Below are positions 1 to 54,859 of a stretch of DNA of 54,859 nt, piece by piece (within the stretch, counting starts at the first letter, position 1; each line of letters starts with the position of its first letter). Where the stretch lies: positions 85,374,001 to 85,428,859 of the forward strand of contig NC_135817.1 of the NCBI RefSeq assembly GCF_964213995.1, in the 5' to 3' direction. The notes under the pieces were generated by a model, which was given only the letters and a program-made list of their open reading frames with translations, made no database searches and was not told where the DNA came from. The position numbers and the translations under genes are program-made. The DNA is from Mustelus asterias. Its lineage: Eukaryota.

Positions 1-265
1 GGGGAGAGATACGAAAGTGTCCAGAGGGGCAATCTTTTCACACAGAGGGTGGTGAGTGTTTGGAACAAGCTGTCAGAGGCAGTAGTAGAGGCGGGTACAA
101 TTTTGTCTTTTAAAAAGCATTTAGACAGTTACATGGGTAAGATGGGTATAGAGGGATATGGGCCAAACGTGGGCAATTGGGATTAGCTTAGGGCTTTAAA
201 AAAAGGGGCGGCATGGACAAGTTGGGCCAAAGGGTCTGTTTCCATGCTGGAAACCTCTATGACTC
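1..265 (+). mobile_element. CR1 LINE 3' end fragment
   Basis: Encodes the ...FTQRVVSVWNKL... CR1 ORF2 C-terminus followed by a typical CR1 3' UTR/tail. Confidence 0.85.
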
Positions 266-394
266 AGTTTAGTTTCGGTTATTATTCTCTTGCCCAGGAA
301 AAAAAATCTATCGCTCTCAGCTTTAAGATTTTTAATTGAACAAACATCTGGTGCTTTTGGTTGGGAAATAACTTCACACTTCCACCACCCTTTT

Positions 395-880
395 CATGAA
401 AGTGTGGAAAGAGTGCAGAGGAGATTTACCAGGATGCTGCCTGGTTTGGAGGGTAGGTCTTATGAGGAAAGGTTGAGGGAGCTAGGGCTGTTCTCTCTGG
501 AGCGGAGGAGGCTGAGGGGAGACTTAATAGAGGTTTATAAAATGATGAAGGGGATAGATAGAGTGAATGTTCAAAGACTATTTCCTCGGGTGGATGGAGC
601 TATTACAAGGGGGCATAACTATAGGGTTCATGGTGGGAGATATAGGAAGGATATCAGAGGTAGGTTCTTTACGCAGAGAGTGGTTGGGGTGTGGAATGGA
701 CTGCCTGCAGTGATAGTGGAGTCAGACACTTTAGGAACATTTAAGCGGTTATTGGATAGGCACATGGAGCGCACCAGGATGATAGGGAGTGGGATAGCTT
801 GATCTTGGTTTCAGATAAAGCTCGGCACAACATCGTGGGCCGAAGGGCCTGTTCTGTGCTGTACTGTTCTATGTTCTATG
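395..880 (+). mobile_element. CR1 LINE 3' end (ORF2 C-terminus and tail)
   Basis: ERVQRRFTRMLPGL..YEERLRELGLFSLERRRLRGDLIEVYK motif; ends in a GTTCTATGTTCTATG tail. Confidence 0.92.
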
Positions 881-907
881 TGTGTTTCTTAACTATTCTC
901 CTGAATG

Positions 908-1120
908 ATGCGGAGATGCCGGCGTTGGACTGGGGTGGGCACAGTAAGAAGTCTCACAACACCATGTTAAAGTCCAACAGGTTTATTTGGAATCACAAGC
1001 TTTTGGAGCATTGCTCCTTCATCCTTCATCATCATTCACCTGATGAAGGAGCAGTGCTCTGAATGCTTGTCATTTAAATAAACCTGTTGGACTTTAACCT
1101 GCCGTTGTGAGACTTCTCAG
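908..1120. mobile_element. Short palindromic Penelope-derived element with degenerate hammerhead motif
   Basis: Internal inverted repeat; CTGATGA-GGAGC/GCTCT-GAAT at 1040-1064; flanked by the 14-bp direct repeat TATTCTCCTGAATG (894-907, 1121-1134). Confidence 0.7.
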
Positions 1121-4100
1121 TATTCTCCTGAATGGCCTGGTCCTGACTTTAAGGTTATGTTTTGCACTAGCCAAGATATTGGGAGGAATCTTCCTTTGTT
1201 GGAGGTGGGAAGGGCATTTACATTTGGCAGGATGGTGCTGTATTGGAAACCTATTGCCTTCCCATCTGTGTCAGAATTCAATTGTGGAGAGGAAGTGCCT
1301 TTGCCCAACTCTCCCATCCCACGACCAATTGAGGTACTTAAGTGGCCGGTTAATGACCAGTTAAGGGCCTCATCTCTCTGGCACTGGCATTGACCCATCT
1401 GCAGGTTCACCTGGCATCATGTGGCAAGCACAACAGCGAAAAGCTAACTGCCAGCTTGTCGCTTCCTGGAATGGGGGTGTGCTCGAACAAAGGCACTCAC
1501 TGCCTGCTCGAGGGACTGGGCACCAGCTGATAGCCTCCCTGCCCCTGCCCTCCCCATGACTTACATGTGGCCTGGGTGGCCCTGTCAACCTGGAACTCTG
1601 GTGCCTGCCCTTCCCGCAGCAGCCACAGCCTCCCTAGCGGAGGCGCTACTGAGCTCAAGAGCTGCTGGCTTCTGATTGGCCAGCAGCTCTCAATAGGTGA
1701 GACTTCTGTCCACAGGGTCTTGATTCCAGGGGAATTCCCCACATGACCTCGTACTGCCTGATTGTTTGGTGGTTTGTCAGGCCTTTCCCGAGAAGAGGCA
1801 GCGTGGGTCTTCCCAGCTTCCCAGCCAGCATATGGGAAGGACGCATTGAGCTAAATAATGGCTGGAGCATGGGGGCAAGTCATGTGATGGGATCACCAGG
1901 AATACATTTAAACATAGTTGGCAACCCCTACCATTCAGTACTGTGCTAAGGGAGTCCTGCACTGTCAGGAGTGCTATCTTTCAGAGGGAATGTTAAACCG
2001 AGGGCTGGTTTGCCCTCACAGTTGGGCAAAGCAGATCTCAACACATCATTTGAAGGAGAGCAAGAGGGTGTTCCTGGTAACACAGCCAATATTTATCCTT
2101 CAAATTTCACTGCTGTTAATTAGGCTTTGCTGTGTGTCATTTCCCCTGCATTGCGACAGTGACTATGAAAGACTGTGAAGGTACAAGAGAAGTACACGTT
2201 CTTTCTCTTGTTCAGAGTCAGGATGGTGTGTGGCTGAAAGGGGAACCTGCGGGTGGTGGGGTTCCCATGTTTCAGCTGCCCTTGTCCATCTAGGTGGAAA
2301 GGGTCATGAGTTTGGAAGGTGCTGTCGAAGGAGCCTTGGTGAGTTGCTACAGTGCATCTTGTAGATGGTACGCACGGTTACCGCTGTGTGTCAGTGGTAT
2401 TGAGTGTCCAGCTTGCTGACTATAAATAAGTGCAAATCTGGGCAAGATGCTGAGAAAAGCTACAAACAGCTAATTATGGGGCATCACACTAAGCTTTTAA
2501 AATTATTTAGGGAGAGAAAAACACTTGGTTTGTAGGGAGTCCAAAACTTGGGGGCCTTCGCCACCAATAAATCCAATAAGGAATTGAGAAGGAACTTTAC
2601 CCAAAGGGTGCTGCCTTTGAGGAACTCACAAATACAAGGAGTATTTGAGGTGAATGGCAGAGGTGAAAGAAATAGGAGGATATGCTGATATGGGTGAGGT
2701 GAAGTAGAGTGGGAGGAGGTTTTTGTGGAGCAGAAACACCAACATAGACCGCTTGGGCCGAATGGCCCATTTCTGTGCTGCAGATTCATTGTAATTCTAT
2801 GTAAAATTCAATGAATTCATGACCGTAGCAGGATCAATAAAATAGAGATAGGGAAGAGGCCAGATTGGAGATTTATTGGTTGTAATGGACAGAACAACGT
2901 AACAAGGGTTTGCGTGTAGTGATTGTAAAGTTTATCGCCACCATCCCAGTTTTTCTGGGTGAAGAGATATTTCAGTGCATCACGTTTCTCTGACATTTGG
3001 CAGTTGCTTTTTGTTTGACGGTTCTGAAAGGAACTTCAAAATAGTTTGTGTTCAGAATGACATTGGGTGTGGGGGCAGGGGGCGGGGCTTAGGGTTCGGG
3101 TTCAGCAACTCACCACCATCGTCTCAAAGGCAAATAGAGATGGGCAATAAATTCTGTCCTCAACAGCAACACTCAGAGTCACAGAGTCACACAGTGCAGA
3201 AGAGATAATGCAATGAGATAGTGGTCTCTCCACCAAATCATCAGCAGTCACCCTTACAATATCAATGATTGTTTGTTGGTACATCATTTGAAAATTGCTG
3301 AAGAGTTTTGTCTTTCATTCATCAGGACAAATGCAAAAATGCTAAGAGTGTGTGTGTGTATTTGTGTGTTTAAAGTTTATTTATGAGTGTCACAAGTAGG
3401 CTTGCATTAACACTGCAATGAAGTTACTGTGAAAATCCCCTGTGTTTATGTGTGCGCGATGTTTGTGAATGCGAGTGTGTATGTGTGTGTGTTTGTGAAC
3501 AGTGTGTGTGAATGGTGTATGTGAATGTGGTGTTTGTCATTGTGTATGNNNNNNNNNNNNNNNNNNNNNNNNNNNNNNNNNNNNNNNNNNNNNNNNNNNN
3601 NNNNNNNNNNNNNNNNNNNNNNNNNNNNNNNNNNNNNNNNNNNNNNNNNNNNNNNNNNNNNNNNNNNNNNNNNNNNNNNNNNNNNNNNNNNNNNNNNNNN
3701 NNNNNNNNNNNNNNNNNNNNNNNNNNNNNNNNNNNNNNNNNNNNNNCTCTGATTAAATGTACTCTGGAAGTTTAGTCACATGATTTGTCCCCACACTCCA
3801 GCCATGAGTCGGCCAAAACACACACCCTTGTGATGTCCGGCCTTCCTACACCAATTGGAAAGCACAGAGACTCATTAAGCCAGTTGGATCAAGCTTAGCT
3901 GTCAGCCAAACAGCCCTTTTTCCCTCATTGTCAATATTTTTACATCTGCTAAAGAGAAATGTTCAAAGAAAATGATTAAAAAGAAACAATCTTTTTTAAG
4001 GCCCCGATGCTTTTTCTCCAGGGTCGCACACAGCGGTGTCCTGGAGATTGACCCTCAGTTCCTGGAGACCCCAGGCCAATGCTGGAGGGTTGGCGACCCT

Positions 4101-5109
4101 AGTGAGCTCAGTAAGTGTGAGCCGTGCCTCCATCGGGATTCTCAGCAGTACCATGCCTGTTGACGATTGCCTTGGCACCATCGTGCATCCACCTCCCACC
4201 CCCCTCTCTCCCCCCAATCCCTCCACCCCCACGGTCTTTCTCTAATCCCTTTAAGGATGGAAGCGTTGCTCCTGAATGTTTTTTTTCTTCCTCTCGCTCC
4301 TTCCTTTATGTTTAAGGCCACAGACGAGAGAGGCTGCGGTGTGGTTCAGAGCTTTCATTAAAAATCACATTTATCAGCAGTTTCCAGCTGGATTTTAAAC
4401 ACTCGACTGATGAGAATTTTCGGAATCAAGCGTGCAGGGTCTTGTGAAAGCAAACTGCTCCATCCAAGTGCCCGTATAATTAGGCCGAGGCTGACAGGAG
4501 CGCGCGGTAGCTGCAAAGCCCCCTATTCTGCCTGAACTTCAAAACCTTGCTGACTACTTCCCTTCCATTGTCAGAATTTTATCAGAATTTGGCTGCTTGT
4601 GACACTTCTTGCGGGACCATGAAACCCAAGTGACACGTTGTAATTATAGATTATAACAAGCCGGCAGTGCAGCCAGCTATTCCACCCGAGCCCCAGTTAA
4701 CATCTTGGCAATCCCAGCTGCTTGTCTCTTGTTGCTTGGGTTGATTCAGCGGAGAGGCGAGGCTAATGCTTCCTACATTCACACGTTGAGCGGGTTACTG
4801 CTGTCTATGCTGCTCCTTTCATTCATTTGGAGGTTCTGGGTGTTATTGGCTGGGCCCGCATTTATTCTCCACTCCCAATTGCCCTTGGGAAGGTGGTGGT
4901 GAGCCACCTTCCTGCAATCCATCTAATCGTAGAGTCATAGACAACCTACAGTGCAGAAGCTGGCCATTCGGCCCACTGAGTCTGCGATGGAGCATGCCAC
5001 CCAGACCCTATCCCCGTAACCCCACAAACCCCCTCTAACCTACACATCTTGGGGCATTAAGGGGCAATTTAGCATGGCCAATCCACTAACCTGCACATCT
5101 TTGGACTCC

Positions 5110-5176
5110 CTGTGTGTGTGCGGCGCATGTGTGTTTGTTCATGTGTGTGCATATATGTGTGTGTGTGTAAGTGAGA

Positions 5177-5207
<31 letters not shown>

Positions 5208-5343
5208 AGTATGTGTGTGAGCGTGTGTGCGTACGTGCATGTGTGCGTGCGTGTGGGTGTGTGTGTGTGTGTGCATGCATGTGTGTGTGTATGTGTGTGT
5301 GTATGTGCGTGTGTGTGTTGTGTGGGTGTGCGTGTGTGCATGT
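5110..5343. repeat. (GT)n-rich microsatellite running into an assembly gap
   Basis: Degenerate TG repeats followed by an N run. Confidence 0.95.
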
Positions 5344-7184
5344 NNNNNNNNNNNNNNNNNNNNNNNNNNNNNNNNNNNNNNNNNNNNNNNNNNNNNNNNN
5401 NNNNNNNNNNNNNNNNNNNNNNNNNNNNNNNNNNNNNNNNNNNNNNNNNNNNNNNNNNNNNNNNNNNNNNNNNNNNNNNNNNNNNNNNNNNNNNNNNAGC
5501 ACAGAAAGAGGCCAGTCGGGTCCATAATGCTCCACATGAGGCTCCTCACACTTTACTTTCCTCACTGTATCAGCATAACCACCTGTTCCTTTCTGCTTCA
5601 TCAGTTTATCGATCCTCTGGATTAATGTGATTTGTCAATCGCCAACCGTGGCGGCAAATTCACATTCTCACCTCTCTCTGTGTCTTGAATTCCCAGTTTG
5701 ATTGATGAGTGATTATGTAATATTTATAACCCCTGGTTTGATATNNNNNNNNNNNNNNNNNNNNNNNNNNNNNNNNNNNNNNNNNNNNNNNNNNNNNNNN
5801 NNNNNNNNNNNNNNNNNNNNNNNNNNNNNNNNNNNNNNNNNNNNNNNNNNNNNNNNNNNNNNNNNNNNNNNNNNNNNNNNNNNNNNNNNNNNNNNNNNNN
5901 NNNNNNNNNNNNNNNNNNNNNNNNNNNNNNNNNNNNNNNNNNNNNNNNNNNNNNNNNNNNNNNNNNNNNNNNNNNNNNNNNNNNNNNNNNNNNNNNNNNN
6001 NTGCACANNNNNNNNNNNNNNNNNNNNNNNNNNNNNNNNNNNNNNNNNNNNNNNNNNNNNNNNNNNNNNNNNNNNNNNNNNNNNNNNNNNNNNNNNNNNN
6101 NNNNNNNNNNNNNNNNNNNNNNNNNNNNNNNNNNNNNNNNNNNNNCTCAACCCAGCCCTATGAAACCCTTCACGCTATCAGGTTAGCTTTCAGCCTTCTC
6201 TTTCCTCAGGTCAGGAGCTGGTTCAGCTAAAACATCCATCTCTCTCAAAGAAACACTTATTCCCTAGCCTCAGATGGGAAAAATAGAACTTATATAGTAT
6301 AGCACGCTTCATGTCTGCAGGAGGTCCCAAAGCACTTGGCAATCAATGCTGTTGCCTAAACGGCCCTTAGTACTTAGTCTACAAACAAGACTACAAACAG
6401 AAGGCTGCTTTCACAGAGACAGGTTATTGATCTGTAAAGCAATACTCGCAAGAGCTCAGCCTGGGGAAGGAGCAGTTTGCAGCGACCAGCTCCATATTCT
6501 GGACAAATCCAAGCTCTTCATTGTAAGATTGCCTTTACACCTTCTCCTATTACGATCACATGACAATTACAGTATCTTACTCTGATCCCATTGTGTCATG
6601 TGGGAAAATGTGAACTTGTCTATCTTGGCAGGAGCAATAGGAAAACAGCAAGTTATTTAAATGGATTGAGATTGCAGAACTCTGAGGTTACAGAGGGATC
6701 TGGGTGTCCTGGTACATGATTCACAAGAAGTTAGTATGCAGGTACAGCAAGTGATTAGGAAGGCAAATGGAATGTTGGTGTTTACTATGAGGGGAATGGA
6801 ATACAAACATTGAGAAGTTGCAAATTCACTGGAATGATTCCAGAAATGATTCTGCAGCCAATGTCTGCAATAAGGTTCCGAGTGATGGGGATAACAGCAT
6901 CATGTGAGTACTGTGCTCTGCCAATCAATGGCTTAATTAGAGATTATTAAATCCTTCACAGTACTTTCAGTATCCTCAACCAAACCTTATTAAGAAGCTG
7001 TGAAACTCTACGATACCTGCAGCCACCTGATAAACCTGCCGTGCTTTCCACAGCGCGCTTCAATTCAATTTAATTAAAAATGGAAACAAAACAGGAACAA
7101 AAATGGCTTTCAACTCAAAACATGATTATCTTTGTGTCTGGAAAAACATGAAGTTACTGCAACCCATTTCCTTGAGAGTAAAAA

Positions 7185-7523
7185 TCATAGAATCATAAAA
7201 TTCCAGAATGGCTACAGTGCAGAAGGAGGCCATTCGGCCCATTGAGCCTGCACTGACAATGATCCCACCCAGGCCCCATTCTCGTAACCCCATGCATTTA
7301 CCCTGCTACTGCCCCTGACACTAAGGGGCAATTTATCGTGGCCAATCAACCTAACCCGCACATCTTTGGACTGTGGGAGGAAACAGGAGCACCCAGAGGA
7401 AACCCACGCAGACACGGCAAGAATGTGCAGACTCCGCACAGGCAGTGACCCAAGCCGGGAATTGAACCCGGGTCCCTGGCACTGTGAGACAGCAGTGCTA
7501 ACCAGTGTGCCACAGTGCTGCCC
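7185..7523 (-). mobile_element. HE1-like tRNA-derived V-SINE
   Basis: A-box/B-box tRNA head, V-domain (GTGTCTGCGTGGGTTTCCTC...), CR1-like tail GATTCTATGATT on the minus strand. Confidence 0.88.
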
Positions 7524-7792
7524 ATCTCGCATGGCCTGTCATGGGTATGCCAATTCTTTAGTCCCATTCCTTCATTTTCTCCCATCTTCTGTTGATATTT
7601 TTTGATTCCAGTTTCCTTCTGACTTGTCTCTCACATTCTGCCATCTGTGAACTTGCCACTCTTGTCTGAACTTTCACCCTATAGTCTCCATTTCCCTATT
7701 GCCCTTGTGCTCATTGACCTATGTTAGCTCCTGATTGAGCAATGTCTTGACTTTAAAATCCTTACCTGACTAGGCCATGTTCACATCTGTCC

Positions 7793-8028
7793 GTGATAAT
7801 GACCTCAGCGAGGCCCATAAGGTTGGCTTCTTGGAGTATGAGCTCCCTGATTGAGGTCATAATTGCCTGCCCAATCAGAGAGCCTCACCTGTGTATATAT
7901 GGAGGAGTGTCAGGGCTACTGAAACACCAGATTCTGACTTTGTACCTGAAGCATTCTAGAAGTGGAACAGAGTTTGCAAATAATGGGAATCTAGTGAAGG
8001 GACACCAGCCTCTGAGGAGTTATTCCAC
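7793..8028 (+). mobile_element. Dispersed repeat, probable solo LTR; related inverted copy at about 10960-11188
   Basis: Shared segments GTGAAGGGACACCAGCCTC, GAGTGTCAGGG and GAGCTCCCTGATT in opposite orientations. Confidence 0.5.
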
Positions 8029-8349
8029 CCACGGCCTGTCATCTCCCTGTCTCTGTAATCTCAGCCAGTCCCACAACATTCCAAGATACCTGTGTTGCGA
8101 TAAATCTGCCCTCTTAAGCATCCCCAATTCTAACTATTCCCCCACTGGTGGTTGCACCTTCAGCTACCTGGGTCCTCATCTCTGAAACTCCCGCTCTAGT
8201 CCTTTCCACCTTTCGACTTTTCTCTCCTCCTCTAAGACGCACCTTAAAAGACACACCCTGTCTAATTCTGTTAGAATTTTTATAGGTTTCTATGAGATTG
8301 CCCCTCGTTCTTCTGAACTCCAGCAAATGTAATCCTAACCATTGACTGC

Positions 8350-9670
8350 TGTCTGGGTGTATTGACTGTTGTTTGACTTCAATGACTGTTATGTGCCTAT
8401 CTTTAATTTTGTGTGACTGTGCCAACTGTTTTATATTTGTGCTGATTGTTGTATATCTGTTTGAACTGTTGTATATCTATGTGGACTGTTGCATATCTGT
8501 GCTTGCTGTTGTATATCTGTGTGGACAGTTGTATATCTGTGTGGACAGTTGTATATCTGTGTGGACAGTTGTATATCTGTGTGGACAGTTGTATATCTGT
8601 GTGAACTGTTGTATATCTGTGTTGACTGTTGTATATCTATGCTGCCTTTTGTATATTTATGCTGACTGTTGTATATCTGTGCTGACTGTTGTATATCTGT
8701 GCTGACTGTTGTATATCTATGCTGCCTTTTGTATATCTATGCTGACTGTTGTATTTCTGTGCTGACTTTTGTATATCTGTGTGGACTGTTGCACATCTGT
8801 GTGGACTGTTGTATATCTGTGCTGACTGTTGTATATCTGTAATGACTTGTATATCTGGGTGGACTGTTGTATATCTGTGCTGACTTTTGTACATCTGTGT
8901 GGACTGTTGTATATCTGTGTGGACTGTTGTATATCTGCACTGACTGTTGTATATCTGTAATGACTGTTGTATAGCTGCGTGGACTGTTACACATCTGTAT
9001 GGACTGTTGTACATCTGTGTGGACTGTTATATATCTGTGCTGACTGTTGTATATCTGTGATGAGTGTTGTATATCTGTGCTGATTGTTGTATATCTGTGT
9101 GGACTGTTGCATATCTGTGATGACTGTTGTATATCTGTGCTTGCTGTTGTACATCTGTGTGGACAGTTGTATATCTGTGATGACTGTTGTATATCTGTGA
9201 TGACTGTTGTATACCTGTGTGGACAGTTGTATATCTGTGCTGACTGTTGTATATCTGTGTGGACAGTTGTATATCTATGTGGACTGTTGCATATCTGTGT
9301 GGACAATTGTATATCTGTGTGAATCGTTGTATATCTGTGTGGACAGTTGTATATCTGTGCTGACTGTTGTATATCTATGATGACTGTTGTATATCTGTGC
9401 TGATTGTTGTTTATCTATGATGACGGTTGTATATCTGTGCTGACTGTTGTATATCTGTGTGGACTGTTGAATATCTGTGTGGACTGTTGTATATCTGTGC
9501 TGACTGTTGTATATCTGTGCTGACTGTTGTATATCTGTGCTGACTGTTGTATATCTATGATGACTGTTGTATATCTGTGTGGACTGTTGTATATCTGTGC
9601 TGACTGTTGTATATCTGTGTGGACTGTTGTATATCTGTGTGGACTGTTGTATATTTGTGCTGACTGTTGT
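8350..9670. repeat. 20-bp minisatellite (GACTGTTGTATATCTGTG[TG/CT])n
   Basis: Direct 20-bp periodicity over about 1.3 kb. Confidence 0.97.
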
Positions 9671-10294
9671 GTGGCAATGTTTGCTTTGCATCAGACGCTG
9701 GTGGTTTCGAGCAGCACATCAGAGACTTGTGCGCATAATCTATACGGACATTCCTAATGCAGTTGTGAGGGAGTGCCGGGTGTTTAAGTTGCTATTTATT
9801 TATTCCTTGGGGCTCAGTGAAATATTCTGCAGCGCTATCTTTCCTACATTAAAGGCACTTTATGGATGAAATTGTTATTGTTAACTATATAATTCAATCA
9901 GTATGTCAGCATGAATGTTCATTGCTGAATTAGGATCATACTAGCTGTGTACTGACATGAATCATTTGTAATGCCCATTATTAAAATGATCCATTTAAGT
10001 TTTGATGGAATCATTGACAAGGGCCTTGCTGACTTGCAGAAGACAATGTACCAAGTTTATCTGCGGGGATTTGTAAACAAGGTACTTGCTGCCCTCCAGG
10101 GCAGGCCATTTTCACCGCACCCTGTGTTCCTCAGATGAGAAGGGCCATTCGGCCCATCTAACTGAAGGATAACTCAGATTGAACAGGATATAGAGGCTCT
10201 GGAGAAGGGGAAGAAAAGATCTATAGGAATGATATCTAAACTGAGCAGTCATTCAAGTCGGGGAAGATAGTACCGGCTGTGCATCTTTTAAAGC

Positions 10295-10592
10295 TTTAAA
10301 GTTTATTTATTAGTGTCACAATTAACACTGCAATGAAGTTACTGTGAAAATCCCCTGGTCGCCACACTCCGCTGCCTGTTCGGGTACACTGAGGGAGAAT
10401 TTAGCATAGCCAATGCATCTAACCAGCACGTTTTTCAGACTGTGGGAGGAAATCAGAGCACCTGGAGGAAACCCACACAGACACGGGGAGAACATGCAAA
10501 CTCCACACAGACAGTGACCCAAGCCAGGAATCGAACCCAGGTCCCTTGCACTGTGAGGCAGCAGCGCTAACCACTGTGCCACCGTGCCACCC
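10295..10592 (-). mobile_element. V-SINE with alternative 3' tail (..CACAGTAACTTCATTGCAGTGTTAAT..)
   Basis: tRNA head and V-domain with the second tail type. Confidence 0.85.
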
Positions 10593-10959
10593 CATCTTTT
10601 CTCAAGTGGAAGATTGAGGGGTGACCTGTTAGCTGTCATTAAGATGATGAAAGGATACCGTAATAGAGTAGATGTAAAGAAGATGTTTCCACAGAAGAAC
10701 ATAAAATCAGGAGTCCAATGGTATAAGACAGTCACATATTAATTCAATAGAACATTCAGGGGTGACCTCTTTATCCTGAGTTTAGTTAGATACTGGGACT
10801 GAAGGGTTTGTGGAATAGTTCAGGTGAACAACATAGGTCAACTTCAGAGGAAGCCAGATAAACACATGGGAAAGAAAGGGTCATAAGAGCATATTGTAGG
10901 AGTTCGACAATGAAAAGTGGTCGGAGGGTTATGTAGACTATAATAACTCCCTTGGTCCT

Positions 10960-11188
10960 TGTAGTAACCCCTCTGAGGCTGGTGTCCCTTCACCAAATTT
11001 AGATTTAGTTAGCAACACTCAGAAAGGTACTTCCTCGTACAGAGTAGAAACCCAGAGTGCCAGTAACCCTGACACTCCACATTATGTACACAGGCAGGAC
11101 TCCCTGCTTGGATAATCCATTACTGCCTTAATCAGGGAGCTCGTATTCTAAGAGGTCCACGTTGCGGGCCTTGTTAAAGTCATTACTG
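10960..11188 (-). mobile_element. Inverted copy of the 7793-8028 repeat (probable solo LTR)
   Basis: Reverse-complement similarity to 7793-8028. Confidence 0.5.
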
Positions 11189-11877
11189 TCTTTTCAGACT
11201 GAATAGCCTATTTCTATGCTGTAGATTCTATGCAAGGCTATGGAAACATAGAAACTAGAAGCAGGAGTAGGCCATTTGGCTCTTCAAGCCCGTTCCACCA
11301 TTCATTTTGATCATGGCTGATAATCAAATTCAATATCCTGATCCCGCCTTCCCCCCATATCCCTTGACCCCTTATCCCTAGGCTCTATATCTAATTTCTT
11401 CTTGAAATCACACAACTATAAGGTGGCATTAAAGATCCCAGGACATGATAAAGAGAGACCACCAGGAAGTATCTTAATTTAATTCCCTCCTCAACTAATA
11501 GAAGCAAAATAAATGATCTGCACTTGCCATTTGCGAGATCTCTCTGTGCACAAAATGGCTGCTCCCTTTGTCCCAGCATTGGAAGGATATTTTTTGATAA
11601 TGAGGCACGGTGGGACTTTGTGAGATGTGTGATGAGGTGTAGATTAAATGCAAACCGCTCCTCTGCACTTATTCACTGTCACTGCGTGTAAAAATATCTC
11701 ATTACACATGAAGTGTCTGAGATACCTGAGAGAGAAGATGAGGCGCTAAATGAAAGAAGTCTTTCTTTTCTTATCGAGAGCTCTCTTTGTTTTTATTCGA
11801 GCGCGTGTCACGTGGCAGCCTCATTAACTCTGTAATGAGGTGTTTGTTGGATTCAGGCACCTGGATGCTGCACAGAG

Positions 11878-11892
11878 GTTCCCTAGGGTAAC
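11878..11892 (+). promoter_or_regulatory. RFX X-box-like site upstream of candidate exon 0; E-box GTCACGTG at 11807-11814
   Basis: GTTCCCTAGGGTAAC resembles GTNRCC-N(0-3)-RGYAAC. Confidence 0.35.
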
Positions 11893-12117
11893 AGATGGGG
11901 CTGGTCTTGGATATACGATTGTGGAGAGAGATATTCTCCCAGGTAGAGGTCCAGACCTGACTGATGCCGCAAAAAACACAGGCGAGGAGTGGAGACAGTA
12001 GCAGCAAGATTTTTGGTGTTATACACAGCTTGAGTCTCTGCCAACTAACTTTCCCAGGGAAGCTCACTGAGCAGAGGCTGTGGACTATTTTCAGTTGTGC
12101 TTGGATCACGGGGAGTT

Positions 12118-12283
12118 ATGCTTCTCCGAAGGCCTTTCGGGATGTTCTGGTGGCCTTATTTTTTTCCGAATTCAATCTCTCCGGAGTTTAACACTCCCAT
12201 TGAGGAGAATAAAACAGGGACAATAGATAACCTTGAAAGCAGCGAGACCACCACAGTTCCATTCAACATGAAGAAGGAGAAAG
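12118..12283 (+). CDS. Candidate divergent first coding exon (unit 0): MLLRRPFGMFWWPYFF...TTTVPFNMKKEK, phase-1 donor
   Basis: ATG plus 55 codons plus 1 nt, then AG|GTAATT; same length and phase as the array exons; TTVPFN resembles STVPPFD. Confidence 0.5.
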
Positions 12284-12849
12284 GTAATTGTCGCTCTGCT
12301 CACGGTGTTTGTATATTGTAGTCAACAGCAATGTTAACGATTTTTACATCAAATGTTTGATTCAGTTCACCTAAAATCGAGACAGGTAGTAAGAGATCTA
12401 AAACTTTAGACTAAACTAAAGTGTCTCACCATCAAGACCCTCTTTTAAAAGCCACTTGTAAATAACTTGTGAATGGATTTGTTTTCTTGTGTTGCGTTTG
12501 AGCAGTAAATACGAATGATGTCAGCGATAGGGGTGGGGAAAAGTGCCTTAAGGAAACATAATATAAACAAAAAACATAGGAGAAATGTTCAGTGTGTCTG
12601 GAGACTAAAACCCCATGCTCAAGTTCCAGCTCTGTGGCCGTTCATCAAATCTGACGTCTGTGATGTAACAGGTCTTAAACAAGCAGGGATGGAGGGAACA
12701 GGAGAACAAACAAAAGGGAATGTCTGTGATTTGGGTGGAAGACAGGAGCGATTAAATGATAAAATAACTGATTGTGCACAGGCAATAGAGGGTGGTAATG
12801 GGGCAATTTCTACACAGTTAGAGGTCATTCAGCCCCTCAAATCTACATT

Positions 12850-13630
12850 TATCCTGGGAGTGTTTGATGGGGAAAATGTAGAGGGAGCTTTACTCTGTAT
12901 CTAACCCTGTGCTGAACCTGTCCTGTGTTGTGAGACTTCTTACAATGTTTGATGGTGACAGCGTAGAAGGAGCTTTACTCTTTATCTAACCCCGTGCTGT
13001 ACCTGTCCTGGGAGTGTTTGATGGGGACAGTGTAGAGGGAGCTTTACTCTGTATCTAACCCCGTGCTGTCCCTGTCCTGGGAGTGTTTGATGGGGATAGT
13101 GGAGAGGAAGTTTTACTTTGTATCTAGCCCCTGTGCTGTACCTGTCCTGGGAGTGTTTGATGGGGGTGGGGAGGCAGGGGAGGGGGGGTGGAGACAGTGT
13201 AGAGGGAGCTTTACTCTTTATTTAACCCCATGCTGTAGCTGTCCTGGGAGTGTTTGATGGGGACAGTGTAGAGGGAGCTTTACTCTGTATCTAACCCCGT
13301 GCTGTACCTGTCCTGGAAGTGTTTGACGGGGGCAGTGCAATGGGAGCTTTACTCTGTAACTAACCCCGTGCTGTACCTGTCCTGGGAGTGTTTAATGGGG
13401 ACAGTGCAATGGGAGCTTTACTCTGTAACTAACCCCGTGCTGTAGCTGTCCTGGGAGTGTTTGATGGGGACAGTGTAGAGGGGGCTTTACTCTGTAACTA
13501 ACCCCGTGCTGTAGCTGTCCTGGGTGTGTTTGATGGGGACAGTGCAGAGGGAGCTTTACTCTGTATCTAACCCCATGCTGTACCTGTCCTGGGAGTGTTT
13601 GATGAGGACAGTGTAGAGGGAGCTTTACCC
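12850..13630. repeat. 69-bp tandem repeat (GGGAGTGTTTGATGGGGACAGTGTAGAGGGAGCTTTACTCTGTATCTAACCCCGTGCTGTACCTGTCCT)n
   Basis: About 11 degenerate direct copies with a 69-bp period. Confidence 0.95.
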
Positions 13631-14789
13631 AGGCTCTGAGGGCCTCCTGGCCTACCTGGCCACAGCTGCAGTCTGAGTTTGACCAATGGAGGGATTACCT
13701 GGCAAGAGGAATTTTGAAACTGAAAGGGTTGAAATATTGAAGAGAGGGTTCCTGAACAGTGGGCTGCTGCTTCTCCTGAGCTGGAGGGCCTTCTGTTGGC
13801 CCTGAGCACCACTGCACCATCCCTAATGGAACCGCGTGCCCACCCTCTTACTCATTGGACAATTTTGAAAAAATCACTGCTGGTGTCATTTTCTCACAGT
13901 GTGCAATCTTCTAATCCCTATCTTGACCCTGACATTGGGATCTTGACCCAGAACCCAAAATCCTGCACAAAATCTAGCTTATTCATCTGGGTCTTGGTAT
14001 TATAAAATCTTGTCCCATTTTCACTTAACCACTTACTCCTATGCAGGGATGTGGTGAGTCGGAACCTATCCCAACAGGCATTGGGCATTCAGTAGGGAAG
14101 CATAGTAACGTAACCACATATTATGGATTTTATAGAGAGAGGCTGAAGTGTAAGGGGAGAGAGGCTGAATTTAAGGCAGAGAATTCGACCCCATGGTAGA
14201 AGAGAGTTTGGTTAAAGGCTAAGTCAAATTGAGTGGGGTCCGTCGAACCAGCGAGGGAAGGTGTAAGATGGCGAGGGGTTACTTTGAGAGGGTGGGGCCA
14301 AGGTGGCTGAAACCTCCCACACCAACGGCTGAACATCGCTCGGGAAGATTATGCATGGCATCCCCAAGTTCAAATACAGGGAGGCACAGGCTGAGATATA
14401 GGGCTGAGGGAGAGGGTAGAGTCTGTCAGTGCCACAAAGCTGTGGGAGTGGAATTTTGGATTTGATGCTTCATAGCCAGGAAGCCAGTGGAGATGTATGA
14501 GGAACTGGCCTCTGCTGGACTCTCTGGCCTCCTGACCCAATTTCCCCTATTTGTCCTGGCAACTAAAAAAGATGGAACTACTGATATCTCTCAGCTTTGT
14601 TATCCCCAAGCGAACGAAGGCTTTTAAAAGCCCCTGGTCAGTACTTCGCGATTTAACTCTTCAGTTTTGTTGAAGGATCCAGTTGGACCCAAGATACTTC
14701 ACCTCACGGACAGGAGGAGGCCATTCACCCCCTCTGTCTGTTCTGCCAATCAAGTTCATGGCTGACGTGTATCTCACCTTCATTTAGCT

Positions 14790-15580
14790 ATCATGCTTCT
14801 TCACTCAACAATTTCTCCTTTAACCCATCTCACTTCCTCCAAATAAAAGGTGACTATGGCTCCCTGTCTCTTTATGGGTTATGTGGAGCATTCCCTGTTC
14901 CAGTCCAACTCCACCTCCCCCCCCCCCCCAATCCCACAACTCCTTTATTGGTACAGCGACGACTATTTTGGTGCCACTTCATGCTCTCTTCTGGACTTGG
15001 AAAAATTTATCAGTTTTGCTTCCAATTTCCACCCCTTCCACCCCACCTTCACATGGTCCATCTCTGACACTTCTCTTCCTTGACCTCTCTGTCTCCATTT
15101 CTGGTGATAAACTGTCCACCAGTATCCATTACAAACCCACCGACTCCCACAACTACCTTGACTACAGCTCTTCACACCCCACATCCTGTAAGGACTCCAT
15201 CCCATTCTCTAAGTTCTTCGTTTCCGCCCCATCTGTTCTGATGATGCCACTTTCCATAGTAATACTGCCATTTTGTCTTCCTTCTTCCTTAATCGCGGTT
15301 TTCCACCCACTGTGATTGACAGGGCTCACAACCGCGTCCAACCCATCCCCCAGACCACTGCTCTCACCCCCTTCCCTCCCTCCCAAAACCAGGATAGAGT
15401 CCCCCTTGTCCTCACTTTTCACCGCACCAGTCTCCACATTCAAGGATCCGTCCACTCAGCATGACGGCACTACCCAAGACTTTCCCCTCACCCCCCCTGT
15501 CAGCGTTCCACAGGGACCGCTCTCTCTGGAATACCCTGGTCCACTCCTCCATCACGCCCAACACCTCTTTCCCCACAGGT
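14790..15580 (+). mobile_element. Penelope-like retroelement fragment (RT C-terminal region), frameshifted
   Basis: FLDLSVSISGDKLSTSIHYKPTDSHNYLDYSSSHP..CKDSIPFS and FFLNRGFP motifs in different frames. Confidence 0.85.
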
Positions 15581-17106
15581 GGTGTCAGACCTGCTGAGAG
15601 TTTCCAGTATTTTCTGCTTATGCTTCTGCACCCATTGGCATCATTACCCAACAAAAATCTAATTCACCAAACCTCATGTTTCTCAATGGAAACAAGATGA
15701 GTTCATTCCACCTGGGGTGGGGATGTGGAACTCTCCCGAGGCATTGACAACAACCGACAGGAATAGGTAGCATCAGGGGCTCCCAAGTTCACAGTAATTT
15801 GGAGCAAGTTCAAAACTCCCACATTAGTTAGCAGCAGTGACAGAGACGCGCACTGACAGAACTGCACAGGAGAACTGCCACATTAGTTGCCTTTTCTCGG
15901 TGAGAAATCTTTTAGCAGTCTCCTGTTGTTGGTTAGAAGGGTGATTGTGAGAGGTTCTGCAGAAGGGTTAATGAAAGGAGCCATGTTGTTGAATGATGAC
16001 CTGTTTTGAACCGACTGGAGAATACAGGACTGTAGTGACATGCCCAACAGCCCCCTTCAATAGCCACAGGACCCCCAGCAGAGAGGCTGCCTGAGACAAT
16101 GAGGCAGCAGATTCCCCTTTGGGAAACAAACACCCGGTAGTGATTTTCCCCAAATTGGCCAAATGCAGAATTGTTACAGCTCAGAAGGAGGCTCTTTGGC
16201 CTGCCACATCTGTACTAGCTCTCTGGAATGAACAATCCACCCCGTGCCATTCTCCAACCCCCCATTAATCCTGCACATTCTTTCCTTGCCAATAATGATC
16301 TAACTCCCGCTTGAATGCCTCAACTGAATCTGCCTCCACTGCACTCTCAGACCAGATCCTAACCATTCACTGTGTGAAAATGTTTTCCTCATGTCTCCAT
16401 TGCTTCTTTTGTCAATTATCTTAAATCGGTGCCCTCTCATTTGTTGCCTTTAAAGGATAGTGTGTCATACGATCCAGTTTTGGTTACACTTTTGCCTTTC
16501 AACGAAGCACACACGCACACAGCTCTGCTACTGAAGTCTTCAAGTTTTCTACCTCGGTATATCTGTTCTGATATGCCTAGTTTGAATAAATGAACCCACA
16601 GCGTATCTACACAATCCCTTAGGAGCGATTGGTGTTTTTATCATTATAACATAACACATAATTCACAATCTTAGTGGCCAGATGGTGGCTTCACTGTCCA
16701 ATTCCGGCCGCTGGGCAGGTTTTTGAAGCTGTAAGGCCAATCAAAAGCCCATAGACAATGAGTAAACAGCACACGTCCTTTTCAAGTCAGAGAGAGAGAT
16801 GACGCCTCAAGATGCAGGCATATCTCTCCAATCTTTTAAGCCTTAAAATAAAAATGCCTTTCGCTTTCGGGCTACCTGAGGAGGGGGAGCCCGAGCACAG
16901 ATAGACTTGCGGCCACAGCTCAGTCCAGGCAGATGGTGAAGGCTCAAAGCCTGCCTGGAGTACTGCCCCATTCTAGTGAGAGGCTGTCTCCAGACAGCTG
17001 GCCAACTTCCCAGGGTACCGGAGGTTAAAGCCATCTCTCCCGCTCTCTTGCTCCTGCAGGGAAGAGTAATCTGTGGCTGGTAGTGTACCAGTGATGGTGT
17101 ATCCCT

Positions 17107-17261
17107 TTACAGGCCCAGCTTGGTCCTTCTCCAGTGTCTCCTCTTGGACTTGTACTGATCTTGTAGCCGGTTTTCATGCGGATCCACTGTGGAATCAGCC
17201 GGTTCTGCTTCATCTTCTTAGCGAGGAATCGCTTCATTCTGAAGGTTTTGTGGGATGGCAT
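17107..17261 (-). pseudogene. RPL39: RPL39 (60S ribosomal protein L39) processed pseudogene
   Basis: [35 protein letters not shown] then, after a 1-nt deletion, [15 protein letters not shown]; intronless; 155 nt versus 156 expected. Confidence 0.93.
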
Positions 17262-18328
17262 GGCCGCACGTCCACTCCGGCAGGAGGGATTCGTTCCTCC
17301 GGTGGGGAGGAGGGATCGGCCGCAGACTGGCAGCGGACCCCCCCTCCCCCCCCGACTAGAGGATGATCTGGGTGTCCCCCGCACCCCCCGGCCAGAGGAT
17401 GACCGTCAGAGAGCCGCTCTCTCCACTTTCTGCTTTTTTTTTCGTGCCCTGGCGCGCTCTGTCAGATTTTTTTGAACTGCGCATGCGCAGTTCAGAGTTC
17501 CGATCGGTCCGCCAGCACTAAGCCCTGCCCACAGCGCGAATCGGACCGGAGCCGGCAAAACGCGTATGGGCGCGCTGGAAAGAGGATTCCAGGTGCGGAT
17601 CTATTTGATGCCCGGATTCAGCACTTAGACTGAAAATGATAAAATCAGGCCCTAACTATTTAACTGAAAATAGACACTACCGAGTTTAGGAAAACCTTGG
17701 CCAAGAAAAATCCTCGATGTAGAATCTATCTTCTTGTTCTCTGAAGCATCCTTCAGGGTTCAGGGCTTGTTGCGATGGTTGGTCTCTTCAAGTTATCGCT
17801 GGCAAACAAAGGCTCACATGTCTCTTTATCCACAATTCTCCACTGGCTTCTGGAAGATTCTTTGTCATCCAGCCAACTGTGTAATCAGAAACTGATCACT
17901 TTGCTTGAACATCCAATGAAATTACTTGCAAACGACGCCATTATGCTTAGTTCATTTGACATGTCCCATACATAATAGCCATAAAAATCAGAGACGCAAT
18001 GTCTGAGTCAATGTAAGCAACTTCCCTTACCTGCCAACACTTCAGATCACAGCACTCAGACCAGAGCCTCTTTATGACCTGCATCTGGTTTCAATCTATA
18101 AATTGACCAAAAATCCCAGCATGCTTAGCTCTTAGCCAGATTAGCCATTTTAAAGCCACTATTGCCATTATTGTTGTTAAATTATTGTTGCAGCCATTTT
18201 TTCTGCGTCCACAAAGAGCTGATATTTTTATCGTGAATTCTCCACTTTCCCCCAGTTATTTTCCTAATTCTTGGAGTTCACACCTGTGCATCTTCATGCC
18301 AAACATGTGTTCACTCATCATCAGTGAT

Positions 18329-18618
18329 TCGTTGTAGTGTTTTAATGGTTTGCGGAGGAGTAGGAGCGTTTGGTACATACAGGGTTAATGTGGACTGACT
18401 GTGGTACCGCCCACACAGTGATGAAAGAAGGCACATGACCCAGACCTAGGGTCAGCATGGTATTGGCCAGACGCATGTTATGACCAAGGATGGAGCTTGC
18501 TCTATGCTTCTACTCTTTACTGTATATTTATATATAGTTACAAGTCATTAATAAAGACTTGCTACGAACATACAGAAAACTACAAAGACTTTGTGAACAG
18601 ACAGGTCTGTACCCAACA
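18329..18618 (+). mobile_element. Probable solo LTR
   Basis: (T)GTTG...CAACA termini, internal TATA-like and AATAAA signals, about 290 bp. Confidence 0.4.
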
Positions 18619-19104
18619 CATTCCTGACAGGTCAGGGGTTGAGTTTGGTCTCTAAGATACACAGGTATGTATCCGAGTCTTTACCATTTGTGACTGTCGA
18701 AGTCTTTACCGTTAGTGTGTATCTGAATCTTTGCCATTATACATATCTAAATCTATGCTGTCAGTGCTATCCAAATCTGTGCCATTTTGCCAGCGAATGA
18801 AAACAATTATTGTCTCTTTGCCCTCGTAAAAACTTTTGGAATTTTGAGGAACTTTAAAACCTGAATTATGCTTCAATATGCATTTAATGCATTCATGTTG
18901 TGTTCAAAGGTCTAAAATCTGCTGCCTGTGTCTTAACTCAATTCCCCTCTCACCCGCAGAAATACTTGGGCTTCTAGTCAAGCAATGTCTCAATCTTTAA
19001 ATTCTCATCCTTGTTTTCAAATTTGTCTCTGGCCTCATCCCTCCCTATCTGTGTCGTCTCCTCCAACCTCACAATGTTGGTCTTCATCCCAAAATGATTT
19101 GAGT

Positions 19105-19630
19105 TCAGAAGTAGGGATGTCTTACTAAAGTTATACATGGCCTTGCTGAGGCCACTACTGGAGTATTGAGTGCAGTTTTGGTCTCACTACTTAAGAAAGA
19201 ACATACTTGCCACAGAGGGAGTGTAACAGAGATTCACTAGGGTGATGCTGGGACTGGCAGGACTGTCCTGTGAGGAGAGATTGGTTCAACTGGGCCTGTA
19301 TTCACTAGAGTTTAGAAGGATGCGATGTGATCTGATTGAAACATAAAATTCCAACAGGGCTGGACAGACTAGATGCAGGCAGTTTGTTTTCCCTGGTTGG
19401 GGAATCTAGAATCAGGGGTCACAGTCTCAAGATATGGAGTATCAAGACAAGGCCCTATGTAAACCATTTAATACTGAGACGAGGAAAGATTTCTTCACTC
19501 AGAGATTGGTTAACCTGTGGAACTCTGCACCACAGAGGCTGTAGAGACCAAGTCACGGAAAGTATTCATGAACGAGATAGACTTTTTTTTAGATTTTAAT
19601 GGCATCAAGGGAGTAGACAAGTACATGGGG
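19105..19630 (+). mobile_element. Degraded CR1 3' fragment
   Basis: LYxALLRPLLEY..QFWS-like and LDRLDAGSLFSLVGESRIRGHSLKI segments. Confidence 0.8.
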
Positions 19631-19821
19631 GAAAGAAATGGTTATGATTTTTAAGTTTGTTTGTGGGTGTTTTTGGCTGGGACAGCATTTATTGTCCATC
19701 CCTAATGGACCTTGAGAAGGTGGTGGTGAACTGAATTTTAGGTACACCCACAGTGCTGTTAGGGAGGGAGTTCCAGGATTTTGACCCAGCGACAGTGAAG
19801 AAATGGCAATATATTTCCAAG

Positions 19822-20122
19822 TCACGGTGGCACAGTGGTTAGCACTGCTGCCTCACAGTGCCAGGGACCCGGATTCAATTCCGGGCTTGGGTCACTGTCT
19901 GTGCGAAGTCTGTACATTCTCCCTGTGTTTGCATGGGTTTCCTCTGGGTGCTCCGGTTTCCTCCCATGGTCCAAAAGACATGCTGGTTAGATGCATTGGC
20001 CATGCTAAATTCTCCCTCAGTGTACCCGAGGCACCGGGGTGTGCCGACTTGGGGATTTTCACAGTAACTTCATTGCAGTGTTAATGTAAGCCTACTTGTG
20101 ACACTAACAAATAAAATTTAAA
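19822..20122 (+). mobile_element. V-SINE (alternative tail)
   Basis: GGTGGCACAGTGGTTAGCAC head, V-domain, AT-rich tail. Confidence 0.85.
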
Positions 20123-20798
20123 TGTCAGGATGGTGAGTGACTTGGTGGGATCATAGGTTTCGATGAGAGGAGGCCCTGGTGGAGCATAAACAGCAGCATG
20201 GGCTGGATGGGGTGTAATGGCCTATATGCGTGCCCTCCATCCTGTGTAATTCCGTGGGGGGGGGTCCCAGCATGGATTGCTGTCAATGGGGATACGGATA
20301 CTGAAGACAGGGGCAAGGTGAAAGCGAGACATTTTGTCTTGGGACATTTTACTGCGTTGTTGGAGTCATCTCCTCGTTATTCCAGTATGCCCAAGCTGTA
20401 AGCGATTCCATCTTCTGTGGGTCCTCTCATGATTCATTTCCAAGCACTAGAGTAAAGGCTCTATGTAAATGCAAGTTGTTGTTGATGATGATGCTGCAAA
20501 ATGAGACGAGGTTGGACAAAAATAATTGCACTGTGGCATTGGACAACCAATTTTAAAGCAATCAAGAGAATCCAAGCTAAGCATCCATATTTGCATAAAA
20601 TTCCCACATTTTGTAATGTGTTTTTCCACAATACAAAGATAACACAGCACTGCTCTCACACTGCTCTACTTCCACAACCAACACGTTCAGACTGATGTTC
20701 AGTGATGCATTTGGCTGTTTTAAACCTGCTTTGCTGGCTTTGTTTGGCTTTCCATATTGGGGAATATAGGTACAGGACCACGGCAGGACATGAGATTT

Positions 20799-21140
20799 AG
20801 GGAGGCAGTGGCATAATGGTAATGTCACTGGACTCGTAATCCAGCGACCCAGGGTAATGCTCTGGTGACCGGGTTCAAATCCCACCACGGCAAATGGTGG
20901 AATTTGAACGCAATAAAAATCTGGAATTAAAAGTCTAACGGTGACCATGAAACCATTGTCGATTATTGTAAAAATCCATCTGGTTCACTGATGTCCTTTG
21001 GGGAAGGAAATTTGCCGCCCTGACCCAGTCGGGCCTACATGTGACTCCAGACCCAGAGCAATGTGGTTGATCCTCGAGAGCAATTAGGGATGGGCAATAA
21101 ATACGGCCAGCCAGCGACACCCCCCATGTCCCATGTAAAA
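20799..21140 (+). mobile_element. Second tRNA-headed SINE family (other copies at about 25430-25865, 26935-27600, 38850-39275, 44845-45333 on the minus strand)
   Basis: B-box GGTTCAAATCC; conserved body GATGACCATGAAACCATTGTCG...GGAAGGAAATCTGCC in five copies. Confidence 0.75.
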
Positions 21141-21147
21141 ATGGACG

Positions 21148-21412
21148 GCCCGGCGGCACAGTGGTTAGCACTGCTGCCTCGCAGCACCAGAGATCCGGAC
21201 TCAATTCCCAGCTTGGATCTGTGTGGAGTCTGCACGTTCTCCCCGTGTCTGCGTGGGTTTCCTCCGGGTGCTCCAGTTTCCTCTCACAGTCTGAAAGACG
21301 TGCTGGTTGGGTGCATTGACTCAAACAGGCGGCGGAGTGTGGCGACTAGGGGGATTTCACAGTAACTTCATGCAGTGTAAGCCTCACTTGTGACTAATAA
21401 ATAAACTAACTT
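21148..21412 (+). mobile_element. V-SINE (alternative tail)
   Basis: tRNA head, V-domain, tail. Confidence 0.85.
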
Positions 21413-21583
21413 AAAAAGAATCAAATACTGCTCAGTTGGAGAATAAAGCAAGCAGGGTCAGGATGGGCTGAACAGTCTCATTCCATGCTGTAGCATCTGT
21501 ATCCTGTCAGACTGTTCCATCCAGCTCCTACATTTGGTCCCATCACAAATCTTGTCATTAAATACTTTACTGCTGCGAGACTT

Positions 21584-21850
21584 CTCCCCTGGGTTGAGTG
21601 ATGACAGGTGAGAGAGAAGGATAGGCCACAGGGCTCTGGGTAAAGCTATTCCCCAAACTCCAAACTGGTTTCAGGAACAAAACACACTTGCACAAACAAG
21701 CCGGTATCACGGAGTGCGAGCAGAACCTCGTTTTCTCTCTCTCCCTCTCACTCTCTCAGGCAAGACCTACAGCAGTGGGTGTGAGACAAACCATCCAAAC
21801 CTCTTGCTGCCGACTTCAGACCTTGTTTTAGAGGGCGTTTCCATAGCAAC
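21584..21850 (+). promoter_or_regulatory. Unit 1 conserved promoter block with RFX X-box
   Basis: CTCCCCTGGGTTGAGTGATGACAGGTG, TATTCCCC, AGGAACAAAACAC, CAAGCCGGTATCAC; GTTTCCATAGCAAC at 21837-21850. Confidence 0.65.
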
Positions 21851-21865
21851 GTAAAACGAGGAGCC

Positions 21866-22043
21866 ATGTGGCGGTGGCGGTACAGGGAAGTATTTAACAC
21901 CTACTTCGAGGTGCAGATGTGCTGTGAAATGTTCAAGGTCGCTCCCCTGATTAAACCCGTGAATCGTCCAGTGCTAAAACTGAGAGACAGGGTGGCTGGC
22001 ACGGAACCAGCAGTCAGCACTGTGCCACCGTTCGATAACACAG
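21866..22043 (+). CDS. Variable first exon, unit 1 (type A): MWRWRYREVFNTYFEVQMCC...STVPPFDNT|G
   Basis: GGAGCCATG start, 59 codons plus 1 nt, donor CAG|GTAACT; paralogous to the other units. Confidence 0.8.
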
Positions 22044-22519
22044 GTAACTCATTGTCTCGTGCTTCTGCTGCCTTCCTGTGGTGTGTCGATAATTGCTGGT
22101 CTGCCAAAATGTCCTCTAACCCTCGCTCCTGTCTGTTCAAGTTGATGGGGAAGATTGCACAGCTAGCTAGCCAAAGGACCTGTGATACCTCGCACATGTT
22201 GGTTAATTTTAGTGCGTGAGGCAAAGTATGTGTTGACAGGCTGTTTTCCCCACAGCGAGAAGCATAGCAGAACCTGAGTATATGTCTCCATCCAGCCTCC
22301 ATACATGTGCACCATCCAGTAGAGGTCACTGGATCACAATCGGAAGTGAGATATTTAGATATTTTCCTCTAACTTTGCCAGCGCAGAAAGTTCACAACCA
22401 TTTTCACACCCCAGTTATTGCCCAGTGAACCCTCGGACCGTGCATCGATTTGTAGACCTCTAACTCATGCAGTGCCTTCCTTACGTGACCTCAGGATGTC
22501 TCAATGAGTTACTCTTGAA

Positions 22520-22702
22520 TAAAAGCAAAATACTGCGGATGCTGGAATCTGAAACAAAACCAGAAAGCGCTGGAAAATCTCAGCAGGTCTGACAGCATCT
22601 GTGGAGAGAGAACAGAGCCAATGTCCATCCTGATCGAAACATTGGCTCTATTCTCTCTCCACAGATGCTGTCAGACCTGCTGAGATTTTCCAGCATTTTC
22701 TG
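22520..22702. mobile_element. Palindromic Penelope terminal-repeat fragment (second family)
   Basis: Long inverted repeat GCTGGAAAATCTCAGCAGGTCTGACAGCATCTGTGGAGAGAGA and its reverse complement. Confidence 0.7.
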
Positions 22703-22786
22703 TACGTACTCTTGAAGTGTGGTCACTGCTGTAAGATAGCAAACATGACAGCCAATTTCTGCATAGCAAGCTCCCACAAACAGCAG

Positions 22787-23180
22787 ATAAAGAACAAAGA
22801 AAATTACAGCACAGGAACAGGCCCTTTAGCCCTCCAAGCCTGCACCGACCATGCTGCCCGACTGAACTAAAACCCCCTACCCTTCTGGGGACATTATCCC
22901 TCTATTCCCGTCCTATTCATGTATTTTTCAAGATGCCCCTTAAAAGTCACTACCGTATCCACTTCCGCTACCTCCCCCGGCAATGAGTTCCAGGCACCCA
23001 CTACTCTCTATGTAAAGAACTTGCCTCATACATCTCCTTTAAACCTTGCCCCTCGCACCTTAAACCTATGTCCCTTAGTAATTGACTCTTCCACCCTGGG
23101 AAAAAGCTTCTGACTATCCACTCTGTCCATGCCCCTGATAATCTTGTAGACTTCTATCAGGTCGCCCCTCAACCTTCGTC
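22787..23180 (-). mobile_element. CR1 3' end
   Basis: AAAGAACAAAGA tail and CR1 C-terminal coding remnants on the minus strand. Confidence 0.8.
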
Positions 23181-23409
23181 AATCAAGCTATTTTCAAGCT
23201 CAAGCTCCATTAATCAAGCTATTTTCGTAACATTGGTTGTGAAATAAGAACCACCAGAAATAACTCCTTTAATAATAAAGAAGGAAGATTGGCATTCATA
23301 CAGGGCTGTTCATGACCACTGGATTTATGAAATCCTACAGTGCAGAAGGAGGCCATTCAGCCCATCGAGTCTGCATCGACCATAATCCCATCCAGGCCCT
23401 CTCCCCATA

Positions 23410-24840
23410 TTGCTGATGTGGTTCCTATTTTCAAGAAGGGGAATAGGGATAGCCCAGGAAATTACCGACTGGTGAGTCTAACCTCAGTGGTTGGTAAGCT
23501 GATGGAGAAGATCCTGAGAGACAAGATTTATGAGCATTTAGAGAGGTTTAATATGCTCAAGGATACTCAGCATGGCTTTGTCAAAGGCAGATCATGCCTT
23601 TCGAGCCTGGAGGAGTTCTTCGAAAATGTGACTAAACACATTGACGAAGGGAAGGCGGTAGATGTGGTTTATATGGATTTTAGCAAGGCGTTCGATAAGG
23701 TCCCCCATGCAAGGCTTCTCGAAAAAGTGAGAGGGCATGGGATCCAAGGGGCTGCTGCCCTGTGGATCCAGAACTGGCTTGCCCAAAGGAGGCAGAGAGT
23801 GTGTACAGATGGGTCTTTTTCTAATTGGAGGTCGGTCACCAGTGGTGTGCCCCAGGGATCTGTTCTGGGACCCTTGCTGTTTGTCATTTTCATAAATGAC
23901 CTGGATGAGGAAGTGGAGGGATGGGTTGGTAAGTTTGCTGACGACACGAAGGTTGGTGGGGTTGTGGATAGTCTGGAGGGATGTCAGAAGTTACAGAGGG
24001 ACATAGATAGTATGCAAGACTGGGCGGAGAAGTGGCAGATGGACTTCAACCCAGATAAATGCGTAGTGGTCCATTTTGGCAGGTCGAATGGGATGAAGGA
24101 GTACAATATAAAGGGAAAGACTCTTAGTACGGTAGAGGATCAGAAGGACCTTGGGGTCCGGGTCCATAGGACTCTAAAATCGGCCCCGCAGGTGGAGGAG
24201 GTGGTTAAGAAGGCATATGGTGTGCTAGCCTTTATCAATCGAAGGATTGAGTTTAGAAGTCCGGGGATAATGATGCAGCTATATAAGACCCTCGTCAGAC
24301 CCCACTTGGAGTACTGTGCTCAGTTCTGGTCACCTCATTACAGGAAGGATGTGGAAAAGATTGAAAGGGTGCAGAGGAGATTTACAAGGATGTTGCCAGG
24401 ATTGAGTGGCATGCCTTATGAGGATAGGCTGAGGGAGCTCGGTCTTTTCTCCTTGGAGAGACGTAGGACGAGAGGAGACCTAATAGAGGTATATAAGATG
24501 TTGAGAGGCATAGATCGGGTGGACTCTCAGAGGCTTTTTCCCAGTGTGGAAATGGCTGCTACGAGAGGACACAGGTTTAAGGTGCTGGGGGGTAGGTACA
24601 GGGGAAATGTTAGGGGGAAGTTTTTCACACAGAGGGTGGTGGGCGAGTGGAATCGGCTGCCGTCAGTGGTGGTGGAGGCAAACTCAATAGGGTCTTTTAA
24701 GAGACTCCTGGATGAGTACATGGGACTTAATAGGATGGAGGGTTATAGGTAGGCCTAAAAGGTAGGGATATGTTCGGTACAACTTGTGGGGCCAAAGGGC
24801 CTGTTTTGTGCTGTAGCTTTCTATGTTTCTATGTTTCTAT
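23410..24840 (+). mobile_element. 5'-truncated CR1 LINE with open RT ORF, nested inside a V-SINE
   Basis: PIFKKG..NYRLVSLTS, DFSKAFDKVPH, GVPQGSVLGP, FADD motifs; ORF to 24752; TTCTATGT tail; SINE halves on both sides. Confidence 0.95.
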
Positions 24841-24996
24841 AATCCCTTTACCTTAGCTTGTTACCCCTGACACTAAGGGGCAACTTAGCAAGGCCAATCC
24901 ATCTAACCCGCACATCTTTGGATTGTGGGAGGAAACCGGAGCACCTGGAGGAAACCCACGCAAACACAGGGAGAATGTGCAAACTCCACACAGACA

Positions 24997-25173
24997 TGAT
25001 GTGGGGATGCCAGCGTTGGACAGGGGTGGGCACAGTAAGAAGTCTCACAACATCAGGTTAAAGTCCAACAGGTTTATTTGGTAGCACGAGCTTTTGGAGC
25101 AGCGCTCTGAAAGTTCGTGCTACCAAATAAACCTGTTGGACTTTAACCTGGTGTTGTGAGACTACTTACTGTG
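24997..25173. mobile_element. Palindromic Penelope-derived element inserted in a SINE
   Basis: Inverted repeat; 12-bp TSD TCCACACAGACA (24985-24996, 25174-25185). Confidence 0.75.
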
Positions 25174-26136
25174 TCCACACAGACAGTGACCCAAGCCGGC
25201 ATTCGAACTTGCACCCCTGGCACTGTGAGGCAGCAGTGCTAACCACTGTGTCACCATGCCGCCCCAAGCACTATTTAACAGTATTGGGCGGGAATCTCTG
25301 ATCTTGTCTGTACCGGTCCCGTTGCCAGCGAGAATTTGGCGCTCACCCAAAACTCCTTTCACTGCAGCGGGACCGAAGAATCGCAGCCACAGATGAGTGC
25401 AGAGGTTCTCTGAGATTATTTCACAGCATGCGGCCGCCACTGGCGAGGGCAGCATTTATTGCCCCTTCCTAATTGCCCTTGAGAAGCTGCTGGTGAGTCA
25501 TCTTCTTGAACAGGTGTTGTCCACATGGGTGTAGGTACGCCCACAGTGCTGTTCATTCCTTAAGCAGAGTTGGACACAACTCAGGGTCTTGCTGGGCCAT
25601 TCCAGAGAGCAGTTGAGAGCCACATTGCTGTGGGCCTGGAGTCACATGCAGGCTAGATGGGGTAAGGACGGCAGACGCAGGTGAATCAGATGGGTTTGGC
25701 CAACAATAGTTTCATGGTCACCATTACTGATGATTTTCCAGATTAATGCATGGAATTTAAACTCCCATCAGTTGCCATGTTGGGATTTGAACCCAGGGCC
25801 CTGGAGTATTAGCCTGAGGCTCTGAATTACTCATGCAGTAACATTGCCACGATACCACCGCCTCCACCTAAATTGGATTCACAGCCAAGAAAGTACTTTT
25901 GTGAAGTGTAGACTATTGTAAGGTAGGAAACATGACAACCGAGTTGCACACAGCAAGATCCCATAATCAGCAATGTAATAATGGAGAGATAGCCTGTTTA
26001 TGGTAATATTGGTTGAGGGATAAATATTGGCCAGGATGCTGAGTAGAACACCCCCGCTCTTCTTTGCAATAACAGCCTTTGATCATTTACAGCCATGTCA
26101 GAGATCGGAATGGGCCTCCGTTTACTATCTCAGTTT

Positions 26137-26470
26137 AATATATCCCCAATGGTGGGGGAGTCCAGAACCAGGGGTCACAGTCTGAGGATTCAGGGTAGAC
26201 CATTTAGGACAGAGGTGAGGAGACATTTCTTCACCCAAAGAGTGGTGAGCCTGTGGAATTCATTACCACAGGAAGTAGTTGATGCCAAAACATTGAATGT
26301 ATTCAAGAGGTGGCTGGATATAGCACTTGGGGCGAATGGGATCAAGGGTTATGGGGAGAAAGCAGGATTAGGCTATTGAGTTGGACAATCAGCCATGATG
26401 GTGATGAATGGTGGAGCAGGCTCGAAGGGCCGAATGGCCTCCTCCTGCTCCTATCTTCTATTTTCTATGA
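26137..26470 (+). mobile_element. CR1 3' end
   Basis: VGESRTRGHSLRI..FRTEVRRHFFTQRVVSLWNSLP plus tail. Confidence 0.88.
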
Positions 26471-27029
26471 CTCTCCCTGTCTGGAACACAGCATCTTTGT
26501 CAGTGCAGCCCTCAGTACCTTGGTTATTGTGTCTGAACCCTGGAGTGGGACTTGACCCTTATGACTCAGGTGTGCTTCCAACTGAGCCGCAACTGACACT
26601 CAATGTTGCAACAGGTGTTTTTATACCCAGGGTAGCCAGGGTTTAACATCCCATTGTAAAAGTGGCTGATGGCTGACAGTGCAATGAGGTGTATAAAATA
26701 ATGATAGGGAAGTCTAAAAATAGGGAAGTCTCACCAAAATTAACCTTTGTTCACTGTAGCAGGATCAGAGAATCCTGCCGGCATAAATGGCCAGAAAATT
26801 CACAAGCTTTTGAAGCCAAGTTCCAATTGTTAAACTGTGATAATGGGATTCTGATCTCATTTTCACCATAGTTTAAGTCTCTTGGTTACTTGTCCATTAA
26901 CATGATACACTACTGCACTGGGATAACTTTGTTTTGATTCATTCGTGGGACATGGGCGTTCCTGGCTGGCCAGCATTTATTGCCAATGCCTAATTGTCCT
27001 TGGAGGGCAGTTGAGAGTCAACCACATTG

Positions 27030-27347
27030 TAGAATCGTAGAATCCCTGCAGTGCAGAAGGAGGCCATTCGGCCCATCGAGTCTGCACCGACAACGATCCC
27101 ACCCAGGCCCTATTCCCATAACCCCACATATTTATCCTGCGAATCCCCTGACACTAGGGTCAATTTAGCATGGCCAATCCACCTAACCCGCACATCTTTG
27201 GACTGTGGGAGGAAACCGGAGCACCCGGAGGAAACCCACGCAGACACGGGGAGAATGTGCAAACTCCACTCAGACAGTGACCCGAGGCCGGAATTGAACC
27301 TGGGTCCCTGGCGCTGTGAGGCAGCAGTGCTAACCATTGTGCCACCC
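27030..27347 (-). mobile_element. HE1-like V-SINE nested in the second SINE family
   Basis: Full head, V-domain and tail; host SINE resumes on both sides. Confidence 0.85.
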
Positions 27348-27719
27348 CTGTGGCTCTGGCACTGGAGTCACATGTAGGCTAGGCTGGGTAAGAACGGCAG
27401 ATTTCCTTCCCTAAAGGACATTGGTGAACCGGATGGGGTTTTTCCGACAATCGACAATGGTTTCATGGCCATCAGTAGATTCTTAATTCCAGTTTTCTTT
27501 ATCGAATTCAAATACCACCACCTGCTGTGGATAGGATTCGAACCCTTGTCCCCAGAACATTAGCTGAGTTTCTGGATTAATAGTTCAGCGATAATACCAC
27601 GAGTGGTATTACTGGGGTAGAATAGATATTCCTTCTTTCATATCCTTTTAAAATCACTATTTATTTATTTATTTACACTGGTATCTTTCAAATAATTACA
27701 GCCAGGATTTTCTGATCTT

Positions 27720-28160
27720 TGGTTTGATTTATTATTGTCACATGTATTAACATACAGTGAAAAGTATTGTTCCTTGCGCGCTATACAGACAAAGCATACT
27801 GTTCATAGAGAAGGAAAGGAGAGAGTCCAGTTTGTCGTGCTACAGTTATAGCTAGGATGTAGAGAAAGATCAACTTAAGTCCATTCAAAAGTCTGATGGC
27901 AGCAGGGAAGAAGCTGTTCTTGAGTCGGTTGGTACGTGACCTCAGACTTTTGTATCTTTTTCCTGATGGAAGAAGGTGGAAGAAAGAATGTCCTTTAGGG
28001 AAGGAAATCTGCCGTTCTTACCCAGTCTAGCCTACATATGACTCCAGTGGGTGCGTGGAGTCCTTAATTATGCTGGCTGCTTTGCCGGGACAGCGGGAAG
28101 TTTAGACAGTCAATGGATGGGAGGCTGGTTTGCGTGATGGATTGGGCTACATTCACGATC
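27720..28160 (-). mobile_element. Rex/Babar-type LINE 3' fragment
   Basis: Near-identical to 33385-33985 and 39810-40245; TTTGA/ATTT tail. Confidence 0.75.
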
Positions 28161-28479
28161 TTGTTCTCCCAGACTCCGCTGCCAGCGAGAATGGAGAATT
28201 TGGCGCTCAGCCAAAACTCCCTTCACTGCAGCGGGACTGGAGAATCCCAGCCGCAGGCGAGGTCAAAGAATTCCAGCCTACATCATTCAGTTGGCGAATC
28301 TCCTCCTTTGGAGACATGCCCAAGTAGGCCATACCAGAGCCTGCCTGAGTTTAATTCATGTAGTTGAAACCAGATCTTGTTCCCGTTGCTTCTCTCCATA
28401 TTCCTCCCTGTTTTCAACCTTCATAGGTTCAAAGGTTCACAACTTCGTTGTGCAGGGAGACCTGGCCTCTGAGATGGAG

Positions 28480-28612
28480 CTCCCCTGAGTCAGTGACAGC
28501 AGGTGTTGGAATGATGGTGGAGGGTTCTGGGTACAGATATTCCCCAGTCAGCCCTGCTTTCGGTAAATAGGAACAAACCTTCTCACACACACATCAGCCA
28601 GTGTCACAGAGC
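28480..28612 (+). promoter_or_regulatory. Unit 2 conserved promoter block
   Basis: CTCCCCTGAGTCAGTGACAGCAGGTG; GATATTCCCCAGTCAG; GTAAATAGGAACAAAC; CAGCCAGTGTCACAGAG. Confidence 0.7.
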
Positions 28613-28736
28613 GAGGCAGGAACTCTCACTGAGAGAGGCAGTCAGGGTTTGCGTCAAATTGTTTGTCTGTAAATGTGAGCCAGACCCTTGTCTTGCGCTG
28701 TTGTTTGGATTCGGAGCAGGGCAAATGAGAGCAGCC

Positions 28737-28905
28737 ATGTTTATGTACACGAGTGTGTTTCGAACGATGTGGCATGTGCACCTCTGCTGTAAAGAATTCA
28801 ACGCCATTCCGATGGTTCCCAACAATCAACTTGTGGTGAAGCGTAGGGGGAAAGTGTCTAATTCTGCACCTACAGTCAGCACCGTACCTCCCTTTGACCG
28901 TGAAG
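28737..28905 (+). CDS. Variable first exon, unit 2 (type A): MFMYTSVFRTMWHVHLCC...STVPPFDRE|G
   Basis: GCAGCCATG start (in-frame upstream ATG at 28725), 56 codons plus 1 nt, donor AAG|GTAACT. Confidence 0.8.
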
Positions 28906-29089
28906 GTAACTGTTGTGTTCTAATCATGTCTTGCTGGGATGTAACTGACAAAGATGTTGCCTCTACCATAATCCACCACCCACTTTCCTCTTCGAGCAGT
29001 GTTGCTTGGGAGGAGGGAATGCTCGCTGACCTAGACACTGGCTCACGGTTTAGCAACATCAGGTTAAAGTCCAACAGGTTTATTTGGAA

Positions 29090-29126
29090 TCACGAGCTTT
29101 TGGAGCGCTGCTCCTTCATCAGGTGA
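29090..29126 (-). ncRNA. Minimal type I hammerhead motif (Penelope-type), GAAA mutated to AAAA
   Basis: Reverse complement reads TCAC-CTGATGA-A-GGAGC-AGC-GCTCC-AAAA-GC-TC-GTGA. Confidence 0.6.
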
Positions 29127-29190
29127 GTGGAGAGGTAGGTCCACAAACACGGCATATGTAGACACCGACACAATTGCAAGACCTCTCCAC

Positions 29191-29227
29191 TCACCTGATG
29201 AAGGAGCAGTGCTCTGAAAGCTCATGA
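29191..29227 (+). ncRNA. Minimal type I hammerhead ribozyme motif (Penelope-type), core intact
   Basis: TCAC-CTGATGA-A-GGAGC-AGT-GCTCT-GAAA-GC-TC-ATGA: catalytic core, stem II, palindromic AGCT helix III, UC cleavage site; one stem-I mismatch. Confidence 0.7.
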
Positions 29228-29641
29228 TTCCAAATAAACCTGTTGGACTTTAACCTGGTGTTGTGAGACTTCTTATTGTGCCCACCCCAGTCCAACACCG
29301 GCATCTCCACATCTTGGTTAGGCAAGGCCTTGATTTTGCAATTCCCATTGTTTTCAAACCCCATTGTGGACTCAGCTGTCCCTATCTTTGTCATCTCCTC
29401 CAGACCTCTGAGCTTTCTGTGCTCCTCCAATTCAGGCCACCTGTGCAGCCACGATAATCACTCCAGCGTTAATGACCATGCTGTCAGCTGCCTGGATCTG
29501 ATGATCTGGACTATCCTCCATCAATCTCTCTATCTTCCTCCCTCCCTTTAAGACACTCCTGAAACCTATCTCTTAGACTAAGCTTTTGCTCACCTGTCCT
29601 CCTATCTGGTTGCTCTTGTGTCAAATTTTGTTGGATAATGT

Positions 29642-30013
29642 CATAGAGTCAAAGAGGTTTCCAGCATGGAAACAGGTCCTTCGGCCCAACTTGTCCATGT
29701 CACCCAGTTTTTACCACTAAGCGAGTGTCAATTGCCCGCATTTGGCCCATATCCCTCTATACCCATCGTACCCATGTAACTGTCTAAATGCTTCTTAAAA
29801 GACAAAATTGTACCCGCCTCTACTACTACCTCTGGCAGCTTGTTGCAGACACTCACCACCCTCTGTGTGAAGAAATTTGTATCTCTCCCCTCTCATCTTA
29901 AACCTATGCCCTCTAGTTTTAGACTCCCCTACCTTTGGGAAAAGATATTGAGCTGATCTATGTCCCTCATTATTTTATAGACCTCTATAAGATCATCCCT
30001 TCGCCTCCTATGC
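29642..30013 (-). mobile_element. CR1 3' end
   Basis: Same subfamily as 1-265, reverse orientation. Confidence 0.8.
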
Positions 30014-30137
30014 TCTGAAGCATTTTACTGCATCAAAGGCACGATACCAATGCAGGTCGATGTAGTTGTTTCCTAGTCAATATTCCATGTGTTGAAGTTG
30101 GATGGGAGCAAGTTACTTCCGATGCTGAAGCTTTTGA

Positions 30138-30236
30138 ATAAAAACAGAAAATGCTGGAACAATTCAGCAGGTCAGGCAGCTTCTGTGGAGAGAGAACGGA
30201 GTAAGCCTTTCAGGTTGATGGCCTTTCGTCAGAACT
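30138..30236 (-). mobile_element. Penelope terminal fragment with hammerhead-like core
   Basis: Reverse complement reads AGTT-CTGACGA-A-AGG..CCT-GAAA at 30200-30236. Confidence 0.5.
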
Positions 30237-31293
30237 GTGACTATAATGTTGAATGGTTCAGCTGTTCTGTGTTTGACTATGTGAGTCTGGCAACTGATCT
30301 ATGCTTATAGCGCTTGATTGGCGAAGCCTGGGTGTTGACTCAGAGCAAAAGTAATCAGCCAACACAGAAGCTACTGGAAGCTGAGCTGTAGACATGACTG
30401 TAAATATTTATGATTGTAGAGATGTTTTAAAAGTCTTGTAAGTAAACCTGCTGCAAATGTAGAAAGGAGTGTCATCTTTACATTGGTCTGAGGAAAATCA
30501 AATATATTAAAAGTACAACAGCGATAGCCTTGTTGAATGGCTGGGTATCAGATGATGTCCACATTCAATCTTAGAAGAGTAATCTTAAAAGGAAACACCT
30601 TGATGGGATTTCATCCCACAACCATCCCAGCTTAGATTGGGGTTGCCAACTCTCCAGGATTGCCCTGGAGTCTAAAGAACAGCTTCTTCCCTGCTGCCAT
30701 CAGATTTTGAATGGACCTACCTCAAATTAAGTTGATCTTTCTCTGCACCCCAGCTATGACTGTAGCACTACATTCTGAACCCTCTTTTTTCCCTCTCCCC
30801 TATGCACTCTATGAACAGTATGCTTTGTCTGTATAGTGCGCAAGAAATAATACTTTTCACTGCATCCCAATACATGTGACAAGAATAAATCAAATCAAAG
30901 TTTTCTGCAGAGCATGGAAGCGAGTAAAGCCGAGAGGAGGATTAATTTGGGACTTTAAGTCTGTGCTTTAAAAGAGCATTTATTTTGAGCATTTTTGTTT
31001 ATGAGTTATAGAAATTTTGGGGATGGGCAGAAAAGTTGTTTGAAGTGAAAGTGTGGTTCGCTGAAATAGTTCCAGCCAGAGCCAGCATTCACGTAGCGAG
31101 CCATTGTGTTTGTATCTGAACCTTTGCTTTTAGTGGAAGGAATTAGTGACTCCAATGATGTGAATGAATTATTTTTAAGAATAGAATATGGGAATTCTGC
31201 CTATTAAATAGTTACAAGGTGAATGAAACTTCAACATGATAAATAGCATTAGGGGGTCTTGTGAATGAAGTGTTGTAAATACTCTACTCAAAT

Positions 31294-32090
31294 ACACCCA
31301 GACTCCAACACCCCCAGACTCCAACATACCCCCAGACTCCAACACACCCCCAGACGCCAACACCCCCAGACTCCAACACACCCCCAGACGCCAACACCCC
31401 CAGACTCCAACACACCCCCAGACGCCAACACCCCCAGACTCCAACACACCCCCAGACGCCAACACCCCCAGACTCCAACACCCCCAGACTCCAACACCCC
31501 CAGACTCCAACACACCCCCAGACGCCAACACACCCAGACTCCAACACACCCAGACTCCAACACCCCCAGACTCCAACACCCCCAGACTCCAACACACCCC
31601 CAGACGCCAACACACCCAGACTCCAACACACCCAGACTCCAACACCCCCAGACTCCAACACCCCCAGACTCCAACACCCCCAGACTCCAACACACCCCCA
31701 GACTCCAACACCCCCAGACTCCAACACACCCCCAGACGCCAACACCCCCAGACTCCAACACCCCCAGACTCCAACACCCCCAGACTCCAACACACCCCCA
31801 GACTCCAACACCCCCAGACTCCAACACACCCCCAGACTCCAACACCCCCAGACTCCAACACACCCCCAGACTCCAACACCCCCAGACTCCAACACCCCCA
31901 GACTCCAACACACCCCCAGACTCCAACACACCCAGACTCCAACACCCCCAGACTCCAACACACCCCCAGACTCCAACACCCCCAGACTCCAACACACCCC
32001 CAGACTCCAACACCCCCAGACTCCAACACCCCCAGACTCCAACGCACCCAGACTCCAACACCCCCAGACTCCAACACACCCCCAGACTCT
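31294..32090. repeat. 16/18-bp C-rich minisatellite (CCCCCAGACTCCAACA[CA])n
   Basis: Direct tandem periodicity over about 800 bp. Confidence 0.97.
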
Positions 32091-32550
32091 CGTGCACACA
32101 CACGCACATCCAGACTCTCGTGCACACTCTCAAACACACATACACACACATACAGACTCAAACACACACTCAATCACAAGCACACTCAAATATACACTTA
32201 AAATCCCAAACAAAAAACATCGGGCAGAATTTTCCCGTCCCGTCCTCTATGGGAATCGTAGCGGACGGGACCATATAAAGGTCCATTGACCTTTCCGGTC
32301 CTGGGGCGAGCATGGCCAGAAAACCCCGCCCATACACTCAATTACACAGACACAAACACGCAGAAACATATCTGGAAGGCAAATGCATACAGAATGAAGT
32401 GTGTATACCACAGTGAAGTGCTGCTTGAGATTCTTGATAGCTTCTTTACCAAATCTTCCCACCTTTACCCAACTCTGGACCAGTGTCCCCCTCCTGCCAG
32501 GTACAGGTATTATTCATCCAGGTATTATAAAGGGACAGCTGCTGTGGTTG

Positions 32551-32672
32551 CTCCCCTGGGTCAGTGATGATAGGTTGCAGAAGGTTGTGGGTAATGATAT
32601 TCCCTCGTCAGTCTTGGTAAATAGGAACAAACACTCGCACACGCACACACACACAAGCCAGTGTCACAGAGC
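32551..32672 (+). promoter_or_regulatory. Unit 3 conserved promoter block
   Basis: CTCCCCTGGGTCAGTGATGATAGGT; GATATTCCCTCGTCAG; GTAAATAGGAACAAACAC; CAAGCCAGTGTCACAGAG. Confidence 0.7.
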
Positions 32673-32760
32673 AGCAGGAATCTCATTGCGAGAGGTTGTA
32701 AGTGAGAGCGATCCTTACAAACTCTCACTCTTGGCTGGAAGGATTATTGGGAGAGATTCC

Positions 32761-32941
32761 ATGGCGGGCTGGATGATAGGACCCCTGGTTTACGAGGAAT
32801 TATTAAAAGTCATTTGGCAGGTTAATTTCTGCTGCAAAGCATTTGATGCCTCGCCACTGAATCCCAAGGGGAGGATTGCGCTAAAGCTCAGAGCGACAGC
32901 ATCTAACACTGGACCCACTGTGCCTCCCTTTGACAATGAAG
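32761..32941 (+). CDS. Variable first exon, unit 3 (type A): MAGWMIGPLVYEELLKVIWQVNFCC...PTVPPFDNE|G
   Basis: CCATGG start, 60 codons plus 1 nt, donor AAG|GTAACT. Confidence 0.8.
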
Positions 32942-33384
32942 GTAACTATTATGTTTTAATCACATATTTCTGTGATGCTAATGAGGCCTCTTCCCATTGG
33001 TATCTTTGATTTACTCCAGATACTCTGTTTGTTCATCTCCTGTACCTCGCTCCCCTGCTCTGGCCCTCCCCACCAATAACCACAGTGTTCTGATACTTCC
33101 TCCAGCCCCATAACCCTCAGTGCTTCTCCAGTTCCAGCCTCTTGTGTGTTCCGGAGTTCAATCATCCCCACCATTGGTTAGTGTGTCGTCAGCTGGCTGG
33201 GCCCGAAGTTCTGGAATTCCCTCCCTATCCCATTTCTCCTCTCTTCCACCGTCCACACCTTTGAGATCCTGGCAATCTACCGATTTGACTACATTTTATT
33301 CCCCAACATTTCCTCACATGGCCTGGCGTCTAATCTTTGTTTTGTAGCACTGGTCAGAATGCTTTGTTGTGTTTGCGGTGACTT

Positions 33385-33985
33385 GATTTGATTTGATTTT
33401 GATTTGATTTATTATTGTCACATGTATTAGTATACAGTGAAAAGTACTGTTTCTTGCGCACTCAGAAACACACACGCTTACAGACTCAAATACACACACA
33501 CATACCATACATACAGACTCAAACATACCATTCATAGAGAAGGAAAGGAGAGAGTGCAGAATATAGTGTTACAATCATAGCGAGAATGTAGAGAAAGATC
33601 AACTGAAAGCGAGGTAGGTCCATTCAAAGGTCTGACGGCAGCAGGGAAGAAGCTGTTCTTGAGTCGGTTGGTACGTGACCTCGGACTTTTGTATCTTTTT
33701 CCTGACGGAAGAAGGTAGAAGAGAGAATGCCCGGGGTCCTTGATTATTCTGACTGCTTTTCTGAGGCAGCGGGAAGTGTAGACAGAGTCAATGGATGGGA
33801 GGCTGGTTTGCGTGAGGGATTGGGCTACATTCACAACCTTTTGTAGTTTCTTGCGGTCTTGGGCAGAGCAGGAGCCATACCAAGCTGTGATACAACCAGA
33901 AAGAATGCTTTCTGTGATGCATCTGTAAAAGTTGATGAGAGTTGTAGCGGATATGCCAAATTTCCTTCGTTTCCAGAGAAATAGT
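33385..33985 (-). mobile_element. Rex/Babar-type LINE 3' fragment (DUF1891-like RT C-terminus)
   Basis: RKFGISATTLINFYRCITESILSGCITAWYGSC...RTNRLKNSFFP motif. Confidence 0.85.
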
Positions 33986-34413
33986 GGCGTACTACCTGAA
34001 TACAAGTTGTTGATTGAATATATCAGTTTTTCCAACATAACCCAACCAAATTACACATTTACCACCGGAAGTTTTGGGGAAGGTTTCCTGTGCTGGTAAT
34101 TTTTAAGAAAAATAAGCCGTGTGATTGACTGGAAGGAATGAGTGTGGCTCACAGTGAAGTTACAAAATTCTCAGCGAAGATTCGGTTCAATACAGAGCCC
34201 CAAAATGACACTTTTAAAACATGATTGCAGGGGTAGGGGGAAGAGGTAGGGAAGTGGGATGAATTGGATAGCTGCGATGCAACGCGTTGTGTTATTTCAC
34301 TGGACTAAAGGTGCTACATAAATGCAGGTTGTTCTTGTACAGATCTACATTGCTTTTGCAAACACCACAATTGGCAATCAAGCGGTTAAAGTTTACTGAT
34401 TTGTGTACCGGGT

Positions 34414-34560
34414 CTCCCCTGGGTCAGTGACAACAGGTAAAATAAAGTAACAACTGGACTTGGTGTGGACCTATTATTTCCCAGTCTATCATCTCAGTCC
34501 TGTATTGAGCAAATAGGAGCAAACACTCTCACACTGACACCCAGGTAGTTCAGCCAGCGT
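34414..34560 (+). promoter_or_regulatory. Unit 4 conserved promoter block
   Basis: CTCCCCTGGGTCAGTGACAACAGGT; GCAAATAGGAGCAAACAC. Confidence 0.65.
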
Positions 34561-34673
34561 GAGAGAGAGGCAACAGGCCTGTCTGTCTGTGAGATGGAAA
34601 CCTCCAGGAGCAGCCCACTGTTGGCTGAAGGACTATTTGGAAAGATCCCCCTGCACTGTGGAAAAGGGGAGCC

Positions 34674-35190
34674 ATGTCTATGTACGGGGCCTTTATGGAG
34701 ATCTACTGGCAGATGCAGGTGTGCTGTGACCTGTTCAGTGATAGTCCCGTTGACTCCAAGGTGGGTCCCACACCGAGACTGAGAGACTAAAGGTCTGCTT
34801 CTGAAACTGCAGTTACCAAGGTGCCTTCCGCCTTGGGGGGGTACGGTGGCACAGTGGTTAGCATTACTGCCTAACAGCGCCAGGGACCCGGGTTCAATTC
34901 CCGGCTTGGGGGTGACTGTCTGTGTGGAGTTTGCACTTTCTCCCCGTGTCTGTGTGGGTTTCCTCCGGGTGCTCCGGTTTCACACAGTCCAAAGATGTGC
35001 GGGTTAGGTGCATTGGCCATGCTAAATTGCACCTTCGTGTCCCAGGATGCGTAGGTTAGCAGGATTAGCGGGGTAAATATGTGCGGTTAAGGGGATAGGG
35101 CCTGGATGGGATTGTGGTCGGTGCAGACTTGATGGGCCAAATGGCCTCCTTCTGCACTGTAGGGATTCTATGATTCTTTTGATCAAGCAG
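34674..35190 (+). pseudogene. Unit 4 pseudo-exon: MSMYGAFMEIYWQMQVCC...LRD*...TKVPS[SINE]FDQA|G
   Basis: In-frame TAA at 34788-34790; V-SINE (about 34835-35176) inserted inside the PPFD motif; donor CAG|GTAATG retained at 35190. Confidence 0.82.
34835..35176 (+). mobile_element. HE1-like V-SINE inserted in the unit 4 exon
   Basis: Full-length head, V-domain and GATTCTATGATTCT tail. Confidence 0.9.
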
Positions 35191-35524
35191 GTAATGGTTC
35201 TACTCTCCTAGGCCTTTGGATCATTGAATCACTGTAGCACTGATGGAGGCCCTTTGGCCCATTGCCTCTGTGCTGGCAATTTGAAACAGCTCTCCAATTC
35301 CCCACCCAGGATAAGCTGAATAATGGGGCATTAGGCCGACTCCAGGCCAAGTGGACTGAGTGTGACCTGTAGCAGCCAACCTTCACATTTACCACCCCCG
35401 CCCCTCCCCCTGCCACCGCCTCCAATTCTGTTGGAATGAATCTTTCTTCTCGTGAATTTGGCCGGAGGATGGGAGCCAGCCCACTCTTGTTTGATTCAAA
35501 CCAAGCATCGCGCCCAGCTTTCTA

Positions 35525-35853
35525 TAGAATCATAGAAACCCGACAGTGCAGAAGGAGGCCATTCGGCCCATCGAGTCTGCACCGACCACAATCCCACCCA
35601 GGCCCTACCCCCACATATTTTACCCGCTAATCCCTCTAACCTACGCATCTCAGGGGCAATTTTAACCTGGCCAATCAACCTAGCCCGCACATCTTTGGAC
35701 TGTGGGAGGAAACCGGAGCACCCGGAGGAAACCCACGCAAACACGAGGAGAATGTGCAAACTCCACACAGACAGTGACCCGAGCCGGGAATCGAACCCGG
35801 GACCCTGGAGCTGTGAAGCAGCAGTGCTAACCACTGTGCTACCGTGCCGCCCC
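35525..35853 (-). mobile_element. HE1-like V-SINE
   Basis: Full-length copy. Confidence 0.88.
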
Positions 35854-36187
35854 TATCTCAGAATTATCACCCAATTTTCACCAGGACTGGAAGTTGAAAG
35901 AGTCTCTCGTGTTATCCTTCTGGGACATGTCGAGAGTGCCTGATCCTTGCAGAATGTACATATTAGCAGCCTGTATTATCATCTATTCATTCTAACAAGC
36001 CGGCCCAAGTCAGACTGCAATGTCAGATAGAAAGAGCGAGGGGAGTGGATAATGTGTCCCTGTTATGAAATTCATTTTTGTCCAGCTATCGTTCAAACCA
36101 GCCTTCAGGAAATCCCAACTTGAAAGTAACTGAAGATTAAAAGGTCCTGTCTGAATTAAGTATATTTGGACTTAAATAGAAGTTACC

Positions 36188-36477
36188 TAGAATCCCTACA
36201 GTGCAGAAGGAGACAATTCGGCCCATCGAGTCTGCACCAACAACAATCCCACCCAGGTCCTATTCCCAAAACCCCATGTATTTACCCTGCTAGCCTTCCT
36301 TGACACTAAGGGGCAAACTAAAATGGCCAATCCACCTAACCCGCACATCTTTGGAGCACCCGGAGGAAACCCATGCAGACGCGGGGAGAACATGCAAACT
36401 CCACGCAGACCCAAGCCAGGAATTGAACCCGTGTTCTTGGCGCTGTGAGGCAGCAGTGCTAACCACTGTACCACCCA
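36188..36477 (-). mobile_element. HE1-like V-SINE
   Basis: Head, partial V-domain, tail. Confidence 0.85.
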
Positions 36478-36547
36478 CTTATCCAGAGACCCACTGTGTA
36501 ATCTCTCATTTTTCCATTGTACGGAGGTGCCATTCTGTGACGTGGAC

Positions 36548-36708
36548 CTCCCCTGGATCAGTGTTGGCAGGTGAGGGAAGGTTAGTGAGTGGCAGGAGGG
36601 CTCTGAGTACATATTCCCCAGCCAGTTCCAGCCTCAGTAAATAGGAACAAACTCTCTCTCTCTCAGACACACATGCACACAAACGCGCACCAGCCAGCAT
36701 CACAGACA
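36548..36708 (+). promoter_or_regulatory. Unit 5 conserved promoter block
   Basis: CTCCCCTGGATCAGTGTTGGCAGGTG; ATATTCCCCAGCCAG; GTAAATAGGAACAAAC; CAGCCAGCATCACAGA. Confidence 0.7.
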
Positions 36709-36845
36709 ACAGCAGAAACGCTCGCCGTGAGCGACAGTCAGGGTTGGCACCTGGCAGTTTTGCCATGTCAGTGAGACAGACCTTTGGATATCTCCGGCTA
36801 CTGGTCGGAAGGGCTTAGCCTGGCATGAACATAGTGAGAACAGCC

Positions 36846-37017
36846 ATGATGTTCATGTTCAGAGATGTATTTATTGCACTTTACGAGGTGCACCAGTGTT
36901 GTCAGCTCTTTAATGCCGTGCCCATCATTCCGGATAAACAGCTTGTGGTGAAACTCAAAGACAGAGTGTCTAATTCCGTGCCCACAGCCAGCACCGTGCC
37001 TCCCTTTGATGTGTCAG
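36846..37017 (+). CDS. Variable first exon, unit 5 (type A): MMFMFRDVFIALYEVHQCC...STVPPFDVS|G
   Basis: CAGCCATG start (in-frame upstream ATG at 36825), 57 codons plus 1 nt, donor CAG|GTAACT. Confidence 0.8.
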
Positions 37018-37566
37018 GTAACTACCATGTTTCACTTTCCCGCGTCGTGGCTGCATTGCTGATTTATTTCCTCTCAAAATTCCGGTCAATTGTTTTGCTG
37101 AAACTGGGCATTTAATTCTAATTCTCTTCCCTTGCCGCTATTTCCATCGCCCCCTCCGCCCCCTCCCCCACCTCTTTTCCTCCATCCCCCCCCCCCGGCC
37201 CCGCTTGCAGGAAATAGTAAGCTGTCTCTGTGTGCAACTTCAGTGATGAATCTAACAGATGGCATTTATTCTGTGCCCTCCTGGCATCCATACACATCGG
37301 TCCCCAACAGAGATCACAGGAAGATATTCAGAAGCAGGAATCCAGTGCTTCTGATGTTGTTCTCCTCCCCTTGCAACCAGCCCATTCATCAATTATAGAG
37401 CCTCAGTTATCGCTCGAGCCCTTAATTAGATTATCAAAATCTTCCAGATATCGATCTCCTTTAACATCCTCATTCATTATTTTCAAGTCCTTCCAAGGTC
37501 TTGCCACTACCTCTGTCACGTTCTCCGATCTTATAACTCTTAACACTGCCTGCTGGCGGGATGGTA

Positions 37567-37876
37567 GGGCGGCTTAGTGACACAGTGGTGAGCACTGCTG
37601 CCTCACAGCGCCAGGGACCCGGGTTCAATTCCCGTCTTGGGCCACTGTCTGCGTGGAGTCTGCATGTCCCCCCCCCCCCCCACCGTGTCTGCGTGGGTTT
37701 CCTCCGGGTGCTCCGGTTTCCTCCCACATGCTGGTTAGAGTGGATTGGCCATGCTAAGTTCTCCCTCAATGTACCCAAACAGGCGCCAGAGTGTGGTGAC
37801 TAGGGGATTTTCACAGTAACTTCATTGCAGTGTTAATGTAAGTCTACTTTGACACTAATAGAAAAATAAACTTTAA
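37567..37876 (+). mobile_element. V-SINE (alternative tail)
   Basis: Head, V-domain, tail. Confidence 0.82.
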
Positions 37877-39809
37877 GCTTCCTGTCCCACCATAGGTCAC
37901 CCCCACGCAAAATGCCATTGGTGGAACCGGATATGCCAGCGGCGGCCAGTGGCAAGCCGCTGTGGGTTTCTTCCAGGTTCTCCGGTTTCCTCCCACAGTC
38001 CAAAGATTGGACGGCACGGTGGCACAGTGGTTAGCACTGCTGCCTCACAGCACCAGGGATCCAGGTTCAAGTGTCCCAAGATGTGTAGGTTAGGGGAATT
38101 AATGGGGAAAATGTGTGGGGTTACGGGGATACGGCAGTCGGGCAGGGTTGGGCCTGTGGTGCAGGCTCGATGGGCCGAGTAACCTTCTTCAGCACTGTCG
38201 GGATTCTATGATTTGAATACATGCCACGATTGGCCGGGGGGGAGGGGGGGGGTGCAGAAAATCCCACCCCTTGTGGTATTCCTGCGTTTCTCCAATTCTG
38301 GTATCTCACTCGCTCTGGTTTTAATCACTTCAACATTGACAGGTTTGCCTACAGCTGCCTAAGCCCCAAGCTCTGGATTTCCTTCCCGAAACCTCTCTCC
38401 CTTTCTCCCTCTCTATCTTCTCCTGCCACACACATTTTAAAACCTGCCTCTTTGTCTGAGCTTTAAGTGCCTGTTGTGTAATCTCCTTATGTGGCTCAGT
38501 GTCAAATTTTGATTGGCAATGATCCCATGGATTACCTTGAGATGTTTTCCTGTGTTATTTAAGGTGCTATGTGAATGCAGGTCATTGTTGCTGCTGTGCA
38601 GTGTTGGTTGGCTTTACTTACCAAGTTTGTGGGGAACTATCGACACTGGTGTCTTCTGTCGTGATTTGAAGGAAGTGTTAAAGTGATGAATTGATTGGCG
38701 CCTGAAGCAGAGAGAGGGTCAAAATTTAAGAATGGGTTAGAGGTCAGAATGCCTGAAGGAAAGGAGAATATTGTGATCTGGAATACAGCAACAGGGCCTA
38801 GTTGGGCCGAATGGCCTTTTTCAATGTTGTAATTTCTGTGTGATTTTTTTCTTTTTATTCATGGGACATGGGTGTTGCTGGCTGGCCAGTATTTATTGCC
38901 CATCCCCCATTGCCCGAGGGCAGTTGAGAGTCAACCACATTGCTGTGGCTCTGGAGTCAGATGTCGGCCAGACCGGGGAAGGGCGGCAGATTTCCTTTTC
39001 TAAAGGACATTAGTGAACCAGATGGGTTTTTCCGACAATGGTTTAATGGTCATCAGTAGATTCTTAATTCCAGATGTTTTTTACTGAATTCAAATTCCAC
39101 CATCTGGCATGGCGGGATTCGAACCTGGGTCCCCAGAACATTAAAAGTAAAGCAAAGTTTATTTGTTAGTCACAAGTAGGCTTACATTCACACTGCAGTG
39201 AAAGTTACAGTAAAAATCCCCTAGCTGAGTTTCTAGATTAATAGTCGAGTGATAATACCACTAGGCCATTGCCGATTCTCTGAGTGTGAAATTTGTGTCA
39301 TAACTTCAAATCAAACTTTGAAAAAGAATGAGCTTGTATTTGCCTAGCACCTGTCGCAGTCTCGGGGCATCCTAAAGTGTGTGTGTGGCCACTTATGAAA
39401 TGTCATCACTGCTGCAATATGAACATACGAACGAGGAGCAGGAGTAGGCCATTCAGCCCCTCGAATCTGTTCTGCCCATTCAATAAGACCATGGCCGATC
39501 TGACTGTAACCTCAACGCCACGTTCCTGCCTCCTCTCGATGACCTTTCACACCCCCCTTGTTAATCAAGAATCTATCTAGCCGTGGAGATTGTAGCAGCC
39601 AAATTGTACACAGCAAGATCCCACAAACAGGGATGTGATGAATGACCCGATGATCTGTTGCACTAAGAGACAGAGATGGGCAGGACAGGATCATGAACTG
39701 TTCCTGTTCTTGGTAGGATAAGTGTTTGGGATCTTTTTTGCATCCAGCTAAGTGGGAAGACGGGTCCGCAGTTAAATGTCTCACCCAAATGGATTGGCTA
39801 CTGTACATT

Positions 39810-40245
39810 TTTTTGATTTGATTTAATTTATTATTGTCACATGTATTAACATACAGTGAGAAGCATTGTTTCTTGCACGCTATACAGACAAAGCATACCG
39901 TTCATAGAGAAGGAAACGAGAGAGTGCAGAATGTACCATTACAGTCAAAGCTAGGGTGTAGAGAAAAATCAAGTCCATTCAAAAGTCTGACGGCAGCAGG
40001 GAAGAAGCTGTTCTTGAGTCGGTTGGTACGTGACCTCAGACTTTTGTATCTTTTTCCCGACGGAAGAAGGTGGAAGAGAGAATGTCCGGGGTGCATGGGG
40101 TCCTTGATTATGCTGGCTGCTTTGCCGAGGCAGCGGGAAGTGTAGACAGAGTCAATGGATGGGAGGCTGGTTTGCGTGATGGATTGGGCTACATTCATGA
40201 CTTTTTGTAGTTCCTTGCGGTCTCGGGCCGAGCAGGAGCCATACT
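39810..40245 (-). mobile_element. Rex/Babar-type LINE 3' fragment
   Basis: IIKDPMHPGHSLFHLLPSGKRYKSLRSRTNRLKNSFFP motif. Confidence 0.85.
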
Positions 40246-40294
40246 ATGCTGCATGGATAAGGTCAGTCTCAAGTTACAGCACATTTCTACAGAA

Positions 40295-41703
40295 CTATAT
40301 TCAAGAAAGGGAACAGGGACAGCCCGGGAAATTACCGACCGGTGAGTCTAACCTCAGTGGTTGGTAAGTTGATGGAGAGGATCCTGAGAGACAGGATTTA
40401 TGATCATCTAGAGAAGTTTAGTATGATCAAAAGTAGTCAGCACGGCTTTGTCAAGGGCAGGTCGTGCCTTACGAGCCTGGTTGAGTTCTTTGAAAATGTG
40501 ACCAAACACATTGACGAAGGAAGAGCGGTGGATGTGGTCTATATGGACTTCAGCAAGGCGTTCGATAAGGTCCCCCATGCAAGACTTCTTGAGAAAGTGA
40601 GAGGGCATGGGATCCAAGGGGCTGTTGCCTTGTGGATCCAGAACTGGCTTGCCTGCAGAAGGCAGAGAGTGGCTGTGGAGGGGTCTTTCTCTGCATGGAG
40701 GTCAGTGACCAGTGGAGTGCCCCAGGGATCTGTTCTGGGACCCTTGCTGTTTGTCATTTTCATAAATGACCTGGATGAGGAAGTGGAGGGATGGGTTGGT
40801 AAGTTTGCTGACGACACCAAGGTAGGTGGTGTTGTGGATAGTTTGGAGGGATGTCAGAAGTTGCAGCGAGACATAGATAGAATGCAAGACTGGGCGGAGA
40901 AGTGGCAGATGGACTTCAACCCGGATAAGTGTGTGGTGATCCATTTTGGCAGATCCAATGGGATGAAGCAGCAGTATAATATGAAGGGTACCATTCTTAG
41001 CAGTGTAGAGGATCAGAAGGACCTTGGGGTCCGGGTCCATAGGACTCTTAAATCGGCCTCGCAGGTGGAGGATGCGGTCAAGAAGGCGTACGGCGTACTG
41101 ACCTTCATTAATCGAGGGATTGAGTTTAGGAGTCGGGAGATAATGCTGCAGCTTTATAGGACCCTGGTTAGACCCCACTTGGAGTACTGCGCGCAGTTCT
41201 GGTCACCTCATTACAGGAAAGATGTTGAAGCCATTGAAAGGGTGCAGCGGAGATTTACAAGGATGTTGCCTGGATTGGGGGGCATGCCTTATGAGGATAG
41301 GTTGAGGGAGCTTGGTCTCTTCTCCCTGGAGAGACGAAGGATGAGAGGTGACCTGATAGAGGTTTACAAGATGTTGAGAGGTCTGGATAGGGTAGACTCT
41401 CAGAGGCTATTTCCAAGGGCTGAAATGGTTGCTACGAGAGGACACAGGTTTAAGGTGCTGGGGGGTAGGTACAGAGGAGATGTCAGGGGTAAGTTTTTCA
41501 CTCAGAGGGTGGTGGGTGAGTGGAATCGGCTGACGTCGGTGGTGGTGGAGGCAAACTCGTTGGGGTCTTTTAAGAGACTTCTGGATGAGTACATGGGATT
41601 TAATGGGATTGAGGGCTATAGATAGGCCTAGAGGTGGGGATGTGATCGGCGCAACTTGTGGGCCGAAGGGCCTGTTTGTGCTGTGGCTTTCTATGTTCTA
41701 TGT
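40295..41703 (+). mobile_element. 5'-truncated CR1 LINE with open RT ORF (same subfamily as 23410-24840)
   Basis: RT motifs DFSKAFD, PQGSVLGP, FADD; ORF to 41625; TTCTATG tail. Confidence 0.95.
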
Positions 41704-41764
41704 AACACAGCAATTAGCAATTAAAGATTTACTATGCAAAGGCACCTGGTCTCTGAGCTGAATA

Positions 41765-41920
41765 TCCCCTGGGTCAGTGACGAGAGGTGGCATCGGGGTA
41801 GGGAGCACTGGGAGGAATCTGCTTGATGCTATTCCTGATCCGACTTGGAGGCAGATGCAGTAAACAGGAACAAATTCACTCTCTCTCACACACAAGCGAG
41901 CACCACGAGAATTAGCCAGG
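41765..41920 (+). promoter_or_regulatory. Unit 6 conserved promoter block (type B)
   Basis: TCCCCTGGGTCAGTGACGAGAGGTG; GTAAACAGGAACAAA; CAAGCGAGCACCACGAGAATTAGC. Confidence 0.7.
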
Positions 41921-42043
41921 ACATCCGGACAGATCCAAGAGACTCGTTTTGCTGCCTCTGCTTTGAAAGGTTTCAGAGAAGTTGTGCCCATTAATTGGGA
42001 AGATCGTTCAAAGATTGCCACGTCAGTGTGAATCAGAGGAGCG

Positions 42044-42203
42044 ATGAGGCTTCTGGACCTGAAGCTGCTTTACATGTTCCCTCAACTACAGTTCTGCTGT
42101 CACCTTTTTAACTCTGGTCCGATCGTTTCCAAAGACCAACTTTACCAAATTATCAGAAGTGTGGTGCCTAAAACAACAGTCGAGCCTCCTTACGACCAGA
42201 CAG
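42044..42203 (+). CDS. Variable first exon, unit 6 (type B): MRLLDLKLLYMFPQLQFCC...VEPPYDQT|G
   Basis: GGAGCGATG start, 53 codons plus 1 nt, donor CAG|GTAACT. Confidence 0.8.
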
Positions 42204-42572
42204 GTAACTGGTGTGTCCTTGTGTGCTGTCGCTCATTGTAATGTTAGGATTCTGTTCACCTCCTGGTCTGCTCCTTCTGCTGAAGGTGATGGTTCTACAG
42301 GTATCAGCAACCCTCTGTTACCCACAGACCAATTCCCATTTCTGCACCTAAACAGTGAACAGCTATTCAGCCAAGTGGAGCATCGCAGCAAAGCTCAGTG
42401 CTGACTTTGTCTGGCAGGAATCATAGAATCTACGGCACGGAGACGGGCCCTTCAGCCCAAACTGGCCCACACCAACCAAAATGCCCATCTAAGCTAACCC
42501 CATTTGCCTGCATCTGGCCCATTTCCCTCTAAACCTTCCCTATCCATGTATCTGTCCAAATGCCTTTTAAAT

Positions 42573-44013
42573 AAGACCATAAGACCATAAGACATAGGAG
42601 CGGAAGTAAGGCCATTCGGCCCATCGAGTCCACTCCACCATTCAATCATGGTTGATTTCAACTCCATTTACCCGCTCTCTCCCCATAGCCCTTAATTCCT
42701 CGAGAAATCAAGAATTTATCAATTTCTGTCTTGAAGACGCTCAACGTCTCGGCCTCCACAGCCCTCTGTGGCAATGAATTCCACAGACCCACCACTCTCT
42801 GGCTGAAGAAATTTCTCCTCATCTCTGTTCTAAAGTGACTCCCTTTTATTCTAAGGCTGTGCCCCCGCGTCCTAGTCTCCCCTGTTAATGGAAACAACTT
42901 CCCTACGTCCATCCTATCTAAGCCGTTCATTATCTTGTAAGTTTCTATCAGATCTCCCCTCAACCTCCTAAACTCCAATGAATATAATCCCACGATCCTC
43001 AGACGTTCATCGTATGTCAGGCCTACCATTCCTGGGATCATCCGTGTGAATCTCCGCTGGACCCGCTCCAGTGCCAGTATGTCCTTCCTGAGGTGTGGGG
43101 CCCAAAATTGCTCACAGTACTCCAAATGGGGCCTAACCAGTGCTTTATAAAGCCTCAGAAGTACATCCCTGCTTTTGTATTCCAAGCCTCTTGAGATAAA
43201 TGACAACATTACATTTGCTTTCTTAATTACGGACTCAACCTGCAAGTTTACCTTTAGAGAATCCTGGACTAGGACTCCCAAGTCCCTTTGCACTTTAGCA
43301 TTATGAATTTTGTCACCGTTTAGAAAATAGTCCATGCCTCTATTCTTTTTTCCAAAGTGTACGACCTCGCACTTGCCCACGTTGAATTTCATCAGCCACT
43401 TCTTGGACCACTCTCCTAAACTGTCTAAATCTTTCTGCAGCCTCCCCACCTCCTCAATACTACCTGCCCCTCCACCTATCTTTGTATCATCGGCAAACTT
43501 GGCCAGAATGCTCCCAGTCCCGTCATCTAGATCGTTAATATATAAAGAGAACAGCTGTGGCCCCAACACTGAACCCTGCGGGACACCACTTGTCACCGGT
43601 TGCCATTCTGAGAAAGAACCTTTTATCCCAACTCTCTGCCTTCTGTCTGACAGCCAATCGTCAATCCATGTTAGTACCTTGCCTCGAATACCATGGGCCC
43701 TTATTTTACTCAGCAGTCTCCCGTGAGGCACCTTGTCAAAGGCCTTTTGGAAGTCAAGATAGATAACATCCATTGGCTCTCCTTGGTCTAACCTATTTGT
43801 TATCTCTTCAAAGAACTCTAACAGGTTTGTCAGGCACGACCTCCCCTTACTAAATCCATGCTGACTTGTCTTAATCCGACCCTGCACTTCCAAGAATTTA
43901 GAAATCTCATCCTTAACGATGGATTCTAGAATTTTGCCAACAACTGAGGTTAGGCTAATTGGCCTATAATTTTCCATCTTTTTTCTTGTTCCCTTCTTGA
44001 ACAGTGGGGTTAC
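42573..44013 (-). mobile_element. 5'-truncated CR1 LINE (different subfamily) with open RT ORF
   Basis: ORF 42658-43977 with NYRPISLTS, DFQKAFD, PQGSVLGP, FADD; repeated (TCTTATGG) tail. Confidence 0.95.
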
Positions 44014-44471
44014 AAATGTTATAGAAAGGAGTCAAAGGGTTAATGGTCAGCATGTAGATTTACCCTTTAGCTTCCTCATTGAACAGGCAGCTGAGGCGGG
44101 ATCAGGATATTGAATTTGATGATCGGCCGTGATCAAAATGAATGGCGGAGCAGGCTCGAAAGGCCTAATGGCCTACTCCTGCTTCTAGTTTCTATGTTTC
44201 TACGAGTTTAATGATGGAAATCTTACTCCCTTCCCCATTTTCCAACACAGACCAGGCAGCAAACCTCTGTCTTGCTGCCTTGGTGCAGTGTCACAGGGAG
44301 CAGGGCACCCACACACTGGGGGGAACCCCAGTTGATGAGGTTGGTGAAGTTTATAATGAAGTATTTGGGTGTTTGTTTCAGGTTGGTAATCAATCCCCAG
44401 CAAAATGCTGGTGGTGTCAACCTGATAGTGAAAGATTTACCGAACGGGGTCACCTGGTCTGTGAGCATGGA

Positions 44472-44565
44472 CTCCCCTGGGTCAGTGTCGACAGGTGAGA
44501 GAAGGGTGGGGAGTGTCGAGGGACTCTGGGCCAAGATGGTCCCCAGTCAGTCCTGGTCCCAGTGA
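44472..44565 (+). promoter_or_regulatory. Unit 7 conserved promoter block (runs into an N gap)
   Basis: CTCCCCTGGGTCAGTGTCGACAGGTG; TCCCCAGTCAG. Confidence 0.65.
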
Positions 44566-45379
44566 NNNNNNNNNNNNNNNNNNNNNNNNNNNNNNNNNNN
44601 NNNNNNNNNNNNNNNNNNNNNNNNNNNNNNNNNNNNNNNNNNNNNNNNNNNNNNNNNNNNNNNNNNNNNNNNNNNNNNNNNNNNNNNNNNNNNNNNNNNN
44701 NNNNNNNNNNNNNNNNNNNNNNNNNNNNNNNNNNNNNNNNNNNNNNNNNNNNNNNNNNTCTGAAAGTCCCTCTGAGGGAGATGGGCAGTGTTCGATTCCC
44801 TGTGTCTGTGACAGAAACTACAGAAACCGCTCACTGCTGTTTTTTTTTCATTCATTCATGGGACATGGGCATCGCTGGCTGGCCAGCATTTGTTCAGTAA
44901 GAGTTTTAACAACACCAGGTTAAAGTCCAACAAGTTTATTTGGTAGCAAATGCCATTAGCTTTCGAAGCAGTGCATACCCCAGTTTACCCCAGTCCAACG
45001 CCGGCATCTCCACATCAGCATTTGTTGCCCATCCTTCATTGTCCTTGGAGGGCAGTTGAGAGTCAACCACATTGCTGTGGCTCTGGAGTCACGTGTAGAC
45101 CAGACCAGGTAAGGATGGTAGATTTCCTTCCCTAAAGGACATTAGTGAACCAGATGGGTTTTCCAACAATCAACAATGGTTTCATGGTCATCAGTAGATT
45201 CTTAATTCCAGATATTTTTTATTGAATTCAAATTCCACCAGCTGCCATGGTGGGATTTGAACCAGGGTCCCCAGAACATCAGCTGAGTTTCTGGATTAAA
45301 GTCTAGCATAATATCACGAGGCCATGGCCTCCTTGAAGTAGATTTGGGAGAGTTTCTATCACTGGGTGAATCATGAACC

Positions 45380-45560
45380 ATGTTTTTGTTTGAAGCAATG
45401 ATTCACACTTTGCATGAAGTGCGTATGTGTTCAATGTCTCATCTTTGTTTTCCTATGACCATCTTGTGGTGAGGGGCAATGAGAGGGAGACAGAGAGACA
45501 GAAAGAGTGAGTCTGATATCAGACCCACATGTAGCATCCTGCCGTCCTTTAACCCAACAG
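45380..45560 (+). pseudogene. Unit 7 pseudo-exon (type A): MFLFEAMIHTLHEVRMC / FNVSSLFSYDHLVVR / SDIRPTCSILPSFNPT|G
   Basis: Homology across frameshifts; deletion at the CC motif; TGA at 45470 in the ATG frame; donor CAG|GTAACT retained; SINE between promoter and exon. Confidence 0.72.
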
Positions 45561-45877
45561 GTAACTGGAGTGCTGTACCCTGTTTGCTTGTGTTGTGCAG
45601 ATCTTGCTGGTTCCTTTAAAATTTCTGGCCACTTCTGCGTGAAGCTGGTGATTTATGTAATCCTCCAGCTCTGCAGCCCATTCAGGTCTCTTGCGCTCTC
45701 AGAATTTCATTGCTCCAGATTTGACGGCAGTGGTAGCGTGGCCCCTTTAACGGGGGTGACCTTTGCGAGCCCCATGATTGGGCCGGACCCTATGGAGAGG
45801 CAGCGCGGGAAGCCAAGCCAATCAGGAGCGGGGGCGCACGTCCTGGGTTGGAGAGGATTCTCAGCTGGAGTCAGGGA

Positions 45878-46547
45878 GAACAAAGAACAAAGAACAATAC
45901 AGTGCAGGAACAGGCCCTTCGGCCCTCCAAGCCCGTGCCGCTCCCTGGTCCAAACTAGACCATTCTTTTGTATCCCTCCATTCCCACTCCGTTCATATGG
46001 CTATCTAGATAAGTCTTAAACGTTCCCAGTGTGTCTGCCTCCACCACCTTGCCTGGCAGCGCATTCTAGGCCCCCACCACCCTCTGTGTAAAATATGTCC
46101 TTCTGATATCTGTGTTAAACCTCCCCCCCTTCACCTTGAACCTATGACCCCTCGTGAACGTCACCACCGACCTGGGGAAAAGCTTCCCACCGTTCACCCT
46201 ATCTATGCCTTTCATAATTTTATCCACCTCTATTAAGTCTCCCCTCATCCTCTGTCTTTCCAGGGAGAACAACCCCAGTTTACCCAATCTCTCCTCATAA
46301 CTAAGCCCCTCCATACCAGGCAACATCCTGGTAAACCTCCTCTGTACTTTCTCCAAAGCCTCCACGTCTTTCTGGTAGTGTGGCGACCAGAACTGGACGC
46401 AGTATTCCAAATGCAGCCGAACCAACGTTCTATACATCTGCAACATCAGACCCCAACTTTTATACTCTATGCCCCGTCCTATAAAGGCAAGCATGCCATA
46501 TGCCTTCTTCACCACCTTCTCCACCTGTGACGTCACCTTCAAGGATC
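45878..46547 (-). mobile_element. CR1 3' portion
   Basis: VVKKAYGMLAFIGRGIEYK...LEKVQRRFTRMLPG motifs; AGAACAAAGAACA tail. Confidence 0.9.
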
Positions 46548-47395
46548 TCAAGGAGAAGAGAGTGAACTGTGTATTACAGCTCTGTTGGACCTTACCTTGT
46601 ATAAATTTTATATTAGCAACAAACCGTTTCTCGTTGGAGCCACAACGAGTTGCCTCCCAATTTACTACAGCGACCATCTCTTGAACTGTTTGGGCCTTAT
46701 GGTCTGGAATTCCCTTCCTAATCCAGACCACTCTTCCACCTCTCCTCATTCAAGGTGCTGCTGAGAATTTACCTCCTGATTCTGTTGTTTATGTGGCTCA
46801 GCGTCACGTTTGGTTTGACAGTGGGTGCTCTGAATCACCTCGGACGTTTCAGTACATCAAAGGCACCGTGTAAATGCAATTGTTGTTGCTGCAGTATGGT
46901 TGGGTTTATTTCCCAAGGTTGAGAGGAATGAGCTGCATTGGTGACTTGGTTGGAACAGAAGAGGCAGCAGGGTGAGTTGAGCTAAGTGTTCATAATGATC
47001 AAAGCAATTAGTGGCTGAAGCCGAGACACTGTCGACATTTAAGAGGAGATTGGAGAGGTGTGTGAAGTAAAAGGGGAACAGCAAGGTATGGAACAGGTGG
47101 AGGACAAACACCAACAGGGACTGGTTGGGCCGAATGGCCTTTTTGAGTGTTGTAATTTCTGTGGTGATCTTCCGAGTGTGAAATTTGTGTTGGTGAATTT
47201 TGTGTTCAATGAACAAAAAAAAATTGTTTAATTAATTATGGGAATTTCTTTTCCTGTGTAGGTACAAATCAAAGAAAGAACATGTGTTTATTTCGCGCCT
47301 GTCTAATTTAGGACATCCCAAAGTACTTTAACTCTCTTTGAAGTGTTCTCACTCTTGCAACGTGGATAATTGCAGCAACCAATTTGTACGCACTG

Positions 47396-47695
47396 GGCAG
47401 CACGGTGGCACAATGGTTAGCACTGCTGCCTCACAGCGCCAGCGACCCGGGTTCGATTCCCAGCTTGGGTGACTGTCTGTGTGGAGTTTGCATGTTCTCC
47501 CCGTGTCTGCGTGGGTTTCCTCCGGGTGCTCCGGTTTCCTCCCACAGTCTGAAAGACGTGCTGGTTAGGTGCATTGGCCGTGCTAAATTCTCCCTCAGTG
47601 TACCCGAACAGGCACCGGAGTGTGGATTTTCACAGTAACTTTATTGCAGTGTTAACGTGACACTAATAAATAAACTTTACACTTTAACTTTAAAT
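47396..47695 (+). mobile_element. V-SINE (alternative tail)
   Basis: Head, V-domain, tail. Confidence 0.87.
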
Positions 47696-47993
47696 CAAGC
47701 TCTTACAAAGAGCAGTGTGGGAAATAAGCAGATAGTCTTCATTGGGGCTATTACATGTAGGATAAGTATTTGCTCAGTCAGAAAGAGAAGTCTCTTCTTT
47801 GGATTTTTGCCTTGGGAGTTTTCACATCTTTCTCAGAGGGCAGACAGGCCTGCGGTTTAGCGTCACATCTGAACGAGCCCACATCCACGCACATGGGAGA
47901 CCCTGACTCGAGCTGTAACTCTGTGGCTGGCCGACATGTTGAATGTAGCAGGCAATGTTTATTCTACAGAGGCAGCTGCTGTGAGAGGTGAAC

Positions 47994-48150
47994 CTCCCCC
48001 GGGTCGGTGACGACAGGTGTGAGAAAGGACAGGTAGGAGGGATCTGGGAGCTGCAGCTCCCTGATCGACAGACTCTGAGGTGGTTGCAGGAAAGAGGAAC
48101 AAGCTCACCCTTTCTCTCAGACAAGTGAGTGTCACAGGAATTAGCTGATA
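47994..48150 (+). promoter_or_regulatory. Unit 8 conserved promoter block (type B)
   Basis: CTCCCCCGGGTCGGTGACGACAGGTG; AGGAACAAG; CAAGTGAGTGTCACAGGAATTAGC. Confidence 0.7.
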
Positions 48151-48273
48151 CATCCGGGCATTTCAGTGCGTCAAGGTCCCGCACCAAGAAGCTCGCTTGC
48201 GTATTGAGACGTTGCACATTTGTTTGGGAGGACTTTATTTTGGAAGGTTCCCACGGCAGCAGGAAGGAGAGGG

Positions 48274-48448
48274 ATGATGATGCTTCTATACCTTGAGCTG
48301 AACCACTTGTTTGTCGAGCTGCAGATGTGCTGCCAGATGTTTGGTTCCTATCCGCTCCTTTCCAATGACCAACTTAGGGACAGTATCAGAAGCACTGTGC
48401 CTAAACCAGGTACCAAGCTCGCTGCAGAGCCTCCTTACGACCATAAAG
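48274..48448 (+). CDS. Variable first exon, unit 8 (type B): MMMLLYLELNHLFVELQMCC...AAEPPYDHK|G
   Basis: 58 codons plus 1 nt, donor AAG|GTAACT. Confidence 0.8.
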
Positions 48449-49010
48449 GTAACTGCTGTATCCTCTTGTGCTCACTGTAATGTCGGGTTCAATCCCCGCC
48501 CCCTGTCCTGTCTTCCTGTTGAAGCCACTGACTGACCGGAGAGGGTTCCACAGGTGCAAGCAACCCTCTGTGATTCGCAACCCCAGTTTCCATTTGTGCG
48601 CTTGGATTGTTCGCCAGCTCTGCGACTGCAGGAAGCATCGTAGCTGAGCAGAATGCTGTCTTTGTCCAATGTCTCTCACTCTCTGGCAGTGGTTAAAGGG
48701 TTAATGTTCAGGTGCCAGCAGGAAGCAGAGGGAAGTTTTCAGTGGCTGGGCCAATGGGGAATCTGGTTAGCGATGGCGACCCCAGCTCCCTTCTCCCCTC
48801 ATCAGCACTGACAAGGGAGCAAATCTGTCTTGCTTGTGTTGTACAGATGAGTGTCACAGGGAGCAGGGCACACTGGGGAAATAAAGGTTGGTGACATTGA
48901 AGATTGAACGAATTGTGTGTTTGGTTCAGCTCTGAAATCTGGTCCTTTCAAATGCCAGTGATATGAATGGAATAGTGAAAGGTTTAATATACAGGGCCTA
49001 TGAAGTGAAT

Positions 49011-49245
49011 CTCCCCTGGGTGAGTGTTGCCAGATTGAGAAGCAGGAGTCAGGAGAGATTGTGAGCAAAGATATTCCCTAGCCAGTCCTGGTTTTAAGTA
49101 AATAGGAACAAACTCTCTCACAGACGCACAACGCCAGTGTCACAGAGAGTGGCAGAAACTCTCACTGGGAGAGAGAGAGAGAGTGTCAGTAACAGGCAGT
49201 GTGCTGCTGCCTGTGCAGAGAGAGACTGTCTCAATCTGCACCACA
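49011..49245 (+). promoter_or_regulatory. Unit 9 orphan promoter block (type A); no exon found downstream
   Basis: CTCCCCTGGGTGAGTG; GATATTCCCTAGCCAG; GTAAATAGGAACAAAC; GCCAGTGTCACAGAG; followed directly by SINE and Penelope fragments. Confidence 0.65.
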
Positions 49246-49502
49246 AGGGCTGGCACAATGGTTAGCACTACTGCCTCTCAGCACCAGAGACCCTGGTTCG
49301 ATTCTGGTCTGTGTGGAGTTTGCACATTCTCCCCATGTCTGAATGGGTTTTCTCTCCGGGTGTTCTGGTTTCCTCCCGTTTCGAGTCCAGATGACCCTCT
49401 GTCAAAGCTTTGACAAAGGATCATCTGGACTCGAAGCATCAGCTCTTTTCTCTCCTTACAGATGCTGCCAGACCTGTTGAGATTTTCCAGCATTTTCTCT
49501 CT

Positions 49503-49533
<31 letters not shown>

Positions 49534-49688
49534 CCTTCCTATTTTTCACTCTTTAAGATGTTATGTAAAATCTGACTGAGGTCTTTGGCTGCCTGTCCAC
49601 ATTTCTGGGTCTCAGGTGTTAGTTTGATTCAGTCTCCTGTGAAGCACCCTGGGAGGGTGTTTGGCTCTGACAAAGGTGCTATATAAAT

Positions 49689-50006
49689 GCAGCACAGTGG
49701 CACAGTGGCCAACACTGCTGCCTCAGCGCCAGGGTTCAATTCCCGGCTTGGGTCACTGTCTGTGTGGAGTCTGCACGTTCTCCCCATGTCTGCGTGGGTT
49801 CCCTCCGGGTGCTCCGGTTTCCTCCCACAGTCTGAAAGATGTGCAGGTTAGGTAGTTTGGCCATGTTAAATTGCCCCTTTGTGTCAGGGGGATTAGCAGG
49901 GTAAATACGTGGGGTTATGGGGATAGGGTCTGGGGGGGGGATTATTGTCGGTGCAGACTTAACGGGCTGAATGGCCTCCTTCTGCACTGTAGGATTCTCT
50001 GATTCT
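49689..50006 (+). mobile_element. HE1-like V-SINE
   Basis: Head, V-domain, tail. Confidence 0.85.
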
Positions 50007-50597
50007 GTAATGCAACTTATTGTTGCTGCTGCTGAGTTTATTACAAATCCACACACTGTGCCCCAAGCTAAGAGCTGGGTGGGTGGGTGGGGAATGGGGG
50101 GTGGGGGGAGGGGGGTGCGGAGGGTGGAGGAGGGGAGGAGGAAGGTGGGGGGAGGAGGGTGGGGAGGGTTGGGGGGGCGGTGACAGGCCACACAGGAGCC
50201 ATGACTCTGGCCCTCTCTGCCTGTGTGCCAGCTGTGTGGCTTTGTGGGTAGTGCTCTGGGTACTTGTGTCGGCAAGTTGAGGGTTCAAGTCCCACCCACG
50301 TTTCCAGTGAATCGAAAATACTGAGGCTGACGCTCGCAGCAAAATCGCTTTCCATTGGTGGCGAAGCACTTTGGAACATCCTGAGGTCGGGGAGTTGGGT
50401 TGTAAATAGAAGCGGGTTCATCCTGAATGGTGGTGAATCGGCGAGTGAGCCGGAGGGAGCCCCAGTGAGGGGCCGCACCAGCTGCTTTGTCGAACACGAC
50501 GCTCATTTAAACCCCTGGCAGTTATCTTTAATCAAGCCCAGTATCTGGTAATTAAGAGTTTACTGTCTGCAGCCACCTGGTGTGCCGCAGACTCCCC

Positions 50598-50725
50598 TCT
50601 CCCGGGACAGTGGGCACAGGTGAGAGAAGGTTAGGTCGAGCCAGGAGAGTTTGTGGGAAAACAGTTCCCAGCCCCGTGCGCCCGCTTTCTGTAAACACGC
50701 TGATTGGCAGCACAAAGCGAGAATC
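50598..50725 (+). promoter_or_regulatory. Unit 10 divergent promoter block
   Basis: CTCCCGGGACAGTGGGCACAGGTGAGAGAAGG; GTAAACAC; CTGATTGG (reverse CCAAT); CAAAGCGAGAATC. Confidence 0.55.
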
Positions 50726-50867
50726 GCAGGCGGCGGCAGGAACCCTCGCTGAGGCAGCAAGGCTGCTGCCTTGCAAAGGTGGCAGTCAATTCACAAAGAA
50801 TGCCAGTGTTGTTCCTGAGCGCTTCTGGGGATAGTCCTAAAAGACGGTGCGGCCTCTGGGAGCAACA

Positions 50868-51033
50868 ATGATGTACATGCAGCTTATTGAAATATTTATG
50901 GAGGTGCAGATGTGCTGTGTGCTTTTCAACAGCTTCCCACTCCTTTCTGACAAGCAACTGGTGCAGAGGCTGCGAGAGAAAGCAGCTATTGCTAAAACAC
51001 GTTTCAGCTCTGAGACCCGTTACGATGATACAG
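50868..51033 (+). CDS. Variable first exon, unit 10 (type B-like): MMYMQLIEIFMEVQMCC...SETRYDDT|G
   Basis: 55 codons plus 1 nt, donor CAG|GTAACT. Confidence 0.8.
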
Positions 51034-51355
51034 GTAACTATTGTGTCCTCGTGCGCTCTAGCTCATCAGTTCTTCTGCTGAAGGACGGTGACTGATGGGG
51101 ACAACTTCCATAGATACCAGCTCTCCCTCTGTCTCTCCCTCTCCACAAGCTCCACAGTGAACTGGCTATTGAACCAAGGTAAGCAGCACAGCTGAGCTTG
51201 ACGCTGTCTCTGTCCAAACTCTTGCACTTTCCAACAGGTATTGAATAATTAATTATCAGGAGCCAGAGCGATAGAAGCTTTTAAAAATGTTTTTGTGTTT
51301 GTGGAGAACTGATTTTAGTGGCGGCAATTCTGCTTCCCCTCTCATGTGGAGTGAC

Positions 51356-51391
51356 TCACCTGATGAAGGGGCAGCGCTCCGAAAGCCCGTG
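51356..51391 (+). ncRNA. Minimal hammerhead motif in a Penelope fragment; cleavage-site U mutated
   Basis: CAC-CTGATGA-A-GGGGC-AGC-GCTCC-GAAA-GC-CC-GTG. Confidence 0.6.
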
Positions 51392-51675
51392 CTACCAAAT
51401 AAACCTGTTGGACTTTAACCTGATGGTGTGAGACTACTTACTGTCCTCTCTCATCAGCAGAGGTCAGGAAACAAGCCTCAGTCTTGCTGGCATTATACAA
51501 TTGAGTTTCACAGGGGCGCAGAGCATCTGCACAATGGGAGAGTCTGCGTTGGTGAAATTTAGAATTTAATTAGTTGGATGTTAGTTTCAGGTCTGTTTTT
51601 CCATCAAATGCCAGTGGTATGAATTGAATAATTAAAGGTTTACTGTGTGGGGGATGCGTAGTCTGCACGCTGAAA

Positions 51676-51800
51676 CTCCCCAGGATCAGTATTGACAGAT
51701 TGACAGGAGAGCTTCTGAACAAAGATATTAATTCCCCAGTCAGCCCCCGGTTCAGTAAATGGAAACAAACCCACTCACACACAAGCCGGTATGACAGAAA
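51676..51800 (+). promoter_or_regulatory. Unit 11 conserved promoter block (type A)
   Basis: CTCCCCAGGATCAGT; ATTCCCCAGTCAG; GTAAATGGAAACAAAC; CAAGCCGGTATGACAG. Confidence 0.65.
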
Positions 51801-51949
51801 GTAGTAGAAACTCTCACTTAGGGAGGCAGGCAGTGTCAGCAATGGGCAGCGTGCTGCCGTCTGTGTGACAGACAGACAGTGGAAATCTCCCGCTGTTGTA
51901 TGGAAGGATGTTTGGGAGGATTTCCACCGCTGGATGAATGAGTTGAACC

Positions 51950-52449
51950 TTGCTTCTGTTTGAAGCGGTGATCCACACATTGTATGAAGCGCATGTTTAC
52001 TTTATTGGTGTCACAAGTAGGCTCACATTAACACTGCAATGAAGTTACTGTGAAAATCTCCTTGTCGCCACACTCTGTTCCTGTTCCATCTCTGTTGCTC
52101 CCAACGCCTGTTCGGGTACACTGAGGAAGAATTTAGCATGGCCAATGCATCTAACCTGCACGTTTTTCGGACTGTGGGAGGAAACTGGAGCACCCGGAAG
52201 AAACCTACGCAGACACGGGGAGAAAGTGCAAACTCCACACAGACAGTGACGCAAGCCAAGAATCAAACCTGGGTCTCTGGCACTGTGAGGCAGCAGTGCT
52301 AACCACTGTGCCATCGTGCTGCCCCATCTGTGTTGTAAACTGTAAACTGTGCCTTCATCGATTCCTGATGCCCAACTCGTGTTGAACCAATGAAAGAGAG
52401 TCTGATTCTGCACCTGCCATTAGCATTGTGTCACCCTTTAAACCAATAG
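51950..52449 (+). pseudogene. Unit 11 pseudo-exon: (L)LLFEAVIHTLYEAH[SINE]LCCKL*TVPSSIPDAQLVLNQ*KRV/SDSAPAISIVSPFK
   Basis: Start mutated (AACCTTG versus AACCATG in unit 7), SINE insertion about 51995-52324, two stops, frameshift, donor lost. Confidence 0.75.
51995..52324 (-). mobile_element. V-SINE (alternative tail) inserted in the unit 11 exon
   Basis: Full head, V-domain and tail on the minus strand. Confidence 0.87.
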
Positions 52450-53758
52450 AATTGTGCTTTGCTCTTGTGTTGCTCTATTGTAGCTGAGACTGTGTGGGTG
52501 ATTCCATGTCCCTCAGAATCTCTTGCCTTTGTGACTGAAGCCATTGCCCATAACCTCCTCTAGCCTCATAACTCTCCCAAATCCTGGTAATGCCTCCACT
52601 CCAGCCTCGTTTGCAATATTGCTCCAGAATTGGGCTCAGTTGCCTGGGCCCTAAGCGCCGAACCCCTTCCCTAAAACTCTCCGCCACTCTCTCTTTCTTG
52701 CCTCCTTTAAGATGCCCCTTCAAATGATCTTGTGTTTTTGCCACCTCTCCTCCTATCTCCTGGGTTCGTGTCACATTTTGTTTGCTGACCTCTCCCTGTG
52801 AAGTGCTTTATGGCAGTAAAGTACATCAAAGGCGCCATTTGAATTAAGTTGTTGTTGCTGCTGAATGTAGTTGAATTCATAGACTAAGTTTGTATGGCAC
52901 TATCTGGGGTTATGGGGGATGGGTGGGATTGTTGTCAGTACAGGCTTGATGGGCCGAATGGCCTCTTTCTGCACTGTAGGGATTCCATTCTATCTGCACC
53001 AGTGGCATTTATTTGAACAGAAAAGATCCTGGAAGTGTGAAAAAATACTGGCGCAATTAGTGATGGAAGCAGTGGCAACATATCGGAAGATGTTAGAGAG
53101 GAGTGTAATGTGAAGGAAAGGGGAATATCGGGATTAGGGATCAGGGTGGGAATGTGGGATAAGGAAAACTGCTGCTGTGGAGGGTAAACACCAACAGGGA
53201 CTGGTTGGGCCAAATGGCCTTCTTCAGTGTTATAAATTCTGTGTGATTCTTCCAGTGGGAAACTTGTGTTTGTGAGTTTTACCCTTTGTTTGCAATGAGC
53301 AAAAACATTTGTGCGATTTACAACAGGAAAATTCATTCATTAAACAAGTCAGAGAAATAAACTGAATTTGCCTAGCGCCAGTCACAACCTCAGGACAGCC
53401 CAAAGCCAATCAAATGCATTTGAAGTTTGGATACTGTTGGAATGTAGGAAGATGTGGCACCCAATGTGAACACAATAAGGTCCCACACACAGATAATCGG
53501 TTTCAGTGAGGGATAGACATTGAACAGAACATGCGGCAACCTCTCGAACCCTTCAATGCTGGCTACCTGGAGGACTGAAGGAGCTTCAGTTTAACCGCTC
53601 GTCAGAACTCACCCACTGTTTTGCATGGGATCGGGAGTGTTGCAGGTGGGTTGGGGGTCTTTCTAGATCAGTAACTAATTCCTAAAGAATGCCAGCATAT
53701 TTATTCCAGCAATTAAATGTTTGCTGCAAAAAAGGCACCTGATCTCTGCGCTCCATTT

Positions 53759-53905
53759 CTCCTGGGTCGGTGACGACAGGTGTGAGAAGGAGAGGCAACC
53801 GTCGAAGGGATCGAGCTGATGCTGTTCACTGATCTACAGACCCAGTAAACAGGGACAAACTGGCTCTCTCTCACACACAAGCGAGCATCACCAGGATTAG
53901 CTGAG
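53759..53905 (+). promoter_or_regulatory. Unit 12 conserved promoter block (type B)
   Basis: CTCCTGGGTCGGTGACGACAGGTG; GTAAACAGGGACAAAC; CAAGCGAGCATCACCAGGATTAGC. Confidence 0.7.
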
Positions 53906-54036
53906 ACCTCCGGGCAGGTTCCTGCGTCAAGAAACTCGCTACTCGCCCCTGTTTTTGAAACATTTCAGAGAAGTTGTGCCATTAATCGGGAAGGTATTGT
54001 CAGAAGGTTTCCACATTAGTGTGAAGGAGAGGAGCG

Positions 54037-54202
54037 ATGAGGCTTCTGGATATGATACTTGGTTCCTTGTTCTCCAAGCTGCAGATGTGCTGTTATTTAT
54101 TCAACTCGTGGCCGATCCTTTCAAATGATCAGCTTAGACAAATTATCAAAAGCACCGTCCGTAAAACGACGACCGGTACAGAGCCTCCCTACGACAAGAC
54201 AG
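54037..54202 (+). CDS. Variable first exon, unit 12 (type B): MRLLDMILGSLFSKLQMCC...TEPPYDKT|G
   Basis: GGAGCGATG start, 55 codons plus 1 nt, donor CAG|GTAACT; closest to unit 6. Confidence 0.8.
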
Positions 54203-54770
54203 GTAACTGCGGTATTCCTGTGTGCTCATTGTAATGTTGAGATTCTGTTCCGCACATGCCTTGTCCTGCTGTTGAAGGCAGTGAGTGATGGACACAGTGT
54301 TCCACAGATTCTCACTGCATTATGTTAACCTCAAAACAAATTCCCATCTCTTCATAGCTTTAACAGTTAACTGGCTATTGAACCAAGGAGTGCATCGTAA
54401 CTAAGCTCAATACTGTCTTCACCCGATGTCCAAGCTTTTGCACTTTCTAGCAGGTACCGAAGGGTTAAGGATCAGGAGAAAGAACCAGAGATTTTCTTAC
54501 CCCTTTCAGTTGTTGGGGAAACTGAGGCTAATGAGAGAGACACTGCCCTCTTCCTCCTGTCATCAACACAGATCATAGAACAAACCTCAGTCTTGCTTGT
54601 ATTGTGCAGTTGAGTGGCAAGGAGCAACGTGTCCACACACTGGGCACGACTTGTGTTAGTGAAGTTTAGGGTTAAATTCCTGACGCATTTGTTGCAACTA
54701 GTTTCCATCAAATGCTAGTGGTCTTAACATAAGAGTTGAAGATTTAAATGGGCTGGTCTCTGAGGAGAAG

Positions 54771-54859
54771 CTCCCCTGGGTCAATGCCAGCAAAGTGAAA
54801 GAACCTCAGCGAGTATCAGGATATTCTCCAGTCAGTCTCAGATACAGTGAATCGGGACA
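54771..54859 (+). promoter_or_regulatory. Unit 13 promoter block (type A), truncated by the window edge
   Basis: CTCCCCTGGGTCAATG; GATATTCTCCAGTCAG; upstream spacer homologous to those before units 7, 9 and 11. Confidence 0.6.

Follow-up and report, generated by a model that had tools for sequence, protein, structure and literature searches.

A probable two-tier array of variable N-terminal exons in the ROBO2 gene of the shark Mustelus asterias

Short paralogous exon units are repeated in tandem on the forward strand of Mustelus asterias contig NC_135817.1. The window analysed here is a stretch of 54,859 nucleotides (contig positions 85,374,001 to 85,428,859), and positions without the label "contig" are counted from its first letter. 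From 21564 rightwards to the end of the window, a DNA profile of the element upstream of the exons detects 13 copies and no more, with E-values of 5e-19 to 5e-35 that are circular, because the profile was made from these same 13 copies. The count agrees with the 13 units of a first-pass annotation. Of the matches to this profile in 655 kb of sequence, only 2 weak ones (E 0.28 and 0.77) lie outside the array.

Eight units consist of an element and an intact exon: unit 1 (21564-22043; exon 21866-22043, 59 aa), unit 2 (28423-28905; exon 28737-28905, 56 aa), unit 3 (32503-32941; exon 32761-32941, 60 aa), unit 5 (36506-37017; exon 36846-37017, 57 aa), unit 6 (41714-42203; exon 42044-42203, 53 aa), unit 8 (47931-48448; exon 48274-48448, 58 aa), unit 10 (50543-51033; exon 50868-51033, 55 aa), and unit 12 (53690-54202; exon 54037-54202, 55 aa). 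As first described, these exons open with ATG, encode 53 to 60 residues with a CC-xx-F-xxx-P motif, and end in a PP(F/Y)D-like motif (TRYD in the exon at 50868); the identical phase-1 donor AG/GTAAC is present in 8/8. Three units had been called decayed, and all three are: unit 4 (34352-35190) has an in-frame stop at codon 40 of the exon from 34674, a SINE insertion, and a residual donor near 35190; unit 7 (44406-45560) has insertions between element and exon (45380-45560) and an in-frame stop; and in unit 11 (51609-52000), TTG replaces ATG at 51950 and a SINE follows. Unit 9 (48953-49240) is the orphan element noted earlier at 49011, followed by a SINE and lacking an exon. Unit 13 (54713-54859), the cut-off unit noted at 54771, has its element truncated by the window end; further right, a CA-rich tract of 1.1 kb is present, as is a decayed exon. 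In addition, a divergent 14th unit that the earlier reading did not include lies upstream of the 13 on the same strand (11819-12283), with an element at 11819 (E 5e-5) and an open ATG exon at 12118-12283 with a phase-1 donor. This exon lacks the CC motif, and its middle part appears frame-shifted relative to the family. Two peptide queries against the whole 3.68-Gb genome gave matches below E 0.8 only in this stretch of the contig.

Annotation of the sequence to the right, as the first-pass annotation had suggested, extends the array and reveals a second one. The stretch at contig 85432125-85510318 (+) contains five divergent ATG exons and another 11 exons of the CC type that are intact, which brings the CC-type first exons to 19 intact members, all phase 1 and without a conserved upstream acceptor. 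The divergent ATG exons at 125-133 kb bear the Cys pair typical of the second array, and two of them sit behind a weak copy of the upstream element. The second array (contig 85514306-85630591, +) holds 22 intact cassettes and one decayed exon; the cassettes are phase 1-1 internal exons with conserved acceptor and donor sites, and their lengths are divisible by 3 in 22/22. A profile comparison of CC exons with cassettes was weak (probability 40%, E 3e-4; another 4%), and we do not claim a common origin.

Both arrays lie between two leader exons of ROBO2, the gene of a nerve-guidance receptor, on the same strand: the distal leader at contig 85138213 (+, 91% match) and a ROBO2b-type leader at contig 85796200-85796257 (+). 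Constant ROBO2 exons follow downstream, namely the Ig1 exon at contig 85857338-85857661 (+, 98% match, phase-1 acceptor), 428 kb right of the window, and a cytoplasmic exon at contig 86286771 (+, 97% match). The constant exons had been placed to the right of the window, and this is where they are found. The two-tier system covers 245 kb and precedes the part of this core wiring receptor that binds the ligand. Matches to the cassette profile are RefSeq ROBO2 isoforms, and the best PDB match of a cassette-bearing isoform is ROBO2 (6iaa). The units of the first array are tandem paralogues, each an exon with an ATG start, and they lie inside the ROBO2 gene.

How the exons are joined is indicated by gene models of other elasmobranchs, all of them predicted RefSeq XP models whose full-length linkage may itself be inferred. 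Seven ROBO2 models of the zebra shark, Stegostoma tigrinum, open with seven different CC-type exons, in line with the earlier proposal that the units serve as alternative coding starts for a single gene further downstream. Five of these seven starts match exons in the window at 67-75% identity; the best-matching pairs are XP_048396414.1 with unit 1 (74%), XP_048396393.1 with unit 5 (67%), XP_059506100.1 with unit 8 (74%), XP_048396418.1 with unit 10 (71%), and XP_048396422.1 with unit 12 (75%). All 11/11 Stegostoma models among the 15 listed members of a 65-member cluster start in an array exon (7 CC-type, 4 divergent-type) and carry at least one cassette. The donors had been expected to join one common constant acceptor; instead, 7/7 CC-starting models enter 1-2 of the paralogous cassettes and only then Ig1. 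Segments follow genomic order, pairings are mixed, and one cassette is used behind two different first exons. Cassette-bearing ROBO2 models carry 1 to 6 cassettes, and five species (Stegostoma, Narcine, Mobula, Scyliorhinus torazame, and Hemiscyllium) have models in which the Ig1 exon directly follows one of several different cassettes. The cassettes occur in models of sharks and rays, and ray cassettes match specific cassettes in order. Among the models listed, CC-type starts are seen only in Stegostoma, and many shark models listed have only conventional leaders (Carcharodon, Heterodontus, Scyliorhinus canicula, Pristiophorus). Neither module occurs in the N-termini of 168 non-elasmobranch ROBO2 proteins (0/168).

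We propose, with a probability of about 0.8, that the tandem ATG exons of ROBO2, each likely transcribed from the conserved element that precedes it, are spliced to at least one of the 22 cassettes and then to Ig1, as in the Stegostoma models. Each first exon would be transcribed from its own element, its donor would join one or more of the frame-preserving cassettes, and these would join the constant Ig1 exon through matching phase-1 splice sites. Promoter choice multiplied by cassette choice would allow 19 x 22 = 418 one-cassette combinations for the CC type only, and a second cassette would raise the number into the thousands.

In this scheme, the upstream elements are putative promoters, one per first exon. 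A coding micro-exon was considered for the element and ruled out, since its acceptor is not conserved and it carries indels; the CC exons were likewise ruled out as internal cassettes, having no conserved acceptor and, in most cases, in-frame stops within 150 bp upstream. Sites that we take to be E-box and forkhead-like motifs lie upstream of 19/19 and 18/19 intact CC exons, respectively, versus 37% and 29% of background windows, the exon copies being related to one another. Guesses at a tissue were set aside as too weak, both from an olfactory/B-cell EBF-like site (10/19, strict form 0/19) and from an X-box (1/19). Three read runs over unit 12 cover exon and intron alike and have no splice joints, so these runs are uninformative on expression.

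Pfam gave nothing above its cut-off for the 8 first exons, and for the 22 cassettes only scattered weak matches of single members. A profile search beyond the genome, also suggested earlier, brought one real relative: among 1.84 billion representatives, the first-exon profile matched 3 proteins, of which only Chiloscyllium GCC34960.1 (best match unit 10, 62% identity) is related, the other two being chance, repeat-driven matches. The same profile had no match among 7989 longer candidates. For one cassette, the ESM Atlas offered only sub-0.9 ENTH/VHS leads, and Foldseek found 0 matches to a cassette model in the PDB. The resemblance of the first exons to CC chemokines does not amount to identity, as the third and fourth Cys are absent. 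We found no description of the two modules or of the ROBO2 arrays in the literature.

Ig1 is the Slit-binding domain (PMC10084454). For the modules in front of it we make a functional proposal, which we hold tentatively and at somewhat less than even odds. ROBO2 isoforms would have a Thr-rich stalk directly before Ig1, topped by a helical cap that contains Cys and differs between isoforms; cells would thereby gain distinguishable receptor versions, which might tune Slit binding or ROBO-ROBO contact.

The properties of the first exon leave room for a different outcome. AlphaFold predicts a single helix (residues 3-21) that ends at the invariant CC. The best 10-residue hydropathy of CC exons is 0.56-2.13 versus 1.89-3.12 for nine conventional leaders, mostly lower but in overlapping ranges; their hydrophobic stretches are often interrupted by charged residues, and their hydrophobic moment is higher (1.25-2.09 versus 1.05-1.62). 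The CC exons thus appear unlike signal peptides of the classical kind. Palmitoylation commonly occurs at adjacent cysteines near an N-terminal helix, a setting that the CC exons fit. Splicing could proceed as proposed without yielding receptors at the cell surface: the CC exon would be an amphipathic helix held cytosolically by palmitoylated cysteines, and the isoforms would stay inside the cell, take the wrong orientation or be degraded, perhaps in a single tissue, for example the gonad or a ciliated epithelium. We regard this as a real, if minority, possibility. Against it, two Mobula models place cassettes behind a conventional signal-peptide leader, where they would be extracellular, and a Thr/Ser-rich tail and an invariant Cys pair suit an extracellular module.

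Splicing into ROBO2 may itself be doubted. First exons and cassettes could belong to another gene, one for a small protein, that is nested in a ROBO2 intron and has a 3' end of its own, the RefSeq joins being minor read-through splicing. Short reads can be chained into full-length gene models, and ray and catshark models begin at internal methionines and look 5'-incomplete. Nonetheless, the direct joining of different cassettes to Ig1 in models of five species, together with a splice-site heuristic by which no repeated terminal exon stood out past the last cassette, makes this reading improbable.

Pairwise comparison gives a median dN/dS of 0.50 among first exons (159/171 pairs usable) and 0.61 among cassettes (230/231), the pairs not being independent, and values of 0.5-0.7 mean that constraint is weak. 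That the arrays are selectively neutral debris of tandem duplication with leaky transcription is very improbable: 15/39 elements lack an intact exon and dN/dS approaches 1 in some close pairs, but it is below 1 in 96% (first exons) and 94% (cassettes) of usable pairs, specific members are kept across species (the tree has two first-exon pairs with Stegostoma that are starred, and ray cassettes match in order), the positions of Cys do not vary, and 22/22 cassettes stay in frame despite length changes.

Taken furthest, ROBO2 splicing from variable first exons through cassettes would make the receptor a combinatorial cell-identity code in sharks and rays, with about 24 first exons and 22 non-Ig cassettes placing thousands of caps before the Slit-binding domain; we consider this extension rather unlikely. 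If true, it would be a third route to the barcoding of neurons or sensory cells beside clustered protocadherins and Dscam, via an undescribed small helical domain. One receptor would gain hundreds of alternative putative front ends. The arrays form an apparent lineage-wide diversity system in which both peptide modules are unnamed and the cassettes are kept in sharks and rays, and they let the origin of such receptor systems be tested directly.

One close precedent is ROBO2 itself, which in vertebrates is known to have a couple of leaders with little effect on the mature receptor. In human and mouse, as described in PMC7010700, alternative promoters give the leaders ROBO2a and ROBO2b, which join the same Ig1 exon; they are two unrelated signal peptides, and the mature proteins differ by four residues. 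The shark arrays use the same gene and the same junction of alternative first exons with Ig1, within the long stretch from the distal to the ROBO2b-type leader; in the shark, however, the first exons number about 24 and the cassettes 22, each set paralogous, and together they add 120-390 residues in the models listed.

The likeness to protocadherins and UGT1A drawn earlier holds for the tandem paralogous first exons and their common donor phase, and fails at the second tier, the cassettes that precede the constant exon in the models. Protocadherin alpha/gamma, UGT1A, and GCNT2 (PMC1885805) share with the shark array tandem paralogous first exons, relics, birth-and-death turnover, and common constant exons; unlike theirs, the shark first exon has 53-60 aa, lacks a clear signal peptide, and in the models is followed by another variable tier. 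The common CTCF-like site of clustered protocadherins was found near only 3/19 shark exons in a crude test (consensus with at most 2 mismatches, 97 matches in 455 kb). In Drosophila Dscam1, exons lie in tandem clusters and are mutually exclusive, unlike the 1 to 6 cassettes of shark and ray models, whose modules lack a Pfam or PDB match. Chelicerate sDscam, the shortened Dscam with alternative promoters (PMC9258826), is likewise an Ig/FN3 neural receptor, and tandem cassettes combined with the choice of promoter and with splicing vary its N-terminus. The variable parts of sDscam and Dscam1 are Ig domains with demonstrated homophilic specificity, whereas the shark modules are small, helical, and non-Ig, with a putative binding role. 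Variable first exons that feed a second array, one of variable cassettes, are a design unlike protocadherin, UGT1A, and Dscam1.

The array of alternative first exons proposed by the first-pass annotation is a real feature of this locus. The eight intact exons it had listed are correctly placed; each starts at an ATG, encodes 53-60 aa, and ends at a phase-1 AG/GTAAC donor, and C18, C19, and P26 are invariant in an alignment of 15 members. A DNA profile of the conserved upstream element recovers the 13 claimed units as 13 copies between 21564 and the window end, including decayed, orphan, and cut-off units as described, and adds a divergent 14th copy at 11819. Across the whole genome, matches to two first-exon peptide queries (E < 0.8) are confined to this part of contig NC_135817.1 (C17); thus, the exons form one local array, and a dispersed repeat is ruled out.

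The window covers C17:85374001-85428859; we extended the search on its left by 200 kb and on its right by 400 kb, continuing its numbering (adding 85,374,000 gives C17 positions). The element set comprises 39 of 43 profile matches, with two weak outliers and two fragments excluded. Behind 24 of these elements lies an open exon running from an ATG to a phase-1 donor: 19 are CC-type (21866-91063, + strand) and 5 are divergent (12118, 109347, 118326, 127446, and 133159); the other 15 have no open exon. An additional divergent exon lies near 125417. The upstream elements of the 19 CC-type exons all contain an E-box, and 18 of the 19 a forkhead-like site; none has a TATA box, and no CTCF-like site is common to them. 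A perfect X-box-like palindrome sits immediately 5' of the ATG at 21866 (window ~21836-21850), in 1 of the 19 intact units.

The array carries marks of its history. The divergent unit at 11819-12283 lacks the CC motif and is open from ATG to phase-1 donor; the family-like residues of its middle part sit in a different frame, as if two compensating frameshifts had happened. Eight decayed exons (45380, 51950, near 56130, 61063, 62970, 64717, 77646, and 83955) form a subfamily that kept the upstream element and mostly lacks an in-frame ATG; these were apparently copied together with intact neighbors. At 66117-71147 (stretch L002), a ~4.5 kb insertion with direct terminal repeats, resembling an LTR element, splits one unit directly behind its ATG. 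A damaged intronless frame on the minus strand (17028-17405), resembling ribosomal protein L39, is probably a processed pseudogene.

Annotation of the neighboring DNA, which the first-pass annotation had called for, reveals a second array downstream: 22 intact internal cassettes (140306-256591) and 1 decayed copy (223665). The intact cassettes measure 189-234 nt, all divisible by 3, with a common YAG/G acceptor and AG/GTAA donor; each product is ~70 aa, with two invariant cysteines and a Thr/Ser-rich tail. No cassette was found elsewhere in the genome below E 0.7. Three divergent ATG exons at 125417-133345 (stretch L008) carry the cassette-type cysteine pair behind a weak or undetected element, and are possible intermediates between the arrays; 2 of them serve as starts in Stegostoma models.

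Both arrays point to ROBO2. Among 8000 candidates scored, the cassette profile matched 4 proteins, all RefSeq ROBO2 isoforms (Narcine, Stegostoma, and Mobula), and the nearest solved structure to a full isoform is ROBO2. The gene's Ig1 exon (C17:85857338, +, phase-1 acceptor) and cytoplasmic exon (C17:86286771, +) lie downstream, with a ROBO2b-type leader near C17:85796200 (+) and a conventional distal leader at C17:85138213 (+). A second Robo, taken as ROBO1, occupies the opposite strand in a convergent layout (cytoplasmic exon 64%). The Ig1 exons of the two genes (L061:1463-1832 for ROBO2; L062:1493-1864 for the facing copy at C17:86719866, -) are 98.9% identical over 372 bp of DNA, including ~40 bp of intron; their flanks have only repeats in common and the cytoplasmic exons differ strongly, a pattern suggestive of gene conversion between the two genes at this Slit-binding exon. 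The distal leader matches a third leader type of mammal and teleost models, and is unlike the 36-residue ROBO2a type (PMC7010700).

Predicted RefSeq models connect the segments. The ROBO2 protein cluster has 65 members, 15 of them listed, including 11 from Stegostoma tigrinum. Seven of the 11 start with seven different CC-type exons, as expected for alternative first exons of one downstream gene; the closest Mustelus exons are 21866 (74%), 36846 (67%), 48274 (74%), 50868 (71%), 54037 (75%), 87401 (60%), and 90907 (83%), and 2 of the 7 pairs are starred in the tree. The remaining 4 start with relatives of 127446 and 133159. One to four cassettes precede Ig1 in all 11, segments occur in genomic order, and one cassette is used behind two first exons. 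The proposal that all donors join one common constant acceptor does not hold: all seven CC-starting models enter cassettes before Ig1. We favor, at a probability of roughly 0.8, an architecture of first exon, cassette(s), and ROBO2 Ig1. A single element would fire and start the transcript at its own first exon, which would splice to one cassette, at times more, and then to Ig1, in phase 1 throughout. By arithmetic only, CC-type exons allow 418 one-cassette forms, 528 with divergent exons, and ~6000 with one or two cassettes.

Median pairwise dN/dS among paralogues is 0.50 for the 19 first exons and 0.61 for the 22 cassettes, with 96% and 94% of the usable pairs, respectively, falling under 1; these values are read with the caveat that pairs are non-independent and intact copies were selected for open frames. 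AlphaFold predicts two main helices (12-28 and 36-48) and a disordered tail for the cassette (pLDDT 67, pTM 0.42) and a single helix (3-21) for the first exon (pLDDT 60). Pfam names no family for either, and Foldseek of the cassette model against PDB gave 0 matches. Since the variable cap directly precedes Ig1, the Slit-binding domain (PMC10084454), it could, tentatively, tune ligand or receptor contacts and mark cells. The main objection is that CC-type exons appear amphipathic rather than hydrophobic and bear little resemblance to classical signal peptides, their hydropathy lying mostly under that of conventional leaders with overlapping ranges, so that these isoforms may be intracellular; however, in predicted Mobula models cassettes follow a conventional leader.

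Of 244 ROBO2 records retrieved (the best 120 of 3330 matches plus listed cluster members), 236 include sequence N-terminal to Ig1. In this set, the first-exon profile matches 7 of 68 elasmobranch records and the cassette profile 34 of 68, and neither matches any of 168 non-elasmobranch N-termini. Because of how this sample is composed, it suggests but does not prove that bony vertebrates lack the modules. The isoforms are present in RefSeq, unremarked; a full-text literature search, with subscription journals and supplements outside its scope, retrieved no paper describing the shark arrays.

In comparison with known systems, the first tier works like the clustered protocadherins and UGT1A (PMC1885805), but the direct splice to a constant exon in that design is replaced here by entry into cassettes. 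There is a likeness in spirit to sDscam (PMC9258826), but the shark cassettes encode no Ig domains and are not used in a mutually exclusive way.

Follow-up and report, generated by a model that had tools for sequence, protein, structure and literature searches.

A conserved, locus-specific sequence block precedes every unit in an array of tandem exons upstream of ROBO2 in Mustelus asterias

Arthropod Dscam1 and chelicerate sDscam, both Ig-superfamily neuronal receptors, are diversified by mutually exclusive exon arrays and by promoter-bearing 5′ cassettes, respectively. ROBO2 has so far been known with two leaders. According to PMC7010700, the human ROBO2a leader exons lie >1 Mb upstream and splice onto the same exon, that of Ig1. 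In PMC5028924, ROBO3A is described as starting from a promoter of its own with a first exon of 53 residues, and as incapable of Slit binding. For the clustered protocadherins, PMC7811963 gives the CSE as a CpG-containing CTCF site with a CGCT box.

The Mustelus asterias locus shares with the ROBO2 leaders a/b and with ROBO3A/B a putative distant upstream promoter and a leader predicted to splice onto the Ig1 exon, and the b-type leader is present. However, vertebrate ROBO2/ROBO3 have one alternative leader, whereas we found ~40 candidate promoter units and 22 cassettes, with a predicted front end of 46–64 residues (more with a cassette) compared with 36 in human ROBO2a. Tandem variable first exons, a conserved element at a near-fixed distance from the ATG and shared downstream exons are features in common with the clustered protocadherins (PMC7811963), but there a variable exon encodes the whole ectodomain and here ~57 residues. 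Tandem same-phase internal exons and promoter-bearing 5′ cassettes likewise diversify the receptor front end in Dscam1/sDscam; what the exons of this locus encode is not an Ig domain: it is a short segment in which two cysteines are invariant, plus a stalk rich in Thr/Ser. By analogy, the layout is like that of protocadherin plus Dscam. A literature search, largely of openly accessible articles, found no description of this array.

The array, upstream of ROBO2, spans ~125 kb and has 40 tabulated tandem units, each preceded by the block, a conserved and locus-specific sequence. An initial annotation had listed 13 units in the window, i.e., the whole 54,859-nt stretch analyzed; all are present, and two more, at 11,880 (intact) and 15,734 (decayed), had been missed (Table 1). 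Behind 25 of the 40 blocks stands an intact ATG exon of 46–64 codons, always with a phase-1 donor (25/25), and the other 15 units are broken or exon-less. The variable first exons were sorted into the proximal subfamilies A, B and C plus nine divergent units, six of them intact. Blocks occur on the + strand only and in constant motif order, and block, first exons, cassettes, leader and ROBO Ig1 exon follow one strand throughout. As in variable-first-exon clusters of the Pcdh/UGT1 type, tandem paralogous ATG exons each have their own upstream element, and their common donor phase fits a shared downstream exon, the phase-1 acceptor of ROBO Ig1. All matches from a genome-wide search (six of six by DNA and six of six by pattern, both counts being lower bounds) fell inside the array; a transposon origin of the block is thus not supported.

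Table 1 Blocks and variable first exons in the window, numbered from its first nucleotide
Feature	Position	Strand
Putative promoter core (M0 E-box + M1 decamer) of divergent unit at 11,880, missed earlier	11858..11889	+
Intact ATG exon of unit 11,880, phase-1 donor	12118..12283	+
Decayed unit 15,734: M0 + M1-like core, exon with stops	15709..16130	+
Block of unit 21584: M1, partial M2–M4, without M0	21584..21712	+
Variable first exon of unit 21584, subfamily A, intact, phase-1 donor	21866..22043	+
Block of unit 28480: M1–M4	28480..28609	+
Variable first exon of unit 28480, subfamily A, intact	28737..28905	+
Block of unit 32551: E-box at −16, M1–M4	32536..32669	+
Variable first exon of unit 32551, subfamily A, intact	32761..32941	+
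Broken unit: block without M0; exon with stop, runs into repeat	34414..34830	+
Block of unit 36548: M1–M4, without M0	36548..36705	+
Variable first exon of unit 36548, subfamily A, intact	36846..37017	+
Block of unit 41764: M0, M1, M3	41743..41875	+
Variable first exon of unit 41764, subfamily B, intact	42044..42203	+
Block of unit 44472: M0, M1, M2; remainder unreadable in sequence; broken exon near 45,377–45,557	44451..44550	+
Block of unit 47994: M0, M1, weak M3, M4	47973..48137	+
Variable first exon of unit 47994, subfamily B, intact	48274..48448	+
Block lacking both M0 and the second E-box; no exon found downstream	49011..49145	+
Block core of unit 50597: M0, M1	50574..50622	+
Variable first exon of unit 50597, subfamily C, intact	50868..51033	+
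Block of broken unit, without M0 and second E-box	51676..51797	+
Block of unit 53757: M0, M1, M3	53736..53860	+
Variable first exon of unit 53757, subfamily B, intact	54037..54202	+
Last in-window block, without M0; beyond window long CA-rich repeat, no exon found	54771..54859	+

The block had been placed ~260–310 bp upstream of most ATGs, and ~210 bp upstream in the third unit. It is real, lies where it was reported and keeps a constant order. The M1-to-ATG spacing is 257–300 nt in 19 of the 20 units measured, the exception being unit 32551 (210 nt), in agreement with that placement. Its listed core was incomplete, however, lacking an E-box (M0) ~22 nt upstream of M1. Across the 13 in-window units of that list, M1a had 0–4 mismatches in 12 (random windows, ≥6; that of unit 21584 carries a 1-nt insertion), M3 ≤3 in 9 (an N run or the window end truncates two units), M2 ≤2 in 7, and M4 ≤3 in 7 of the 12 that could be scored. 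Constraint was assessed on ten aligned intact proximal units outside the window, using cross-subfamily pairs only (31 pairs). Identity in this held-out set was 0.74 for M1, 0.81 for M3, 0.68 for M2 and 0.70 for M0, compared with a mean of 0.47 and a maximum of 0.59–0.66 in non-motif non-coding background windows, none of which (0 of 360–384) reached the identity of M0, M1, M2 or M3. The claim that the motifs are more conserved than spacer was thereby borne out for M1, M3 and M2, the last exceeding spacer by less than the other two; for M4 (0.54) constraint is not supported because 80 of 370 background windows reach its identity. One might still take the motifs for functionless remnants of tandem duplication or gene conversion, given that a tree shows all units to be paralogous, some as very recent copies, and that many broken units retain M1 and M3. 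We regard this as extremely improbable, since motif columns beat third codon positions (0.44), spacers and the intron of the same units in the held-out cross-subfamily pairs, and M0 tracks intact exons and survives where exons barely align.

Of the 25 intact units 19 carry M0, compared with 4 of the 15 that are broken or have no exon (Fisher p = 0.003, which is optimistic as the units are related). It is also present in seven of nine divergent units, including ones with barely alignable exons (chance, 0.0085 per window). It is missing from its canonical place in six of the 25 intact units, in-window units 21584, 28480 and 36548 among them. Together, constraint, distance and the tracking of intact exons by M0 uphold a shared promoter-like block at a fixed distance before variable first exons. 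The E-box assignment also stood, with CA and TG kept while center or orientation varies: M0 reads CACCTG or CAGCTG, within CANNTG. The second E-box, at the end of M1, is full in 15 of 19 intact proximal units and absent from all nine divergent ones; in unit 125,210 it is reversed at the same +19 offset. Such variation is what a factor site would show. We take M0 together with the M1 decamer ~22 nt downstream as the oldest part of the putative switch, and the second E-box, M2 and M3 as features of the younger A–C units. Alternatively, the CAGGTG ending M1 may be the splice donor of a short non-coding leader exon, with transcription starting further upstream. None of the 19 intact proximal units has lost AG/GT at +20/+21, whereas fewer keep the full E-box; several read CAG/GTGAG, and human ROBO2a has a non-coding first exon. 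We consider this unlikely: with crude matrices, donor scores spread between −4.7 and 8.1, the top-scoring acceptor ahead of the ATG lies 60–219 nt away, at no common position and mostly with a low score, and the divergent units do without the site. Were it true, one motif would take on another role and the ROBO2 link would be unaffected.

The first exons share the donor context xxA G/GTA in all 25 intact cases, whatever the last residue. Their dN/dS was 0.25 in subfamily A (n = 6), 0.42 in B (n = 8) and 0.41 in C (n = 5), and below 1 in every exon group tested. Signal-peptide character is weak (best 9-residue hydropathy, 0.58–2.06, versus 2.28 in the ROBO2b-type leader). Chiloscyllium punctatum has a homologous exon: that of unit 50597 is 59% identical to residues 1–58 of C. 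punctatum GCC34960.1. A search of representative proteins with the exons gave three matches, one a true homologue and the other two repetitive proteins; a profile search gave no credible match to Pfam families, an Atlas search no usable match, and no homologues of the exons were found among longer proteins.

Downstream of the cassettes comes a signal-peptide-like leader exon of ROBO2b type, made up of 19 codons and one split codon. It is followed by the ROBO Ig1 exon, which has a phase-1 acceptor and lies ~461 kb past the first unit of the initial annotation. The genome has four ROBO Ig1 loci in two tail-to-tail pairs, and the Ig1 exon is uninformative for ROBO2 versus ROBO1 because both ROBO genes on contig C17 share it. 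Both later + strand exons examined have ROBO2 as their best match (151 vs 124 and 134 vs 114 bits) and are closer to it than to ROBO1; the one opposite-strand exon tested gave a tie. Coding-strand scans of the 195 kb preceding the other ROBO gene on C17, and of ~200 kb preceding the + strand ROBO gene of contig C68, revealed neither array nor block, and no human-type ROBO2a leader was recognized in the 299 kb scanned upstream. NRIP1, which we take to be a ROBO2-side synteny marker, is located 1.15 Mb upstream; we found no literature support for it as such a marker, and a synteny search for GBE1 found nothing. In an I-set family search, matches were swamped by other loci. A single-copy candidate constant exon at 140,685, for which no homologue was found, was dropped once ROBO2 was recognized.

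The units are likely linked to ROBO2, judging from strand, phase and the lack of any other recognizable gene between them. They could otherwise be stand-alone small genes, or first exons of an unrecognized gene between array and ROBO2, as the last block and the Ig1 exon lie >340 kb apart and signal-peptide character is weak; we find this quite improbable. Read-through tails past the donor vary from 2 to 73 codons (24 first exons listed), so their length is not conserved, whereas the last codon always ends in A before G/GTA, as in a donor. Moreover, the same-phase cassette array fills 140–257 kb and no other gene was recognized: a Pfam scan of the 148 top candidate exons from a crude exon caller over a 554-kb span (153 lower candidates left out) gave no credible match.

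The cassettes comprise 22 intact exons with phase-1 acceptor and phase-1 donor, a symmetry partly built into the search as acceptors were sought in frame (for one exon, the automatic call took an upstream AG). They are tandem same-phase internal exons with a homologous acceptor, as in Dscam-type arrays, and the block is absent from all 22 and from the ROBO2b-type leader. Their dN/dS was 0.52 (16 of 22 exons), and amino-acid variation peaks in the stretch that separates the two cysteines (pN 0.38, dN/dS 0.57). A structure model has three helices (mean pLDDT 65); Foldseek gave no match for it at E 0.001. First exons and cassettes show weak homology to each other (probability 35%, over the C-terminal 26 columns). 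As to docking/selector RNA pairing of the Dscam type, no 14-nt complement (one mismatch) to the acceptor region of the one cassette searched, of 22, was found within 11–484 kb.

We name the block motifs EBF, E-box and forkhead provisionally, by likeness to consensus motifs. A forkhead core (RYAAAYA) in M3, in keeping with the forkhead site proposed earlier, occurs in 18 of 19 proximal and one of six divergent intact units (background, 4.7%); it could instead play a TATA-like role. Agreement with the proposed EBF/Olf-1 site is imperfect: at anchors chosen by likeness to YCCCNNGGGR, the first nine positions match in 19 of 40 sites and the full consensus in only two, position 10 being T in 33. 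A TAAT/ATTA-rich stretch at −75..−30, absent from the initial annotation, precedes 17 of 25 intact units (background, 24%). The block had also been likened to the protocadherin CSE. Its near-constant upstream position agrees, but a CTCF/CGCT box does not appear: no CTCF-like site was found in any of the 40 units (CTCF core consensus, one mismatch allowed, both strands, −60..+140), so the block is not a protocadherin CSE, nor is CpG enriched (o/e 0.39 vs 0.36).

As to cell type, B lymphocytes and olfactory or ciliated neurons had both been suggested. Co-occurring EBF-like, E-box and forkhead-like motifs and the variable segment between the cassette cysteines would suit a B-lymphocyte promoter (EBF1, E2A, FOXO1) of a diversified immune gene. 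That reading loses most of its basis because the downstream gene is ROBO2; the same factor families work in neurons (for EBF, PMC12995632 and PMC8213819), a homeodomain-like core precedes 17 of 25 intact blocks, and dN/dS is below 1 in every group tested. A B-cell role of the block is unlikely, and the immune-gene promoter very improbable. The neuronal or olfactory alternative fits better. Odorant-receptor promoters and enhancers (PMC8213819) combine a homeodomain-like core with an O/E-like site, as do these blocks, although the site here departs from YCCCNNGGGR at the last position and is flanked by E-boxes, and the units share one gene body. A neuronal role is likely.

Because intact units consist of an ATG exon with a phase-1 donor, the cassettes are block-less and the later exons match ROBO2, a promoter for the variable first exons of ROBO2 is the most likely identity of the block. 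We think it probable that it acts as a proximal promoter starting each unit as an alternative ROBO2 first exon; the factors reading it would probably be of the neuronal bHLH, EBF and forkhead types. One or a few near-equivalent promoters would fire per cell, and the first exon would splice onto Ig1 directly or via one cassette. The receptor would gain a variable front end in at most 25 × 23 = 575 forms, assuming no more than one cassette per transcript, which may tune Slit binding or self-recognition. More tentatively, and with considerable doubt, the protocadherins may not be the sole neuronal identity code of cartilaginous fishes: in a second one, ROBO2 with 25 interchangeable promoter-bearing first exons and 22 cassettes would be chosen cell by cell, near-identical promoters competing for E-box, EBF-type and forkhead factors instead of CTCF looping, and hundreds of front ends serving axon sorting or self-recognition. 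If true, protocadherin- and Dscam-like diversification arose again on a guidance receptor, in a vertebrate lineage with ~40 promoter/first-exon copies and 22 cassettes. About 40 natural variants of one promoter, intact and dead side by side, would offer a handle on tandem-promoter choice without CTCF sites.

Unit 28480 was also compared with organism B. Two small sequencing runs (X3 and X4), with adapter ends that are presumably transposase-type, cover the unit as short low-depth contigs and are uninformative on expression or open chromatin. M1 has two differences in 26 nt and is thus not less divergent than its flanks. The interval 28,521–28,642 is free of all 40 differences listed (P = 0.005 for such a gap, into which two of 42 differences, not displayed, could fall), and the 169-nt exon carries 14 differences, of which 10 are non-synonymous by hand count.

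With window position 1 at G000:C17:85,374,001 (C17 is the contig carrying the window), the constant order of motifs M1–M4 that the initial annotation had described ahead of the ATG exons was borne out on the plus strand, and the distance from M1 to the ATG was 257–300 nt in all but one of 20 units, the exception being unit 32551 with 210 nt (units are named by block start). The motif columns were scored outside the window to prevent circularity, using 10 aligned intact units and cross-subfamily pairs only (31 pairs). Identities in these held-out pairs were 0.74 for M1, 0.68 for M2, 0.81 for M3, and 0.54 for M4, compared with 0.47 (maximum 0.59–0.66) for non-motif non-coding windows and with 0.60 and 0.44 at second and third codon positions, respectively. 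Conservation beyond the neighboring spacer thus held for M1, M2, and M3, which exceeded every background window, but not for M4, which was matched by 80 of 370. When the 3.7-Gb genome was searched with one block and with the M1 pattern, all six matches listed in each search fell in this array. Compared with a second organism, unit 28480 had 42 tabulated differences; of the 40 displayed, none lies within 28,521–28,642 (M2–M4; P 0.005 for a gap of such length), but its M1 had two differences in 26 nt. The observation of an ordered block is partly confirmed and extended.

An E-box overlooked initially (M0, CACCTG or CAGCTG) starts ~22 nt upstream of the M1 decamer. Units whose exon is intact have it in 19 of 25 cases, vs 4 of 15 for those whose exon is broken or missing (Fisher p 0.003, optimistic because the units are related); among divergent units it occurs in 7 of 9 (chance 0.0085 per window). 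A further decayed unit near 62,680, whose M0–M1 spacer is gone, is present in the alignment but omitted from these counts. Among intact units, the M3 forkhead-like core occurs in 18 of 19 proximal and one of six divergent ones. Given that M0 is kept in divergent units and the M3 core is mostly proximal, M0 and M1 are the old core of the block. A TAAT/ATTA core at −75 to −30 was present in 17/25 intact and 7/15 broken units (background 24%), and a second E-box (+19) in 16/25 intact vs 5/15 broken units (p 0.10). In one otherwise intact unit (L008:3052-3290, on a stretch of C17; window-extended 127,052-127,290), a repeat element interrupts M1, with M1 letters duplicated on either side.

The E-box and forkhead calls, made with consensus motifs, passed simple degeneracy tests. 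For CAGGTG, the main rival to an E-box is a splice donor, whose AG|GT is kept in all 19 proximal intact units; however, no consistent acceptor lies downstream, and the motif is reversed in one divergent unit. The EBF-like decamer of M1 ends in a conserved T, which also yields a GGGTCA hexamer, a nuclear-receptor-like half site, in 15 of 40 blocks. The proposed EBF site was imperfect, with this T in place and the full YCCCNNGGGR (the consensus in an excerpt of PMC8213819) in 2 of 40 blocks. Between the two cell types suggested originally, a neuronal or olfactory promoter appears more likely than a B-cell one, because the gene is ROBO2 and a homeodomain-like core lies upstream. The suggested analogy to the protocadherin CSE stands in position but not in identity: the CSE is a site for CTCF (PMC7811963, in part), whereas neither a CTCF-like match nor CpG enrichment was found in the shark blocks. 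The earlier interpretation is thus partly supported.

The first-exon array spans 11.9 kb to 136 kb and includes two in-window units absent from the initial list. All 25 intact exons start with ATG and end in xxA G|GTA despite a varying last residue, and their read-through tails run from 2 to 73 codons, a combination characteristic of a phase-1 donor. Across the three proximal subfamilies, dN/dS was 0.25–0.42, and the variable N-termini were less hydropathic than the ROBO2b-type leader exon (b leader). In both arrays the donors almost always lack G at +5 (GTAAC in most; e.g., window 22,044-22,050), and this uniformly weak class may bear on exon choice. Among homologues of the exons, the only named one came from Chiloscyllium punctatum. 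In P0001 (GCC34960.1, same species), the final 29 residues resemble the translated region that immediately precedes M0 in several units of the array; because of this resemblance, its annotation likely splices into the upstream sequence of the next unit, which hints that the stretch upstream of M0 is conserved there too.

A second array, from 140 to 257 kb, contains 22 intact internal exons (cassettes) and one broken, with a conserved acceptor and the donor phase of the first exons. Their sequence has two invariant cysteines, a variable segment in between, and a Thr/Ser-rich end; structure prediction gave a three-helix model for which no fold match was found, and no promoter block was found before the cassette exons. 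Acceptor scores (crude matrix) were 0.9–4.7 in 21 of 22 cassettes vs 11.2 for the first ROBO Ig exon (Ig1), and such uniformly low values fit regulated inclusion. The locus is a variable-first-exon cluster and a Dscam-like cassette array in one; no description of it turned up in the literature searched for ROBO isoforms or for variable exons in sharks. Four promoter-bearing ATG exons (L007-L008; window-extended 118,326-133,345) are homologous to cassettes and still show vestiges of their acceptor region, making them possible intermediates between first and internal exons.

Features of the locus in window numbering, continued along the contig
Feature	Position	Details
Minisatellite	8,425-9,670	period 20
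Minisatellite	12,946-13,628	period 69
Minisatellite	31,286-32,089	period 16-50
Cassette array	L009:6306 to L021:2591 (window-extended 140,306-256,591)	22 intact exons
Signal-peptide-like exon (b leader)	422.2 kb	19 codons, phase-1 donor
ROBO Ig1 exon	483.3 kb	phase-1 acceptor

Later exons on the array strand matched ROBO2 better than ROBO1. The genome has four ROBO Ig1 exons, as two tail-to-tail pairs; for two of the three remaining Ig1 loci, the ~200 kb upstream showed no similar array. These data establish the anatomy, phases, constraint, and gene identity of the locus. We propose that each block would act as the proximal promoter of its exon, and that the first exon would be spliced onto Ig1 directly or via a cassette, bypassing the remaining first exons and the b leader, analogous to human ROBO2a, whose splicing bypasses the ROBO2b first exon (excerpt of PMC7010700). 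Since the added front end would adjoin Ig1, and since human ROBO3A (a 53-residue first exon with its own promoter) is described in part of PMC5028924 as unable to bind Slit, the function we prefer by analogy is to tune how the receptor binds Slit or recognizes itself.

The Ig1 exons of the tail-to-tail pair on C17 (L053:9300-9670 and G000:C17:86,719,866-86,720,189) share 99.7% DNA identity. The near-identical tract is only 372 nt at 98.9%, and other exons of both genes differ, which looks like ROBO1/ROBO2 gene conversion at the Slit-binding domain. A Gypsy-like reading frame of 1349 codons (L002:2652-6698; window-extended 66,652-70,698) separates the block at 66,182 from what is left of a subfamily-B exon at about 71,010. 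On the minus strand of the window, a short frameshifted frame at 17,028-17,405 resembles ribosomal protein L39 and is probably a processed pseudogene.
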